Of a stretch of DNA of 64,000 bases, positions 1 through 64,000 are shown one piece after another (position 1 is the stretch's first letter; the number at the start of each line of letters is the position of its first letter). The stretch spans positions 58,936-122,935 of the forward strand of contig JASGKY010000036.1 in assembly GCA_049840435.1 (NCBI GenBank), read 5' to 3'. Made by a program: the position numbers and the translations under genes. Below the pieces are notes generated by a model. It did no database searches. It was not told the DNA's origin and was given only the letters and a program-made list of their open reading frames with translations. This stretch comes from Verrucomicrobiota bacterium (GTDB lineage Bacteria; Verrucomicrobiota; Verrucomicrobiia; Limisphaerales; JADLHS01).

Positions 1-358
1 AGCAATCTGCGGGTGGGCTTGCAATATCTTGCCGCGTGGCTCGGGGGCAACGGCTGCGTGCCGCTATACAATTTGATGGAAGACGCGGCCACGGCGGAGA
101 TTTCCCGGTCGCAGATCTGGCAATGGTTGCGTTACGCGCCCATGATTGAAGACGGCGCGTTGCGGGGGCGGGAAGTGACGACCGGGCTGTACCGATGAAG
201 TCATCGCGCGGGAATTGCACCGCATCGAGAACGACATCGGCCACGCGCACTACAGCAAGGGGCACTACGAGAAGGCGGCAAAATTATTCACCGACATGTC
301 ACGCAGCCGGGAGTTTGCGGAGTTCCTCACCTTGCCGGCGTATGCGTTGATTGACTGA
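1..358 (+). CDS. aceB: Malate synthase A, 3' end (partial; single-base frameshift near 193)
   Basis: [27 protein letters not shown] catalytic-region motif. A shifted frame continues [12 protein letters not shown]...[12 protein letters not shown] to TGA at 356-358. Confidence 0.9.
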
Positions 359-378
359 AATTGTGTTGGGGAAAATAG

Positions 379-407
379 CAAAGCCGGCTCACCCGAGCCG
401 GCTTTTG
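379..407. terminator. Intrinsic terminator, probably bidirectional
   Basis: AAGCCGGCTC-accc-GAGCCGGCTT hairpin flanked by A and T runs, between convergent genes. Confidence 0.8.
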
Positions 408-432
408 CCAACCACAACTGATCGCACTGAAA

Positions 433-1198
433 TTATTTCCGCGCCCGGCGCAACGTGATCAAACCACCGAGACCAAGGCTCAACAAGGCTGCGGTGCCGG
501 GCTCGGGGACGGCGAGCCGCGCGACATAGACATTGTCGAAGTAGGCCGCTTGGGCGGAGCTAAGATTAGAGCCAACCTTGACCGTATCCAAGCTGCGGTC
601 GGTCAGGGCTGTGGTATCTAGTGACTTCGATAAAATCCCATCCACATAATAGTTCACGGCTGTGTCGGAGATTTGCGCTTCCAACGTATGCCAGCCCGTG
701 GCGCGGGTCGGTGCTCCAACTCCATCGAGTTTGAAAAAGGCGCTCGCGCCGGCTCCACCGTCAAATCCCAAGATGCGCGCCATGTAGTAGGAACTGGCGA
801 TATTATTGTTCAAGCCCATCGCAAATAGTTGGCCGGCGCTGCCGGGAGCAGAGCCGTCGTCCAATTCGGCATACTGGCGGTAAGTGGCCGCGGTGCCATT
901 GGAATCATAGAAATCAAACCGGAAGGTGATGACGTCCGCGTGTGCCGTTTAAGAAGCCGATTTCGCCGACGCTGCGAGCGTTGCGGGACGCTGTGGTCAG
1001 GCCTTTCACTGATTGACTCAAACTGACCGCTTGTTCAGTGCTTAAGGTTGCAGTCGTTGCATTAGGCGTCCAAGCGGCCTCAAAGGCGGCTTGGGTGGAA
1101 TATTCGTCAAAATTCTCATTGAGAAAAACCTGCGCGTTGGAGGCAAACGGTGCAAATGCGAGGCCAAGTAGACCGGCAATTAATTTTTGAGGCTTCAT
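433..1198 (-). CDS. PEP-CTERM sorting-domain protein (frameshift near 940 joins ORFs 914..1357 and 433..864)
   Basis: Signal peptide MKPQKLIAGLLGLAFAPFASNAQ. C-terminus VPEPGTAALLSLGLGGLITLRRARK. The junction reads DVITFRFDFYDSNG after removing one base. Confidence 0.85.
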
Positions 1199-1355
1199 GA
1201 ATTCTGATTTGATTGACATCGTTTCTACTCCCAATTTCCAAGACTTAAACCTGCATAAAGATGTTTTGAGCCGAACCAAGTCGGGAAATCGCGGCGCTGC
1301 TAGTGTTGCGGAAAGATTGCCTGCTGGCGCAAACGTCGCTAAACCACCTGCGAGC

Positions 1356-1913
1356 ATGAACTCGGTGCCTGATGATTTAACCCGTCCCGAAGTCCGTTCC
1401 GCGAATGAACCGCTTTCGCCCGACTCTGCCAGTCGGCGTGTGGTGACGATTCTCGCCGACAGCGGAGTTGCAACGAGTCAACTCCAACCACTCGCGCGGC
1501 AGTCGCTCGCCGAGGCGGTGCGGGTGTTACACCCCGGCGGATTGCTCTTCATCTATGGTGCGCCAGCGGAATTGCCGCACTGGGGTGAATATCTGCTGAC
1601 GACACCGGAGGTGGCAGCGCAAACCGTATTTAAGTATTGGATAGCGATTGATTTGAATGACAAGGCTCGCGAAGGGTTTCTGCAGCCGACGCATCAGGGG
1701 TTGTTGCTTTTTATGAAGCGCGACTCCGCTCGCAAGACCTCACCGCCATTCCGGCTCCACGTCAACGACGTGCGCGTACCGCATCGCGACTGCCCGGCCT
1801 GCGGAGAAAATGTGAAGGATTGGGGCGGCAAGAAACACCTGATTAATCCACTTGGGGCCGCGCCCTCCGATGTCTGGCGGGATTTGCCACGCCGCTCGTT
1901 GCCCAGAGAATGA
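1356..1913 (+). CDS. Degenerate N4/N6 DNA-methyltransferase-like domain (probable N-terminal half of the downstream MTase)
   Basis: EAVRVLHPGGLLFI, HQGLLLFMK, DVRVPH, KDWGGKKH and PSDVW motifs parallel beta-class MTases. No DPPY. Confidence 0.6.
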   Translation: MNSVPDDLTRPEVRSANEPLSPDSASRRVVTILADSGVATSQLQPLARQSLAEAVRVLHPGGLLFIYGAPAELPHWGEYLLTTPEVAAQTVFKYWIAIDLNDKAREGFLQPTHQGLLLFMKRDSARKTSPPFRLHVNDVRVPHRDCPACGENVKDWGGKKHLINPLGAAPSDVWRDLPRRSLPRE

Positions 1914-1997
1914 GCTTCCAGCTGACGTGCTGGCGCGCATTGCTAAGCTCGCCGGGGTGAAACCAGAGGAGGTGCTACAACTCGCACCCAGTCTTCG

Positions 1998-3095
1998 GTG
2001 CGAACCAAAGTCCTCGGTAAACTTGCGCCTGCCGCGCGGTTGCCCCTCGCTCCGGCGGAGCATACCTTTGACAAACTGGCCCGCGTCGAGCTGGATCAGG
2101 TTTATGCTGGCGACTGTCTTTCCTTGCTGCATCGCGTTGAGGTATTGCATCCGAATGGTCTGTTCGATTTGGCTTTTGCTGATCCGCCTTACAATTTGGA
2201 AAAGAAATACAGCCAGTGGGACGACGCCATGGCTGACCAGCACTATCTCGAATGGTGTAATGCCTGGCTCGCCGGGATGGCGGCGACGCTCAAGCCCGGT
2301 GGCAGCTTGTTCGTGCTAAACCTCCCCAAGTGGGCGATCCATCACGCTGCATTTCTCAACCAGCAACTTGATTTCCGCCATTGGATTGCCTGGGACGCGT
2401 TGTCTGATCCGCGGGGCAAACTGATGCCGGCGCATTACGCGTTGCTCTGGTTTACCAAGCCGGGCGGTAAACCGGTTTGCAATTACTCCCCAGTCGATAG
2501 CAAGCCTCGCGACGGATTTGTCGCCCCGCCAGATTCAGCGCAATACTGTCTCCGAGCGAAATGCGTGCACCAACGCAAGGCTTTGGGGGATGACATGAAA
2601 GTAGAGTTGTCCGACGTCTGGTTCGATATCCATCGTATCAAACACAAGCGCGACCGGGACGCGCATCCCTGCCAGTTGCCGGAGAAGTTAATGGAACGCA
2701 TTATCAAGCTGGCCTCGCGACCGGGTGATGTGGTGTTTGATCCATTCTGTGGCGCGGGGACGACGGCTATCGCTGCGATGAAACTGGGCCGCAAATTTGT
2801 TGTCACCGATTTGGATGGAGAATATGTCCGCATCACCAATGAAAAGTTGGCGGCCATGCGTGAGCACGCGGACATGTTCGGCGAGTTTGTCGTGCCGCGC
2901 GAAGCCACGAAGCGCCAACGCGGGGATCTGACCAAGCGCGAGATTGAATCGTATTTGCAGGAGTTGGCGCAACGATTGAGCCGGCTGCCGACGGAGGAAG
3001 ACGTGTTGGCTGATCGTCCGGGGTTGTTGCCGGAAATTGATCGGATCTACCCAAATCGCGGGGCGGCGTTCAAGCGGGCGAAGATTGGATTGTGA
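1998..3095 (+). CDS. Site-specific DNA methyltransferase, beta class (N4-C/N6-A), orphan
   Basis: GDCL, ADPPY (2181), LKPGGS, HPCQLPEKL, DPFCGAGTT. Catalytic motif precedes the SAM-binding motif. Confidence 0.9.
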   Translation: MRTKVLGKLAPAARLPLAPAEHTFDKLARVELDQVYAGDCLSLLHRVEVLHPNGLFDLAFADPPYNLEKKYSQWDDAMADQHYLEWCNAWLAGMAATLKPGGSLFVLNLPKWAIHHAAFLNQQLDFRHWIAWDALSDPRGKLMPAHYALLWFTKPGGKPVCNYSPVDSKPRDGFVAPPDSAQYCLRAKCVHQRKALGDDMKVELSDVWFDIHRIKHKRDRDAHPCQLPEKLMERIIKLASRPGDVVFDPFCGAGTTAIAAMKLGRKFVVTDLDGEYVRITNEKLAAMREHADMFGEFVVPREATKRQRGDLTKREIESYLQELAQRLSRLPTEEDVLADRPGLLPEIDRIYPNRGAAFKRAKIGL

Positions 3096-3101
3096 GCCGG
3101 A

Positions 3102-3491
3102 TTATTTCCCCGGCAGCAACAGATCCAGCGCGATCGCCACAATGGACAGCCCGAAGATGGCGAGGTAATTCCAATCCTCCTGCGAGGCGCGCACGGATTT
3201 CAGCAAATAAAGGGCGGCTTCACGTTCATCCTGAGTCGGACTTTCTCCCGTGCGGATTTTCTCGATGACGTTCGTATGGGCGATGGTCCGCTTACGGCGC
3301 TGCGAGATGTAATAGCGATACATGAAGAAAAGCATGTAACCCAGCACGCCGAAGTACCACACAGGCCGCACCCAGCCGGGGGAATATTTTTGCAGCAGGA
3401 TGATGGCGCGGAACGCCACCGACGACAGCAAGCCCAATAGGAAGAAACCAAAGATGACCGGCTTGGGAATGATTTTGGGTGCGGTGGACAT
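3102..3491 (-). CDS. Small membrane protein (about 3 TM)
   Basis: 129-aa ORF with three hydrophobic segments. Confidence 0.75.
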   Translation of the reverse strand: MSTAPKIIPKPVIFGFFLLGLLSSVAFRAIILLQKYSPGWVRPVWYFGVLGYMLFFMYRYYISQRRKRTIAHTNVIEKIRTGESPTQDEREAALYLLKSVRASQEDWNYLAIFGLSIVAIALDLLLPGK

Positions 3492-3602
3492 AAATTAGTT
3501 TTGTCCACTTGGTAAAAGGGACGCCAACGCGCGGCAAGCAGCAAACCGCTGCGGTTTTTGCTTCCGGTGGCCTAGAAGCTCTCTCATAAATCTGAAAACT
3601 AA

Positions 3603-3665
3603 TGTAACGGCGGTCTGTGACTGCCGTTTTCGGGAAAACGTCGGCGTTCACAGCGCACGGCTACA
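3603..3665. repeat. GTAG-type REP-like inverted doublet
   Basis: TGTAACGGCGGTCTGTGACTGCCG (3603-3626) versus CGGCGTTCACAGCGCACGGCTACA (3642-3665), with a GTTTTC-gg-GAAAAC hairpin between them. Confidence 0.55.
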
Positions 3666-3683
3666 GTATTTATGAGATGGCTT

Positions 3684-5192
3684 TTAGGGGGCAGAGGATC
3701 GCCAGATCCAGTCGCCGTTTTCAAGGTTGGGCGCAGCTTTGCCGTCGTCGTCCGTTTCATTCCAGCCGACGGAGTAGAGCGTGAAGCCACCGTCGGCTTC
3801 GTGTCGATACTTGAGCGGTTGATTGCCGATGAGATCGTTGGGAATGGTGGCGAGGAATTGGGGCCGCAAAGCCGCCAGCGAGTCCGGGTATTGCCTGTGG
3901 GCTTGATGGTATCGTTCCAAGGCGCAAGCGATCCGCGCCTGATTGACGGAGGTCTGGTTTCTGGCCGTGGTTTGGAGGGCTTTGTAGAAATTGGGAATCG
4001 CAACTTTTGCAATCAGATTGAACAACGAGGTGCGCTCCAGTTCGGTTTGCAACTTGTCCAAGGCGGTTTTGATTTCCTTGGGGTGGATGTTGGTCTGACA
4101 ACCTCGAACACTTTCCAGAACCATTCGTTCCAAGGAAGTGCAGACGGCGAGGTTTTGGAAGAGCCAGCCGCGGGGTGCGAGATTGTAAGCTTTAAGTTTC
4201 AGTCCTTTGGACCAATCCCGCCAGGAGCCAAGCAAGCTTTTTTGGGGGGATGCTTGTGATGCTTTTGTGACGACCGAACTCAGGGCCAATAATTTGTCGA
4301 ATGGCTCATGTTCAAAAGTGTGACTGGTGGCGGTCAATTCGCAGCGCAACCCTTCGTAAACCGGGCCGGGCAGGTTGAGTTCCGCCAGCTGAGATTCCAA
4401 GGCGAACAACTGCGGTTCTTGCCAAGCGTGCAACTGCAATCCTTCTTCGATGATGCTTGTGTAAAGTCCAGTGATGGCGACATGAATCATCGCGGCGACC
4501 AGGGTCATGGGTTTGCCCGTGGGCTGTCCGAGCAACAGTTTGCGCATGGCATGGATGAAGGTCAGGTCGTTCAAGGCCGCCGCCGGTTGATTCAACAGCA
4601 GGTGACAATGGGCGCGTTGCGCAAAAGTCTGCGCGAGGTTGCGCAAGGCGACCATGTTGGGGATGAGTATTTCATACGGCCGAGTGTAGTCACCGCCGAT
4701 GCGGGCGTAGGGGCGTTGCAAGGCGACGTGAATCTGAGTAAACTCGGTTTCAAATTGCTCGCTCCACGCCAGAAAATCGGTTGCCGTCGTGGTGTTGGTG
4801 ATGTGGCTTTCTTTGCCGAAAAGGTGCTGGCTAGGATGTTTGAGTGTGGAGAGGAAGTTGGTCGGGGGCTGGTCGTTCTGTCCGGTTACAGAAAATCCCT
4901 GGCGGACGAACCATTCCTGCATGTGCGGCGCTTTGAAAATGTTTTGCTCATCGGGGATGGCTGGTGGAATCAGCTTATTCCAATCCATTTCGTAGCCTGC
5001 GGCGATCAAATCGTGTTTGCGTTCTTCCCACGCGCGTTGCCCGCGCCAATTCTCGATGGTGTAAAAGGTGGCGAGCAGCGTGATCAGTGCCGCCAGCGTG
5101 ACCAACGCGCGGCGGATGGTGCGCCACGAAAAGAGCCAGGCGCGTAATTGTTTCAGCCGGTTTGGGCGTGGATGGGGTTGGCTCTCATTCAT
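3684..5192 (-). CDS. Membrane-anchored uncharacterised protein with pseudopilin-G-like C-terminus (ECF module 2, gene 3)
   Basis: N-terminal TM followed by ENWRGQRAW. C-terminal ALERYHQAHRQYPDSLAAL...FTLYSVGWNETDDDG. Paralog of 6265..8046. Confidence 0.75.
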   Translation of the reverse strand: MNESQPHPRPNRLKQLRAWLFSWRTIRRALVTLAALITLLATFYTIENWRGQRAWEERKHDLIAAGYEMDWNKLIPPAIPDEQNIFKAPHMQEWFVRQGFSVTGQNDQPPTNFLSTLKHPSQHLFGKESHITNTTTATDFLAWSEQFETEFTQIHVALQRPYARIGGDYTRPYEILIPNMVALRNLAQTFAQRAHCHLLLNQPAAALNDLTFIHAMRKLLLGQPTGKPMTLVAAMIHVAITGLYTSIIEEGLQLHAWQEPQLFALESQLAELNLPGPVYEGLRCELTATSHTFEHEPFDKLLALSSVVTKASQASPQKSLLGSWRDWSKGLKLKAYNLAPRGWLFQNLAVCTSLERMVLESVRGCQTNIHPKEIKTALDKLQTELERTSLFNLIAKVAIPNFYKALQTTARNQTSVNQARIACALERYHQAHRQYPDSLAALRPQFLATIPNDLIGNQPLKYRHEADGGFTLYSVGWNETDDDGKAAPNLENGDWIWRSSAP

Positions 5193-5209
5193 AATCATAA
5201 CAGATTTTT

Positions 5210-5632
5210 TTACGCCACCTTCCAGCGGAGCGGGCGTTCGCCACGCGGTCGGGGGGTGAATGGGATTGAGGGTGGAATGACTTGGATTTCCACAGTGCCG
5301 GATAGCTCGGCCAGTAATCGTTTCTCTTCCTGATACTTTTGCCACAGTTCCATCGGAGCGCTGGTTGGGGCGGAGGCGGTGGCGTGCGGTGTGCCGGAGA
5401 TCTGGGTGTTGGCGATGAGCAGCAGAACCCACGTCGCTGCCAGCCCCGTCCAGATGCGGTGCGCCGGCAGGATGAGTTCTCGCCAGATAGTTAGCACGCA
5501 ATGGAGCGGGAGCGGTTTGTGGCGCGCGATCGATGTGGGGGAGAGTTGGGCCACGACTTCGTGCCGGAGGGCGTCGAGCTTGGCGTCGGCGGCATCGTGG
5601 CGATGGATAAGGACTTCACGTGGGGTTTTCAT
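5210..5632 (-). CDS. Putative single-TM anti-sigma factor (ECF module 2)
   Basis: 4-bp start/stop overlap with the sigma gene. WTGLAATWVLLL TM segment. Paralog of 8058..8513. Confidence 0.65.
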   Translation of the reverse strand: MKTPREVLIHRHDAADAKLDALRHEVVAQLSPTSIARHKPLPLHCVLTIWRELILPAHRIWTGLAATWVLLLIANTQISGTPHATASAPTSAPMELWQKYQEEKRLLAELSGTVEIQVIPPSIPFTPRPRGERPLRWKVA

Positions 5633-6183
5633 GTGACTTTGACCTCCCATAAGGTGCGCAACATTTTCTTGGCGTAGTGCAAGCGTGACTTCACCGTGCC
5701 CAGTGGCGTAGCTGTGACGGCGGCGATGTCTTCGAGCGAGAAATCTTCCATGAAATGCAGCAGTAACACCGCGCGGTGCGGCGGTGGAAGTTGGTCCAAC
5801 AGCTTCATGAATTCAGCCTCTTGCTCGAGGCGAAGGAGCAGGTCACTGGGATCAGTTTCCAATTCTTCAGGTGTGGCCGCGAATTTTTCGAGCGCCTCCT
5901 TTTCACGATCGTGTTTGCGCCAGCGTTGCTGGCATTTCTGATGTGCGACACCAAAGAGCCAGCTGCCGAACTTGGCGTCGTCGCGCAAACTGCCGAGGTG
6001 CCGCGTGGCGGCGATGAAGGTTTCCTGCACGATGTCGAGGCTTGCTTGTTCGTCGTGGACCAGCTCATACGCAAAAACGTAAAGCGGCTTTTGGAAGCGG
6101 CGAAAGAGAGCGTCCCAAGCCTCCGATTTCCCAGCCCGGGCTTGGGCGACGGGCAGTTGTTCGTGTGCAGCCACCAACAGCAT
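5629..6183 (-). CDS. ECF RNA polymerase sigma-70 factor
   Basis: Region 2 DIVQETF...FGSWLFGVA. Region 4 LPPPHR...FSLEDIAAVTATPLGTVKSRLHYA. Confidence 0.92.
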   Translation of the reverse strand: MLLVAAHEQLPVAQARAGKSEAWDALFRRFQKPLYVFAYELVHDEQASLDIVQETFIAATRHLGSLRDDAKFGSWLFGVAHQKCQQRWRKHDREKEALEKFAATPEELETDPSDLLLRLEQEAEFMKLLDQLPPPHRAVLLLHFMEDFSLEDIAAVTATPLGTVKSRLHYAKKMLRTLWEVKVT

Positions 6184-6194
6184 TTACAACCAGT

Positions 6195-6221
6195 GGAATG
6201 CCAATGGCGAGAAAAGGTTCA
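6195..6221 (-). promoter_or_regulatory. Candidate ECF autoregulatory promoter TGAACC-N15-CATTCC
   Basis: Minus strand, 11 nt upstream of the sigma ATG. GAAC-type -35 is typical of ECF promoters. Confidence 0.4.
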
Positions 6222-6264
6222 ATGCAAGGTGAAGTTTCCTGGAATGCTGACAGCCGTTAGATGG

Positions 6265-8046
6265 CTATTTAGTTGGATAACGCCAGACCCAGTCGCCTTT
6301 CTTGGCGTCCACTCCGCCCCCTTTGCTCAGCTCGACGGTGCCGCCGTCGTCGGTTTCGTTCCAGCCAACAGAGTAGAGGATGAAACTGCCGTCATCCGTG
6401 CGGCGATACTTGAGCGGCTGCCCATTGATGACATCGTGAGGGAGTTGCGCGAGGAATTTGGGCGCGAGCGCCGTGAGGTTTTCGGGGAATTGTCCGTGGG
6501 CGAGGCGGTGGCGCTCCAGTGCGATGGCGACGCGGGCGAGGTCGGTGGAATTTTGCGCGACGACGAATTTCTCGGCGGCTTTCTGCAACGCGGGCAAGAG
6601 GAGGCGGGAAAACCAGTCGTATGGAGTTGGTCGGGTCAGCCGCTTCCCATAGACCTGTTGGGCGTTTGCTACAGCGGAAGCAGAATAGGTTCGCGTTTGA
6701 AGATTGATGATCTGGGAGAAGTAGCCGGCATGGATCTCGCAAAGGGAGAGTTTGTTTTGCTCGAACCAACCGCCGGGAATGGCATTCACAGCAAGAGTTT
6801 GGAGGCGATCCGGCTTTGGTGTGTTGACGTCGTCAAAATTCCAGCCCATGTTCGCCAGCTCGCTGCGGTTACGCCGCATATAATCAATGATGCTACAGCC
6901 AAATGCCCGCTCGCCGCGCATGGTAAATTGATAGGCGGCTAGGAAATCAAAATTGCCGAGTTCGGCGTTCAAGGCGGCGAGCTGGGCTTCATTCCACTTA
7001 TGATCGGCCAGGCCTTCCCAGATGGGCTGAAGTTCAATGTTAAACATGGCGATGCACACCAGATGCGAGATGAGAAAGGGTTCGCTGCGGATGGCATCCT
7101 GCAAACGGGACATCAGCTTGATGTCATCCAGCGCGCGGTCGGATTGATCGGCTTGCAGTTCCGCCACCGCCCGCATTTTAAGCGTCGTCGTGCAACCCTT
7201 CAGCGAAGCCAGGTGCGGAAGCAAGATCATGGCTGGGTTATCGTCGGTGTAGCTGACCGGGAAATGGGCCTGGGGTAGTTTGCTGGCCGCGCGCAGTCGC
7301 TCAAGCGCCGGGGCATAGCGGCTCAAAGCGAGCAAAACATCGGCGGCGGGCGTTTGGGGTTCGGCGGCGACGGGAAAGAAATTTGTGGTGGCAGCTAGGT
7401 TGCGATAGTACGTCTGCCAGGCTGTTAGATCAGTTTTCTCTGCGACCTGCCAATTGCCGCTATGGTTGGTCTGCTTCAATTTGTGCTCGTAAAGTTCAAT
7501 CGAAATTTGCAATGGCCGGATGCGGTTGGTGTAGCCCAAGGCGGTGACTTTATCTCCGTACCAAGTCCGGGCCTTTTCCATGCCCATTGCGCCGCTGATT
7601 TCCTCCACCCAGATCGGCTGCATGGCGAAGTTTTGATCGTCAGGAACGGGTGCAGGGGTGAGACTGGCGATGGTGAAGATTTCGCCTTTGGCTTCCGCAG
7701 TGAGTTTGTATTTCTGCCAGGCCCGGTGGCCGCGAAAGTTTTCCACCGCATAAAACAGGGCGAGCAAGGTAACCAAGCAAGCCAGGCCAAAAGCGAATCG
7801 CTTGGCGTTTCGCCAGCAGCAGAGCCAGCGGATAAGCCAAACGATGACCATGATCAGGAGGGAAATACTCAGCGCCAAGCCGAGTGCCGGTAGAATGTGT
7901 TCGGCTGGGTTCTGGTTCTGGGCTGAGGCAAGGCCGAGACCCAGCAGAATCATAAAAATGGTGACGGCCAACAGGGCGAACCAGACGAATATCTTGCGCC
8001 AGCCTTGCCATGGGCGGGTCCAAACTGATTTGGGTTTATCGTTCAT
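6265..8046 (-). CDS. Membrane-anchored uncharacterised protein with pseudopilin-G-like C-terminus (ECF module 1, gene 3)
   Basis: Three N-terminal TM segments, ENFRGHRAW, PVPDDQNF, and C-terminal ALERHRLAHGQFPENL...FILYSVGWNETDDGG...GDWVW. Confidence 0.8.
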   Translation of the reverse strand: MNDKPKSVWTRPWQGWRKIFVWFALLAVTIFMILLGLGLASAQNQNPAEHILPALGLALSISLLIMVIVWLIRWLCCWRNAKRFAFGLACLVTLLALFYAVENFRGHRAWQKYKLTAEAKGEIFTIASLTPAPVPDDQNFAMQPIWVEEISGAMGMEKARTWYGDKVTALGYTNRIRPLQISIELYEHKLKQTNHSGNWQVAEKTDLTAWQTYYRNLAATTNFFPVAAEPQTPAADVLLALSRYAPALERLRAASKLPQAHFPVSYTDDNPAMILLPHLASLKGCTTTLKMRAVAELQADQSDRALDDIKLMSRLQDAIRSEPFLISHLVCIAMFNIELQPIWEGLADHKWNEAQLAALNAELGNFDFLAAYQFTMRGERAFGCSIIDYMRRNRSELANMGWNFDDVNTPKPDRLQTLAVNAIPGGWFEQNKLSLCEIHAGYFSQIINLQTRTYSASAVANAQQVYGKRLTRPTPYDWFSRLLLPALQKAAEKFVVAQNSTDLARVAIALERHRLAHGQFPENLTALAPKFLAQLPHDVINGQPLKYRRTDDGSFILYSVGWNETDDGGTVELSKGGGVDAKKGDWVWRYPTK

Positions 8047-8057
8047 AAAATTTCAAA

Positions 8058-8513
8058 CTAGGTGATGGCGCTTTCCTCGCGTCGCTGGCTGCGCGGGCTG
8101 GGGATGTTGGTTTTGAGGCGTTCTGTCGGTTGTTGTTCCGGGCGGCCCACCAGTTCGGCGTACAACAGGCGTTGCTGTTTCAAAGCTTGTAATGTCTCTG
8201 GCGTTGTGGGCGCAGCTGAACTCGTAATCGAAGTTGTCTTGGTGCTTTCACTTGTTGCTAGATGCAGTGTGCCAATGACGATCCAGGTCGCGACGAGTCC
8301 CGCCCAAGCAACGCGTTGCGGTCGGGCTAGCAGGGCTTGAAACAACTGGAAAAATCCCAACCGCGGGAAGTGCGTTTTTTGAGTTGATGTAGCGGACGAT
8401 TGTGCGGCGTTCAGGATTTCCTCGCGCCAGGCAGGTGGAGTTTTGCCGGGAGCAATTTGTTGCAATCGTTTCTCGAAGCTGGCGTCTCTGTTGTTCCATT
8501 CTTCATTCATCAT
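8058..8513 (-). CDS. Putative single-TM anti-sigma factor (ECF module 1)
   Basis: 4-bp overlap with the sigma stop. FEKRL...PPAWREEIL N-domain, WAGLVATWIVI TM, QQRLLYAEL, PSPRSQR. Confidence 0.65.
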   Translation of the reverse strand: MMNEEWNNRDASFEKRLQQIAPGKTPPAWREEILNAAQSSATSTQKTHFPRLGFFQLFQALLARPQRVAWAGLVATWIVIGTLHLATSESTKTTSITSSAAPTTPETLQALKQQRLLYAELVGRPEQQPTERLKTNIPSPRSQRREESAIT

Positions 8514-9025
8514 TCAGCCTTCTTCATTTCCTCGTAAAGGGGACGCAGCCGGGTGCGCAGTTTGTCTAAGCCGTAGCGATACCGGCTGGCGGCAGTGTTC
8601 AAGGGGATTTCTAGGGTGGTGGCGATTTCCTCAAAGGTCAGTCCGGCCCAGAGTTTCAGGTGGACGACGGCGCGTTGGTCGGCCGGCAATTCGCCGAGTG
8701 CGGCGGCGAGTTCCGTGCGGAAGGCGACTTCATCCGGATCGTCCACTGGAGCGAAGAGGGAGAGTTGTTCCGCGCCAAATTGCTCGTGGTGTTTATCGCG
8801 CGTCCCGCGCCGGCGCATCAGATCAATCGCGGCGTTGTGCGCGAGGCGGAGGAGGAAGGAACGTTCGTCGCGGGCGTTGGCGAGTAGGTCGGGCTGGCGG
8901 GCGAGTTTAACGAAAATTTCCTGAAGCACGTCGCGCGTGTCGGATTCGTCGCGGGTGAAATTCAAAAGAAAGGCGAACAACGCCTGAGCGTGTCCGTCGT
9001 AGAGCCTTTCAAGTTCCGATGGCAT
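8510..9025 (-). CDS. ECF RNA polymerase sigma-70 factor
   Basis: DVLQEIFVKL, AHNAAID, LPADQRAVVHLK...LTFEEIA...NTAASRYRYG. Confidence 0.92.
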   Translation of the reverse strand: MPSELERLYDGHAQALFAFLLNFTRDESDTRDVLQEIFVKLARQPDLLANARDERSFLLRLAHNAAIDLMRRRGTRDKHHEQFGAEQLSLFAPVDDPDEVAFRTELAAALGELPADQRAVVHLKLWAGLTFEEIATTLEIPLNTAASRYRYGLDKLRTRLRPLYEEMKKAE

Positions 9026-9041
9026 CCGAATGCTTTCTGTC

Positions 9042-9068
9042 AGGACGCGCGCGGGGCGGCAATTTGTC
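9042..9068 (-). promoter_or_regulatory. Candidate ECF autoregulatory promoter GACAAA-N15-CGTCCT
   Basis: Minus strand, 16 nt upstream of the sigma ATG. CGTC -10 is typical of ECF promoters. Confidence 0.45.
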
Positions 9069-9080
9069 TAACCGGCTTTT

Positions 9081-9231
9081 AACCGCGGATGGACACAGAT
9101 GAACATGGATGGGGAAAAGACCTTTGATACGAGTTTCGCGAATGCTCGCTGATGGGAGTCCGATTCGTGTTAGTTGGCGAAATTCGCGTCAGTCTGGTTT
9201 TATCCGTGTTTATCTGTGTCCATCCGTGGTT
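9081..9231. repeat. Nested imperfect inverted repeats (REP/MITE-like)
   Basis: AACCGCGGATGGACACAGATGAACATGGAT (9081-9110) versus ATCCGTGTTTATCTGTGTCCATCCGTGGTT (9202-9231), plus a weaker inner pair at about 9127-9154 and 9163-9190. Confidence 0.7.
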
Positions 9232-9242
9232 GAATCTGTCCC

Positions 9243-10004
9243 TCACAATCCAGTTGGATGGTCCAAGAAGGTCCACGGCACGCGGAATTTTTTGGAAAGA
9301 TGCGTGGCGATGGCTTTTACGCCGAAGGTTTCGGTGGCGTAATGGCCGCCATACAGGACGTTCAAGCCGAGTTCCTCCGCCAACGCGTAAGTCCAATGCG
9401 GGCCTTCGCCCGTGATGAAGGTGTCCACGCCGGCTGCTGCGGCAGTTTTTAGATCGCCGCCCGCGCCGCCGGTGACGATGCCGATGCGGCGGCACATCTT
9501 CGCGCCGCCGGGAATCAACTTAGGTTTTGTGCCGGTGGCACGAGCGAGGCGCGTGGCGAGTTCGTCACGAGAGATGTTCGCAACGGTTTGCAAGCCGATG
9601 GGCTGGCCGTGGCTGGGGAAAAATTGTGTTAGTTTTTTGAAGCCGAGCGCGGCAGCGAGTTGGGCGTTGTTGCCGAGCTTGGGGTGCGCGTCGAGCGGCA
9701 GGTGCGAACTGTAAACAGCAATGTTGTTCTCGATCAGCGCACGGAGGAGTTCGTATTTCTTGCCGGTCCACGGATGCGTGTGCGACCAGAACAAGCCGTG
9801 GTGCACGATGAGCAGGTCGGCCTTCGCTGCGATAGCAAGCTTCACCGTGGCGAGGCTGGCGTCCACCGTGGCGGCGAGGCGCGTCACGCTGCCAGAATTT
9901 TCCACCTGCAAGCCATTCGCCGCGCCGTCGTAGTCGCCAATTTCTGCAGTGCGGAGCAGGGTGTCGCAGTGTTTCACGAGGGCGGCGAGGGATGCTTTTG
10001 GCAT
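9243..10004 (-). CDS. Nif3-like dinuclear metal centre protein (YbgI / GTP cyclohydrolase I type 2 family)
   Basis: NGLQVE, VHHGLFW, SHLPLDAHP..GNN and GGHYATETFG motifs. Confidence 0.93.
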   Translation of the reverse strand: MPKASLAALVKHCDTLLRTAEIGDYDGAANGLQVENSGSVTRLAATVDASLATVKLAIAAKADLLIVHHGLFWSHTHPWTGKKYELLRALIENNIAVYSSHLPLDAHPKLGNNAQLAAALGFKKLTQFFPSHGQPIGLQTVANISRDELATRLARATGTKPKLIPGGAKMCRRIGIVTGGAGGDLKTAAAAGVDTFITGEGPHWTYALAEELGLNVLYGGHYATETFGVKAIATHLSKKFRVPWTFLDHPTGL

Positions 10005-10058
10005 GGCGAGATGAAAGCAGAAGCGGCGGCGGGTGAAAACTTTTTTGCGTATCGTTTA

Positions 10059-10086
10059 TTGCATTCTCCCGGCGACTTTTTATAGT
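10059..10086 (+). promoter_or_regulatory. Sigma70-like promoter of speA (TTGCAT-N16-TATAGT)
   Basis: Near-consensus hexamers 24 nt upstream of the ATG. Confidence 0.5.
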
Positions 10087-10110
10087 GCGCTCGGTTTGAA
10101 TCATAAATAG

Positions 10111-12051
10111 ATGAGCAATTCCTCCGACGCCACGCCGCAGTGGGACATTAACGCGGCGCGCAATCTCTACAACGTCCACCGCTGGGGTGCGAAATACTTC
10201 GACATCAATGAGGCGGGCAACGTCGTCGCCACCCCGCAGCAGGAAGCGGGCGCATCGGTGGTGATCGCCGATGTCATTGAGGAGGCGAAGAGTCGCGGCT
10301 TGAAGTTTCCGTTGCTCATCCGGTTTCAAGATATCCTCCGCCATCGCGTCGAGTCCATCAATCTGGCTTTCCGTAACTCTATCGCGGAATTCAATTATCA
10401 AGGCAAGTATCGCGGCGTGTTCCCGATCAAGGTGAACCAACTGCGCGAGGTCGTGGAAGAAATTCTCGATGCAGGCAAGACGTTCGAATTCGGTCTTGAA
10501 GTTGGCAGCAAACCGGAGCTGTTCGCCGGGCTCGCATTGCAAAATCAGATGGGCAGTCTGCTCGTCTGTAACGGATACAAGGACGCGGAGTTCATCAAGA
10601 TGGCGTTGCTTGGCACCAAGCTCGGCAAGCGCGTCATCATGGTGGTCGAGAAGCTCGAAGAGTTGCGCCAGATTATTGCAGTTTCGAAGCAGCTCGGGGT
10701 CGAGCCGCTGGTCGGCATCCGCGCGCGGTTGCTTAGCAAAGGCGCAGGCAAGTGGGCGGAGAGCGGCGGAGAGAACGCGAAGTTTGGTTTGAGCACGGCG
10801 GAGATCCTCGCGGCGACGGAGATGTTGAAGGCGGAGAATCTCGGGCATTGTCTGAAGCTGCTGCACTTCCACATCGGCTCGCAAGTGCCGGACATTTTGA
10901 CTGTGAAAAAAGCGGTGCAGGAAGCGGCGCGGTTCTACGCGAAGCTGCACAAGATGGGGTTTGCCATCGAGTTCATGGACGTCGGCGGCGGGTTGGGTGT
11001 GGATTACGACGGCAGCCGGTCGGCGTTCGACAGTTCGACCAACTACACGCTCCAAGAATACACGAACGACATCGTTTACTATGTCGCTGATGTCTGTAAC
11101 GCGGAGAAGGTGCCGCACCCCGATATCATCAGCGAGAGTGGGCGGGCCATTGTCGCGCATCACAGCGTGCTTGTGGTGGAAGTCTTTGGCGCCATCGGCA
11201 AGACCCATCCGGACATCAATTTTACCTACGGTGATAATGAGCAGTCCATCGTGCGGGAGTTGCTCGACATCAAAAAGAACCTTGCGAAGCTGAACAAGTT
11301 GGAAGCCTATCATGATGCACAAGAGCGGCGCGATGATGCGCAGCACATGTTCACGCTGGGGTTGATGGATTTGCCGGACAAGGCCAAGATCGAAAATCTC
11401 TATTGGGAAATCAGCGGCGCGGTGGTCGAGAGTTTCAAGGGGCAGGCTTATGTGCCCGAGGAAATCCGCAAGCTCGAGGACAGTCTCGGCGATCAATACC
11501 TCTGTAATTTCTCCGTGTTCCAATCGCTGCTGGATCACTGGGCGCTCGGGCAGTTATTCCCGATCATGCCGGTGAGCCGGTTGAACGAACGCCCCACGCG
11601 CGAGGCGACGCTGGTGGACATCACGTGCGATTCTGATGGTCAGATCAACAAGTTCATTGATCTGCGGGACGTGCGCGACACGTTGCCGTTGCACAAACTG
11701 AATTACAACGGCGACGGCAAACAAGAGTCTTACCACATCGGCTTCTTCCTGATGGGCGCGTATCAGGACATCATGGGCGACCTGCACAACTTGTTCGGGC
11801 GCGTGAACGAGGTCCATGTCTTCCTCGATCCCGATGAGCCGACCGGTTATTACGTCGAAGAAATCATTGAAGGCAGCACGATTATCCAGTGTCTCTCGTC
11901 GGTGCAATACGACGAATACGAACTCAAGCGCCGCATGAAGGCGCAGATGGACGACGCTATCAAATCCGACCGTATGAAACCTAGCGAAGCGATGCGGCTT
12001 TTGGACGATTACGAACGCGGGCTAAAGGCCTACACCTATCTTTCTTTCTGA
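10111..12051 (+). CDS. speA: Biosynthetic arginine decarboxylase
   Basis: PIKVNQ (PLP lysine), GLEVGSKPEL, HFHIGSQ, DVGGGLGVDYDGS, DITCDSDG and GAYQDIMGDLHNLFG motifs. Confidence 0.97.
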   Translation: MSNSSDATPQWDINAARNLYNVHRWGAKYFDINEAGNVVATPQQEAGASVVIADVIEEAKSRGLKFPLLIRFQDILRHRVESINLAFRNSIAEFNYQGKYRGVFPIKVNQLREVVEEILDAGKTFEFGLEVGSKPELFAGLALQNQMGSLLVCNGYKDAEFIKMALLGTKLGKRVIMVVEKLEELRQIIAVSKQLGVEPLVGIRARLLSKGAGKWAESGGENAKFGLSTAEILAATEMLKAENLGHCLKLLHFHIGSQVPDILTVKKAVQEAARFYAKLHKMGFAIEFMDVGGGLGVDYDGSRSAFDSSTNYTLQEYTNDIVYYVADVCNAEKVPHPDIISESGRAIVAHHSVLVVEVFGAIGKTHPDINFTYGDNEQSIVRELLDIKKNLAKLNKLEAYHDAQERRDDAQHMFTLGLMDLPDKAKIENLYWEISGAVVESFKGQAYVPEEIRKLEDSLGDQYLCNFSVFQSLLDHWALGQLFPIMPVSRLNERPTREATLVDITCDSDGQINKFIDLRDVRDTLPLHKLNYNGDGKQESYHIGFFLMGAYQDIMGDLHNLFGRVNEVHVFLDPDEPTGYYVEEIIEGSTIIQCLSSVQYDEYELKRRMKAQMDDAIKSDRMKPSEAMRLLDDYERGLKAYTYLSF

Positions 12052-12081
12052 AGGATGAGTGGAGAAGGATGAGTGGAGAAG
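12050..12081 (+). repeat. Short tandem duplication (GAAGGATGAGTGGA x2)
   Basis: gaaggatgagtgga-gaaggatgagtgga-gaag immediately after the speA stop. Confidence 0.6.
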
Positions 12082-12138
12082 TGGTGTCCGGTGCGGTGCA
12101 CGCTTGTTTCTTCATGCTAATTCATAATTCTTTCTTCA

Positions 12139-12822
12139 ATGTCTGACACGCCTCCCAATCCCGAATTGCTCCGCGCGCTGGGTAAGCTCGTGCGCGGGCT
12201 CTCGGCATTGTTCTGGGGATTGCCGGCGGCGTTGATTGTCGGTTTCGGCACGGCGATGCTTGGTTGGTTTCACGCGCTTAGCATCGGGCCGATTCTGGTG
12301 GCGACGGGATTGTTGCTCTACGGCTTGTGGCAGCTCGGGGCGTTTCAAAAGCAGGAGCGCCCGTGGCGACTCGCGTTGGATCGGGCGCGACTGCTGGCGC
12401 TGATCAACTTTGGCTTGAGCCCGTTTTTATTTTGGTGGAATCGGATGCCGGAAAATTCCTTCTTCTCCATCGTCGTCAGTCTGCTGACCGTGACGGGGCT
12501 GGTGTTTTTGTTCAACCTCAACCTCGTCATCGCGCGCCTCGGCGAAATGTTGCCGGACGAAATGCTGCGTCAGGAAACCCGGCAGTTCACCGCCATCAAC
12601 CGCGTCTTGCTCGTGGTGCTCGCGGCGTTGCTGGCGACGTATCTGTTTTTGTTGCAGTTGCCGAGTCTGCCGCCGACGTTGCTGATCCTGTTGGCCGGGG
12701 CGCAACGCTTCAGTCAATCGCTGCTTCTGTTGCTCGTCTTGCTGCCGCTCTCGCTGACCATGGCGCTGCTGTGGAAGACCAAGGAAGTCATCATGGACAG
12801 CGTCTTTCACCATCCGCGTTGA
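12139..12822 (+). CDS. Polytopic membrane protein of unknown function
   Basis: 227 aa with about 6 hydrophobic helices. Confidence 0.8.
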   Translation: MSDTPPNPELLRALGKLVRGLSALFWGLPAALIVGFGTAMLGWFHALSIGPILVATGLLLYGLWQLGAFQKQERPWRLALDRARLLALINFGLSPFLFWWNRMPENSFFSIVVSLLTVTGLVFLFNLNLVIARLGEMLPDEMLRQETRQFTAINRVLLVVLAALLATYLFLLQLPSLPPTLLILLAGAQRFSQSLLLLLVLLPLSLTMALLWKTKEVIMDSVFHHPR

Positions 12823-12979
12823 CCGGGCAAATCCTGCCGTCGCGCGCCTCTCGCACTCGGAAATAATTTCCCTAAAGGAGTATTCCTCGCCTTTCCGTGC
12901 CTGCCGTTACCCTGGCAAAATTGGGCTTCTGGCGTTCGGCATCACCGTTGCTATGGAGGCGGCGGTCACTGGACCAAAT

Positions 12980-13621
12980 ATGTATATTCGTAATCTGACT
13001 CAGACCTTGATTCGTTTTGTTGTGCTGTTGCTTGCGGGTGTTTTTGCCACCTTTGCCACGGAAGCCTCGCTGCTGAAACCCGGCACGAAAACCGCGCTGT
13101 ATTCAGCGCATGAGCCGCAGGGCGCGCATCTGCTCGCGGTGACGAACTTCAATTTTTCCTCCGCTAATCTGACCGGTAACTTGCAGAGCAAGGTCTGGGC
13201 GGATGATGAATCAAATCCCTTCGGCGGCCTCACCTTCAGCTATCGCTTGGTCAACACGGGCGAGTGCGAAGATTTTCTCGGCTGGTTTTCCCTGAGCGGC
13301 TTTGCCGGACTGGGAGTGGATGTGAACTTCTTTGGCGGCGGCGTGGCCCCCCTCACGGCGATGCGCTCGGCTTCGGGTGACATGGTATCATTTGGCTTCT
13401 TCGATCGTGAGGCAGACAAAATTTTTGAACCTGGCAACAGCAGCGCGTGGTTGATCATTCAGACCAGCGCTCACACTTGGGGCGTGAATTCCTTTGTCGG
13501 CGTGGATGCGGAGACGGTGACAGCGGCGGCGTTTGCGCCGGTGACTGTGCCGGAGCCGACGACGGTTGCGTTTGCAGCTTTGCTCGGAGCGGTGTTGTTG
13601 GCGCGTCGCAAGGGCGCTTGA
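12980..13621 (+). CDS. PEP-CTERM sorting-domain protein
   Basis: Signal peptide. C-terminus VPEPTTVAFAALLGAVLLARRKGA. Confidence 0.85.
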   Translation: MYIRNLTQTLIRFVVLLLAGVFATFATEASLLKPGTKTALYSAHEPQGAHLLAVTNFNFSSANLTGNLQSKVWADDESNPFGGLTFSYRLVNTGECEDFLGWFSLSGFAGLGVDVNFFGGGVAPLTAMRSASGDMVSFGFFDREADKIFEPGNSSAWLIIQTSAHTWGVNSFVGVDAETVTAAAFAPVTVPEPTTVAFAALLGAVLLARRKGA

Positions 13622-13627
13622 GCAGCT

Positions 13628-14734
13628 TCAATTCACCAGTTCATACCAGTTGTTACGCTGGTGCGGTTCGTAGCCGAGGTCTTTGATGAGGCGATGCATG
13701 TCCGGCACGGTCATGCGGAACGTTGTGCCGGCCTGGGAAACCACGTTCTCCTCGATCATGATGCTGCCGAGATCGTTCGCACCGTATTTCAAGCCAACCT
13801 GACCAATCTCCAATCCCTGCGTGACCCACGAGCTCTGGATGTTTTCGAAGTTGTCGAGATAGATGCGGCCGAGCGCTTGCGTGCGCAAGTATTCATGTGC
13901 GCCGACGGTGGGCGCGCGCAATTTGGTGTGTTCCGCTTGAAACGTCCAACAGATGAACGCGGTGAAATGTCCTTTGCCGTAGCTGAGCGACTTGTCCTGT
14001 TGCGCGCGGAGTCGTTCCAAATGCTCGATGCGATCATCCATCGTCTCGACGTGGCCGAACATCATCGTGGCACTAGAATAAAGTCCGAGCCGATGCGCGA
14101 CGTCCATGACTTCGAGCCAGTCATCGCTCATCGCCTTGAGCGGAGAAATGCGCTGCCGCACGCGGTCCACGAGGATTTCACCACCACCGCCCGGGATTGA
14201 GCCCAAGCCCGCGGCTTTGAAATCACCGATGATTTTTTCCAACGGTTCATTAAACACCTCGCGGAAATGGACGAACTCGCTCGGGCTGAAACCGTGGATG
14301 TTGAAGTTCGGAAACTTGCCCTTCACGTGCGATAGCAAATCGAGATACCACTGCTTTGTGAGCTTGGGATGGTGGCCGCCTTGCATCAACATCTGATTGC
14401 CGCCGAGCGCGATGGTCTCCTCAATCTTCTGATCCATTTCGTCGAAGGTGATGACGTAGGAATCAGTGTCCTTCTCGGTGCGATAAAACGCGCAGAACTT
14501 GCAATAGACATTGCAGACGTTCGTGTAGTTGACGTTGCGATCCACGTTGTAGGTGACGATTTCATTGCCACGATTGCCGTAAGCCTTGGCCTTGGCCAGT
14601 TGGCGGCGATGATCCGCCAGCGCGCCGAGTTCTTCGAGCGGCAGGGTGGACAGGCGCTTGGCCTCGGCGGCGTTGATGCGTTGGCCGTCCCAGACCTTCT
14701 GGAGCAATTCGTCGAGTGACGCGTCGTAAATCAC
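13628..14734 (-). CDS. mqnC: Cyclic dehypoxanthine futalosine synthase (radical SAM, menaquinone futalosine pathway)
   Basis: DRNVNYTNVCNVYCKFCAF, MQGGHHP, PGGGGEIL, ATMMFGHVE, QSSWVTQG and GANDLGSIMIEENVV motifs. Confidence 0.9.
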   Translation of the reverse strand: MIYDASLDELLQKVWDGQRINAAEAKRLSTLPLEELGALADHRRQLAKAKAYGNRGNEIVTYNVDRNVNYTNVCNVYCKFCAFYRTEKDTDSYVITFDEMDQKIEETIALGGNQMLMQGGHHPKLTKQWYLDLLSHVKGKFPNFNIHGFSPSEFVHFREVFNEPLEKIIGDFKAAGLGSIPGGGGEILVDRVRQRISPLKAMSDDWLEVMDVAHRLGLYSSATMMFGHVETMDDRIEHLERLRAQQDKSLSYGKGHFTAFICWTFQAEHTKLRAPTVGAHEYLRTQALGRIYLDNFENIQSSWVTQGLEIGQVGLKYGANDLGSIMIEENVVSQAGTTFRMTVPDMHRLIKDLGYEPHQRNNWYELVN

Positions 14735-14775
14735 AGGCTGAGTTTAGCCGGAGAGCCGAGGGGGGACAAGCCGGT

Positions 14776-14852
14776 GCTCTTCGTCTTGGTCGTAATCTTT
14801 TTCTTAATCTGCCGCCCGGCAGGATTAAGATTATGAAAAAGAGCGGGATTAG
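14776..14852. repeat. Palindromic REP-like element
   Basis: TCTTAATCTGCCG-cc-CGGCAGGATTAAGA core with imperfect TAATC/GATTA extensions, between divergent mqnC and xdh. Confidence 0.55.
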
Positions 14853-14921
14853 GGCCGGACACACATATTCGCGGCATTGCAACGGGGCGCGCGGCGGTTA
14901 TGCTTTCTTTAGTTTTAACTT

Positions 14922-16445
14922 ATGGCCAGTGCGTTTGAATTCACCCTGAATGGCCGATCCGTCTGCGTCGCGGACGTTTCTCCCAACACGACCCTGCTCG
15001 AATATCTCCGCAACTCCGGTCTCACCGGCTCCAAGGAAGGTTGCGCGGAAGGTGATTGCGGCGCGTGCTCCGTTGCCATCATCGAACGCGGTTTGGACGG
15101 CAAGCCCACATATCGTGCGGTGAACAGTTGCATCATGCCGGTCTGTCTCGTGGCGGGGCGCGAAGTCGTGACGGTGGAAGGCGTCGGTTGTTCCGCCAAG
15201 CCACATCCCGTGCAGCAGAAGATGGTCGAGCATCTCGGCTCACAATGCGGCTATTGCACGCCGGGTTTTATCTGCTCGATGTTTGAAGGCTATTATCGCG
15301 GTGATCTCCATACCCACGACGCGCTTGATGAGCAGCTCGCTGGGAATCTGTGTCGCTGCACCGGCTATCGGCCAATCCGCGACGCGGCGGTGGAGGCCCT
15401 GGCGCAACGTGGCGCGCACAATGGTGACGATACGTTTGCGGCCGTCTTAAAGACTGCGAAACCCAAATTGGGGGCGGTGAATTACGAAGTTGAGGGCGAA
15501 AAGTTTCTGCGCCCCGCCACGCTCGCGAAGTTGCTGCAAATGATGGCAGCGCATCCTGACGCGCGATTGGTTGCCGGGGCAACGGAACTCGGCCTCGAAA
15601 TCACCAAGCGTTACAAAAAGTTTCCCGTGCTCATTTCCACCGAGGCCGTGACAGAGTTGCGGCAGCTCAAAGTCATTGCAGCGGATTGGCATATTGGCGC
15701 GGCGGTCACGTTGACGGCCATTGAAGACAAGCTGGGCAAAGAGTTTCCGATGCTCGGCGACATGTTGCGGGTGTTTGGTTCGCGACAGATCCGCAATCGC
15801 GCCACGATGGGTGGCAATATTGTGACCGCTTCACCCATCGGCGACAGCGCGCCATGTCTGCTGGCACTCGATGCAAAGGTCGTGTTGGCTTCGGCGGCGG
15901 GTGAGCGCACCCTGCCGGTTAACGAATTCTTTGTCGCCTATCGCAAGACGGCGTTGCAGCCCGGGGAAGTGCTCAAGACGATCATCATTCCGCGCGGCGT
16001 CTCGACGGCCGGGCTCACGCGCAAGACGGCGTGGTTCAAGGTTTCCAAACGGCGCGAGATGGACATCAGCACGGTGGCGGGGGCGTTCGTCGTGGATGTG
16101 GACGGACAGAATATCATCCGGCACGCGCGATTGGGGTATGGTGGCGTGGCGGCGTTGCCATCGCGCGCGAAGCAGACCGAGGCGCAATTGTTGGGTAAAC
16201 CGTGGAGTGCCGAGACAGGTCAAACGGTGTTGCCGGTTCTGCGCGCCGAATTCGCGCCGATCTCTGACGTGCGGGGCACGGCGGAATATCGGAGCGGTTT
16301 GATCGTCGAGTCTGCTGGAGAAGTTTTTTGCGGGAGAAATGGATGGAGGCGTTCACATCGCCGCGCAACTCGGGCTGACGAAGGATCAAAAGGCCGCGCT
16401 GCAATCGATCCCGCACGAAAGCGCGCACAAACACGTCACCGGTGA
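14922..16445 (+). CDS. xdhA: Xanthine dehydrogenase 2Fe-2S/FAD portion (probably fused to XdhB; frameshift near 16306)
   Basis: GSKEGCAEGDCGACS, GSQCGYCTPGF, GNLCRCTGYRPI, QIRNRATMGGN and KVSKRREMDIS motifs. Confidence 0.93.
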   Translation: MASAFEFTLNGRSVCVADVSPNTTLLEYLRNSGLTGSKEGCAEGDCGACSVAIIERGLDGKPTYRAVNSCIMPVCLVAGREVVTVEGVGCSAKPHPVQQKMVEHLGSQCGYCTPGFICSMFEGYYRGDLHTHDALDEQLAGNLCRCTGYRPIRDAAVEALAQRGAHNGDDTFAAVLKTAKPKLGAVNYEVEGEKFLRPATLAKLLQMMAAHPDARLVAGATELGLEITKRYKKFPVLISTEAVTELRQLKVIAADWHIGAAVTLTAIEDKLGKEFPMLGDMLRVFGSRQIRNRATMGGNIVTASPIGDSAPCLLALDAKVVLASAAGERTLPVNEFFVAYRKTALQPGEVLKTIIIPRGVSTAGLTRKTAWFKVSKRREMDISTVAGAFVVDVDGQNIIRHARLGYGGVAALPSRAKQTEAQLLGKPWSAETGQTVLPVLRAEFAPISDVRGTAEYRSGLIVESAGEVFCGRNGWRRSHRRATRADEGSKGRAAIDPARKRAQTRHR

Positions 16446-18732
16446 GGCGAGCTATGTGGACGACCAGACGTGTGGCAAAAACTTTCTCGAAGTCTGGCCA
16501 GTCTGCTCACCACACGCGCACGCGAGAATTCTCAAGCGCGACGCTACCGCTGCCCGCCAGATGCCCGGCATCAAAGCCGTGTTGCTCGCCGAGGATGTGC
16601 CGGGTCGCAACGACGTCGGAGCGGTGAAGCAGGACGAAATCTTGCTCGCGGACAAAGAGGTGCTGTTCCACGGCCATCTGGTGGCACTGGTTGTGGGTGA
16701 TTCGGCGGAGGCCTGTCGCGCGGCGGCGGAGAAAGTCGTTGTGGAATATGAGCCGCTCGCGCCGGTGCTCACGTTGCGCGAGGCGCTCGCGAAGAACAGT
16801 TTCCACAACGAACCCAATTTCATCCGGCGTGGCGATGCGGAACAAAGCCTGGTGGCTGCACCACTAACGCTGGAAGGCGAGTTCGAGTTCGGTGGGCAGG
16901 AACATTTTTATCTGGAGACGCAGGCGGCCTGGGCTGAGCGGGGTGAGGATGGTTCAGTTCATGTCGTTTCTTCGACGCAGCATCCGAGCGAAGTGCAGCA
17001 AATCGTTTCACATGTGCTCCATCTGCCGGCGAACAAGGTCGTGGTGCAGATGCCGCGCATGGGTGGCGGTTTCGGCGGCAAGGAAACTCAAGCCGCTACG
17101 CCGGCGGCGCTGGCGGCACTGGCGGCGTTTCACACCGGACGCCCGGTGCGCGTGCGGTTCAATCGCGATCAGGACATGATGCTTACCGGGCATCGGCATC
17201 CGTTTCTGGCGAAGTTCAAAGTCGGCTTTGACGCGGATGGCAGGCTGCGCGCCGTGCGGGCACATCTGTGGTCGAACGGCGGTTGGTCGCAGGATTTGTC
17301 GCAGGCGGTGACGGACCGGGCGCTTTTTCACTTGGACAACAGCTACTACATTCCGGCCGTGGAGTTTCGTGGGCAGGTGGCGAAGACGCATCTGTCCTCA
17401 AACACGGCTTTCCGCGGGTTTGGCGGGCCGCAGGGGATGCTGGTGATCGAGGAAATTTTGGATCGCGTGGCACGTCCGCTTGGGTTGCCGCCGGAAGTGA
17501 TACGGGAACGGAATCTGTATCACGGCGCGGGCGAAACGAACACGACACACTACGGTCAGCTCATCGAAGACAATCGCATCCAGACGATCTGGCACGAGTT
17601 GAAGCAGTCGGCAGGGCTCGAGAAACGCCGGAAGGAAATCGCGGGGTGGAATGCCGCGCATCCGCATCGCAAGCGCGGCCTGGCGATGACGCCGGTGAAG
17701 TTCGGCATCAGCTTCACGGTCACGCATCTGAACCAGGCGGGCGCGCTGGTGCTGATATATCAGGACGGCACGGTGCAGGTGAACCACGGCGGCACGGAGA
17801 TGGGGCAGGGGTTGCACACGAACGTGGCGATGATCGCCGCGCAAACGCTAGGGGTGAAGCTGGCGGATATTCGCGTAATGCCGACGAGCACAGATAAAGT
17901 GCCGAACACTTCGGCCACGGCGGCGAGCGCCGGCACGGACCTGAATGGTGCGGCGGCGAAGAACGCGTGTGAGATTTTGCGAGGCCGGTTGCTGCCGGTT
18001 GCGCAGGCATTGCTGAAGGAAAAGCTCGGGAGTGAACCCCGGCTGGAGAACATTTCATTCGCCGCTGGTGAAGTGTTTGATACGACGGCGCCGCAGACGA
18101 AGCTGATGTTTGCACAAGTTGCGCAGAAGGCGTATTTCAGCCGCGTCAGTCTTTCGGCGACGGGTTATTACGCGACTCCGGGGATTCATTGGGACCGGGT
18201 GGCAGGGCGCGGGAAGCCGTTTCATTACTTCGCTTACGGCGCGGCAGTGACGGAGGTGGAAGTGGATGGTTTCACCGGAATGCAACAGGTCACGCGTGTG
18301 GACATCTTGCATGACGTCGGCAGTTCGGTGAATGACGCCATCAATCGCGGTCAGATTGAGGGTGGCTTTGTGCAAGGCATGGGCTGGCTGACGGCGGAGG
18401 AGTTGTTGTGGAATGACAAGGGCGTGAAGCTGACTCACTCGCCGGACACTTACAAAATTCCCGCGATCGGCGATGCGCCGAAAGTTTTCAACGTTACGCT
18501 CTTACCGAACGCGGCGCAGCAGAACGTGGTGCATGGCAGCAAAGCAGTGGGCGAACCGCCGTTCATGCTGGCGATCTCCGTGCGCGAGGCGATTCGCGAT
18601 GCGGTGGCAGCGTTTGGAGCTGGTAAAGGAGAGGTGGCATTGGCGTCACCGGCGACGTGTGAGGCGATCTGGCGGGCGATTCAAAAGATAAAAGCGCCGC
18701 CACTCCAAGCCCTAACTCCGGTGCGATCCTAA
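16339..18732 (+). CDS. xdhB: Xanthine dehydrogenase molybdopterin-binding portion
   Basis: HESAHKHVTGEA, GGQEHFYLE, RMGGGFGGKETQ, TAFRGFGGPQG, GQIEGGFVQG and SKAVGEPP motifs. Confidence 0.95.
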   Translation: MDGGVHIAAQLGLTKDQKAALQSIPHESAHKHVTGEASYVDDQTCGKNFLEVWPVCSPHAHARILKRDATAARQMPGIKAVLLAEDVPGRNDVGAVKQDEILLADKEVLFHGHLVALVVGDSAEACRAAAEKVVVEYEPLAPVLTLREALAKNSFHNEPNFIRRGDAEQSLVAAPLTLEGEFEFGGQEHFYLETQAAWAERGEDGSVHVVSSTQHPSEVQQIVSHVLHLPANKVVVQMPRMGGGFGGKETQAATPAALAALAAFHTGRPVRVRFNRDQDMMLTGHRHPFLAKFKVGFDADGRLRAVRAHLWSNGGWSQDLSQAVTDRALFHLDNSYYIPAVEFRGQVAKTHLSSNTAFRGFGGPQGMLVIEEILDRVARPLGLPPEVIRERNLYHGAGETNTTHYGQLIEDNRIQTIWHELKQSAGLEKRRKEIAGWNAAHPHRKRGLAMTPVKFGISFTVTHLNQAGALVLIYQDGTVQVNHGGTEMGQGLHTNVAMIAAQTLGVKLADIRVMPTSTDKVPNTSATAASAGTDLNGAAAKNACEILRGRLLPVAQALLKEKLGSEPRLENISFAAGEVFDTTAPQTKLMFAQVAQKAYFSRVSLSATGYYATPGIHWDRVAGRGKPFHYFAYGAAVTEVEVDGFTGMQQVTRVDILHDVGSSVNDAINRGQIEGGFVQGMGWLTAEELLWNDKGVKLTHSPDTYKIPAIGDAPKVFNVTLLPNAAQQNVVHGSKAVGEPPFMLAISVREAIRDAVAAFGAGKGEVALASPATCEAIWRAIQKIKAPPLQALTPVRS

Positions 18733-18788
18733 ATCTCCAGTGTCAGGCCAGCGTTGCAGAAGTTGGTGACAGTTTATTGTTTTGCGCT

Positions 18789-19160
18789 TCAATTGTCCAA
18801 GATGGTGCGGATGACTTCGACGAGTTTGTCCGCACCTTCCTGTTTTAAGGCGAATCCGTTGGCACCCGCAGCGCGGGCCTGACGTTCATAGCCGACGGGG
18901 TCGAACATCGTCATCGCGACGATGGGCAGGGTGGGATAGAGCCGACGCAATTCGCGGATGAGCTGCAGGCCATTAGAAGATTTGAGCTGAATGTCAGTGA
19001 GGACAAGGTCGGGGTGCGTGTTGGGAATTGCACTCAACGCGCGTGACACACAGTCCGCCTCGCCGCAGACGCTCAGGTCGGCCTCGCGGTTGAGACTGTC
19101 CACAATGCCTTCGCGCACGGCGGCCTGATCTTCGACCACGAAGATGTGCTTCTTCGACAT
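18789..19160 (-). CDS. Stand-alone receiver-domain response regulator (NarL-type REC, no output domain)
   Basis: VVEDQ, DLVLTDIQL, AMTM and GFALKQ motifs. About 123 aa. Confidence 0.88.
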   Translation of the reverse strand: MSKKHIFVVEDQAAVREGIVDSLNREADLSVCGEADCVSRALSAIPNTHPDLVLTDIQLKSSNGLQLIRELRRLYPTLPIVAMTMFDPVGYERQARAAGANGFALKQEGADKLVEVIRTILDN

Positions 19161-19183
19161 GAAACTTTCTTCTGCCGCAAAGA

Positions 19184-19450
19184 TCATAACGTCGGGTCCA
19201 ATCTAAGTTCCAACGGCACGGTGAGGCGAAGGATTCGCGTGGCGAAACTTGGTGGTTCGCCGGTTGCCGGTTTGACGTGCACAGGCAAGGTGATCGGTTC
19301 GGTATTTGTTTCTTCCCACTCGACGTCCAAAACGAACGTCTTGGGGGCTGGCGCAGGCACGACGCGGACTGGCGTGTCGCTCCGGGGTGTCGGACGCGTG
19401 GCCTTGCAGGTCGGGATGGCAAGTGAAAAGGTCATGATGGCGGGGCGCAC
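19184..19450 (-). CDS. Small hypothetical protein
   Basis: 88-aa ORF filling the gap between the co-oriented AraC and REC genes. Confidence 0.4.
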   Translation of the reverse strand: MRPAIMTFSLAIPTCKATRPTPRSDTPVRVVPAPAPKTFVLDVEWEETNTEPITLPVHVKPATGEPPSFATRILRLTVPLELRLDPTL

Positions 19451-19453
19451 CGT

Positions 19454-20473
19454 TCAAAAGGATTGCAACTTCTCGCGGCACGTTGTGGGCGATTCGCCGG
19501 CAATGCGTTTGAAGCAGCGATTGAAGTGTGACAGCGATTGGAAGCCCGTCTGGTAGGCTACTTCGCTGATGCGGTTGTTTGGGTTGCGGAGAAGTTCTTT
19601 CGCTTTTTCCACGCGTACCCGGGAAACATAATCCGTGAAGTGCAGCCCGGTGGTTTCCTTGAACTTTTTGCACAGGTAGAACGGGCTGATGGCGGCGGCG
19701 CGCGCGACATCGCCGAGCGAAATTTCCTCGTCGGAATGTTCATGAATGAATTGCCGGGCGCGGGTAACTTGGGGGGGCTCGGTGGCTTGCTCCTGCAAGG
19801 CGATTTGATTCGCCATGAGGCTGAGCTGCTTGGCAAAAAATTCCAACAACCGGATGGCGGAATCATATTGTTGCCGCGGCATCACTCGGGTGGATTGATA
19901 CGCGGCTGTGGCTTCCTTGGCGTTCACATTTTTGCCGAGCTTTTGCAGCCGGCTGACGGCGCTGGTGGTTTGCCCCGCAGTGGTGGCTTTGAAAAAAACC
20001 TGACCGGTCTGGAGATGGCCAATCGTGCGGTCGCCGAGTTTGATTTTGATGGCTGATTCGCTCAAGCCGAAGGAGCATTTGAGCGTGGCGGGGACACCGT
20101 TGGCGGTGTTGCAGACTTCCTGTTGCATCTGCAGGCAGGCGGCACAGGAGTGGTTGTTTTTTGCGACGAGCTGGCAAAAGGCATTTTGCTGGCGGTCACC
20201 GGTGTGGGCGAGTTGCCAATCATCCACAGCACGTAGCGAGAGCGGCAGGCCGGTGGCAGTGGTGAATGCCTCTTGGTAATCGCGAAACAAGGTGCTGGTG
20301 GCGAGTTTGCGGACCAGTTCCTTGTCGGCGTTATTGACGGCGGGCGAGTGTGCCCCAGGCGAGGCGGGCACTTCAAAGCGCATGGATACGTCGCGCGTGG
20401 GGGTGGGGGCAAGCAGCCCGAGTTTGGTGGGCTCGATGCGCTTTGGGGCAGTTCCGGCGATTTCCATAATCAT
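19454..20473 (-). CDS. PocR-sensor AraC-family transcriptional regulator
   Basis: PocR domain (FTTATGLPL, FCQ, CAAC, CSFGL, GHLQTGQ) and C-terminal AraC HTH (ISEVAYQTGFQSLSHFNRCFKR). Confidence 0.9.
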   Translation of the reverse strand: MIMEIAGTAPKRIEPTKLGLLAPTPTRDVSMRFEVPASPGAHSPAVNNADKELVRKLATSTLFRDYQEAFTTATGLPLSLRAVDDWQLAHTGDRQQNAFCQLVAKNNHSCAACLQMQQEVCNTANGVPATLKCSFGLSESAIKIKLGDRTIGHLQTGQVFFKATTAGQTTSAVSRLQKLGKNVNAKEATAAYQSTRVMPRQQYDSAIRLLEFFAKQLSLMANQIALQEQATEPPQVTRARQFIHEHSDEEISLGDVARAAAISPFYLCKKFKETTGLHFTDYVSRVRVEKAKELLRNPNNRISEVAYQTGFQSLSHFNRCFKRIAGESPTTCREKLQSF

Positions 20474-20607
20474 GGGAAAATCCTAACTCATGCCCGGGGT
20501 AAAACTATTGGGGCAATGGAGCGACGCGCGTCGCCGCGATTGGAAGGCGCTGCTAGCCGAAGTCAGAAGATTGGCATAGGCAAAACGCTTATGCGTGGTG
20601 CGGAGGA

Positions 20608-21297
20608 TTATGTTTTGGGGCGTTCTTGCGAGGCCGCCCAGCGGATGGCGAAGCGGAGGAACTCGGGGGTCGTTCGCAGGCCGAGCTTTTCTTTGATATG
20701 GCCGCGATGCACGTCTACGGTTTTGGCGCTGAGGTGGAGTTTTTCCGCAATTTCCTCGGTGCTCCAGCCTTCGCCGAAGTGCTTCATCACTTCCAGTTCG
20801 CGATCGGTGAGTTTGTCCTCAGGTGCAGCGCTGGATTTGCCCGAGCCGCTGAACGATTCCAGCGCACGCGCGGCCATTGTCGGGCTAAGCGCGATTTGCC
20901 CGGCGAGAATGGTGCGCGCAGCGGCGAGGACTTTTTCTGCGCCTTCACTTTTCATCACATAACCGCGCCCACCGGCTCGCAACACGCGCGGGGCGTAAAA
21001 ATTTTCCTCGTGCATCGAAACCACCAGCACGGGCAGGCCGGGATGCAGCGCTTGCAGGTCTTTGATCAGTTCCAGCGCGTTCTTGTCTGGCAGCGTAAAA
21101 TCCGTGACGACGAGGTCGGGTTTGGATTTGGCGATGCCTTCCATCGCCTCGCGGATTGTGCCTGCTTCGCCGCAGACCGTAAGGTCGGATTCGCGATTCA
21201 GCGTCTCCACCTGGCCGACGCGTGTCATCGGATGATCGTCCACGACGAAAATCTTTTTCTTCGCGGGAGCTGCGGTGGCTTTGGGTTTCGACGGCAT
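20608..21297 (-). CDS. NarL/LuxR-family response regulator
   Basis: REC (VVDDHP...DFTLP...VSMH...GYVMK) plus LuxR HTH (LTDRELEV...KTVDVHRGHIKEKL). Confidence 0.93.
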   Translation of the reverse strand: MPSKPKATAAPAKKKIFVVDDHPMTRVGQVETLNRESDLTVCGEAGTIREAMEGIAKSKPDLVVTDFTLPDKNALELIKDLQALHPGLPVLVVSMHEENFYAPRVLRAGGRGYVMKSEGAEKVLAAARTILAGQIALSPTMAARALESFSGSGKSSAAPEDKLTDRELEVMKHFGEGWSTEEIAEKLHLSAKTVDVHRGHIKEKLGLRTTPEFLRFAIRWAASQERPKT

Positions 21298-21298
21298 A

Positions 21299-22786
21299 TC
21301 AAATCGGCTTCGGACTTCCGGCGGCTGTAGGAGGTGGATTGCTGGACCAAGTCTGATGCAGCGAGCAAGCCATCAGCACGCCACCCTCGGGAGTGTTGTT
21401 CAAGGCCAGCTGCGCGCCGATGGTGTCAGCGCGATGTCGCATCGTTTGCATGCCCAAACCGGAAACAGTCTTGTCACCCGGCAGCCCTGAGCCAAAGTCG
21501 CGCACGGATAATTCAATCTTGCCATTGCCGCGACTGAGTTGGATTTCGATGCGCTTTGAGTTGCTATGCTTGAGCGCGTTGTTGATGGCTTCCTGGGCGA
21601 TGCGATACAGATGTGTGGCTGTGGTTGGATCAGGGATGAGCACAGCAGAATTGCAGTCGAAAGTGCATTCCAGCTTGCGATCGCGCGCGACGCGATCGGC
21701 GAGATTTTGCAAGGCGGTCATCAGTCCTTCTGGTTCGCTCGGGACAGGATAAAGACCGCGGGCAAGTTCACGGGTTTGATTCAGCGCTTCGACGACAAGG
21801 GAATGAACCTGCGCGGCGCGATCGCCTTCCGGGGCGGTTCGTTTCTTGAGGTCGCGTTGCAACAGATCGCTGAGGAACAACGCTCCGCCGAGCTGCTGGC
21901 CGAGGCCGTCGTGCAGGTCGCGGGCGATGCGGCCACGCTCGTCTTCCGCGGCCGCGGTGACGGCGGCTTCAAGGCGTTTGCGTTCGGTGATGTCGCGCAA
22001 GATGACGGTGAAAAGTCTTTGCCCGCCGTTGTCCACTTGGGAGATGGACGCTTCGATGGGGAACTCCGAGCCGTCCGCGCGTAAACCAAAGATTGTTCCC
22101 AACGAGCCCATGCGCCGGCTGGTCGTGCCGGTGTTGCCGAACTTTTGTACATGCGAGGAATGCGCGTGGCGCATCCGCATTGGAATCAGTTTGTCGAGCG
22201 GTTGTCCCAACATCTGTTCGGCGCGATAGCCAAACATCTGTTCCGCCGCCGGATTGAACAACACGATGCGATGCTCATGGTTTACGGTGATGATGCCGTC
22301 CATCGCGGAGTTGATGATGCCGGCGAGGCGCGCCTCGGTGTTCTGCAACGCGGTGGCTTGCGCGGCCAGTTGCGCGTGGCTGGCGGCGGCCTCAGTGCGG
22401 AGACGTTTCTCTTCCAAGGCATGAGTGACGGCACTGGGAAGTCGCGCGAGACGATCCTTGAGCAGGTAATCGGTGGCGCCACGTTTCATCGCTTCGACGG
22501 CGCGATCTTCGCCGGTGGAGCCGGAGACGAGGATGAAGGGGATTTCTAGCCCGCGTTGGAGCAGGAGTTCAAGCGCTTTGAGCCCGCTGAATTGCGGCAG
22601 AGAGAAGTCGGAGATGATCACGTCGGGCGGCGCGGCGATCCGAGCAAGAAACTCAGGTTCGGTTTCGACCCGCTGCCATTGCACGGCGAAGCCGCCTTGT
22701 TCCAATTCGCGCACGAGAAACTCAGCGTCGTGTGCCGAGTCCTCGACGATCAATAGATTTAACAGTGTGCCCATGCTTGGTCCCAA
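21299..22786 (-). CDS. Cytoplasmic REC-PAS-HisKA_3 hybrid histidine kinase
   Basis: N-terminal REC, PAS (FNPAAEQMFGY...DGSEFPIE), ERGRIARDLHDGLGQ and YRIAQEAINNALKHS. No TM segment. Confidence 0.92.
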   Translation of the reverse strand: MGPSMGTLLNLLIVEDSAHDAEFLVRELEQGGFAVQWQRVETEPEFLARIAAPPDVIISDFSLPQFSGLKALELLLQRGLEIPFILVSGSTGEDRAVEAMKRGATDYLLKDRLARLPSAVTHALEEKRLRTEAAASHAQLAAQATALQNTEARLAGIINSAMDGIITVNHEHRIVLFNPAAEQMFGYRAEQMLGQPLDKLIPMRMRHAHSSHVQKFGNTGTTSRRMGSLGTIFGLRADGSEFPIEASISQVDNGGQRLFTVILRDITERKRLEAAVTAAAEDERGRIARDLHDGLGQQLGGALFLSDLLQRDLKKRTAPEGDRAAQVHSLVVEALNQTRELARGLYPVPSEPEGLMTALQNLADRVARDRKLECTFDCNSAVLIPDPTTATHLYRIAQEAINNALKHSNSKRIEIQLSRGNGKIELSVRDFGSGLPGDKTVSGLGMQTMRHRADTIGAQLALNNTPEGGVLMACSLHQTWSSNPPPTAAGSPKPI

Positions 22787-22925
22787 CGCTGCGAAGCCGC
22801 CTGTGCAAATCTTGCCGCGCCTCGTTATGATGACTTATAGCAATTGCCGCGCGCGGTGTCGAGTGACGGGGTGCCGCTGTTTGCAGTGGAGCAGGAAGAA
22901 TCCGCCTGCTAGCTTTCGCGCCACG

Positions 22926-24326
22926 ATGCTCGAACGATTCTTCCGGCTCGCTGAAAATCAAACGACGATTCGCACCGAAATCATCGCGGGAATCACGACC
23001 TTCCTGACGATGGCTTACATCATCTTCGTGCAGCCGGCGGTGTTGTCGGGGAAGATGTTTGGCTTCGAGACGGGCATGGATTTCGGCCCGGTGATGACGG
23101 CGACGTGTCTTTCCGCCGCGCTGGCGACGGTGCTCATGGCGTTGCTGGCGAAGTATCCCATCGCGCAAGCGCCGGGCATGGGGCAGAACTTTTTCTTCGT
23201 GTTCACCACGATTCCAGCGGCGACGGCGGCGGGTTTTGCGAATGGCTGGCAGGTGGCGCTTGGTGTGGTGTTTCTCTCGGGTGTGTTGTTTCTGATCCTC
23301 TCATTGGTCGGATTGCGCGAGATGATTTTCAATGCCATCAGCCCGAGTATGAAAAACGCCATTGCGGCGGGCATCGGAATCTTTATTGCGTTCATCGGTT
23401 TGCAGAACGCGGGCGTTATTCTCAAAGACCCCGGCTCGGCAGTGAAGTTGAACGCGCACTTTGCCTCGCCAGACTTGATCGTGTTTTTCGTCGGGTTGCT
23501 GACGACGGCGGTGCTGCATGCGCGCAAAGTGCGTGGCTCGATTTTGTGGGGCATCGTGGTGGCGACGGGGTTGGCGGTGATGTTGAAGTTCGCTTTGGCA
23601 AGTTCCACTGCGCCGTTGATTGCCGAGTCCAAGCTAGTGAAACAATTCGCCCTAGCCCAAGGCGTGGTGGCTGCACCGCCATCGCTCGCGCCGACGCTAT
23701 TTCAGATGGACCTCACGCACGCCCTGTCGCCGAAGATGCTGCCGTTCGTGTTTGTTTTCCTCTTCATGCTCACGTTTGACGCGATCGGGACGCTCATCGG
23801 TGTGAGTGAGCAGGCTGGGTTCATGCGGGACAACAAGCTGCCCCGCGCCAAGCAGGCCATGGTTTCTGATGCCGTTGGCACGGTAGCAGGTGCGGCGCTG
23901 GGCACGAGTACGGTGACGAGCTACATCGAAAGCGCTTCCGGAGTGGAGCAGGGTGGCCGCACGGGGCTGACGGGCCTGGTCGTGGCGGCGTTGTTCCTGT
24001 TGGCGTTGTTTTTCAGCCCCATCATCGCGATGGTGGGCAGTTATCCGCCGATCACGGCACCGGCGTTGGTCATCGTCGGGGCGATGATGTTGGAAAACGT
24101 GGCGAAGATTGCCTGGCGCGATCAGACCGAATCCATCCCGGCGTTTCTGACGTTAATCGGGATTCCGCTGACCTATTCCATCGCGGATGGATTGGCGCTT
24201 GGCTTCATCAGCTATCCCATCATCAAATTCTTCAGCGGGCGTGGACGAGAAGCGGGGTGGCTGACTTACATGCTGGCGGCGGTGTTGATCGCCTACTTCG
24301 TCTTCGTGCGAGGCAAGCTGGGCTAG
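22926..24326 (+). CDS. NCS2/AzgA-family purine permease
   Basis: EIIAGITTFLTMAYII, APGMG, FDAIGTL, SYIESASGVEQGGRTGL and PLTYSIADG motifs. Confidence 0.93.
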   Translation: MLERFFRLAENQTTIRTEIIAGITTFLTMAYIIFVQPAVLSGKMFGFETGMDFGPVMTATCLSAALATVLMALLAKYPIAQAPGMGQNFFFVFTTIPAATAAGFANGWQVALGVVFLSGVLFLILSLVGLREMIFNAISPSMKNAIAAGIGIFIAFIGLQNAGVILKDPGSAVKLNAHFASPDLIVFFVGLLTTAVLHARKVRGSILWGIVVATGLAVMLKFALASSTAPLIAESKLVKQFALAQGVVAAPPSLAPTLFQMDLTHALSPKMLPFVFVFLFMLTFDAIGTLIGVSEQAGFMRDNKLPRAKQAMVSDAVGTVAGAALGTSTVTSYIESASGVEQGGRTGLTGLVVAALFLLALFFSPIIAMVGSYPPITAPALVIVGAMMLENVAKIAWRDQTESIPAFLTLIGIPLTYSIADGLALGFISYPIIKFFSGRGREAGWLTYMLAAVLIAYFVFVRGKLG

Positions 24327-24330
24327 GCCT

Positions 24331-24726
24331 TCAGTTGGCGCTGGGATTTGCGGTGGCGGTCAGGCCGAGCAGGGTGCGGATGCAGTTCTTCAATTTCTCG
24401 AAATCCACCGGTTTGGCGAAAAAGTGGCGGGCTCCGGCGATTTCCGCCGAAAACCGGGTCACATCCGAGCCGACGGCGGTGATCATGATGACGGGGATGT
24501 GCTGCGTGGCCGGGTGCCGGGCGAAGATTTCGCAGACGCTCAGGCCGTCGAGGTCGGGGAGCAGCAAGTCGAGCAGGATGAGGTCGGGGGGCTGATCCCA
24601 GGCGTTGTTGAGGGCGTCGGTGCTGTTGGTGGCGGTGGCGAAGTCGAAATGTTCCTCCTGCAGGCGGTATTGCACCAGTTCGGAGAAGTCCGGCTCGTCG
24701 TCCACGATTAAAATTTTTTTTCCCAT
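24331..24726 (-). CDS. Single-domain response regulator (CheY-like)
   Basis: KILIVDDEPD, PDLILLDLLLPDLDG, IPVIMITA and AKP motifs. Confidence 0.9.
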   Translation of the reverse strand: MGKKILIVDDEPDFSELVQYRLQEEHFDFATATNSTDALNNAWDQPPDLILLDLLLPDLDGLSVCEIFARHPATQHIPVIMITAVGSDVTRFSAEIAGARHFFAKPVDFEKLKNCIRTLLGLTATANPSAN

Positions 24727-24954
24727 CGCGGATGCATAACACGGTGGCAATGCGATGGCGAATGACGAGCGGGTGAACATTGCGCTACGAACAAGTGACG
24801 AAGTTGGCGAGAAAAAAAAGCGGGCGGCGCGGGGCAAAAGTTCCGGGGTAGACCGTTTTTATATTTGACCGGCTCCGGGAAGTGAATTATCACACGCGAG
24901 CTTCCTCGTGGTCCAGCCAGGAGGGGGCGTTAAACCCAGTGGCAGAAAATCGTA

Positions 24955-26832
24955 ATGCTTAAAGGCAATTCATTTTTGGCGGTGGATTTTGGGGCAGGCA
25001 GCCTGAAACTGGCCGAGTTCGAATCGAACGAGGCGGGCGGGCTCGTCCTGAAGCAATACGCCATCAAATCGCTTGGTTTGGAAGGTTCGCAAGAAACCAA
25101 GCGCGAGGCGCTGGTGTTGAAGAAATTGCAGGAAACCATCGCTGAACTGGGGATCAAGGCGAAGGAAATTAACGTCTGTGCGCCGGGCTTCCATGTCTTT
25201 GCCAAATTCGTGAAATTGCCCCCGGTGGATTCGGGCAAAGTTACGCAAATCATCCAATACGAAGCGCAACAAAACGTCCCGTTCCCGCTCGCGGAAGTGG
25301 TTTGGGACTATCAAATTTTGGGCACGACCGCAGGTGGCGAATTGGAAGTGCTTTTGGTCGCGATCAAGTCAGACATTGTCGAAGGATTGTTTCGCACGAC
25401 GGAAGCCGCTGGGTTGCGGTTGGAAATTTGCGATGTTTCGCCAGCAGCGCTGACTAATACGTTCCGCTTCAACTACGGCGAGCTTGAAGATTGCACCATG
25501 CTGCTCGATATCGGGGCCAAGACGAGCAACCTGCTGTTTTTTGAGAAGGGTAAAGTTTTCGCGCGCAGCATCAATCTGGGTGCGAATTCCATCACGCAGG
25601 ACTTCGCCAACGAAGCAAAACTGAAGTTCGATCAGGCAGAAAAGATCAAGATCGACGAAGGGTTTGTGAGCTTGGGCGGTGCGTATGAAGAGCCGGAAAA
25701 CCAGCACCAGGCGGCGATTTCCAAGATCGCGCGTCAGTTCATGACGCGGTTACATATCCAGGTTAACCAGACGCTTCAATTTTATCGCGGGCAACAGGGT
25801 GGCTCTGCTCCGCAGCGGTTGTTCCTCGCGGGTGGGGCGGCGATTATGCCCTACACGGCGCAATTTTTCGCAGAAAAACTCAATGTGCCGGTGGAATATT
25901 TCAATCCGTTCCGCAGCGTGCAGATTGATCCAGGGGTAAATCTCGAAGAGCTGTCAAAAGCGGCCCACTCGTTGGGTGAAGTGGTGGGGCTTGGGCTGCG
26001 CAACATGGCCAACTGTCCAGTGGAGTTGAATCTCATGCCGGAGAGCACGCTCCGTTGGCAGAGTTTCAACCAGAAGAAGCCCTATTTCATCGCCACGCTG
26101 GCAAGTCTGGCGTTGATGGCATTGGCGGTGGGATTCTTGTTCAATAATCTCAGCAGCATCAAAAAGGAAAAGCTGACTGAGTTGCAGCCGAAATTGGAAG
26201 AGTTGCGGCGGAAGGATCAAAACTTCAAGCGCGAGTATTCCACCTTGAAGAAAACCATGGAGCATTCCACCCAGTATTCTGACTGGTTGGCGGAGCGGGC
26301 TCAGTGGGCTGAGGTTTTGCGCGAAGTGCGTCAAGCGTTGATCCGCACCGAAGAAATTACCAAGAGCGAGTTTGGCACGGATACAGGGGTTTGGGTGGAG
26401 CGGATTGTGGCTTATTCCCAATTGGGCACTCCGACCGCTGGCGCATTGGGTGCAGCGCCCGCCATGACGCCCGCTGTGAATCCTGAAATGGATATGGCCA
26501 TGCGGCGGTATATGGATGTTCGTTCTCCGGTGCGGGGGGCGCGCGAGGAGGATGGACGTGCGGCACTTGCGGTGACCGGAGCGACGCCCGATGCCGCGGC
26601 GACCAATTCCGGGACGGTGAAATTGGAGTGTCGGGCCGTCAATATGCGCGAGTTTAATGCCGCTGCCAACCAGCGCATCGTGTTTGAATTCCACAAGCAA
26701 CTAGCCAGCACCAACAGTCCGTTGGTGGATGCCGAAACTACGCGGCTGGACCCTGAAATCGTGGAAGACCCTAATACGGGTACTTTCAGCTTTGGCATCA
26801 CCCTCGCCCTCAAGCGTCCTTTGAAACTGTAA
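24955..26832 (+). CDS. pilM: Type IV pilus / T2SS assembly protein PilM fused to a PilN-like domain
   Basis: AVDFGAGSLKL, EAQQNVPFPL, LLDIGAKTS and LFLAGG actin-like motifs, then the ELNLMP (PilN INLLP-like) motif, a TM and a coiled coil. Confidence 0.9.
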   Translation: MLKGNSFLAVDFGAGSLKLAEFESNEAGGLVLKQYAIKSLGLEGSQETKREALVLKKLQETIAELGIKAKEINVCAPGFHVFAKFVKLPPVDSGKVTQIIQYEAQQNVPFPLAEVVWDYQILGTTAGGELEVLLVAIKSDIVEGLFRTTEAAGLRLEICDVSPAALTNTFRFNYGELEDCTMLLDIGAKTSNLLFFEKGKVFARSINLGANSITQDFANEAKLKFDQAEKIKIDEGFVSLGGAYEEPENQHQAAISKIARQFMTRLHIQVNQTLQFYRGQQGGSAPQRLFLAGGAAIMPYTAQFFAEKLNVPVEYFNPFRSVQIDPGVNLEELSKAAHSLGEVVGLGLRNMANCPVELNLMPESTLRWQSFNQKKPYFIATLASLALMALAVGFLFNNLSSIKKEKLTELQPKLEELRRKDQNFKREYSTLKKTMEHSTQYSDWLAERAQWAEVLREVRQALIRTEEITKSEFGTDTGVWVERIVAYSQLGTPTAGALGAAPAMTPAVNPEMDMAMRRYMDVRSPVRGAREEDGRAALAVTGATPDAAATNSGTVKLECRAVNMREFNAAANQRIVFEFHKQLASTNSPLVDAETTRLDPEIVEDPNTGTFSFGITLALKRPLKL

Positions 26833-26833
26833 C

Positions 26834-27925
26834 ATGGACTGGATCAAACGAAATCTCATATTTGTCATCGGCGGCGTGGTCACGCTGTTGTTGATGGGTT
26901 TGGCCGGTTGGTATTGTTATTCCGGATGGACCAATAACGCCCAGCAAAAGGATGAAATTGCCAAGGCATACGAAGAGTTGAACACCTTGTATTCTGCCAA
27001 GCCCTCGCCGGGAGATGGTCGGAAGGTGGATAATATCAAGCTGGCCAAAGAGCAGCAAAAAGAGGCGGAGGAATTTCTGCAGGCCTTGGGCCGCTATTTG
27101 CAGGAGATTCCCGCAATCCCCGCCCTCAGCAACGTTTCAGGGCCGAGATTTTCTGCGGCTTTGCAAGAAACCATCACGCAACTGCAGCGGGAAGCGACCA
27201 ATAGCAGCGTTATCATTCCGCCGGGATATAAATTCTCCTTTGGCAAGCAAGCGACCTTGGTCACCTTTGCGCCGGGTAGTCTTGATCCGTTGGCGGTGCA
27301 GCTTGGGGAAGTGCGTGCGATTTGCGATGTCTTGAATCAGGCCAAGGTTAATTCCTTGGATGGCATCCGGCGGGAGCGCGTGCCGGGGAATCCGGATGAC
27401 TTGTCCGGTACGGCGGCGGATTATCTTGATCTTGCCTCAACCACCAATGAGTTGGCGGTAATCAGTCCATACGAAATAACTTTCCATTGCTTCACCCCGG
27501 AACTGGCTGCTGTGTTGGCTGGATTCGCGCAATCACCGTACGGCTTGATGGTCAAAGCAATTAATGTGGAGCCGGCGATGGCGATGGTGGCAGATGCGGC
27601 TGCGGCGCCGGTTTACGCTGCGCCAGTGGCTGCGCCAGCCTATGTTCCCCCGGCATACGCTGGGCAACGTCCGCCGGGGCGACCGGGTAGGGAGGAAGGC
27701 GGGGGGATTCCGAGTCGGTATGCGGGTGCGGGCGGGGCTTCGCCTTATGGAACGCCATCTCCGTATGGCAATCCCAATCCTTATGGGGTGGCACAACCGG
27801 CGGGGCAACCGGTTGCTTATGCGACTGCGCCAGCCAAGTCCGGATTGCAAACGTTTCTGAAGGAAAAGCAATTGAAAGTCACGTTGCTGCTCCATGTGAT
27901 CAAGCTCCTCCCTCCTCAAAAGTAA
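26834..27925 (+). CDS. PilO-like protein (Amuc_1100-like)
   Basis: N-terminal TM, coiled coil, YKFSF..., RRER motif and a Pro/Ala/Gly/Tyr-rich insert. Lies after pilM in the operon. Confidence 0.65.
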   Translation: MDWIKRNLIFVIGGVVTLLLMGLAGWYCYSGWTNNAQQKDEIAKAYEELNTLYSAKPSPGDGRKVDNIKLAKEQQKEAEEFLQALGRYLQEIPAIPALSNVSGPRFSAALQETITQLQREATNSSVIIPPGYKFSFGKQATLVTFAPGSLDPLAVQLGEVRAICDVLNQAKVNSLDGIRRERVPGNPDDLSGTAADYLDLASTTNELAVISPYEITFHCFTPELAAVLAGFAQSPYGLMVKAINVEPAMAMVADAAAAPVYAAPVAAPAYVPPAYAGQRPPGRPGREEGGGIPSRYAGAGGASPYGTPSPYGNPNPYGVAQPAGQPVAYATAPAKSGLQTFLKEKQLKVTLLLHVIKLLPPQK

Positions 27926-27929
27926 CGGC

Positions 27930-28721
27930 ATGGACTTACTCAAGAAACATTACGAAAAAATCATCCTGGGTGGGGTGTTGCTGGTGCTCGCGGTGGGTGC
28001 GGCGATGTTGCCGATGCAGATTAGCAGCGAGCGCGACGAGTTAAAGCAGAAGGAAAACGATATCGTCAAACAGGGAGGAAAGGCCTTAGAGCCGCTTAAT
28101 TTTGCCACTCAACAAGTGGCGGTTGTGCAGCTGCGTCAGGCTGCGCAATTAGATTTGTCCACCACCAACAAGGTGTTGAATCCATTGCTCTGGCAAAAAT
28201 CGCCGGAAGGAAAGTTGATCAAGTTTTCTACAGGTGAAGAAGCTGGTCCCAAAGCGCTGGTGGTTACCAAGCTTGTCCCACTACACCTCAATATTTCTTT
28301 GGATGGAGTTAACACCTCCGAAGCGACCCCTCGTTACACTGTCAGTGTTGAGCGTGAGGCGGCAGCAGATCGCACCAAGCGGACTAAGAAGCCATATTTC
28401 GCAAGCCTCAACAACAAGAACGAAGTTTTCACAGTGCGGGAAGCCAGCGGTCCAGTTGATGATCCGGTACTCAAGCTGGAGCTGGCTGACGGCGGTGAAA
28501 TTATCGAGGTCAGTAAAGCGAAGCCTTTCAAGCGCGTGGATGGTTACATGGTGGACCTCAAGTATTCCTTGGAGAGTCGCCCGCCGTGGACGGCGCAACG
28601 AGTGGGGGCCGCGCTCAAGTTCGGAGGCGAGGACTACATTATCGTTGCGATTACAAAGAACGAGGTTGTAGTCTTGGCCAAATCGAACCAAAAGAAAACA
28701 CCAGTGCCGATCCAGCTCTGA
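27930..28721 (+). CDS. Pilus/secretin-operon protein (PilP/GspC position, Amuc_1099-like)
   Basis: KKHYEKIILG N-terminal TM anchor. C-terminal ...GEDYIIVAITKNEVVV beta domain. Confidence 0.6.
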   Translation: MDLLKKHYEKIILGGVLLVLAVGAAMLPMQISSERDELKQKENDIVKQGGKALEPLNFATQQVAVVQLRQAAQLDLSTTNKVLNPLLWQKSPEGKLIKFSTGEEAGPKALVVTKLVPLHLNISLDGVNTSEATPRYTVSVEREAAADRTKRTKKPYFASLNNKNEVFTVREASGPVDDPVLKLELADGGEIIEVSKAKPFKRVDGYMVDLKYSLESRPPWTAQRVGAALKFGGEDYIIVAITKNEVVVLAKSNQKKTPVPIQL

Positions 28722-28778
28722 AAGCTGGCGGTTGAATTTCCCAAAAATATTTAGCAGTAAAGCAACAGAAGTCATCCC

Positions 28779-30479
28779 ATGACAAAAGCAGCAGCATCTC
28801 ACGTTCTCGCCATCCTTCTCGCGACCGCGCTCGCCGCTCCCGCCCAAAGCGGGGGTTCGGTCGACACCGGCGTGGCGATCGAAACCGCCGTTCGCCGTGA
28901 CGCCAACAAAATTTTGTTGCGCCAGAAACTTACCGAAGCAGGCGAGGCTTTGGCCCGGCGTGATTTGAACGGGGCCGCCAAAATTTACGATTCGGCGGTG
29001 GAATTAGTCGGACAGATCGGCGCCAACAATTGTGAGCTTGAAGCCGAGCAGGCGGTGCGTGGTTTCTCCGGGGTGCGATTGCAGCTGGCGGAGAATGCGC
29101 GTAAGCGTGGCGACTATCGTGAGGTAAACGTCCAGCTGAACCGCGTTTTGAAGGTGGATCCGAAAAATCCCACGGCCTTGGCCGCCAAAGCCGCCAATGA
29201 CAAGACACTAAAGGAATTGGCAGGCTTTATTCCCAGCAAAGACGCCCTAGACGAAGCCGCGAAAGCCAAGGTTACAAAAACCGATGCGAACACTCATGTG
29301 CAGAATGCCCGGGTGCTTCTTGAGGCAGGCAAGTTGGACGAAGCGGATTTGGAATTGAACCAAGCACTGCAAAAGGATCCTCAAAACCGTCCCGCGCTGC
29401 GTTACAAAGATCTGGTTAGGAATCAGCGCTACCAAATGAGCCGGTCGCGTCAGGATCAGGACAACAATGCAAAGATTTTGCAAGTGGTGGATGCCTATGC
29501 AGATTCACGGGCCCGCGAATCATTGCCAGTCCCGAATCCCTACAACCGCTCGGATGCCATTAATACGGGCAAAGGCCGGCAGGCAATTTTCAACAAATTA
29601 AACACCATCAAGTTTGAGTCGTTCCCGCCGGAGGGTTCGCCGGATACGTTGCCTCTTACGGAAGTAGTGCGTATTTTGAATGTGGAATCGCCAAAGCGTG
29701 ATCCTGAAAAGGAAGGTGTCAACATCATGATCAATCCGAACGCGCCAGCGGCTCCCCAGCCGACAGCGCCGTTGATTGATCCAGCCACGGGACTTCCAAT
29801 CGCCGCACCGCAGGCTACTGAAGCTGTCGATGTCGGCGGGATTAACATCAAGTTTGGCATCCCATTACGTCGCGTCACCTTAAACCAGGTTTTGGATGCG
29901 ATCAGTAAGGTGGCCGAACGCCCGTTGAAAGTTTCCTACGAGGAGTATGCGATTTTTGTTTCCATGAAGGGTCAGGAGCTAACGCCGCTGTTTACCCGCG
30001 AGTACGACATTGATCCCAATACCTTTTATCAAGGCCTGGTTGGAGTGGGCGGTGAATTCTTGGACATCCAATCCTCCAGTAGTGGGGGCGGTGGGGGCGG
30101 CGGTGGCGGCGGTAATGGTCAGGGTTCTTCTTTCGTCATTCCGCGAGTCAGTGTTACTGGCATCAGTGGCGGGCAGGGTGGTCAGGGCGGTGGTCAGGGC
30201 GGCGGGCAACAGGCGGGTGGCGGTATTCCTGGCATCACCCGGACCAATAACATGGAGGCGATTTCTGCTGCTGCTCGATTGTTCTTCTTTAACTTGGGCA
30301 TCAATCTGGATATCGCCCAAGGTAAGAGCGTATTCTTCAATGACCGCAAAGGTATCCTGCTTGTGCGTGCTACCATGGAAGAACTCGATTTGATTGAGCA
30401 GGTCATTCGGGTGTTGAACGTGGCGCACTCCTCAGGTCAACATCAAAACCAAATTCACGGAAATCTCTCAAAACGATAA
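28779..30479 (+). CDS. Secretin, N-terminal part (TPR repeats plus N domains); frameshift near 30427
   Basis: Signal peptide, TPR-like repeats, Gly-rich loop and FFNDRKGILLVRAT N3 domain. The shifted frame reads PQVNIKTKFTEI...LGFDWY. Confidence 0.8.
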   Translation: MTKAAASHVLAILLATALAAPAQSGGSVDTGVAIETAVRRDANKILLRQKLTEAGEALARRDLNGAAKIYDSAVELVGQIGANNCELEAEQAVRGFSGVRLQLAENARKRGDYREVNVQLNRVLKVDPKNPTALAAKAANDKTLKELAGFIPSKDALDEAAKAKVTKTDANTHVQNARVLLEAGKLDEADLELNQALQKDPQNRPALRYKDLVRNQRYQMSRSRQDQDNNAKILQVVDAYADSRARESLPVPNPYNRSDAINTGKGRQAIFNKLNTIKFESFPPEGSPDTLPLTEVVRILNVESPKRDPEKEGVNIMINPNAPAAPQPTAPLIDPATGLPIAAPQATEAVDVGGINIKFGIPLRRVTLNQVLDAISKVAERPLKVSYEEYAIFVSMKGQELTPLFTREYDIDPNTFYQGLVGVGGEFLDIQSSSSGGGGGGGGGGNGQGSSFVIPRVSVTGISGGQGGQGGGQGGGQQAGGGIPGITRTNNMEAISAAARLFFFNLGINLDIAQGKSVFFNDRKGILLVRATMEELDLIEQVIRVLNVAHSSGQHQNQIHGNLSKR

Positions 30480-30504
30480 TAAAGCACTCGGCTTTGACTG
30501 GTAT

Positions 30505-31434
30505 TTGGGGAATATGGTGATTGGTGGTAAGTCCATTGCTTCTGGGGGCACGCAACCCAGCTTCAGCGGGGCTCCATCCACGGGCAATCCGGAAGGCACG
30601 TTCCCGGGAAGTGCGAACGGAGGAACGACGACCGGATCTTCAGCATCAGATGGTCTGCTCACTGGGGGCTTGCGCAACACGTTCGGAAAGGATGGAACAT
30701 CTGTTCCCGCCTTGGGCACATTTACTGGTATCCTGACGGATCCGCAATTCCGGGTGGTCTTGCGCGCGATTGAGCAACGCGATGGTATTGATCTGCTGAA
30801 CGAAGGCCAAGTCACCACCTTGAGTGGCCGACAGGCGCAAATCCAAGTTTCCGAAGTGAAGACCATCGTTACGGGTGTCGAACAAAATTCTGGTCAGGGT
30901 GGCACAACATCTTCCGCGGGTGATAATACATTGTTGCAGCAGACGGCGACGTTCCAGACGCCGAATACTGCTCCAGTGCCGCTCGGTCCGGTGATCGACG
31001 TGTTACCAACGGTTTCCTCGGATGGTTATACGATTCAGATGACCATCATTCCCACGCTGACGGAATTTGTGGGTTACGATTTGCAGACAGCGGCCATTTT
31101 CGTGCCGACTGCGATCACGGCCACCGGTCAAACCTTGGCGGGAACGCTGCCGTTGCCGATTTTCCGGGTGCGGCAGTTGACCACTTGCTGCAGCGTCTGG
31201 GACGGTCAGACCATTGTTCTTGGTGGATTGATTTCAGACAGCGTCACCAAGCAGAAGGATAAGGTGCCGGTGCTCGCTGATCTGCCGTTCGTCGGCAAAT
31301 TGTTTACGAGTGAATCATCCCAGACCCAGAAGAAGAATCTGGTGATTTTTGTCACGCCGCGGATCATTGATCCAGCGGGTAATCCGGCCCATACGGATGA
31401 GGAAATGCCGTTTGCACAACAGGCCCGGAAATAG
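30505..31434 (+). CDS. Secretin (PilQ/GspD family), C-terminal barrel
   Basis: VTTLSGRQAQI, VWDGQTIVLGGLI, DKVPVLADLPFVGKLF and NLVIFVTPRII motifs. Confidence 0.92.
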   Translation: MGNMVIGGKSIASGGTQPSFSGAPSTGNPEGTFPGSANGGTTTGSSASDGLLTGGLRNTFGKDGTSVPALGTFTGILTDPQFRVVLRAIEQRDGIDLLNEGQVTTLSGRQAQIQVSEVKTIVTGVEQNSGQGGTTSSAGDNTLLQQTATFQTPNTAPVPLGPVIDVLPTVSSDGYTIQMTIIPTLTEFVGYDLQTAAIFVPTAITATGQTLAGTLPLPIFRVRQLTTCCSVWDGQTIVLGGLISDSVTKQKDKVPVLADLPFVGKLFTSESSQTQKKNLVIFVTPRIIDPAGNPAHTDEEMPFAQQARK

Positions 31435-31531
31435 TTGTGACCCGGCAATTATTGTTTAAGCGTGTTGCTGCCAAGATTGCCTGGGAGTTGGTGTCAGTGG
31501 GGTTGTGGCGCAGTGAGGTGGAAGGATTGAA

Positions 31532-32413
31532 ATGCCGCGCCTCTTGATAGTTGATGGTCACGCGTATGCCTACCGGGCGTTTTACGCGATACGTTCTTTG
31601 AATTCGCCGACAGGGCGACCGACGAATGCCATTTATGGATTTGTCAAGATGCTGGCCAAGATGCGGGCCGCGGTTACGCCTAGCCACTTGATTGTGGTTT
31701 GGGATGGTGGCCTGAGTGAGCAGCGCCGAGCGGAGTTGCCAGGTTATAAGGCGCAGCGACCGGAAATGCCGCCAGATTTGGCGGTGCAGCTGGATGAGAT
31801 TGGCCGGTATTTAGAGGCTGCAGGCATTGCTAGCTATACCGGTGCGGGTGTGGAGGCTGATGATTATATCGCTTTCACCGCCCAGAACGCAGTGCAGCTT
31901 GGTTGGGAAGTGGTGATTGCCAGCGCTGATAAAGATTTCATGCAGTTGGTTGCACCGGGAGTCGGATTGCTGAATCCGAATGACAAATCAGAAACGATTT
32001 GGACGGCGGAGCAAGTTCGGGCCAAGACTGGAGTGCAACCAGGGCAGATTGTAGATTGGTTGAGCTTGTTAGGTGACAGCGTAGATAATATTCCAGGTGT
32101 GCCTGGAGTAGGGACAAAGACCGCGACGAAGTTGTTGGAACAGTTTGGTTCGGTAGATGCGATATATGCACGATTGGACGAGGTGCAGCCGGAGCGAATC
32201 CGGGAATCGTTACGCGGGGCGGCGGCAGACGTGCGTCGCAATCAGGGGTTGGTGCGATTAAAGCCCGAAGTGGGGCAAAATTTTACCGCTGAGGCATTGG
32301 TGAGCCGGGCGGCGGATTTGGGGCGGTTAGCGGAATTATTCCGCGATTGGGGTTTTCGTTCGTTGCTGGCCGAGGTGCAGGCAGAGACCCGGCACCAGCC
32401 AGAACTGATTTAA
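31532..32413 (+). CDS. Stand-alone 5'-3' exonuclease / flap endonuclease (Pol I N-domain-like)
   Basis: VDGHAYAYRAFY, YKAQR, EADD, DKDFMQL and GDSVDNIPGVPGVGTKTA motifs. No polymerase domain. Confidence 0.92.
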   Translation: MPRLLIVDGHAYAYRAFYAIRSLNSPTGRPTNAIYGFVKMLAKMRAAVTPSHLIVVWDGGLSEQRRAELPGYKAQRPEMPPDLAVQLDEIGRYLEAAGIASYTGAGVEADDYIAFTAQNAVQLGWEVVIASADKDFMQLVAPGVGLLNPNDKSETIWTAEQVRAKTGVQPGQIVDWLSLLGDSVDNIPGVPGVGTKTATKLLEQFGSVDAIYARLDEVQPERIRESLRGAAADVRRNQGLVRLKPEVGQNFTAEALVSRAADLGRLAELFRDWGFRSLLAEVQAETRHQPELI

Positions 32414-32509
32414 GAAGTAGAGAAATGTTGTGAAGACAAAGAAACCAGCGACAAGCCTGAGGTGGCGCAAAGGAAATCTAGGGCGGTGGATCGCAGGTTT
32501 TGGCGAAGC

Positions 32510-34405
32510 ATGAAAAACCTTATGGCATTTTCGTATTTGTTGCGGTGGCGGACTTTGATTCCGAGCCTTGTGGCATTGACCCTTCCGGTCCTTGCCTCCG
32601 GGCAGGGCAACTATGTTGTCGAGGGCGGGGAATATAAAGTTACAGGGACCTTGGTGGGCGATCAGGTTGATGCCAAGCTGAGTATCAAGACGTCGGGTGG
32701 CTATCTAGTCTGGCGTGACAATATCACGGATGGGGATGGCTATGGGATCAGTGCGCGCAAGTTGGATGGCAGCTTGACCGGGGTCATGAGCACCTTCCGG
32801 GTGAATCAGGTTGGGGAGAATGATCAGGAAAATCCCCAGGTTGCCCTGTTGAATTCTGGCGGCGCCGTGTTTGTGTGGCAGGGCGGTGCGCAGGGCTTTC
32901 AGCATATCTACGGTCGGGTTCTTTCTTTGGACGGCACTTGGCTGACTGGGGACATTGCCGTAAGCACCACCACCAATGTGAATCAGTTGAACGCGGCGGT
33001 GGCAACGCTGACGAATGGCAATACGGTCGTGATCTGGTCGAGTTACAACCAAGCCTCCGCCAACAGCATGCAGGATGTCTATGCGCAAATCCTGACACCA
33101 GCAGGGACGAAGTACGGCGGCGAAACATTGCTGAATCAGACCACGGCGTATAACCAAAAATCAGCAGTGATCGCTCCATTGAGTGATGGCCGTTATGTGG
33201 TGGTTTGGATTTCCGAACAGCAACGGTTTGAGAATAGTGTGGATGTTTACGGGCGCATTTTTACCGCACTGGGAGCTCCGGCTACGGCAGAGTTTTTGAT
33301 TAATGCTGGCACCAATGTGTGCTCCAACCCGACGGTGGCCGCCTCAGCCGACGGTGGCTTTGCGGTCGCGTGGACCGAAATTAATTTGGATATTCCGGCG
33401 GATCGTTGGGATGTCTGGGCGCGGCCTTTTTCGAGCACCGCAGTTGGCGGCACTATCCGGCGGGTCAATACTTACACGGTCGGCGATCAGGTTGGTCCTA
33501 AACTCAGTTCGTTGGGGACGGATTACTCCGTGGTGTGGACCAGCGTCGGACAAGACGGTTCGCGCGAGGGGATTTATGCTCAGTTTCTCCGAGGGGATGG
33601 GACGAAGGTTGGCGATGAATTGCGAGTCAACACTTCGACCATTAGTCAGCAGATGTACCCGGCGGTCGCTTCCGATGGGGTGTCCCGCTTCATGGCGGTC
33701 TGGTCGGGGTATGTCGGGGGTAGTGCTAGTCTCGATCTGTTCGCACAAAGATACGTCAATACCAATCAGCCGTTGAACGCGCCCGGCGCCCCGATTGTTA
33801 GTGTGTTGGATTCAACGCGCTTGGCTTTGACGTGGCCGGGAGTTTCCGGATTTACGATTTCCAATTATGAAGTCTATGCGGATGGTGCGGCGTCAGCCAC
33901 CAGCGTCACGACCAATACGTTCTGGACGATGACGGGTTTGAGTGCTGGCAGCACTCACAGTTTCCGGTTGGCTTATGTGTTGGCGGATGGCCGACGTTCA
34001 CCACTTTCCTCCTCCGCCACGGGGAGCACCTATATTTATCCCTTCACTCATGGGGGAATTCCGTATGATTGGATGTTCCAGATGTGGGGAAGTGAAACCG
34101 CCACTTGGCCGGCAGCGCTGGCTGATACGGATGGCGATGGGATTTCCAATTTGCAGGAATTCCTGCAAGGCACAAACCCCAAGGATGCCAGCAGTGCCCT
34201 GCGGTATAAATTACGGCCGACGGCACAGGGCGTTTTCTTGGATTGGAACACGCAGCCTGGTTTGATGTACCAAGTTCAAGTTTCTCCGCTGGCTGGGGGA
34301 AGCTGGGTGGATTTGGGAGGGCCGCGCTTTGCGGCGGGTACCAATGATTCCTTGTATGTTGGTGGTAGTAACAGTGGATTCTACCGGATTGGTCGCGTTC
34401 GTTAA
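32510..34405 (+). CDS. Exported protein: propeller-type repeats, FN3 domain, Ca-binding DxDGDG motif and shared C-terminal domain
   Basis: Signal peptide. About 6 repeats of (F/L)xVNxxTxxxQxxPxVA...VVW. FN3 (LTWP...YEVY...GLSAGSTHSFRL). DTDGDGISNLQEFLQGTNP. Ends GFYRIGRVR. Confidence 0.85.
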   Translation: MKNLMAFSYLLRWRTLIPSLVALTLPVLASGQGNYVVEGGEYKVTGTLVGDQVDAKLSIKTSGGYLVWRDNITDGDGYGISARKLDGSLTGVMSTFRVNQVGENDQENPQVALLNSGGAVFVWQGGAQGFQHIYGRVLSLDGTWLTGDIAVSTTTNVNQLNAAVATLTNGNTVVIWSSYNQASANSMQDVYAQILTPAGTKYGGETLLNQTTAYNQKSAVIAPLSDGRYVVVWISEQQRFENSVDVYGRIFTALGAPATAEFLINAGTNVCSNPTVAASADGGFAVAWTEINLDIPADRWDVWARPFSSTAVGGTIRRVNTYTVGDQVGPKLSSLGTDYSVVWTSVGQDGSREGIYAQFLRGDGTKVGDELRVNTSTISQQMYPAVASDGVSRFMAVWSGYVGGSASLDLFAQRYVNTNQPLNAPGAPIVSVLDSTRLALTWPGVSGFTISNYEVYADGAASATSVTTNTFWTMTGLSAGSTHSFRLAYVLADGRRSPLSSSATGSTYIYPFTHGGIPYDWMFQMWGSETATWPAALADTDGDGISNLQEFLQGTNPKDASSALRYKLRPTAQGVFLDWNTQPGLMYQVQVSPLAGGSWVDLGGPRFAAGTNDSLYVGGSNSGFYRIGRVR

Positions 34406-34416
34406 CTGAAGTTTTT

Positions 34417-36738
34417 ATGGTTCAATCGATTCGAAGAATTTTTGTGGCCGTTGGGATGGCGTTGACTGTCGCCAACGCCTTGGGGTCTGCTTTCTTGGGG
34501 CCCAATAATGAGGCCTATCAAACCATCGAGAATGGTTATAACCCTAATGTGCTTGATCCCGCTCCCATAGCGGCCAAAAACCTAGCGGAAGAATACCGGC
34601 GGGTAACTCCGGTGATTTATTATACGTTTGACCAAAACTTCATTGATTATTTTGGCACGAACGGGGTTGATGCCGTTGAGAAGGCTTTTGCTGTGTTCAA
34701 TGGGCTGACTAATGTTTCTAGTTACAGCTCCAGTTTGATGGAGTTCCCGATGGAAGCTCAGCGGGTCAATTATCAAGCTTCGGCTTTGTTTTTGACGGAT
34801 TTGAAATCGGCGACCATGTCCTTGCTAATGGAGCAGCTTGGAGCGGCTCAGCCAGATCGCTATGTCTGGACCTTGCACGCACGCTGGCATGTAGGAACTG
34901 TGCCCTGTCCGGTCGGGCAAAATTATACGGTAGTTAAAAGAAACTTTGATCCAGTGGCCAGCAACTTGGATCAGTTGCAACCAACCAGTTATGTCAACGG
35001 GACGCTTTATAGCTACCGCATCGTCGAATTTTGCGATCCTCCAACCCCCTATAACTGGCTGGCCGACGCGGTTGAGTTCAATGTTGATCCGTTGGCGACG
35101 ACTTTTTCGCCAGTTGCGTCTGGATTTGGGAGCATGCCATTTCTCTTGGGCGGGACAGCCTTGACGGCGCTGGGAGGCATGGGTGATGGCAGCTACTATA
35201 CTGGCCTGACGCGGGATGACGTGGGAACGCTGAGATACTTGATGCGTTCCAACAATATCAACCGGGAGGCAGCGGGGTCCAATACGGTCACCTACGTAAA
35301 GGATACCACTCGAGAGTTATTGCTGATCACTGATGACGTCAATACGTTCGCGGAAATTGCCTTGGTCAGCGATCCAGCCACCTTGGTAGGATTCTATCCT
35401 GACCTGCAAATCCTCAATTCCACTCCGATTTTCACCAATTTGATCACGACGAACATCAATTATTCCTTCGCCAATTCACCCTTTGATCCCGTCGGGACTC
35501 CGCCGCGTCTGGTGACCACGACAACCATCGAGACCAATATTTTTGTCTTTTACAATCACACCTTTGGAAATGCTTACATCACTCCCGGGGTGCAGTTGGT
35601 TTCCAATTTTCAGATTCCTTTGGTAGCTGGCCATACGGCCTCAAATGGCATCGTCACGACGATTACCACCAATATTTCCACCTCGGCTTGTGGAGCTTTT
35701 GCCACGCCGGGGCAGGTTTGTACGAACATCAGTTTGACGCAAACCCTGACGCCAGGAATCTTCGGTGATTTCTATATTTTGCCCACCAACCTCTGTCAGG
35801 TTTCCATTGTCCGGACTCAGCAGGTTTTGTATAACGTCGCCGTCACAAATTTTACGGATAGCCTTACCGTCAGATTCACTAATTCAGCGGGACAAGTTAT
35901 TTCCACCAATTCATTTTTTTCTCAGACCCCTTACCATACGTATACGCAATACCGTTATGCCATAAATCCGGTGTTGTGTCCTGAGAACGCCGTGGCCTAC
36001 CGCCGGGGGATTGAGCGGGTGACTTTTGTGCGGCGTGATTACGATTCTTGGATTGGGAATTATTTTTATCCGACCAACAATGATTATATCCTGACGGCAA
36101 TCACCAATAATAGTGCGCTACCACAATTGGTCCGCCGGACTGTCACCGTGCCGGATATTTTGATCACGGCTCAAGATCTGGCTGGTGGGCCGGGGGGGCC
36201 TTCGGGTGCGGGGGGGATCGCTAGAAATGTGGATTTCGATTCGAACAATGCTTTGGCTGGCTTGGCAGGTCCCGGGACGATCACTACGCCATCAGCCTTT
36301 ACCTATACTAAGGTGGGGCCCATTTATGGAAACTCATTTCCCCTGATGGATGAGGCAACTGGTTTCCCTTTATTGTTGTGGGGATCATTTGATGGGAGCA
36401 CCAATGCTCCGGTGGTCTATCCGAACGGCACCAGCGTGGCCGACTTGGAAAATCTGATTTTGATTCAAGTCAGTCCGGCGGGGCAGGCCTTGCCCAATGG
36501 CGCGCTGGGGGTCAACTATACCAACGTGTTCAGCGGTTTCTCTGTGACCGGCGGAACGCCGCCTTACAGTTGGAGTTTGCCCGGCTCCGGACTGCCACCT
36601 GGATTATCACTGGATCCCAGCACTGGTCGGATTAGCGGTGTGCCCACCGAGGACAATATTTACGACTTTACCATCCGAATGACGGATTCTGCGGCTCGGT
36701 TTGTAGATCGCCCCTACACAATCGCGATTGCTCCTTGA
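34417..36738 (+). CDS. Exported Thr/Asn-rich protein with matrixin-like N-terminus lacking Zn ligands and a C-terminal putative Ig domain
   Basis: Signal peptide. DLKSATMSLLMEQLG and GLTRDDVGTLRYL. C-terminal GGTPPYSWS...LPPGLSLDPSTGRISGVPT (He_PIG-like). Confidence 0.8.
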   Translation: MVQSIRRIFVAVGMALTVANALGSAFLGPNNEAYQTIENGYNPNVLDPAPIAAKNLAEEYRRVTPVIYYTFDQNFIDYFGTNGVDAVEKAFAVFNGLTNVSSYSSSLMEFPMEAQRVNYQASALFLTDLKSATMSLLMEQLGAAQPDRYVWTLHARWHVGTVPCPVGQNYTVVKRNFDPVASNLDQLQPTSYVNGTLYSYRIVEFCDPPTPYNWLADAVEFNVDPLATTFSPVASGFGSMPFLLGGTALTALGGMGDGSYYTGLTRDDVGTLRYLMRSNNINREAAGSNTVTYVKDTTRELLLITDDVNTFAEIALVSDPATLVGFYPDLQILNSTPIFTNLITTNINYSFANSPFDPVGTPPRLVTTTTIETNIFVFYNHTFGNAYITPGVQLVSNFQIPLVAGHTASNGIVTTITTNISTSACGAFATPGQVCTNISLTQTLTPGIFGDFYILPTNLCQVSIVRTQQVLYNVAVTNFTDSLTVRFTNSAGQVISTNSFFSQTPYHTYTQYRYAINPVLCPENAVAYRRGIERVTFVRRDYDSWIGNYFYPTNNDYILTAITNNSALPQLVRRTVTVPDILITAQDLAGGPGGPSGAGGIARNVDFDSNNALAGLAGPGTITTPSAFTYTKVGPIYGNSFPLMDEATGFPLLLWGSFDGSTNAPVVYPNGTSVADLENLILIQVSPAGQALPNGALGVNYTNVFSGFSVTGGTPPYSWSLPGSGLPPGLSLDPSTGRISGVPTEDNIYDFTIRMTDSAARFVDRPYTIAIAP

Positions 36739-36769
36739 TCGCATGACTACTCTACTTAAATTTCGTATT

Positions 36770-38311
36770 ATGAACCGCCAGTCTTTTCTTCCTCTTGGTT
36801 TGGTGGCTCTGTTTTTGCCTTTGGCCGCGGAGGCCGCGTTGGACACTTGGGTCAATAGCGGAACCTTGGCCAATCCAGCAATTGATGCCACCAACGTCAT
36901 TAATAACGGAACCATCTCGACGGGGACATCCATTCCGTTTGATACGTCCAATACCCGGAACTTCACCAATTCTGGGACCATCTCCGGAGCGATCGGGTTT
37001 CGTTTTGATAATGCGCCGCGTGATAGCACTGGGCAACTGATTGGTTTGCGCAAGCCGGCTGCAAATTTTCACAATCGTAACAGTGGGGTAGTGTCCGCGT
37101 TGGATGGTTCGACCATTGGTGGCTTTGCGGGCAGCGTTCTCTATGTATCGGCAACGAACATCGTCAATCAAGGAACGCTGACTGTAGGGGCGGGTGGGTT
37201 GATGCAATTGACCGGAAACAATGTCAACCTTTCACGCGGTGGCTTTGGGGTTTTATCGGTGGGCAACAATACAGCGCTCTTGGGATCGGTCAATGACAGT
37301 CCTATAGTCGGGCAATTTTATCCCGATCTCGCGGTCGCGGACTACTATTGGGCCCAGACAAATGCAAGCTTTCGGTTGGAAAACCTCATTTCACCGTTTG
37401 GAATTGTCTCCACGCCGACGCACAGAGTTCAGGGGATCAATCCGGGCGGCGCGGGATATTTCAATGCGAATGTCCAGTTGTCCATCATTCCGGATCAAGC
37501 AGACGCCATTTCCAATGTGCTCCGGTTCGCGACCGTGGCTCTCACGAACAGCGCTGGTGAACTCACCAACATCGTGGTACCCAGTAACGTGGTTCAACAA
37601 GCGGTCTTTGTCGCCATGCCGGCCTTTGCAGCGGCGATTGATCTTAGTTTTGCTCCTTCAACTCAGCCGACAAACGATTACGAATCCGTCTTTTTGACTT
37701 TGTCGGTGCCAGTGACGAATTTCATCACCGGAGCAGTTCAGGATGATGTCGTCTATTTTCAGGATACTTTGGCCGGTGAAACGGACCGGGGATTGTTGAC
37801 CAATTATCTGACCACGCTGGCTGGGCAGTCCATCCTCCGGACTTCGCGGCCCAGACCGTATATCTTGTCCCGCATTCAACAGGACGCTGGCTCTCCCGGA
37901 AATGCCACGATCGGGACGGACTTCTTTTATGCTCCTAATTTCACCACTAACATCGCGAGTGCAGAGTTTGCTGCTTATTCCGGTACGCTCGATAACATCG
38001 TGGTGCGTCCCCCCAACATTCCGGCTGGCACGGCGACCAATCTGACCGGGCGGGTAGAAGTGCGCGCGGACAGCTTGGATTTGACACGCGCGCGAATTCG
38101 TGGCGAGGGGTTGGTTTCGCTGCAGGCCCGGCATTTGGTCGGGAGCAGCAATGCCGCAGTGGATTGTGAGAATCTGAGTTTGCAACTTGGTTCGACAAAC
38201 GGGCTTTTGCGCGTGAAAGATATTACAAAAGCGACCGTTGAACGATTGCGTGGCGATGTCCGGGCTTGGAGCGCGGTGTGGAGCAATTCGGTACTCAATC
38301 GTGTTGACTAA
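36770..38311 (+). CDS. Large exported beta-rich protein, N-terminal part (frameshift near 38293)
   Basis: Signal peptide and repeated (F/I)xNxG motifs. Continues into ORF 38238..39737. Confidence 0.75.
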   Translation: MNRQSFLPLGLVALFLPLAAEAALDTWVNSGTLANPAIDATNVINNGTISTGTSIPFDTSNTRNFTNSGTISGAIGFRFDNAPRDSTGQLIGLRKPAANFHNRNSGVVSALDGSTIGGFAGSVLYVSATNIVNQGTLTVGAGGLMQLTGNNVNLSRGGFGVLSVGNNTALLGSVNDSPIVGQFYPDLAVADYYWAQTNASFRLENLISPFGIVSTPTHRVQGINPGGAGYFNANVQLSIIPDQADAISNVLRFATVALTNSAGELTNIVVPSNVVQQAVFVAMPAFAAAIDLSFAPSTQPTNDYESVFLTLSVPVTNFITGAVQDDVVYFQDTLAGETDRGLLTNYLTTLAGQSILRTSRPRPYILSRIQQDAGSPGNATIGTDFFYAPNFTTNIASAEFAAYSGTLDNIVVRPPNIPAGTATNLTGRVEVRADSLDLTRARIRGEGLVSLQARHLVGSSNAAVDCENLSLQLGSTNGLLRVKDITKATVERLRGDVRAWSAVWSNSVLNRVD

Positions 38312-39737
38312 TTATGATGTCAGCACGAATCCCGTCGTGGAAGTGCCGATCACCAACTCGGTCAACGTTCTGTATCACATGATGGTGTACAATTTGAGAA
38401 GCCTGACGCACACCATCCCGGTGTCTGTGCAGCAGTTCAAGCTAACGGCTACCAATATTGTGATGGAGGATAATGCCAATGTGGTGCTGGAGTTTCTGCT
38501 CAAAGGTCAGAGCTTTACGCTGAATGGTCAGATGAATTTGTCTGGTGGCGTGCTTAATTGGTACTCCAGCAGTGCGCCGGATCTGCGCTATTTCACAAAT
38601 AATGGCAGCCTGACAATTCCGAACGAGGCTCATTTTGGGGATGATGCCGTGCAAAATTATCTCGGATTCGTCAATCGTGGTTTCATCACCTCTTACGGGC
38701 AAAACATCAACAGTGTTTACACCGAGTTGGCCGGTCCTAATACCGTGACCAGTGCATTCAATCTGATCGGGACGGATGCCAAAGTGGATAATGGCAATAT
38801 TACGGCTGCGGGCGACATTTTGTTGACCACGGCTACGATGAAATTTAACCGGGCCTTGATTCAAAGCGATAATCGCATTGTGCTCAACATCGCCAACGCG
38901 TTGCTCGATAATGGTCCAACTTCCAGCAATACGCTCGTTTGTGGTGATGGATTGATGCTCAGCGCGAAGCCCGCGACCGGAGATTTGTTGGGGACAACAG
39001 TTCGGACGATTGCCCCTAATTTCGGCTTGGTCAGTCACTATTGGGCCGGAGCTGATCGCGGAGCGACCACGGCTGGATTTTCCAACAATGTTGCCTTGGG
39101 GCGGTTGGTCCTATCACCGAATGGCTTCGGGACCGCCTTTGAGTTCATTGGCACTGGGGCGGCCAACGGGTTGTATGTTGATTTGTTGGATTTGTCCCAA
39201 TTGTCCGATATCACCGAACAATTGTTGGTGGATCCGAACCTCACGATCTATTACGCCGCCGCCAAGCTCAGCTTTACGCCATCGGGCGGCATCTCGCCGG
39301 AGCAGTATTTGGAAAATCAATTCGGCGGACGGTTGCGCTGGGTTTCCCAATATGCCGGGGCCAACAGTTCCGTGGATGTCGTGATCAACGGCAATCAGAC
39401 CATTAAAGTGAATCGCGCGCTTCGCGACAGCACCGTGATTGATTCGGATTCCGATGGAGTGCCTAATTACTACGACGCTTCGCCCTTCGATGGCGTGAGA
39501 ATCACCTCTTCCACTCGGAGTAATAACCCTGCTGGGTTTGTGCTGACTTGGAATGCCGCCCCGAATACCGTGTATCGGGTTGATTATCGGACCACATTGT
39601 CCTCATCCTTGTGGACCACGCTTTTAATGACGACCAACACGGCATCCGTCATGGTACCTTGGTCGGTCATTGACACGAATGCGGTCGCTGGCCAGCAGCG
39701 GTACTATCGTGTCAGTTACAATCCAAACGGACCCTAG
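38238..39737 (+). CDS. Large exported protein, C-terminal part with DSDSDG motif and shared C-terminal domain
   Basis: DSDSDGVPNYYD, then LTWNAAPNTVYRVDY...LWTTL...IDTN...QRYYRVSY. Confidence 0.75.
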   Translation: MNDCVAMSGLGARCGAIRYSIVLTNYDVSTNPVVEVPITNSVNVLYHMMVYNLRSLTHTIPVSVQQFKLTATNIVMEDNANVVLEFLLKGQSFTLNGQMNLSGGVLNWYSSSAPDLRYFTNNGSLTIPNEAHFGDDAVQNYLGFVNRGFITSYGQNINSVYTELAGPNTVTSAFNLIGTDAKVDNGNITAAGDILLTTATMKFNRALIQSDNRIVLNIANALLDNGPTSSNTLVCGDGLMLSAKPATGDLLGTTVRTIAPNFGLVSHYWAGADRGATTAGFSNNVALGRLVLSPNGFGTAFEFIGTGAANGLYVDLLDLSQLSDITEQLLVDPNLTIYYAAAKLSFTPSGGISPEQYLENQFGGRLRWVSQYAGANSSVDVVINGNQTIKVNRALRDSTVIDSDSDGVPNYYDASPFDGVRITSSTRSNNPAGFVLTWNAAPNTVYRVDYRTTLSSSLWTTLLMTTNTASVMVPWSVIDTNAVAGQQRYYRVSYNPNGP

Positions 39738-39816
39738 TTACAAAGCGGACGGCTTTTGTTTTGAAACCGATTCGCTGCCGGAATTTGGGATTTTCGGCAG
39801 AAGCTCATAACGATTC

Positions 39817-42800
39817 ATGAAGATTCGCTTGTCAGTAATCACTGGCATCGCCACAGCGATGGCGACCACAAACCTTGTTACTGCTGCGGTGGCTCCGCCG
39901 CATTCAGTGCTGCCCAACTTGGACAGCCGGAAGTCCTTCACCAACACGACTGCGGCAGTGCGCTTGCAGACCGCCACGGCATCGGCGGCGTTGCTGAGCA
40001 CGCAGGTCAGTGGCGTTCGCTTCCAGCCTGACACCCGGACGGGGGGGGCACGGTTTCTGGCCGCGCAGCGCGGTTTCCTGACCGGCGTGGGCGGCAACGG
40101 AAAAGGATTGAGTGCTGCGGGTTTGAATGCCTTACCCCTCAGTGATCCCTATCGAGTGGTCAAGGCTTTCGCCAACGAGCACGCTGCGGTCTTTGGTCAC
40201 GATGCCTTACCTCTCAATGCCGCTCAGGTCAAAGTGGACGCGATTACTGCCCGCAATGGCATGCGGACGGTCATCTGGCAGCAACGGCAGGATGACATCC
40301 CCGTTTATGGCGCTTTGTTTGTCAGCCATCTGACGAAGAATGAGGAGTTGGTTTCTGTTTCGTCGCGATTTGTCTCCGATCTATCCCACTCCGCTTCGCT
40401 TGTGCCCGGGCGGGCTTCACTGGTGAGCAATCCCCCACTCAACGCGACTGCCGCCACGCGTCGGGCCGCTCTGGATCTTGGGGAAACGAACGCCTTGATT
40501 CAATTGACCCAAGAAATGTCCCCTGCTGGGGCGGAGCAGAAGCAGAGTTTTCTGTCTCCTCGGTTGAACGGTGAGACCTACGCGCAATTGGTCTGGCTGC
40601 CGTTGCAAGATGACTCCCTGCAATTGTGCTGGCAGGTGATTTTAACCAGCAAAGCGCGCCCGGAGATGTACCTGACCCTGGTCAATGCCCAGAATGGCAA
40701 CGTCCTGTTGCGGCGTTGTCTGACGGCTTATGCTACCCCGGCGACATTCAATGTTTATACCAGTGACAGTCCCTCGCCGTTTTCGCCCGGCCTGAATACG
40801 CCTTCTAATTTCCAGCCGCCTGTGGTGTCGCGAACCTCGGTCACGCTGACGGCCTTGAATAACACCGCTTCGCCAAATGGCTGGATCAATGATGGCGGCA
40901 ATCAAACGGTGGGTAATAACGTAGACGCCCATCTGGATCGGAACGATGACGACTTGCCTGATATGCCGCGTCCGCAGGGCAGTCCTAATCGTGTTTTTGA
41001 TTTTCCTCTCGATTTGGCGCAATCGCCCGGGACGTATGGCAACGCATCCGTGGTAAATCTTTTCTATTGGAACAATTTCGTCCATGACCGGATGTATGAT
41101 TTTGGGTTCACCGAAGCGTTTGGGAATTTCCAGACGACCAATTTTAATCGAGGTGGGGCGGGAAATGATGCCGTGTCCGCCGATGGTCAGGATGGGGGCG
41201 GATTTAACAATGCCAATTTTGCCACACCTCCGGATGGGATGCCGGGACGGATGCAGATGTATATTTTTAGCGAATCAACTCCTGATCGGGATGGTAGCTT
41301 GGATGCTGAAGTGATGGTCCACGAATACGGTCACGGAATCAGCAATCGTTTGCTTGGCGGCGGCGCTGGAATCAGTGAGTTGCAGACTGCAGGCATGGGG
41401 GAGGGGTGGTCAGATTTTTACGCTCTAAGCCTGTTGAGTGAGGCGACCGATGATCCGCACGCCGTTTATGCGACGGGTGGTTACCTGACCTATCAATTTT
41501 TTGGTCTGGATGCCAACTATTACTTTGGCATTCGGCGCTATCCTTACTGCACCGATTTGAGTAAGAATCCACTCACGTTCAAAGATATTGATCCCACGAA
41601 GGCGTCCACGCATCCGGGGGTGCCGATCAGCCCGATTTTTGGCGGCAGTCAGGCTGAGGAGGTTCACAATCAGGGGGAAGTATGGTGCATGACCTTGTGG
41701 GAGGTGCGGGCCAATTTGATTGATAAGCTCGGGGCGGTGGCGGGCAATCAGACCATGCTGCAATTGGTTACCGATGGCCTGAAGCTCGCTCCAGAAAATG
41801 CCACGTTTATCGAGGCCCGGGACGGAATCTTACTTGCCGATGAAGTTCTGACCGGCGGCGATAACTTGGCGGAACTTTGGTATGGGTTTGCCAAACGCGG
41901 TATGGGATTCAGCGCTTCAGCACCAACTTCGGACACGACTACCGGTGTTACTGAAGCCTATGATGTTCCGGATTATGTGATCACAGGCCCGACGGATGGA
42001 ATTTTAGAAGTCCGCATTACGCCGGCAACGGGGGCGGCTTTGATCGGGAACACTACCAACAGCATTTTTGTCCGGGTCACGGATGGCAAGGCGGTGACGA
42101 ACGCTACGGTGACGGCGAGTTTGAGCACTGGCGGCACCCTCAGCTTTGCCAACAACGGGCAGTTGCCCGATTTGGTTGCTAACGACGCCAATTACACGGG
42201 TAAATTTGTGGTCCCTAATTTATCGACGAATGTTACCTTGACCTTGGTGATCACTGCTCCAGGTAAAGATTCTGCCACTAATCTGATTACGTATGCCATC
42301 GTTCCTCCACCGCCGAATGACTTCTTTACCAATGCCATCAAAGTGCCGGCCGCCGGCAGCAATTACATTACTTTGAACGACACGGCCACCATTGAAAGTG
42401 GCGAGCCGATTCACGCTGGAGTGCAATCCACCGTGGCCTCCTTGTGGTGGACTTACACGCCGACCGCCAACGGCTCGGTGTTGGTGGATACGGCAGGCAG
42501 TCAGGCGGACACGGTTGTGGCCGTTTACACCAACAATACTTTGGCCGGATTGCAAACGGTGGTAGCCACTAACGATGTGGGAAGCCGTCAGCAGGCCTAC
42601 GTCATATTTGCTGCCAAGGCGGGGGTGGCATATCGGATCGCTGTAGCCAGTTATGATGATAACAGCACCGGGACCATTCGCTTGGCGATTGTGCCGGGAG
42701 GGACGCCCGATACCACAGCCCCGAGTGTGACGGTTGCTTCACCAGTCAGCGGGCTGACGGTCACCACCAATCGTGTGACGTTGGTGGTGGTACCGCGATT

Positions 42801-42876
42801 GATCCCGATCCGAACCCCTCTGGCTTGCAACAAGTCAGTATTCGGGTCAGCCAAATTGATGTCGGGGCGGGGGTGA
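39817..42876 (+). CDS. M36 (fungalysin-family) metallopeptidase, N-terminal part (frameshift near 42785)
   Basis: Signal peptide, FTP/PepSY-like propeptide, GFTEAFGNFQ, RDGSLDAEVMVHEYGHGISNRL, GMGEGWSD, GIRRYPY and EVHNQGEVW motifs. Confidence 0.92.
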   Translation: MKIRLSVITGIATAMATTNLVTAAVAPPHSVLPNLDSRKSFTNTTAAVRLQTATASAALLSTQVSGVRFQPDTRTGGARFLAAQRGFLTGVGGNGKGLSAAGLNALPLSDPYRVVKAFANEHAAVFGHDALPLNAAQVKVDAITARNGMRTVIWQQRQDDIPVYGALFVSHLTKNEELVSVSSRFVSDLSHSASLVPGRASLVSNPPLNATAATRRAALDLGETNALIQLTQEMSPAGAEQKQSFLSPRLNGETYAQLVWLPLQDDSLQLCWQVILTSKARPEMYLTLVNAQNGNVLLRRCLTAYATPATFNVYTSDSPSPFSPGLNTPSNFQPPVVSRTSVTLTALNNTASPNGWINDGGNQTVGNNVDAHLDRNDDDLPDMPRPQGSPNRVFDFPLDLAQSPGTYGNASVVNLFYWNNFVHDRMYDFGFTEAFGNFQTTNFNRGGAGNDAVSADGQDGGGFNNANFATPPDGMPGRMQMYIFSESTPDRDGSLDAEVMVHEYGHGISNRLLGGGAGISELQTAGMGEGWSDFYALSLLSEATDDPHAVYATGGYLTYQFFGLDANYYFGIRRYPYCTDLSKNPLTFKDIDPTKASTHPGVPISPIFGGSQAEEVHNQGEVWCMTLWEVRANLIDKLGAVAGNQTMLQLVTDGLKLAPENATFIEARDGILLADEVLTGGDNLAELWYGFAKRGMGFSASAPTSDTTTGVTEAYDVPDYVITGPTDGILEVRITPATGAALIGNTTNSIFVRVTDGKAVTNATVTASLSTGGTLSFANNGQLPDLVANDANYTGKFVVPNLSTNVTLTLVITAPGKDSATNLITYAIVPPPPNDFFTNAIKVPAAGSNYITLNDTATIESGEPIHAGVQSTVASLWWTYTPTANGSVLVDTAGSQADTVVAVYTNNTLAGLQTVVATNDVGSRQQAYVIFAAKAGVAYRIAVASYDDNSTGTIRLAIVPGGTPDTTAPSVTVASPVSGLTVTTNRVTLVVVPRLIPIRTPLACNKSVFGSAKLMSGRG

Positions 42877-44300
42877 TTGCAAATGGCGACAAGGCTTCTT
42901 CCGTGGCTTCTTTGATCAGCACGAATTGGTCTCAAACCGTTGGCTTGTTTCAAGGGGTCAATCAGATTAGCGTCAGCGTCAAGGACGGGGCTGGCAACCA
43001 GTCTTCGGCTATAACTCTGACCGTGACATATCGTCCGTTGGATCCGCCTAATGACTTCTTTGTAAATGCTATCGCGCTTACGGGGAACTCGGGCGTTAGT
43101 TCGGTCAATACGCTGCAGGCCACTAAGGAGCTTAACGAGCCGGTGCATGCCGGCAATGCCGGCGGCAAATCGGCTTGGTGGACTTATCAACCTCCCGCTG
43201 ATGGACAGCTGGTCCTTTCTACCACTAATTCGACCTTCGATACACTGCTGGCGGTTTATACCGGGAGCAGTATGAACACGTTGACGCTGGTTGCCGCCAA
43301 CGACGATGCCGCCAATGGTTCGGGGGGCAGCAGTGCTTTGGCGGTGGCAGTTCGTTCCAATCAGGTCTATCGCATCGCCGTGGATGGCTTTGATGCGGCG
43401 GGCGGCGTCGCTTATCTGCAATACTTACTGACTCCAGGAACGGTATACCGGCTGACAATCGCAACAAACATTGGCGGGGTAGTGCTTCCGGGTACGATGG
43501 ATGTACTGGCGGGGGCAACGGTGCAATTGCTCGCGCAGCCAGCGACCGGATACAGCTTCGATAGCTGGAGCGGCGATGTGGTTTCACTCGCCAATCCGAT
43601 CAATATCGTGATGAGTAAAGATCGTTCTATCGCGGCGCAATTCATCGCCATTCCTCACACCGACGGCTTTGAATCGGGTAATTTCACCGGGTTGGGTTGG
43701 ACGACAGGCGGCAACCTGCCGTGGCTCGTGCAAAGCACCAACGTCGCCGCTGGTTCATTTGCGGCTCGCTCTGGCGCCATTGGGGCCAGTCAGTCCAGTT
43801 CATTGTTCCTGAGCCGGAATTTCCGGGCTGGGCTGGGCAGCTTTGACTTGCGGGTTAGTTCCGAGCCGACGTGGGATGTCTTTGCCTTCTACGTGGATGG
43901 TGTCTTGCAGCAACAATGGTCTGGCGAGCTGGCTTGGACCAGTTTTGCTTTCCCGATCACGGCTGGGACGCATACTTTTGAGTGGCGTTACAGCAAGGAT
44001 GCGAACAATAACACGGGGCTGGATGCGGTCCTGATTGACAACGTCAATTTGCCCGTCGTCATGCCGGTGAATGCTTCCACGCCAGCCAGACTGACGGCCC
44101 GGCGGCAGACGGATGGCCAAGTGTTCTTGGATGTGCAGGGGCAAACCAATCAGCTTTATAACATTCAAATTTCGACCAACCTGGTGAACTGGCAGACTTT
44201 GGCCACGCTCGTGACCGTAAATGGTTCAGGCCATGTGCTCGATCCCGGAAGCCCGACTAACAGCATCCGGTTCTATCGGGCGGCGACGCCGGTTCCTTGA
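42825..44300 (+). CDS. M36 peptidase C-terminal accessory domains plus shared C-terminal domain
   Basis: Second PPNDFFxNAI...EPxHAG...WWTY repeat and Ig-like domains. Ends STNLVNW...LDP...RFYRAATPVP. Confidence 0.8.
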   Translation: MQQVSIRVSQIDVGAGVIANGDKASSVASLISTNWSQTVGLFQGVNQISVSVKDGAGNQSSAITLTVTYRPLDPPNDFFVNAIALTGNSGVSSVNTLQATKELNEPVHAGNAGGKSAWWTYQPPADGQLVLSTTNSTFDTLLAVYTGSSMNTLTLVAANDDAANGSGGSSALAVAVRSNQVYRIAVDGFDAAGGVAYLQYLLTPGTVYRLTIATNIGGVVLPGTMDVLAGATVQLLAQPATGYSFDSWSGDVVSLANPINIVMSKDRSIAAQFIAIPHTDGFESGNFTGLGWTTGGNLPWLVQSTNVAAGSFAARSGAIGASQSSSLFLSRNFRAGLGSFDLRVSSEPTWDVFAFYVDGVLQQQWSGELAWTSFAFPITAGTHTFEWRYSKDANNNTGLDAVLIDNVNLPVVMPVNASTPARLTARRQTDGQVFLDVQGQTNQLYNIQISTNLVNWQTLATLVTVNGSGHVLDPGSPTNSIRFYRAATPVP

Positions 44301-44343
44301 TGATGGCAGGTTTGCTGCCGAGCATGCGGCGAAAAGTTTCCCA

Positions 44344-44928
44344 GTGAAAACCTTCGGTCTGACCGGTGGCATCGGTATGGGAAAATCCACGGCGGCGCAA
44401 TTGTTGCGATCCCGCGGCCTTGCCGTCATTGATACGGACGACCTTGCCCGGCAGGTGGTGCAGCCGGGGCAGCCAGCGCTTGTTGAAATCTGCCAGACGT
44501 TCGGCTCTGAGTTGCAAGATGCTTCCGGCGAGCTGCGTCGTGATGCGCTCGCCAAAATTGTCTTCGCTGACCCCGTTGCGCGCGAGAAGCTCGAAGCCAT
44601 CACGCATCCCCGTATCACTCGACTCTGGCGGGAACAGCTTCAGGCTTGGCGTGCCGAGGGGCGCTCGGTGGCGGTGGTGGTCATCCCGCTCTTGTTTGAA
44701 ACAAAAGTTGAGGCGGAGTTTGATGCCATTATCTGTCTGGCTTGCGCTGCGGCCACGCAACAGCAACGTCTCGCCGCCCGCGGTTGGTCAGGCGATCAAA
44801 TCCAGCAACGCCTCGCTGCGCAATTGCCCGTGGTTGAGAAAATGTCTCGCGCCCATTTCGTGGTCTGGTCTGAGGGAGCGGTCGAGATGCTATCGGCCCA
44901 GTTGACGCGGATTATTCCGGTGGGGTGA
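44344..44928 (+). CDS. coaE: Dephospho-CoA kinase
   Basis: GLTGGIGMGKST, IDTDDLAR, LEAITHP and IPLLFE motifs. Confidence 0.95.
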   Translation: MKTFGLTGGIGMGKSTAAQLLRSRGLAVIDTDDLARQVVQPGQPALVEICQTFGSELQDASGELRRDALAKIVFADPVAREKLEAITHPRITRLWREQLQAWRAEGRSVAVVVIPLLFETKVEAEFDAIICLACAAATQQQRLAARGWSGDQIQQRLAAQLPVVEKMSRAHFVVWSEGAVEMLSAQLTRIIPVG

Positions 44929-44936
44929 AGCAATCG

Positions 44937-47900
44937 TTACGGCTGGGCGGGAGTAATGGCTTTAAAGAAGCGGGCATCCAGAGCGGGGCCGTAATTGGAA
45001 TTTGCACGGTCCGGTTGGTTGTGTCTGCAGTAATGTCCGTGAACTTCAGCCACTCGGTCATGTTGGTGGCATCGCAAAACAGTACGCTGTATGAGTGTCC
45101 CGCAATCGCTTCCAGCTCCAACCAGCAATTGGTCCCGGTCGGAGTGGCAAAAATCTGTAATCGCAACGCACTGGTCGCATCCAACGGGCTGGTGCCGGCC
45201 CAATATTCTTCTCGGTTCGTCATGCCATCCTGATCTGGATCACTGTTGGCATCTGGCGTCGTCCAATCTGTGCCGTTGTCGCGTTCCCATTCGTCCGGCA
45301 AACCGTCGCCATCACTATCCGCGGTCGGAGCGAACCGGCCCGGGGTTATGGCTGCGGCGGTCCAGTTAGTGGGCTCGCTGCTGAATTGCCGGGCTGAGAG
45401 TCGCTGCAACGACGGGCCACTGCCGTCGGCTGCGGTCGGCCAGGGCGATATTCGTCGTTTTGTATCCGACCACTTCGACGGCCACGTAAGGGGTGACTCC
45501 GGCGTTGGGATTATCGGGGGCAGCCAACGTGAGCGATTCCCCCGCGTTATTAAGCGCGCCCAGAATACGGACCGAGGATCTTGTGTGTGTGCCGGCACGT
45601 TGTACTTCGCGCGGAGCAATTCAGATCGAATGGCGACAACCAAGAGCATTTCGGCGGGGTAGAGTTGGAGATTTGGTGGGAAAACGTAACTCAGGCCATC
45701 GATACGCCAGGTGTTGGTGGGGAAATCGGGATGATATAACCGGTGACGATGGTATCGCCGGTGTTCAGCAATTCGATGAATTCATCCTCGGTTGGACTGC
45801 TTGGATGATAATGGATTTCGTTTATGACAATCGGGCCAATCTGCGGCCCGGCATTGGTGGTTCCGAGCGTGACGGCGCGTTGCAGAGGGAACGACTCGAC
45901 GCCCGCACTATTTATCGCGCGGCCAAAACTCCGGCCGTTGAAGACTGCTCCAAAGGCGAAACCATGGCTGTAACCGGTGAGTTCCGCGTTGGTGTTTGCG
46001 GAGGTGAATAGATAAACCTCTTCGCCCGTGGAACTGAAGGCGAACGCAGTGTTGCCTTCCGTCCCAGAAGTTAAACTGGCTGTCGTCAAAAAGTAAAAAT
46101 TCGCCCGCCGGGGTTGCTGCTCCGCCGGGATGCGGTACTTCTTCGGCATTGTCGCATTGTCAGTGAGATACCAGCCGCTTACATCCACGGTCGCATCCGT
46201 AGCGTATGCTGCAATTCGATCGCATCCCGCTGCGGCAGGTCTGTGTGGGTGAGGACTTCATTGATCACGATGGGCGGGATGCTTGGCTCGGGATGATACT
46301 ACGCCTGGCGTGCCGCCGGGTTGGTGATTGCTCGCCACTTGGTGCCGTTATCCGGGGCTGGGGTGAGACCGGGGTGTTTTGCACAGTGGGAGAAGCTCTG
46401 TCAGTCGGGTGTGATTGGCGAAGGCGCTTGGTCATCGTAGGTGAAGGAGAAAACAATGCCGCCAGACGGGAAGTTCAAAGCTCAGGTTTTCACCGCTGTT
46501 ATCCAACTGGCCCGTGTAAGTGGGCGGCCACCGAAATGTCCGGATACTTGGTCTAGTAACCAGTGGCATTGCGTGCCAGCACCAAAAACCCATTGGCGGG
46601 CAGCAGTGTGTTGTTTGAGAAGGTGAATGTGATTCCAGTGCTGAAGGTGAGCCCGGAGAGGTTGAGTGTTGGTGAATTTTTAAATTCGAGGAAGTTCCAA
46701 GATCATTGCCGGCTATGGAGTTCAGCGCTGGCGGATTGTAACATCATGACCTCGGTGATGACCAATTTCGTCAGATCTTGGGGGGGCGTGAAGGTGGCAT
46801 CGGTCAGCGCGCTCCAAGCTGTACCGTTTCTTACCCGAGTGCGGATGCGGGTGGGCTGGGTGATGGTGACAGCGGCTTCATAACTTTGTGCCAATGGGGT
46901 TATGGTGGTCGCCGGTTTGGCGCGGGTAGCTACCGTCTGTGGTGAAATAAATAGCGCCAGCAGTATTGGTGTGCGTCAGCGTGACTTCAAAGCCCGTTGA
47001 AATGTGCCGCCGAGTTGGTTTCGGTTTGGGGCACTTCAAATTGCGGAAACAGATTGTTGGCCCAGGAGTTGGATTCAGCACGATGGCAGCACGGAATAGG
47101 GGAAATAGTTGGTCATCAACCCGTCGCTCGCCGTCCGCCAGTTGTTATAATTGAACGCCGGCTCCTGCTTGGCGTCGCCCCAACGGGCAGATTCGGTGAT
47201 CGACAGGCCCGATCAATCTCTACGCCGGCGCGCCTGGTAGCGATTGCTGATGGCGTTGAACGTCAGCACGCCGGTGTTGAAGAAGTGGCGTTGGATGTGG
47301 TCGCCTACAAGAACACGAAACTCTTCGTTCGCCGAAAGTTGTTGCCAGAGGTATTGCGGGTTGCTTTGGGCAAAAGAGCTGCCTTGGGCTGGATCCCCGG
47401 CTGGGAATGGTCCGGTCCGGTCATCATTGAGATTGTAGAGGGTGTTTTCGGAATCGTGTAATACGAAGCGAAAGCCGCCGTGCTGGCCACTGCGATCACG
47501 CAACCCATACCAATTGTTGATGGATATCCCGGTGGCTGAAATGGGGGCGTCAAAGTTGCCGGTGTAGAGGATCACCAACATGTAATCAATCAAGGCGGGC
47601 ACATCGAGCAAGTTTTCATTAGCCGGGTTTGGCGTACCATCGGGGTTGTTGCCTTGAATTTTCTGGTACACGGCTGCGGTGGTAAAACCACTGGTAGCCG
47701 CCTGCCACAACCGCTGCCACGCCGGCTATAGGGTCCCGTCCGTGGGAATAACCTGATAACCGGAATCCGGGTCCACCTTGATGACATCGAGTAATTGTGG
47801 GCGTTCGCCGCCGAAATAGCTCGCGCCAAAGCTTGCTTCGGGGCGTTCTTGAGTGTTGAACAAGACCCCAATATTGGCCATTGAGATAGAGATGGTAAAA

Positions 47901-49299
47901 ATTTCCATGAGTGGAAACCCCGCCCATGGCCAGATGGGTATCGCGGGAAAATGGATCGCGCGGAATTTGCCGGACATGCCGGTAAAATACAAGGAATCGT
48001 CCTGATGCGAACGGAGGTCGAATTTCTTCGAACTCGCGGCGTCCGGTTGGGCCAAAGAGCGGGAAGTTCAAGCGGTTCGCGCCGTAATCCGCCCGGAGTA
48101 TGAGGCGAAAGGAATGTTTGGGATTGTTCACGCTGCGGCTCCAACCCCCACGAATGCGCAGCCCGCCGTTAATTTGAAATTGCTTCGCTGGATCGCCGGC
48201 TGGGTCGAGTAATTCCACCGAAGTCATGCGTTCCCAGGCAATGCCGTCCATCGTGGGATTGGCATAGATGCCCGTGCTGGAATGGAGAGGGACGTCCAGC
48301 GGCAGGACGAGAGAGATGCTGGGAATGGTTTTAGAGGCTATTGGTGAGCGCCGTCGCCCAGTTGGCATGGTTCACGATGTTAGGGTCCATCCCATAGTCC
48401 ACCACGTTTCCGCCCCAAGTGGTCGGCCAGCCGCTCGGCACCGTGCCAGTAGGCGATTGCCGGACGACTTGGGCGGCAAAAATGTACGTGTGGGTAATGA
48501 TCGGGCTTGGGGCGGCATCGGTCTCAAAACCAGCGGCCAGGGTAGTCGTGTTGGTGATGACAATGGGATTGGTGTAAACGATTCCACTCGTGGCAGTGGG
48601 CTGATCGCCATTCAACGTGTAACGGATGACGGCCGTGGGCGAAGTGCTGGTCAGCGTCACGGAGAAATTCGTGGTGAAAAAGCCGCGCTCCGGCATGAAT
48701 TGTGGGATGGCTGCCTGCGCAAAGAAACTCGTCGAATTTGTGGTGCCAGGGGTGAGGACGGCGAAAAATTTTTGGACGGCCAGGTTGGTTGGGGTCAATC
48801 CGTAGGAGACGTTGGCGCGTTGTGCTGGAAACGTTGGGGCATACTCTGAGGTGATCGTGAGGCCATCCGGTTGGACCAGTGCCAGATATTCACCCTCGGC
48901 GGAAAGACTGAAACTGGTGTGCAAAGGGGCTCCCGAAATTGCCCGGTTCTTGCCACTGGCAAAGACGACTAAATAGCCGCCAGGGGACAGGTTGGTCGAG
49001 GGGAAGACCCATTTATCGAGATTATCTGCTTCATCCGTGAGCCGCCAGCCGGCCAGATTTAACGCGGTGGTGGCGTTATTATGGATTTCGATCCAATCTG
49101 AAGAATCCCCGTCTTCATCAGTCAAACCGCCTGTGTTTACCGCGAGAAATTCAGAAATAACAACAGCCGCTCGCGCTGGCGACGTCAGGCATGTTAGCAG
49201 GCATAAAACCATCAACAAGCTGAGGCCGGTTGTGCGCAATGCCAATGCTGCTTTCAAAACTGTGTTTAAATCTTGCCCGCTGACTTTCAAGTTTGTCAC
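44937..49299 (-). pseudogene. Fragmented lamin-tail-domain / CotH-kinase / chitobiase-Fn3 large exported protein
   Basis: Pieces in many frames: VVISEFLA...DWIEIHN (LTD), IRYTLNGDQP, GLRIRGGWSR..NPKHSFRL, HLYLNGQYWG, FRFVLHDSE (CotH-like), VINEIHYHP, DSDGDGLPDEWE. Many indels. Confidence 0.75.
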
Positions 49300-49799
49300 T
49301 CCATGGTCACGCCGCCACCGCGCCTGCTATTTTGAGCCGCAGGGTAGCTAACGGGCGACCGTAATTCCCATCCTCACGATTGAATTGTACCAGTCAGGGC
49401 TGCAATCCCAATTTGGATTTATACGGATAAATTCGCTGTGGATGGCTTGGTGATTACCTAGGCTGAATCCTTTCATGAGTAGTTGCTTGGCTTGCTGCTG
49501 CCGCATGGAATGGTCTTTCTGTTCATTAGCACCATGGTGAGCATTCCCATATTGTTTCCAGTTGTGCAATGCTCGCGAACATGCCGCGAAGATTCATGTC
49601 GCTATGTCGTGGCGGTAATCTGTCGGGTTGAGGTTTCCTCCGTTCCTGAAGCGGGGTGGCATTCTCTGGCTTGTTTCGTAAGTTTGGCTTCAATGGTTGG
49701 GGGCGGCGGCCTCGAACCAAGCAAGATTTTGAAAATTATTCCGGATGGCGGCGGCTTTTTGTTTTGCAACAGGGCGATGCTTTGTTACACCGTCCTCGC

Positions 49800-52113
49800 A
49801 TGATTCTTCCTCCGGACGAACTGCGGAAACTCACGGAACTCAAACATCGTTCCCCGCACTCGGTTCTAGGCCTGCATCCGCACACAACCCCACCCGGCAT
49901 TGTCGCCCGGGCGTTGTTGCCCAATGCCAGCAAGGTGATGTTGCAACCGATCGCGAAGGCTGCTGGGGTGGCGATTGAACTGCATCGCGTTCATAAGGCC
50001 GGTCTGTTCGAGGGGGCGACGGATGCCGTCACCGAGGTTTTTAAATACGAGCTCGTCATCACCGACGACAGGGGCAACACCCGGACGGTCCGCGATCCGT
50101 ATTCGTTCCTGCCGACGTTGAGCGAGGATGATCAATATCTGTTCGGCAAGGGTGATGATCGCAAGCTTTACGACAAGCTCGGCGCGCAGTTGCGCACGAT
50201 GGATGGTGTGGCGGGAACGAGCTTCGCCGTCTGGGCGCCGAATGCGCAGCGCGTGAGCGTCGTGGGCGATTTCAACAATTGGGACGGGCATTATCATCAG
50301 ATGCGCTCGTTAGGATCGTCCGGCGTCTGGGAAATTTTTATTCCGGGCGTGCGGCGAAGGCGCGCATTACAAATATGAGGTGCGCGATCATCACGGCCAT
50401 ATTCGCATGAAGACTGACCCGTGCGGCTTTTTCATGGAAGTGCCGCCCACAACGCGTCCATCGTTTGGAACAACAAAAAGTTCAAGTGGACCGATGACGC
50501 GTGGCTCGAAGAAGCGGAAAAAGACCAATCCGCTGCAAGCCCCCGTCAGCATCGTACGAATTGCACATCGGCTCGTGGCGCAAAAAGAGCGAAGGCCGAG
50601 TCGTTTGGCTATCGTGAATTGGCGGAACCGCTGATTGAATACCTCAAGCAGATGGGCTTTACGCATGTGGAGTTTATGCCGCTGGCGGAACACGCGTTCT
50701 ATCCGTCGTGGGGTTATCAGGTCACCGGCTTCTTCGCGCCGACGAGTCGCTACGGTACGCCGGAGGATTTGCAGTATCTCGTCAACGAACTGCACAAGGC
50801 CGGCATCGGTGTCATTGTGGATTGGGTGCCTGCACATTTCCCACGCGACGATTGGGCGCTGGCAAAGTTCGACGGCACCGCCCTTTACGAACACGAAGAC
50901 CCGCGCAAGGGCGCGCATCAGGATTGGGGCACGCTTATCTTCAATTACGGTCGCCACGAGGTTGTAAATTTTCTCATCGCGAACGCGCTGTTCTGGTGCG
51001 AGCGCTATCACATCGATGGCGCTGCGCGTGGATGCCGTCGCCTCGATGTTATATCTCGATTACTCGCGCAAGCACGGCGAATGGATTCCCAACAAATACG
51101 GCGGGCGGGAAAATCTGGAGGCGATTGATTTTCTCCGGCAGTTCAATCATCTCGTTCACACAGAATTTCCGGGCGTGATGACCATTGCGGAGGAATCCAC
51201 GGCTTGGCCGCAAGTCACGCGGCCACCCTACGTCGGCGGGCTCGGGTTCTCGATGAAGTGGAACATGGGTTGGATGCACGACACGCTCAAGTATTTCAAA
51301 AAAGATCCGGTGCATCGCAAATACCACCAGCACGACCTCACTTTTGCGATGCTGTATCAGTATCACGAGAATTTCATCCTGCCGCTCTCGCACGATGAGG
51401 TTGTCCACGGCAAAGGCTCGTTGCTGCGCCGGATGCCCGGCGATGATTGGCGGCGTTTTGCGAACCTCCGCCTCCTGCTCGGTTATCAGTGGCTGTTCCC
51501 CGGTAAGAAACTCCTCTTCATGGGCGGCGAAATTGGGCAGAGCGGCGAGTGGAATGCCAATGCCGAAGTCGAATGGCATCTGCTCAACGCCGGGCCGTAT
51601 CACAAAGGCGTGCAGCGACTTGTTGCGGATTTGAACCAGCTTTATCTCGCCGAGCCGGGGCTGTGGCAGGCGGATTTTGACAACACGGGCTTCGAGTGGA
51701 TTGACGCCTCGGATAATCACAACAGCGTGATGTCCTTCATCCGCCGCGAGCCAGATCGTGTGAGTGAAATCGTCGTCATCCTGAATCTCACGCCCGTGCC
51801 TCGACCCAAATATCGCATCGGCTTGCCACGTCCGGGCAAATGGTTCGAGGTCTTGAACTCGGACGCCGCAATTTACGGCGGCAGCAACACCGGCAATTAC
51901 GGCAGCGTGATGGCCGACGATCAAGACCTGCACAACCAGTCTTATTCCGCCGAGTTCACCTTGCCACCCATGAGCATCATGGCGTTCAAGCCGGAGCAAC
52001 CGTACGTGCCTCCCGTGCTGGAGGAAAAGGAAGAGGCTGCGCCGCCTGCCAAAGAAAAAGAAAAGCCGGCAAAGACTGCTTCAACACCGCCCGCCGCCAA
52101 GCCTGCGACTTGA
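49800..52113 (+). CDS. glgB: 1,4-alpha-glucan branching enzyme (GH13), several frameshifts between about 50350 and 51020
   Basis: [63 protein letters not shown] and PGKKLLFMG motifs. Confidence 0.93.
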
Positions 52114-52122
52114 AATCAAACC

Positions 52123-53322
52123 ATGCCTGAAGTCTTCCACGCGCTCGGACTGCACCTGCACCAGCCGCTCGGCAATCTGGTGTCGCTCCACAATTCCATC
52201 GAGCCGTGGGAAGCCAAGCAAATCCTCTGGTGCTACGACCGCATCACGCGGATGCTCGACCAGTATTGGGACGTGGCGCGCTTGCACCTGAGCTTTTCCG
52301 GCACGCTCCTCAAGCAGCTCGAAGACCCCGGCATCCGTGAAACCTTTTCCGATACGGTCAACATCGCCGACTTCATGCATCGCTTCCGGTGCGCGAACAT
52401 CGAATACGTCGGCAGCGGTCTGTATCATCCGGTCTATCCGCTGACGCCCGCCGCCGATTGGGACGCGCAGACGGATTGGTGGAAAGGCCTCGGTCGCTCG
52501 CAACTGGGCCGCGATCACTTCAACGGTTTCTGGCCGCCGGAGATGGGTTTCTGCATGGAGATGATTCCGATGCTCGCGCGGCACGGCTTCAAATACGTGC
52601 TCGTGGATTCCATCTACCTCAAACCGAAGCGCGAGATGCGCTGGGAGGAAACGCGCTATCGCCCGTATCTCGCGCGGTTTGGTGGTGCGGAAATCATTGT
52701 CGTGCCGCGCGATCGCGATCTTTCCAACGCGCAACTCTCCGGCCTCGACCCCGGCTGGTTTCAAAACGAAATCCATGAGCGCACCAAGCACTGCGATTTT
52801 CCCGCGCTCGTGACGACGTGGACCGACGGCGAGAACGGCGGCTGGTTTCGCACCTCGCAGGTCGAGTCCGGCTTCTGGGGCTTTTTCTACAAACCGATCC
52901 TCGACCGTTACCGCGCCGGGACGCTGGGTTTCACGCCCATTCACATCAGCGAATATCTGCGCCGCTTCCCGCCGACGGAGGAAGTGGAGGTGCATCGCGG
53001 CGCGTGGAACACCGAGCATCATTGGGGCGGCGACTTCACGCAATGGACCGGTTCGCTCCTGCAAAAGAAGGGCTGGGACGAACTCAAGAATGCCAGTGAT
53101 TACTACTGGCAGGTGAAAAAGAAATTTGACGCGCAAGCCGACCAGCTGGCGAACGCCGACGAAATCCGCCCGCTCATCGTGCAAGCCTACGATCATCTGC
53201 TGACGGCGGAGACGAGCTGCAATTTTTACTGGGGCAGCCGCTGGGTGCATCGCTCGTTTGACGGCATGGAGCAGACGTATCATTTGCTCGACACGGCGAT
53301 GGGGAAAATGCAAACAACCTGA
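52123..53322 (+). CDS. Glycoside hydrolase family 57 protein
   Basis: HLHQP, SFSGTLL, YHPVYPL, GFWPPEMG (nucleophile) and TDGEN (acid/base) motifs. Confidence 0.9.
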   Translation: MPEVFHALGLHLHQPLGNLVSLHNSIEPWEAKQILWCYDRITRMLDQYWDVARLHLSFSGTLLKQLEDPGIRETFSDTVNIADFMHRFRCANIEYVGSGLYHPVYPLTPAADWDAQTDWWKGLGRSQLGRDHFNGFWPPEMGFCMEMIPMLARHGFKYVLVDSIYLKPKREMRWEETRYRPYLARFGGAEIIVVPRDRDLSNAQLSGLDPGWFQNEIHERTKHCDFPALVTTWTDGENGGWFRTSQVESGFWGFFYKPILDRYRAGTLGFTPIHISEYLRRFPPTEEVEVHRGAWNTEHHWGGDFTQWTGSLLQKKGWDELKNASDYYWQVKKKFDAQADQLANADEIRPLIVQAYDHLLTAETSCNFYWGSRWVHRSFDGMEQTYHLLDTAMGKMQTT

Positions 53323-53342
53323 AGTCACGCGCCAACCAACGC

Positions 53343-54815
53343 ATGTACATCATCCAAATCGCATCCGAATGCGCGCCGGTCGCCAAAGTCGGCGGGCTGG
53401 GCGACGTCGTCTTCGGCCTCGCCCGCGAACTGGAAATTCGCGGCAACTCCGTCGAGATCATCCTCCCGAAATACGATTGCCTGCGCTACGACCAGATTTA
53501 CGGGTTGCAGGTCGCGTATCAGGATTTGTGGGTGCCGTGGTATGGCGGCGCGATCCATTGCACCGTGTTCTTCGGCTTCGTCCACGGGCGTAAGTGCTAC
53601 TTCATTGATGCGCACGGGAATCACAATTTCTTCAACCGCCGCGCGTTCTACGGTCAGGTGGATGACGACCAACGCTTCGCCTTCTTCAGTCGCGCGGCGC
53701 TGGAGTTCATGCTCAAGAGCAACAAGCATCCCGACATCATCCACTGTCACGACTGGCAAACCGCCCTCGTGCCGGTGTTGCTCTACGAGATTTATCAGCA
53801 CCTCGGGATGCGGCATCCGCGCGTCTGCTTCACGTTGCACAACATGCAGCATCAAGGCGTGACGCGGGAACACATCCTCCGCGCCACTGGCTTGAATCGC
53901 CACGCCTACTTCTTCCATCAAGACCGCTTGCAGGACAATTTCAATCACAGCGCGATCAATCTGATGAAGGGCGGCATCGTCTATTCCAACTTCATTACGA
54001 CAGTTTCGCCGCAGTATCGCGGGGAGATTCTGCATTCCTCGCAAAGCTACGGCCTCGGCCACACGCTGCATGTGCATCAAGGCAAGCTCGGCGGGATTCT
54101 CAATGGGCTCGATTACGAGGTGTGGAATCCCGAGACGGACAATCACATCCCGCGCAAATACAGCATCAACACGCTGGACGACAAATTCGCGAACAAAGCC
54201 GCGCTGCGAAATCGTTTCTGGCTGCGCGATGTCTTGCGCCCCATTGTTTGCTATGTCGGGCGGCTCGATCATCAGAAAGGTTTGCCGCTGGTGACTCACG
54301 CCATCCACTACTGTCTGCACAACGGCTGCCAGTTCGTGCTGCTCGGCACGGCGGCGGACGCGCGAATCACGCATCAGTTCCACGAACTCAAGCGTCATTA
54401 CAACGACAATCCCGATTGCCACATCGAGATCGGCTTCAATGAAGACCTGTCGCGCCTCATCTACGCCGGTTCGGAAATGATCATTGTGCCGAGCTTGTTC
54501 GAGCCGTGTGGCCTGACGCAGATGATCGGTTTGAAATACGGCACCGTGCCCGTCGTGCGCGCTACCGGCGGCTTGGCTGACACGGTATTTGATGCCGACC
54601 ATGCGCCGAAGCCGTATGGTGAGCGGAATGGTTACACGTTCAACGATTTCAACCACGCCGGCATCGAGTCCGCGCTGCACCGCGCCATCGGCATGTGGTA
54701 TTCGTATCCGAACCACTTCCGCGAACTGATGCAAAACGGGATGCGCTGCGATTACTCGTGGAATCATCCCGGCGGGCACTACCTGAACGTCTTCGAGCAC
54801 ATCCGCGACAAGTGA
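53343..54815 (+). CDS. glgA: Glycogen synthase (GT5)
   Basis: ASECAPVAKVGGLGDV, IIHCHDWQT, GILNGLD, GRLDHQKG, VPSLFEPCGLTQM and TGGLADTV motifs. Confidence 0.96.
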   Translation: MYIIQIASECAPVAKVGGLGDVVFGLARELEIRGNSVEIILPKYDCLRYDQIYGLQVAYQDLWVPWYGGAIHCTVFFGFVHGRKCYFIDAHGNHNFFNRRAFYGQVDDDQRFAFFSRAALEFMLKSNKHPDIIHCHDWQTALVPVLLYEIYQHLGMRHPRVCFTLHNMQHQGVTREHILRATGLNRHAYFFHQDRLQDNFNHSAINLMKGGIVYSNFITTVSPQYRGEILHSSQSYGLGHTLHVHQGKLGGILNGLDYEVWNPETDNHIPRKYSINTLDDKFANKAALRNRFWLRDVLRPIVCYVGRLDHQKGLPLVTHAIHYCLHNGCQFVLLGTAADARITHQFHELKRHYNDNPDCHIEIGFNEDLSRLIYAGSEMIIVPSLFEPCGLTQMIGLKYGTVPVVRATGGLADTVFDADHAPKPYGERNGYTFNDFNHAGIESALHRAIGMWYSYPNHFRELMQNGMRCDYSWNHPGGHYLNVFEHIRDK

Positions 54816-56410
54816 GTAGCGCGCCGAGTTCCGAACTGCCCGCGGCAATGCGTGCCAACCTCAAGCTCCGCCTCCTGCTCGCAGGGCAAATCGGATTGCT
54901 CACGATCCTGGGCTGGCATTTCCGTCACGCTTTGAATCCGGACGCCGTCGCTTATCTGCGGATCGCTTCGTATTTCTCCGAAGGTAAGTTTGCTCTGGCG
55001 CTCTCGGGCTATTGGGGGCCGCTGCTGAGTGGGTTGATCGCCGCCGGGCAATTGTGCGGGCTGGAGGGTTTGGTGGCGGCTCGGTTGGTGATGGGGTTGT
55101 CCGCCGTGTTTTTTCTTTGGAGTTCGCAACAGATTTTTGTCGCACTGCAATTGCCGGAGCGTTGGCGGTTGCCGGGACTGATCCTGGCGGCTTTGGCGAG
55201 CGCTTGGTGGTCTGTGCAATTCATCACGCCCGATTTGCTCCTCGCCGCAGTATTGCTTTGCGCGGCCAGTCGCATGTTGCAGGAGGATTGGCTCGCCAGT
55301 CACAAAGCGGCCTTGCAGACCGGGGCATTCTGGGGGCTCGCGTACCTTGTCAAAGCCATTGCGCTGCCATTGGGATTTTTGGCGATTGCGGTGCATTGCG
55401 GACGTTTGATTTGGGAACGTAAGGTTTCCTGGCGGGCCGCGCTGCGAAGTAGCGGCACGAGCATGATTGCCATGATGGTCATCGCTTCACCTTGGGTGCT
55501 GGCGTTGAGCGCCAAGTACGGGCAGCTCACATTTTCGACTGCGCCTCCCATCACATATACACTGACCGGCCCGCCGGACCAGGATCGTTACCATCCCTTT
55601 GCGCGAACCTTTCACCAGCCTGAGCCGGGGCGCATTACGAGTTGGGAAGAACCGTCGCGAATGGAGTATCACCATTGGGTGCCGTGGGAAAACTGGTCGT
55701 ACGCTCGACATCAGATCAAGGTGCTCGCGGAGCATTGTCTGACGCTGGCTGTGTTGTGGACGAGCCTCAATGCTGCAGCGTTGATGTTGGCGGGAATCTG
55801 GTTGCGGCAACTGTTGCGGTCGCGCGGGCATTCGCCGTTCAGCGACGTTCTCTGGTTGCCGGTGTGTGTGGCGGCAATTTATCTGCCCTGCTTTTTCACT
55901 TTCACTGAGCAACGTTTTTTTTACGTGAGTTTACCCATTTTCTTTGTGGGCACGGTGCGATGGTTGGTGCCGTCAGAAAGCGTGGCCAGTCGTGGTCGTA
56001 TGTGGATTTTGGGATTGCTGGTGGCCATACCGCTCTTGATGCAGGTCGGGCTGTTCCAAGATCGAACCGCGACGGCGGGCCGCGTCGCGGCGCAATTGGC
56101 GGATCGCTTCCGGGCCGCGCAACTGACTGGGCCGCTGGCGGGAAGCGCGAATTTGCCGGGGGGGCGTACGGGACTATATCTTGCCTTCCTGTTGCAACAG
56201 TCCTGGCATGGCGACAAACTCGCGCCGACGTTGGATGAAATTGCTGCGTCGCGTGCTCGATATTTTGTGGTGCGCCGGGCGACGCCGCTGGCCGCGCAGT
56301 TGCAGGCCGATGCGCGTTTTGAGGGACTTGATGCGCGGCTGTTTGGGGAGGAGAACACTGCCGCGCTTTGTCCGGTGCAGGTGTTCGAGATTCTGGTGAC
56401 TCGCGATTAG
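54812..56410 (+). CDS. Polytopic membrane protein, GT-C / ArnT-like
   Basis: NPDAVAYL after the first TM, YWGPL, TPDLL and GLAYLVKA motifs. About 11-13 TM. GTGA overlap with glgA. Confidence 0.6.
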   Translation: MSSAPSSELPAAMRANLKLRLLLAGQIGLLTILGWHFRHALNPDAVAYLRIASYFSEGKFALALSGYWGPLLSGLIAAGQLCGLEGLVAARLVMGLSAVFFLWSSQQIFVALQLPERWRLPGLILAALASAWWSVQFITPDLLLAAVLLCAASRMLQEDWLASHKAALQTGAFWGLAYLVKAIALPLGFLAIAVHCGRLIWERKVSWRAALRSSGTSMIAMMVIASPWVLALSAKYGQLTFSTAPPITYTLTGPPDQDRYHPFARTFHQPEPGRITSWEEPSRMEYHHWVPWENWSYARHQIKVLAEHCLTLAVLWTSLNAAALMLAGIWLRQLLRSRGHSPFSDVLWLPVCVAAIYLPCFFTFTEQRFFYVSLPIFFVGTVRWLVPSESVASRGRMWILGLLVAIPLLMQVGLFQDRTATAGRVAAQLADRFRAAQLTGPLAGSANLPGGRTGLYLAFLLQQSWHGDKLAPTLDEIAASRARYFVVRRATPLAAQLQADARFEGLDARLFGEENTAALCPVQVFEILVTRD

Positions 56411-57078
56411 AGCAGTTCCGCCTGCTTTTGTTTGAGTGGGGCGAAGCTCATGCGATGGATTGGGCACGGGCCGAGCTTTTCAATCGCGGCGAGATGTTGC
56501 GGCACGCCGTAGCCTTTGTGGACAGCGAAACCGTAACCGGGAAACTTCGCATCAAACTCCAGCATCATGCGGTCGCGCGTGACTTTGGCGAGCACGCTGG
56601 CGGCAGCGATGGAATAGCTGCGCGAATCACCCTTCACCAACGCGGTTTGTGGCAATGTCATGCTTTTCACCGGGCGACCATCCACGAGCACGTGCTGCGG
56701 CTGTGGCTGCAATTGAGCGAGCGCCTCGTTCATAGCGCGATGCGTGGCTTGGAGGATGTTGATGCGATCAATCGTCGCCGCATCCACGATGGCAATGGCG
56801 TAACGGAGGTCGGGATGTGAGGTGATGATCTGAAAAAAGTTCTCGCGCTGTGCCTCGGTGAGTTGCTTGGAGTCATTCAAGTCAACCAATCGCTCGTCAA
56901 ATCCACCATTCGCCCACGTCGCCTGTAGAATGACCGCCGCCGCCACGACTGGCCCGGCCAACGGTCCGCGCCCCGCTTCATCCACGCCCGCGACAAGCGT
57001 GAATTCGCGTGACCAAAGGTTGCGTTCGAATTCGAGGCGGTCGGTCAAAGGGGCTCGTAATTTTTTGCTCACAATCAA
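56407..57078 (-). CDS. rnhB: Ribonuclease HII
   Basis: GVDEAGRGPLAGPV, NDSKQL, KGDSRSYSIAAASVLAKVTRD and HKGYG motifs. Confidence 0.97.
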   Translation of the reverse strand: MIVSKKLRAPLTDRLEFERNLWSREFTLVAGVDEAGRGPLAGPVVAAAVILQATWANGGFDERLVDLNDSKQLTEAQRENFFQIITSHPDLRYAIAIVDAATIDRINILQATHRAMNEALAQLQPQPQHVLVDGRPVKSMTLPQTALVKGDSRSYSIAAASVLAKVTRDRMMLEFDAKFPGYGFAVHKGYGVPQHLAAIEKLGPCPIHRMSFAPLKQKQAELL

Positions 57079-57169
57079 ATCCTAATTGTTTCCAAACTGG
57101 AATTTGCTGGTGCAGTTTAGGCGACTGTCCGCTTGCTCATACAGGCAAAATCTTCACCATTTGCCAGTC

Positions 57170-58114
57170 ATGACGGCCCGAAAGAAATGGATACTGTTAT
57201 TTGGTTGTGCGCTCCTCGCTCTCTGGGTGGCTTTGGCTGATAGGGGGAATTCACAGCCAAGTTATAAAGGGCGAACGCTTCGTGAGTGGGCGATGATTAG
57301 GGCGTTTAGTCATCCAGAAAACTTGGTGGCTGACGCTGAGGAAGCCATTTGCAATACAGGCACAAATGGTATTCCTACAGCGTTGGGATGGGTTTCCTAT
57401 AACCCCGCTGAATCCCGAATCAATTCATTCCGCTGGAAGCTCTCGCGACTGCCTCTTCCACAGGTGTTGAATGATGCATTGCTGAGGCCGTTTCATGAAC
57501 AAGAGCGGTTGGGATATTGCATAGATGTAGTCTTTTACCTGCTGAATACGAACGCAGCGTCAGCAATTCCTGCCTTGGCTCAAATTGCAAAGACCAACCG
57601 CGATGTTGTGGTTGCAGAGCGTGCAGTTCGAGCGCTCTGGAGAATTGGGCCACAAACTATTCCTGAATTGGTTGGAATCATCGAAGACACCAATTCTTTT
57701 GCGCGAGCTGATGCGGTTTACAAGCTGGGGCTTATTCAGCATCAGCGGCATGATCCAGCAGTCGCGTCATTATTTTTGAAATCAGCACAAGACCCGGATG
57801 CAAATGTTTCGGCGAATGCTGTGGAATGGCTCGGTCGAATGAGCACTCCTGTTCAAGACGCGATTCCGGTCTTGATCGCAGCATTAAGATCAAGTCATCC
57901 CTTGACGCGAGTAGAGGCCGCACGAGCGCTTGCGCAATACGGTGCAGGAGCGTTGCCGGCCGTGCCTCAGCTTGAAGTGAATCTTCACGACTTAGACTTC
58001 CTGGTCCGAATTGAAGCCGCCATGGCGCTGGGCAAAATCGCTCCTGAAAGGTTTACCAAAGCTCCCGACCAAATACTTAAATTGTATACTCCAGAGCCCG
58101 CTGCGCCGCGCTGA
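57170..58114 (+). CDS. HEAT-repeat protein with N-terminal membrane anchor
   Basis: TM followed by PSYKGRTLREW. Repeats AIPALAQ, AIPVLIAAL...VRIEAAMALGKI. Confidence 0.8.
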   Translation: MTARKKWILLFGCALLALWVALADRGNSQPSYKGRTLREWAMIRAFSHPENLVADAEEAICNTGTNGIPTALGWVSYNPAESRINSFRWKLSRLPLPQVLNDALLRPFHEQERLGYCIDVVFYLLNTNAASAIPALAQIAKTNRDVVVAERAVRALWRIGPQTIPELVGIIEDTNSFARADAVYKLGLIQHQRHDPAVASLFLKSAQDPDANVSANAVEWLGRMSTPVQDAIPVLIAALRSSHPLTRVEAARALAQYGAGALPAVPQLEVNLHDLDFLVRIEAAMALGKIAPERFTKAPDQILKLYTPEPAAPR

Positions 58115-59140
58115 TCATTTCAACTTCACCGGCTTGCCCGTCGTTGCTGACTTGTCGGCGGCGAACATGATTTCGTGGGTGCGAGCGGCTTCGGCGAAGC
58201 TGGTGAGGGGCATTTCTTTGCCGGCAGCCAGCGCGGTGAAGAAGGCGGCGAATTGCGTGGTGTAGGGGTGATCAGCCACGTCGCCGGAATCCAACATGTT
58301 CATCGCGAGTTCGCCCCACTTGTTCTTGTTCGTCTTGAGCTTTTGGGAGTGAAACTTGTTGTCGAGCAGGCTGCCTTCGCTGCCGACCAGGTGCGTGTGG
58401 AAATAATACGGCTGGAGACAATCCACGATGGCGGCGCATTTGCCTACGCTGCCGTTCTTGAACTTCAAGAGTGTCACGCTGCTGGTCTTGTATTCGTAAG
58501 GCGCAAAGATTTTGCTCTTGGACTTGGTGTCGTAGCTTGTGACTTCGGCGACGTCATTGCCCATGCAGAGGAGCAGGGCATCGAGCGCGTGGCAACCGGC
58601 CGTGAGCAGGGCACTGCCGCCGGCGTCTTTGCGGGTGTTCCAGCGGAATTGGCCATACCACGGACCGATGCCATGATAATAATCCACTTCGCCGTAGTGC
58701 AACGTGCCGAGCAGGCCTTGATCGAGCACGGATTTGGTGGCGAGGAACTGGCTGGAATAACGGCACTCAAAGCAGACACACGTTTTCACCTTGGCTTTCT
58801 TGAGCGCGGCTTCCATCTCGCGCAGGTCTTTCAGATTCAGACAGAGTGGCTTCTCGATGATGATGTGTTTGCCGGCGCGGGCGGCTTTGAGGAACTGCGC
58901 TTTGTGCTGATTCGGATAGCTGCAGATCGAAACGGCGTGGATGTTCGGGTCGGCAAGCATCTTGTCGAGATTGTCGTAGGCCGTAATGCGACCGCCGTGC
59001 TTGGCGCTCAACTCAGCAGAATCCAGCGGGCGCGAGGAGTAAATCGCTGTGACCTGCGCGAGCGGGGATGCGTTGATGGCAGGAATGTGCGCGGAGGCGA
59101 CCCAACCGTAACCAATGATGCCGACGTTGTATTTCTTCAT
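58115..59140 (-). CDS. Gfo/Idh/MocA-family oxidoreductase
   Basis: VGIIGYGWVA, AGKHIIIEKP and GGSALLTAGCHALD motifs. Confidence 0.92.
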   Translation of the reverse strand: MKKYNVGIIGYGWVASAHIPAINASPLAQVTAIYSSRPLDSAELSAKHGGRITAYDNLDKMLADPNIHAVSICSYPNQHKAQFLKAARAGKHIIIEKPLCLNLKDLREMEAALKKAKVKTCVCFECRYSSQFLATKSVLDQGLLGTLHYGEVDYYHGIGPWYGQFRWNTRKDAGGSALLTAGCHALDALLLCMGNDVAEVTSYDTKSKSKIFAPYEYKTSSVTLLKFKNGSVGKCAAIVDCLQPYYFHTHLVGSEGSLLDNKFHSQKLKTNKNKWGELAMNMLDSGDVADHPYTTQFAAFFTALAAGKEMPLTSFAEAARTHEIMFAADKSATTGKPVKLK

Positions 59141-59587
59141 GTGTAGAACTGGAATTAGTCTGCAGACATGCGACTCAGAGCCGTGCGGCTTGTCAAAGCA
59201 AAAGGTGGTTGCGATATAAACATGCTGCGCGCGAGTCATCCGAAAGCAGTGGGATTTAGAATGCGGCGGAGCACGGGCCTCCAATTGTCACGGCTGCCAA
59301 TTAGTCGTCCGCCGTTCGTCTGAGTTTGTGACATAATTTTCCCCGGCCCTGCCCCGGGGGATTTAATACATGCCATTCTGCAAAGGAGGCGCATCAGCCT
59401 GTAAACATTGAGCAAGCTGCTAGTGGCTGCAGGTCTGCCGGGCGCTGGCACATAAGCTGCAAAGCTTCGGGCAAGGAGATGCAAAAATTGCAGACAGATT
59501 CATTGGCTCAGCCTTGGGCCGTATGTGCCGGACAACTTTGAACTTCATTTGTCCCTGACTCGCAACCTGCTTTAAGCCGATTTATTC

Positions 59588-62500
59588 ATGAACACCCCCG
59601 TCTCACCCAATCCGCACAACTCCATTGTCGCTGCCCTCAAAGGCTTCGCACCGTGGCAACAGTTGAAAAGCAAAAACATCGCGTACCTGACCCTGCCGTT
59701 GCTCATCATGGCAACGGTGGTGGAGTTCGTCATCCTGGCGACCGGCTGGAAATATCAGCAAGCCGTCTGTCTGCCGCAGGGGATGGGCGTCACGTTCTTT
59801 GGCATCGGGCCGATCGGCGCGACGATTCTCGCGGTCGAGTTGCTCAAGTTGCCGCTCGCCATCTGGACGGCGTCGCGCGCGGGCTGGGCGAAGACAATGA
59901 TGCTGTGCTGTGGTTTGCCGCTGATCTGTCTGCTCACGTTCCAATTGGTCAAGGACATGGCGGTGTATGAGATGGGGGCGGCGATGAAGCCGGCGAGCGA
60001 GTGGTTGGAAAAGGCCGCAGCGGAGGAAACCAAGATTTCCCAACTCAACGCCCAGTTGAACGCTATTCAAGGCAAGAAGACTGATCGTGAAGCCAAACTG
60101 GCGGAGTTTGCCGCCAAGAAGGCCAAGGCCAAGGCTGAGTTGGAGGAAGAGTTGAAACGCAACGATCAGGCGCGCAACGATGCCATCTCGCTCACGGAAT
60201 ATCAGACCAAGGAGTTGTCCACCGTGGAGGCCCGGCAGGCGGCGATTACCCGGCAGTTTGACATCGATGCGGCGCAGTTGGGCAAGGCCATCGCGGATTT
60301 GCGTGCCCGCCGGGAAAGTGAAGTGGGGTTAGCGAGCAAATGGAACGCGGAGGAAGCGCGGATCGAGAATGCCTATAAAACGAAGCTGGCGGCTTACACC
60401 AACAAGAAGAACGCTTACGAGAAGGACAAGGAAGAGTACCAGAGCGCCAATATTCTGAAGCGGCAATTGATGCGTGAGCCGGTTAATCCGGGCGTGCCAC
60501 CAGAGCGTGAGGTGAACACGATTCTCAAGCCGACCCAGGTCGCGGATCTGGATGCCCAAATCAAAGCCAAGGAAGCCGAATTGGTCGCGGTCAACAACAA
60601 GCGCCGTGAGAGCGTGGCGTTGGTTGCTGCTGACGCGCAACGCATCCGGCAGGATTTCGATCGGCGTTCGCAAGCCAAGCGCGAGGAGTCGGACAAGCGG
60701 CGCACCGAATTGCTGGCGGCGCAGGAAAAGTTGAATGCCCAATTGGCTGCTGAGGAAAAAGAATTAGATCAGGCGCTTGGGGTGGCGGTAGGGAAGGTGG
60801 ATGATATCCGGGCTGAAGTGGACGCCGCGCGCAAGCGCGCTGAGGGACACTATGAGGCGCGCGAAGCGGCGATTCGCAGCACGCAAGTGCATCGGATTGC
60901 GACCACGGTGGAAATCGTGCGCGGGCTGTTGTTTGGCGAGCGGCCGTTATCCATCAATGCGTCGGCCAAGGAACGTGGTGACGCGCTCACCGATCAGATC
61001 AGCATGGTGCGCATCTGGGTTTATCCAGTGCTGGCGTTCATCGTGGCATTTTTACCGACACTGATGGTCGAGGTTGGATTTTCCACATTGTTCAAACCAG
61101 ACTCGCAACAACAGCAACGCCCACAGCATCGCTTGGGCTTCTTGGGGCGTCGGTTGCACGCGGTTTCTGTCCGGGCGGGTCGATTGAAGATTGCGCGAGC
61201 TGAACGGATGGCGCGCGAAGCCGCTACTGTGATCGCGACGCGTGATCAAGCGTTGGCCACCGCGAAAGCCAGTGCAGAGCAAACGCTGGCTGGGAAGGAA
61301 ATTGAACTGCGGGCGGCGCGGGAAGCGACCGCGTCGGCGACGACTGGATTTGAGCAGCAGTTGAAACTTAAGGAAGCCGAATGGGTCGCGAAGTTCACCG
61401 AACTGGCGGACTCGTTGAATCGGGCGGTCATTGAGAAGGATTCGCTGCGCGACTTGCAGAAGACGGAAGTGGAGCGGCAGGTCCAGATGCGTCAAAACGC
61501 GTGGGCGGATCGGGTGTCGCAGTTGAGCAAGGAATTGGATGAGCAGCGCGCGGTTGCCGAGGCGGAACGCACGACGTTGATGGCCGAGCAGCAGAAAAGA
61601 TTGCTCGCCGTGACCGAGGAATGCAAAGCGCAGGTGCTCCAAGCCCGTCGCCAGATGGCCGATGCACAGATGGAGGCGGTCGAGAAGAACGCCAAGCTGT
61701 CGCATGACCTGAAGGAAGCTTTGCACGCGCGGGATGCGGCAGAGTTCCAAGCCAAGCAACAGGCGGAGGTGTTTGAACGGCAGTTGGCGCAGACGCAGGA
61801 AGATGGCGCGCGGGAAGTGGAAAAAGTGACGCGGCAGGAAAAATACCGCTTCGAACGCCAGCAGTTGGATTTCGACAAGACGTTGCGCCAGCGCACGGAT
61901 GACTTCGAGCATCGCGTGAAACAGCAGGAACATGAATTGTCGGTGGCTTTTGAGTCTCGCCTGGCCGAGGAAAAGGCCAAGATCGAACAAGACGCTCGTG
62001 AGCGGCGTGCCGAATTGGAACGCGAGCTGGAGACACGCGCCCGCGAAGTGGATGCACACTGGAACCGCGAATTGCAGCAGCGCGAGACAGCGGCGTTGAA
62101 TCGCCTTAAGCAGCGCGAGCTGCAATTGGGAACGCAGGCGGAGACCCGGTTAAAAGATGTGCAGACCCAGGCTGAGGAATTGTTGCGTCGTCGGGAAGCA
62201 GAATTGAGCCGGCAGCTCGAAACACAAGAGCGGCAGGCGGAGACACGCTTGAAGGAGGAATTGCAACAGAAGGAACTGACGTTGCAGACCCGGTTCAAGC
62301 AACGCGAACAGGAATTGATCAGCCGTGCCGCGGCGCGCGAAGCCGAATTGAAAAATCAATCCGCGGCAGAGTTGCAGGCGCGCGAGCAGGAATGGGAGGA
62401 ACAATCATTGGCTCAGGTTCGGTCGGTGGAAAGCCGCGCCACCCAAGAAGCCGAGCAGAAGGAAGAATCCTATCAGTTGAAATTACGGCAGCGCGAGCAG

Positions 62501-62872
62501 CAGTTGCAGGTGCAGTTCGACGCGCGGCAGGCGGAAATTCAGGCGCAGCGCGATCGGGATGCGCGGCGGCGGGAATTGGAATTTGTTGAGGCACAGCAAC
62601 GCGAGCAGCACTTGGTGGCCAAGCTGGCCGCGCAGGCGGAAGCGCATCAGATCGCCCAGAAGGAATGGGCGACGGAATTGGAGATCGCGCGCGGTGGCAT
62701 GGAGCCGCTCAAGGCGCTGTTGGTCCGCACCGAAAAGGAACGGGATGAGGCGCGTGCGGTTGCAGATGAGGGCACGCGAATGTTTGAGAACTTGCGGAAG
62801 AAGTCGATTGAGGCTTCCACGTTGCTGAATGGCTGGGAAAATCGAGACAACCTCGCTGGTCGGCTGAGTTGA
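59588..62872 (+). CDS. Large coiled-coil membrane protein (1094 aa)
   Basis: Three N-terminal TM segments, a ~350-aa coiled coil, one TM (WVYPVLAFIVAFL), then a ~550-aa E/Q/R-rich coiled coil. Confidence 0.85.
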   Translation: MNTPVSPNPHNSIVAALKGFAPWQQLKSKNIAYLTLPLLIMATVVEFVILATGWKYQQAVCLPQGMGVTFFGIGPIGATILAVELLKLPLAIWTASRAGWAKTMMLCCGLPLICLLTFQLVKDMAVYEMGAAMKPASEWLEKAAAEETKISQLNAQLNAIQGKKTDREAKLAEFAAKKAKAKAELEEELKRNDQARNDAISLTEYQTKELSTVEARQAAITRQFDIDAAQLGKAIADLRARRESEVGLASKWNAEEARIENAYKTKLAAYTNKKNAYEKDKEEYQSANILKRQLMREPVNPGVPPEREVNTILKPTQVADLDAQIKAKEAELVAVNNKRRESVALVAADAQRIRQDFDRRSQAKREESDKRRTELLAAQEKLNAQLAAEEKELDQALGVAVGKVDDIRAEVDAARKRAEGHYEAREAAIRSTQVHRIATTVEIVRGLLFGERPLSINASAKERGDALTDQISMVRIWVYPVLAFIVAFLPTLMVEVGFSTLFKPDSQQQQRPQHRLGFLGRRLHAVSVRAGRLKIARAERMAREAATVIATRDQALATAKASAEQTLAGKEIELRAAREATASATTGFEQQLKLKEAEWVAKFTELADSLNRAVIEKDSLRDLQKTEVERQVQMRQNAWADRVSQLSKELDEQRAVAEAERTTLMAEQQKRLLAVTEECKAQVLQARRQMADAQMEAVEKNAKLSHDLKEALHARDAAEFQAKQQAEVFERQLAQTQEDGAREVEKVTRQEKYRFERQQLDFDKTLRQRTDDFEHRVKQQEHELSVAFESRLAEEKAKIEQDARERRAELERELETRAREVDAHWNRELQQRETAALNRLKQRELQLGTQAETRLKDVQTQAEELLRRREAELSRQLETQERQAETRLKEELQQKELTLQTRFKQREQELISRAAAREAELKNQSAAELQAREQEWEEQSLAQVRSVESRATQEAEQKEESYQLKLRQREQQLQVQFDARQAEIQAQRDRDARRRELEFVEAQQREQHLVAKLAAQAEAHQIAQKEWATELEIARGGMEPLKALLVRTEKERDEARAVADEGTRMFENLRKKSIEASTLLNGWENRDNLAGRLS

Positions 62873-62890
62873 GACGCCGACAGATGATCA

Positions 62891-62927
62891 CAGATGGCGA
62901 CGAGATGCTCGTCGCCATCTGCTTTTG
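62891..62927 (+). terminator. Intrinsic terminator
   Basis: Perfect 14-bp stem CAGATGGCGACGAG-atg-CTCGTCGCCATCTG followed by CTTTT. Confidence 0.75.
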
Positions 62928-63135
62928 GAGCAGTGGTGACCGGCGCCGGGAAGGTGTCGCTTTCTCCTTCTCGGTGAGGAGTGTTGCCGCTGCTCCATTT
63001 CGTTTGGCTGAATCTGTTTTCTCTGTTCGGAGCGTGGCATCCATGGCCGGCGCAGTGCTAGCTGCTGCGAAGGTAAGCTGTGTTTTGTGGCAAGATTGAA
63101 AGGTGCGAGTTACTGCACCTGGGATGGGATCGCGT

Positions 63136-64000
63136 CTAGCTTGCGCGCAAAAATTTCAACGCTTCTTCCATGTCGGCGGGAATCGAGGCGGTGAACCGTA
63201 CCTTTTTTCCAGTCCGAGGATGAGTGAATGCCAGCTTGTGGGCGTGGAGCAAAACGCGTGGGGCTTCGTAGTGGGTGAGTTCAGCGAGTTTCTTTGTTTG
63301 GCGCTGGCCGTAGGTGTCGTCGCCAGCGACCGGAAAGCCTAAATGTTGGAAGTGGACGCGGATCTGGTGCGTGCGACCGGTGTGCAAATGTGCTTCGACG
63401 AGCGTGGCTTGGTTCAGGCGCTCAATGACGCGATAGCCGGTGTGAGCAGGCCGACCGTCGTCATCGTCGTGAACGGCCATGCGTTTACGGTGTGTGGGAT
63501 GACGGGCGATGGCGGCGCGGATGTTGCCTTCGTCGCGCGGCAGGAGGCCGCAGACGATGGCGAGATAGAATTTTTCCACGGTGCGCCCGGCGAATTGGGC
63601 GGAGAGAGCGACGTGGGTTTCATCATTTTTGGCGACTACGAGGCAGCCGCTGGTTTCCTTATCGAGCCGGTGGACGATGCCGGGTCGCGCCACGCCGCCG
63701 ATGCCGCTGAGTTCACCTTTGCAATGGTGGAGCAGGGCATTAACGAGGGTGTGCTCTTCGTTGCCGGCCGCAGGATGCACAACAATGCCGGCTGGTTTGT
63801 TCAGCACTAGCAAGGATTTATCTTCGAAAAGTATTTCGAGTGGGATGTCCTCCGCTTTGGCCTCGGCGGGTTTGGCCGCGGGGATTTCAATGCGGACAAC
63901 TTCACCGGCCCGTGGTGTATGCGTGGCTTTCGTCGGCTGGTCGTTGACGGTAATATGGCCTTCCTCAATGAGCCGTTGGATCGCGCCGCGGGAGAGTGCG
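63136..64000 (-). CDS. rluD: RluA-family 23S rRNA pseudouridine synthase (5' end outside the window)
   Basis: S4-like N-terminus (SRGAIQRLIEEG), NKPAGIVVHP, RPGIVHRLDKETSG and TGRTHQIRVH motifs. Confidence 0.9.
   Translation of the reverse strand, partial: ALSRGAIQRLIEEGHITVNDQPTKATHTPRAGEVVRIEIPAAKPAEAKAEDIPLEILFEDKSLLVLNKPAGIVVHPAAGNEEHTLVNALLHHCKGELSGIGGVARPGIVHRLDKETSGCLVVAKNDETHVALSAQFAGRTVEKFYLAIVCGLLPRDEGNIRAAIARHPTHRKRMAVHDDDDGRPAHTGYRVIERLNQATLVEAHLHTGRTHQIRVHFQHLGFPVAGDDTYGQRQTKKLAELTHYEAPRVLLHAHKLAFTHPRTGKKVRFTASIPADMEEALKFLRAS

Follow-up and report, generated by a model that had tools for sequence, protein, structure and literature searches.

What does a folded tail shared by otherwise unrelated exported proteins do, and does the machinery encoded next to it have a part in this? 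The question is raised by a 64,000-nucleotide stretch of a Verrucomicrobiota genome (hereafter the window), in which four proteins with different architectures end in the same C-terminal pattern and three of their genes lie downstream of a pilus-like operon that includes a secretin gene. The original prediction was that the tail may be a sorting signal for a T2SS/T4P-derived machine encoded by this operon. We find that the tail, modelled as an uncatalogued FN3-like beta-sandwich of ~60-70 aa, closes diverse Sec-exported proteins in Limisphaerales/Pedosphaera-type (subdivision 3) Verrucomicrobia and in many other lineages of the phylum. Our tentative reading is that it is a putative C-terminal handle for surface retention or docking of these proteins, and that the operon is not its dedicated machine.

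Concerning the operon, all genes are on the plus strand. The PilM-like gene (24955..26832, 625 aa; Pfam PilM_2, E 1.2e-40) is a homologue of Amuc_1101, matching NCBIfam Amuc_1101_fam at E 3.3e-146; its 488.6 bits fall short of the equivalog cut-off of 650. It is followed by an Amuc_1100-family pilus-like protein gene (26834..27925, 363 aa; NF038287, E 2.6e-19, 69.8 bits, under the 180-bit cut-off), which keeps its place in the cluster among relatives, and by a 263-aa gene at the Amuc_1099 position (27930..28721; weak NCBIfam match, E 0.096, 12.2 bits against a cut-off of 50), a position kept in 14/14 loci from the same taxonomic order. The TPR-secretin gene, an Amuc_1098 homologue (28779..31434), is divided into two frames (28779-30479 and 30505-31434). 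The N-terminal and C-terminal pieces match NF042912 at E 2.4e-36 and E 6.9e-47 (125 and 160 bits against a cut-off of 750 bits), and Pfam Secretin is matched at E 3.5e-31. The 10 relatives whose sequence suffices all encode the secretin in one uninterrupted frame (905-1083 aa), and the window has one extra base near 30424 relative to one genome, G012; the gene model needs correction for a frameshift. Four Amuc cluster models (NF042912, NF042425, NF038287 and NF045709) are matched in cluster order, all with scores under the equivalog cut-offs; the operon genes are homologues, not equivalogs, of the Amuc_1098-1101 cluster. Genes for PilB/GspE, PilC or pilins were not found within the window. Secretins were present in 10/10 genomes tested, with 3-9 matches each, and this genome has five loci.

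The first gene behind the operon (31532..32413, plus strand) encodes a housekeeping 5'-3' exonuclease (Pfam 5_3_exonuc_N, E 8.9e-47) and separates the secretin from the first tail gene; it lies directly 3' of the secretin in 9/20 loci from other families. Tail protein 1 (32462..34405, plus strand, 647 aa; likely start ATG at 32510, MKNLMAF...) comprises a signal peptide, a repeat region, an FN3 domain, a TSP3 motif and the tail at 34193-34405. It is followed by a 773-aa exported protein (34417..36738, plus strand) with a signal-like N-terminus and a C-terminal He_PIG Ig-like domain (residues 705-771, E 5.4e-13), in which the tail HMM found no match. Tail protein 2 (36728..39737, plus strand) is a protein of ~1000 aa, cited as 1004 aa for the window gene, with a frameshift in the overlap 38238-38311, a signal peptide in the frame starting at 36728 and the tail at 39495-39737 (tail HMM, E 3.7e-12); its orthologues are single frames of 974-1035 aa. 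Tail protein 3 (39817..44300, plus strand), an M36 (fungalysin) metallopeptidase of ~1490 aa (Peptidase_M36, E 1.5e-111), has a signal peptide at its true 5' end, 39817, a frameshift in 42663-42876 and the tail at 44082-44300. In relatives the gene reads as one frame of 1228-1507 aa, and the intact orthologues P0178, P0186 and P0189 (1493-1496 aa) consist of M36, Flg_new_2 and tail. The models of tail protein 2 and the M36 gene each need correction for a frameshift. The fourth tail (44937-45175) belongs to an LTD/CotH-type exported protein with a signal-like N-terminus (44937..49326, minus strand; LTD, E 1.2e-15), whose gene is broken into at least six frame pieces. A frameshift divides the tail as well: model positions 5-46 are matched in one frame (11.9 bits), and ...ARFFKAITPAQP-stop lies in the other.

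All four tails originally described were confirmed at the coordinates given for them and as sharing one pattern, the HMM recovered further copies, and D-x-D-x-D-G does precede three of the four. Signal peptides had been claimed for all four, which holds for the true 5' ends of the genes; the frames 38238-39737 and 42825-44300 are 3' gene parts only. The three tail genes had been placed directly behind the operon; they are indeed co-oriented with it, downstream and spaced by short gaps, but the exonuclease gene comes first and the 773-aa gene without a tail stands among them.

From the three tails that are intact in the window we built an HMM, which detected 45 more open frames of this genome at E<=1e-3; its iterated version found 162 copies, spread over 148 open frames. 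The genome is 6 Mb in size, of Limisphaerales/Pedosphaera type, and belongs to a soil/freshwater bacterium. A copy ended within 10 aa of the stop in 126 of the 148 carrier frames, and the last copy was terminal in 116/120 and 128/150 carriers from two public samples. The usual terminal sequence is ...RFYR[VLAI]-x-x-x-Pro: the chain ends 3-4 residues past FYR[VLAI] in 93/126 terminal copies, and Pro is the last residue in 84/126, compared with 8.7% of background frames. The strictly C-terminal position that had been anticipated applies to most carriers but not to all, as 14 frames of this genome contain full-length internal or N-terminal copies, and public carriers display tandem arrays of 2-20 copies, still running to the C-terminus. 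Copies are ~20-40% identical, with conservation mostly in core-type residues and the RFYR strand, and the D-x-D-x-D-G calcium-type motif lies upstream of 15/123 tails. Public data hold 69,078 representative relatives of the domain. Pfam gave no match at a meaningful E-value for any of 23 tails, no NCBIfam family model matched the tails, and the nearest 30 Atlas clusters were all unnamed. These results reveal a real and very large uncatalogued domain family, strongly biased towards the C-terminus though not exclusively terminal.

The carriers have features expected of exported proteins. Signal-like N-termini were found in 63/93 public carriers, compared with 0-8/93 for internal control segments; within the window, each of the four tail genes has one at its true 5' end. 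Carriers include proteases, LTD/CotH proteins, PQQ sugar dehydrogenases, glycan enzymes and giant adhesin-like proteins. Among 38 scanned carriers, choice-of-anchor GloVer repeats were present in three and known C-terminal sorting models in none. NCBIfam contains M36 peptidase families dependent on T9SS, myxosortase and rhombosortase, and the tail fills the slot taken in such homologues by known sorting tags. The genome also has 37 PEP-CTERM (PF07589) matches and three exosortase matches, and none of the 37 PEP-CTERM frames contains the tail domain. Tail-bearing genomes are nearly all nested within exosortase-bearing ones (76/78), which provides a new lead.

AlphaFold2 modelling of 23 tails gave a confident small FN3-like beta-sandwich (pLDDT 95.1) with six strands, all of three or more residues according to DSSP. 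With VIA-align, many FN3 domains aligned at Z 6-8 over 62-72 of 72 residues. Among the best structural matches were 3mpc, an Fn3-like protein of C. thermocellum (Z 7.1, 25% identity), and the CtXyl5A module in 5g56 (Z 7.8), with rmsd values of 2.5-2.7 Å over 68-69 of 72 residues. Foldseek gave TM values of 0.6-0.68 to cytokine-receptor FN3 domains, with no match at E<=1e-3, and Pfam fn3 (PF00041) matched 0/23 tails at E<=1. Taking into account the six strands, against seven (A, B, C, C', E, F, G) in FN3, and the 14-17 C-terminal residues of single-domain FN3 targets that the tail leaves unaligned, the modelled chain seems to end after strand F, making the tail shorter than FN3. Whether the tail is merely a known FN3/Ig repeat without positional bias had also been raised; the fold is FN3-like, but there is no Pfam match and the C-terminal bias is strong. 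The sole significant sequence match of the tail profile among solved structures was to the discoidin/CBM32 chitosan-binding modules 2rv9_A and 4zxe_A, which is marginal (E 1.2e-4 over 60 aa). Pfam F5_F8_type_C_2 reached only E 0.03 and 15 bits, below its 27.8 cut-off, and the alignment covered 60 central residues, not the whole discoidin domain of ~130 aa.

Such a structure could belong to an ordinary accessory module, a spacer or a domain of carbohydrate-binding type, which takes no part in sorting or retention; its terminal position would then follow from the way modules are added to secreted enzymes. The FN3-like fold is common to accessory modules of glycoside hydrolases, including 5g56 and 3mpc, and the discoidin/CBM32 similarity, the tandem arrays and the internal copies all agree with this. 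We nevertheless consider it doubtful. The tail is positionally locked, and we know of no such lock in accessory FN3 or CBM modules. The carriers, ranging from proteases and dehydrogenases to adhesin-like giants, have no common substrate, and the positions conserved at this low identity are those of the core and the RFYR strand.

A second possibility is that the tail works as a genuine sorting signal, in the manner of the T9SS CTD of Bacteroidota. It would be recognized by a dedicated outer-membrane translocon or by a sortase-like enzyme, which may cleave it off or put an anchor in its place. In its favour are the locking to the end in all three carrier sets, the chain stopping exactly at the domain boundary, the more than 100 unrelated cargo proteins per genome with their signal peptides, the slot shared with known sorting tags and the absence of any frame combining the tail with PEP-CTERM. 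On the other hand, the tail occurs in arrays and in internal copies, and folded sorting domains are, to our knowledge, employed neither in tandem arrays nor as internal modules. A candidate machine was not found; M36 is present in only 5/201 genomes, the pil operon does not co-vary with the tail, and the T9SS type A tail model had zero matches in the genome. We regard this possibility as quite improbable.

The association with the operon was examined in 200 genomes of the phylum, using PilM as the operon marker; at most 29 candidates were scored per genome, and some calls of absence may thus be misses. The marker was found in 177/200 genomes; both operon and tail domain were present in 68, the operon only in 109, the domain only in 10 and neither in 13 (odds ratio 0.81). 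The two are independent across these genomes, an outcome that the original prediction had itself named as refuting it. G020, a genome from the same taxonomic order as the window, retains the whole operon and has no tail-domain match. In one genus (g14), presumably Akkermansia as it passes the NCBIfam Amuc_1101 equivalog cut-off, the operon was present in 16/16 genomes and a marginal tail match in only one. Within the taxonomic order of the window, the block of three tail genes follows the operon in 8/8 long-enough loci, across five families; outside this order, a tail gene lies downstream in 0/20 loci. The former might point to a functional link in the case of these proteins. In our reading, the three genes form a cargo block specific to this taxonomic order, within a conserved array that includes housekeeping genes, and the operon itself is the phylum-wide homologue of the Akkermansia pili-like cluster and not the dedicated machine of the tail. 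An adjacent T2SS/T4P-derived exporter, the Amuc_1098-type secretin/PilM machine, to which the tail would direct its cargo, had been suggested by the co-oriented genes, and their arrangement is conserved within the taxonomic order. This is very improbable and largely refuted by the distribution, given also that only 3 of ~126 tail genes are at the operon, that an unrelated exonuclease gene belongs to the same array and that this assembly has an interrupted secretin frame.

Returning to the putative docking handle, the N-terminal signal peptide would bring the carriers across the inner membrane, and the outer membrane would be crossed by a general route. A type II-like, secretin-type exit is possible, as several secretins occur in all genomes tested, although it would not be specific. 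The folded C-terminal module, remaining uncleaved, may then serve for common docking or retention at the cell surface or matrix. We prefer docking to a translocation signal because of the tandem arrays and the 14 frames with internal copies. Docking, however, does not require a module to be locked to the end, and a processed sorting signal would account for the positional bias no less well.

Among known systems, PEP-CTERM/exosortase is another C-terminal sorting system of the same genome; its signal is a short motif with a transmembrane helix, unlike the soluble, folded domain of the tail. The Akkermansia muciniphila Amuc_1098-Amuc_1102 cluster has the same gene order as the window operon, although the latter scores below the equivalog cut-offs. 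The discoidin/CBM32 modules of Paenibacillus chitosanase (DD1/DD2; 2rv9, 4zxe) share with the tail the pattern L-x-W ... Y-x-[IV]-Q-x-S ... W ... R-[FY]-x-R-V, but are jelly-rolls of ~135 aa of which the tail covers only the central strands, and the fold search places FN3 first. The Fn3-like modules of bacterial extracellular enzymes are its best structural matches. The L-x-W, Y-x-V and tyrosine-corner-like motifs of the tail presumably resemble those of FN3, but it differs from FN3 accessory modules in its shorter length, its locking to the C-terminus and the lack of a Pfam fn3 match.

Like the tail, the T9SS CTD of Bacteroidota (type A, TIGR04183/PF18962) is a folded beta-sandwich of ~70 aa at the extreme C-terminus of unrelated signal-peptide-bearing cargo, with dozens to more than 100 carriers per genome; the tail shares this position and type of cargo (126/148 and 63/93). 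TIGR04183 had no match in the whole genome (13 candidates scored), NCBIfam had none on three tails and their full proteins, and Pfam none on 23 tails. The SprA/Sov model TIGR04189 had no match in this genome, which is 82.9% complete, nor in the control genomes. Unlike the T9SS CTD, the tail forms tandem arrays, is sometimes internal and has no known machine. A further comparison is with dockerins. There was no Pfam dockerin match and we know of no cohesin-like partner, and the resemblance is by analogy only, the tail being a beta-sandwich and the dockerin a pair of EF-hands. Dockerins of cellulosomal enzymes are small, uncleaved and nearly always C-terminal modules that dock many secreted enzymes to a surface scaffold.

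The tail domain, a C-terminal domain of ~60-70 aa common to four exported proteins of the window, was searched for in the window's own 6.01-Mb genome. A first HMM, built from the window's three intact tails, matched 45 frames. Five HMM rounds raised this to 162 copies in 148 frames, and 126 of these copies end no more than 10 aa from the stop. No terminal copy is present in 22 carrier frames: 8 of these have truncated matches, and in 14 the copy is full-length but internal or N-terminal (C24:260378-261499, C13:154328-155533, C2:108229-111408 and C25:183446-187834, among others), some of these copies preceding FGE-sulfatase-like (NLVWIP.G...MGSP) or LamG-like regions. The strict C-terminal restriction envisaged by the original prediction thus gives way to a strong terminal bias (126 of 148 carriers), and the family is not exclusively terminal. 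In 93 of the 126 terminal copies the stop lies 3-4 residues past the R-F-Y-R-[VLAI] strand, and the last residue is Pro in 84 of them, versus a background of 8.7%. Because internal copies show the same x-x-Pro ending, it marks a domain boundary at which the protein happens to end. Of 123 terminal copies, 15 are preceded by a TSP3-type D-x-D-x-D-G motif at a distance of no more than 80 aa; in background windows the frequency is 0.42%.

Among 1.84 billion proteins, the tail profile matched 69,078 representatives at E≤1e-3. The best 150 of these matches were all tandem arrays of 2-20 copies, the last copy being C-terminal in 128, in a sample that favours arrays through score bias. In another sample, of 120 carriers and with less bias, 107 were single-copy and 116 terminal. 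When the 93 members of this sample that start with M and are at least 400 aa long were examined, 63 had a signal-like N-terminus, compared with 0-8 of 93 internal segments taken as control. The domain was found in 20 of 21 relatives, with 38-150 matches each, the exception being G020, a genome of the same order (94% complete) with no tail-domain match. It was present in 79 of 201 genomes of an even phylum sample. A comparison of a PQQ-dehydrogenase carrier with tail-free genomes gave only partial matches at 34-42% identity, from which orthology is not interpretable. Pfam and NCBIfam contain no model for the domain, the 30 nearest Atlas clusters are all without a name, and the titles and abstract openings returned by full-text literature searches held no description of it.

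The structure of the domain was then predicted. AlphaFold2, run on an alignment of 23 tails, gave six beta strands with a pLDDT of 95.1. Foldseek found nothing in the PDB at E≤1e-3, and VIA-align against 48,161 chains gave Z scores of 6-8 to FN3 or FN3-like modules (8wm1, Z 8.2; 5g56, Z 7.8; 3mpc, Z 7.1). As single-domain FN3 targets were left with 14-17 unaligned C-terminal residues, the predicted tail would be an FN3-like sandwich that ends after strand F. Taken together, the tails belong to a large family of FN3-like modules that has no catalogue entry, is locked to the C-terminus of exported proteins and forms the end of about 2-3% of open frames in genomes of this kind.

Concerning its setting in the window, the plus strand carries a tight array from pilM onward, with all genes co-directional. 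A PilM-like gene (24955-26832; NCBIfam Amuc_1101_fam, E 3.3e-146) is followed by an Amuc_1100-family gene (26834-27925; NCBIfam, E 2.6e-19), a 263-aa gene in the Amuc_1099 position with a weak NCBIfam match, and a TPR-secretin gene whose two pieces (28779-30479 and 30505-31434) match Amuc_1098_fam. A 5'-3' exonuclease gene (31532-32413) and five exported-protein frames, reaching to 44300, come next, followed by the dephospho-CoA kinase gene coaE. The original prediction had placed three tail genes directly behind the operon; they are indeed co-oriented and downstream, but the exonuclease gene intervenes. The minus strand has an LTD/CotH-type gene (49326-44937), broken into at least six frame pieces. 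Elsewhere the window encodes xanthine dehydrogenase, a permease, a response regulator, glycogen genes and RNase HII. PilB/GspE, PilC and pilin genes were not found in the remainder of the window, and promoter and terminator scans of 26000-45500 gave counts no higher than those of shuffled sequence. Two ECF-type sigma factor genes (5632-6183 and 8513-9067, both minus strand) each adjoin large frames (3687-5615, 6268-8052 and 9568-11553, minus strand; 595-662 aa, without Pfam match), with which they could form sigma/anti-sigma modules.

Several gene models needed correction when compared with 14 loci of same-order genomes, as the frameshifted genes of the window are single frames in relatives. 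In each of the 10 relatives with sufficient sequence, the secretin is a single frame (905-1083 aa), and its break in the window corresponds to one extra base compared with G012, another genome of the order. Frames 36728-38311 and 38238-39737 form one gene, the 1004-aa tail gene (974-1035 aa in relatives). Likewise, 39817-42876 and the frame open over 42663-44300 form one M36 peptidase gene (1228-1507 aa in relatives), whose intact public orthologues P0178, P0186 and P0189 (1493-1496 aa) consist of M36, Flg_new_2 and tail. These three frameshifts, in the secretin, 1004-aa tail and M36 genes, fall within 19 kb; the LTD/CotH gene contains at least five more, and the housekeeping gene glgB (49650-52110) is also split over several frames. 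Since a housekeeping gene is broken as well and relatives have single frames, many of the breaks, those of the LTD/CotH gene included, may be assembly indel errors and not real pseudogenes. Assembly frameshifts may also explain part of the 82.9% completeness estimate. With the models corrected, the observation of four tails stands, the fourth being split between two frames, and the signal-like N-termini claimed for all four tail proteins were seen at the 5' ends of all four corrected models. The 773-aa gene also has a signal-peptide-like start.

The original prediction proposed that the tail may direct proteins to the neighbouring secretin machine, with co-occurrence of the two as a check. The Amuc_1101-type PilM marker was present in 178 of the 201 phylum-sample genomes. 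With the window's own genome left out, both operon and domain were found in 68 genomes, the operon only in 109, the domain only in 10 and neither in 13. The resulting odds ratio over 200 genomes is 0.81 (Fisher p 0.66, only a guide as related genomes are not independent), and we therefore see no association between the two. Two families have the operon in every genome and the domain in none (f25, 32/32 and 0/32; f32, 17/17 and 0/17), and a third shows the reverse (f30, domain 5/5, Amuc_1101-type PilM 0/5). In genus g14, presumably Akkermansia because its PilM homologues mostly lie above the Amuc_1101 equivalog cut-off, the operon was present in 16/16 genomes and the domain in 1/16, as a marginal match. 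G020 gave no domain match, yet its operon is complete and includes a secretin of 1083 aa.

Synteny gave a similar picture. Genomes of the order conserve the array pilM-1100-1099-secretin-exonuclease-tail1-g750-tail2-M36/tail3, and at all eight same-order loci that were long enough (≥14 kb; 5 families) between one and three tail genes follow downstream, the other six (≤10.2 kb) being too short to judge. Outside the order, downstream stretches were fetched from 20 domain-positive genomes of 19 families, with the full 20 kb available in 15. The pilM...secretin pair was present in 19 of these loci, the remaining one being just 3.9 kb long, and the exonuclease directly follows the secretin in 9, whereas none of the 20 fetched stretches contains a tail gene. 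Given 8/8 inside the order and 0/20 outside, the linkage is specific to the order and belongs to a conserved array in which unrelated housekeeping genes also lie; it involves 3 of about 126 tail genes. The public relatives found through PilM are titled Limisphaerales, Pedosphaera or Verrucomicrobia subdivision 3. Some public MAGs (L055, L061, L063, L069 and others) are titled 'uncultured Bifidobacterium sp.' or 'Bifidobacteriaceae bacterium', and one 'Dongiaceae'; their PilM is 61-79% identical to the Verrucomicrobial PilM of the window, and these titles look mislabelled.

On the phyletic pattern, the G020 control and the synteny inside and outside the order, the Amuc_1098-type operon was rejected as a dedicated tail machine, and an attractive but wrong candidate is thereby removed. 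The secretin family itself was uninformative as a partner marker, being present in 10/10 genomes tested with 3-9 secretin domains each (5 loci in the window's own genome); with several secretins in every tested genome, a secretin route may be used but would not be specific. An M36 protease acting as a PorU-like machine part was rejected, as M36 was found in just 5 of 201 genomes and is thus cargo.

The secretin result turns attention to other partners, and the exosortase-dependent envelope is the first lead. A PEP-CTERM route was correctly recognized in the window, with two matches on small exported proteins, 436-513 (minus; G000:C36:59371-59448) and 13544-13612 (plus; G000:C36:72479-72547 in the coordinates of the window's contig). 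The whole genome has 3 exosortase matches and 37 PEP-CTERM matches, none of the latter in tail-bearing frames. Seven of the 37 lie within 1.5 kb of tail genes, versus 4.4 expected, which is not significant (70 of 500 shuffles reach 7). The notion that the small PEP-CTERM proteins form one cohesin-like family was abandoned, the 37 frames falling into 24 clusters with a largest size of 5. Exosortase (PF09721) was present in 143 of 201 genomes, and in 76 of 78 domain-bearing versus 66 of 122 domain-free genomes (both, 76; exosortase only, 66; domain only, 2; neither, 56; odds ratio 32). In one of the two exosortase-free carriers the domain match is marginal. In G020, the one genome of the order sample without the domain, no exosortase was matched, and four other genomes of the order do have a match. 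Nevertheless, COX1, an unrelated control, was also strongly associated with the domain (both, 46; COX1 only, 21; domain only, 32; neither, 101; odds ratio 6.9). The nesting is therefore a lead and not a finding, much of the signal being lineage and lifestyle. In G018, a genome of the order, an exosortase gene (C8:15494-16240) precedes the pilM operon (C8:19807-21633) by ~3.5 kb on the same strand, which is not so in the window. One COX1 match (G090:C3:14026-15366, one of three contigs) has 10 in-frame TGA codons, and a copy on another contig has none; C3 could be a TGA-recoding contaminant or organelle-like contig.

As to what the tail does, its tandem arrays and internal copies lead us to favour docking or retention over a true sorting signal or a plain accessory module. 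A specific form of docking, which we regard as a long shot, is that the tail serves as the handle of a Verrucomicrobial surface display dependent on an exosortase/PEP-CTERM layer. The F-terminated sandwich, with R-F-Y-R-V as its open edge strand, would dock non-covalently or by strand addition on an exosortase-dependent polysaccharide or on PEP-CTERM-anchored scaffold proteins. In that case each cell would keep over 100 different exoproteins on its surface. In soil, freshwater and sea, Verrucomicrobia are major degraders of polysaccharides, with many exoenzymes and adhesins to place on the outer membrane or beyond it. The tail domain, with its tens of thousands of relatives, is the most obvious handle on this placement, and a profile of it would better annotate thousands of 'hypothetical' proteins.

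The window's M36 protein matches the NCBIfam families of T9SS-dependent, myxosortase-dependent and rhombosortase-dependent M36 peptidases, which implies that in other lineages the enzyme ends in a lineage-specific sorting tag. Known C-terminal sorting models matched none of 38 carriers scanned from the sample of 120; 3 of the 38 have a 'choice-of-anchor' GloVer repeat above cut-off, and 2 resemble the PEP-CTERM protein ScyF. T9SS CTD chains were absent from the 50 VIA-align matches listed, and the tail may still resemble them. The sole sequence match among solved structures, a marginal one (E 1.2e-4, 60 residues), was to discoidin/CBM32 modules (2rv9_A and 4zxe_A). The central strands of these chitosan-binding modules match the tail profile, with the pattern L-x-W ... 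Y-x-I-Q-x-S ... W ... R-Y-x-R-V in common, although the predicted fold of the tail is FN3-like in spite of this shared pattern.
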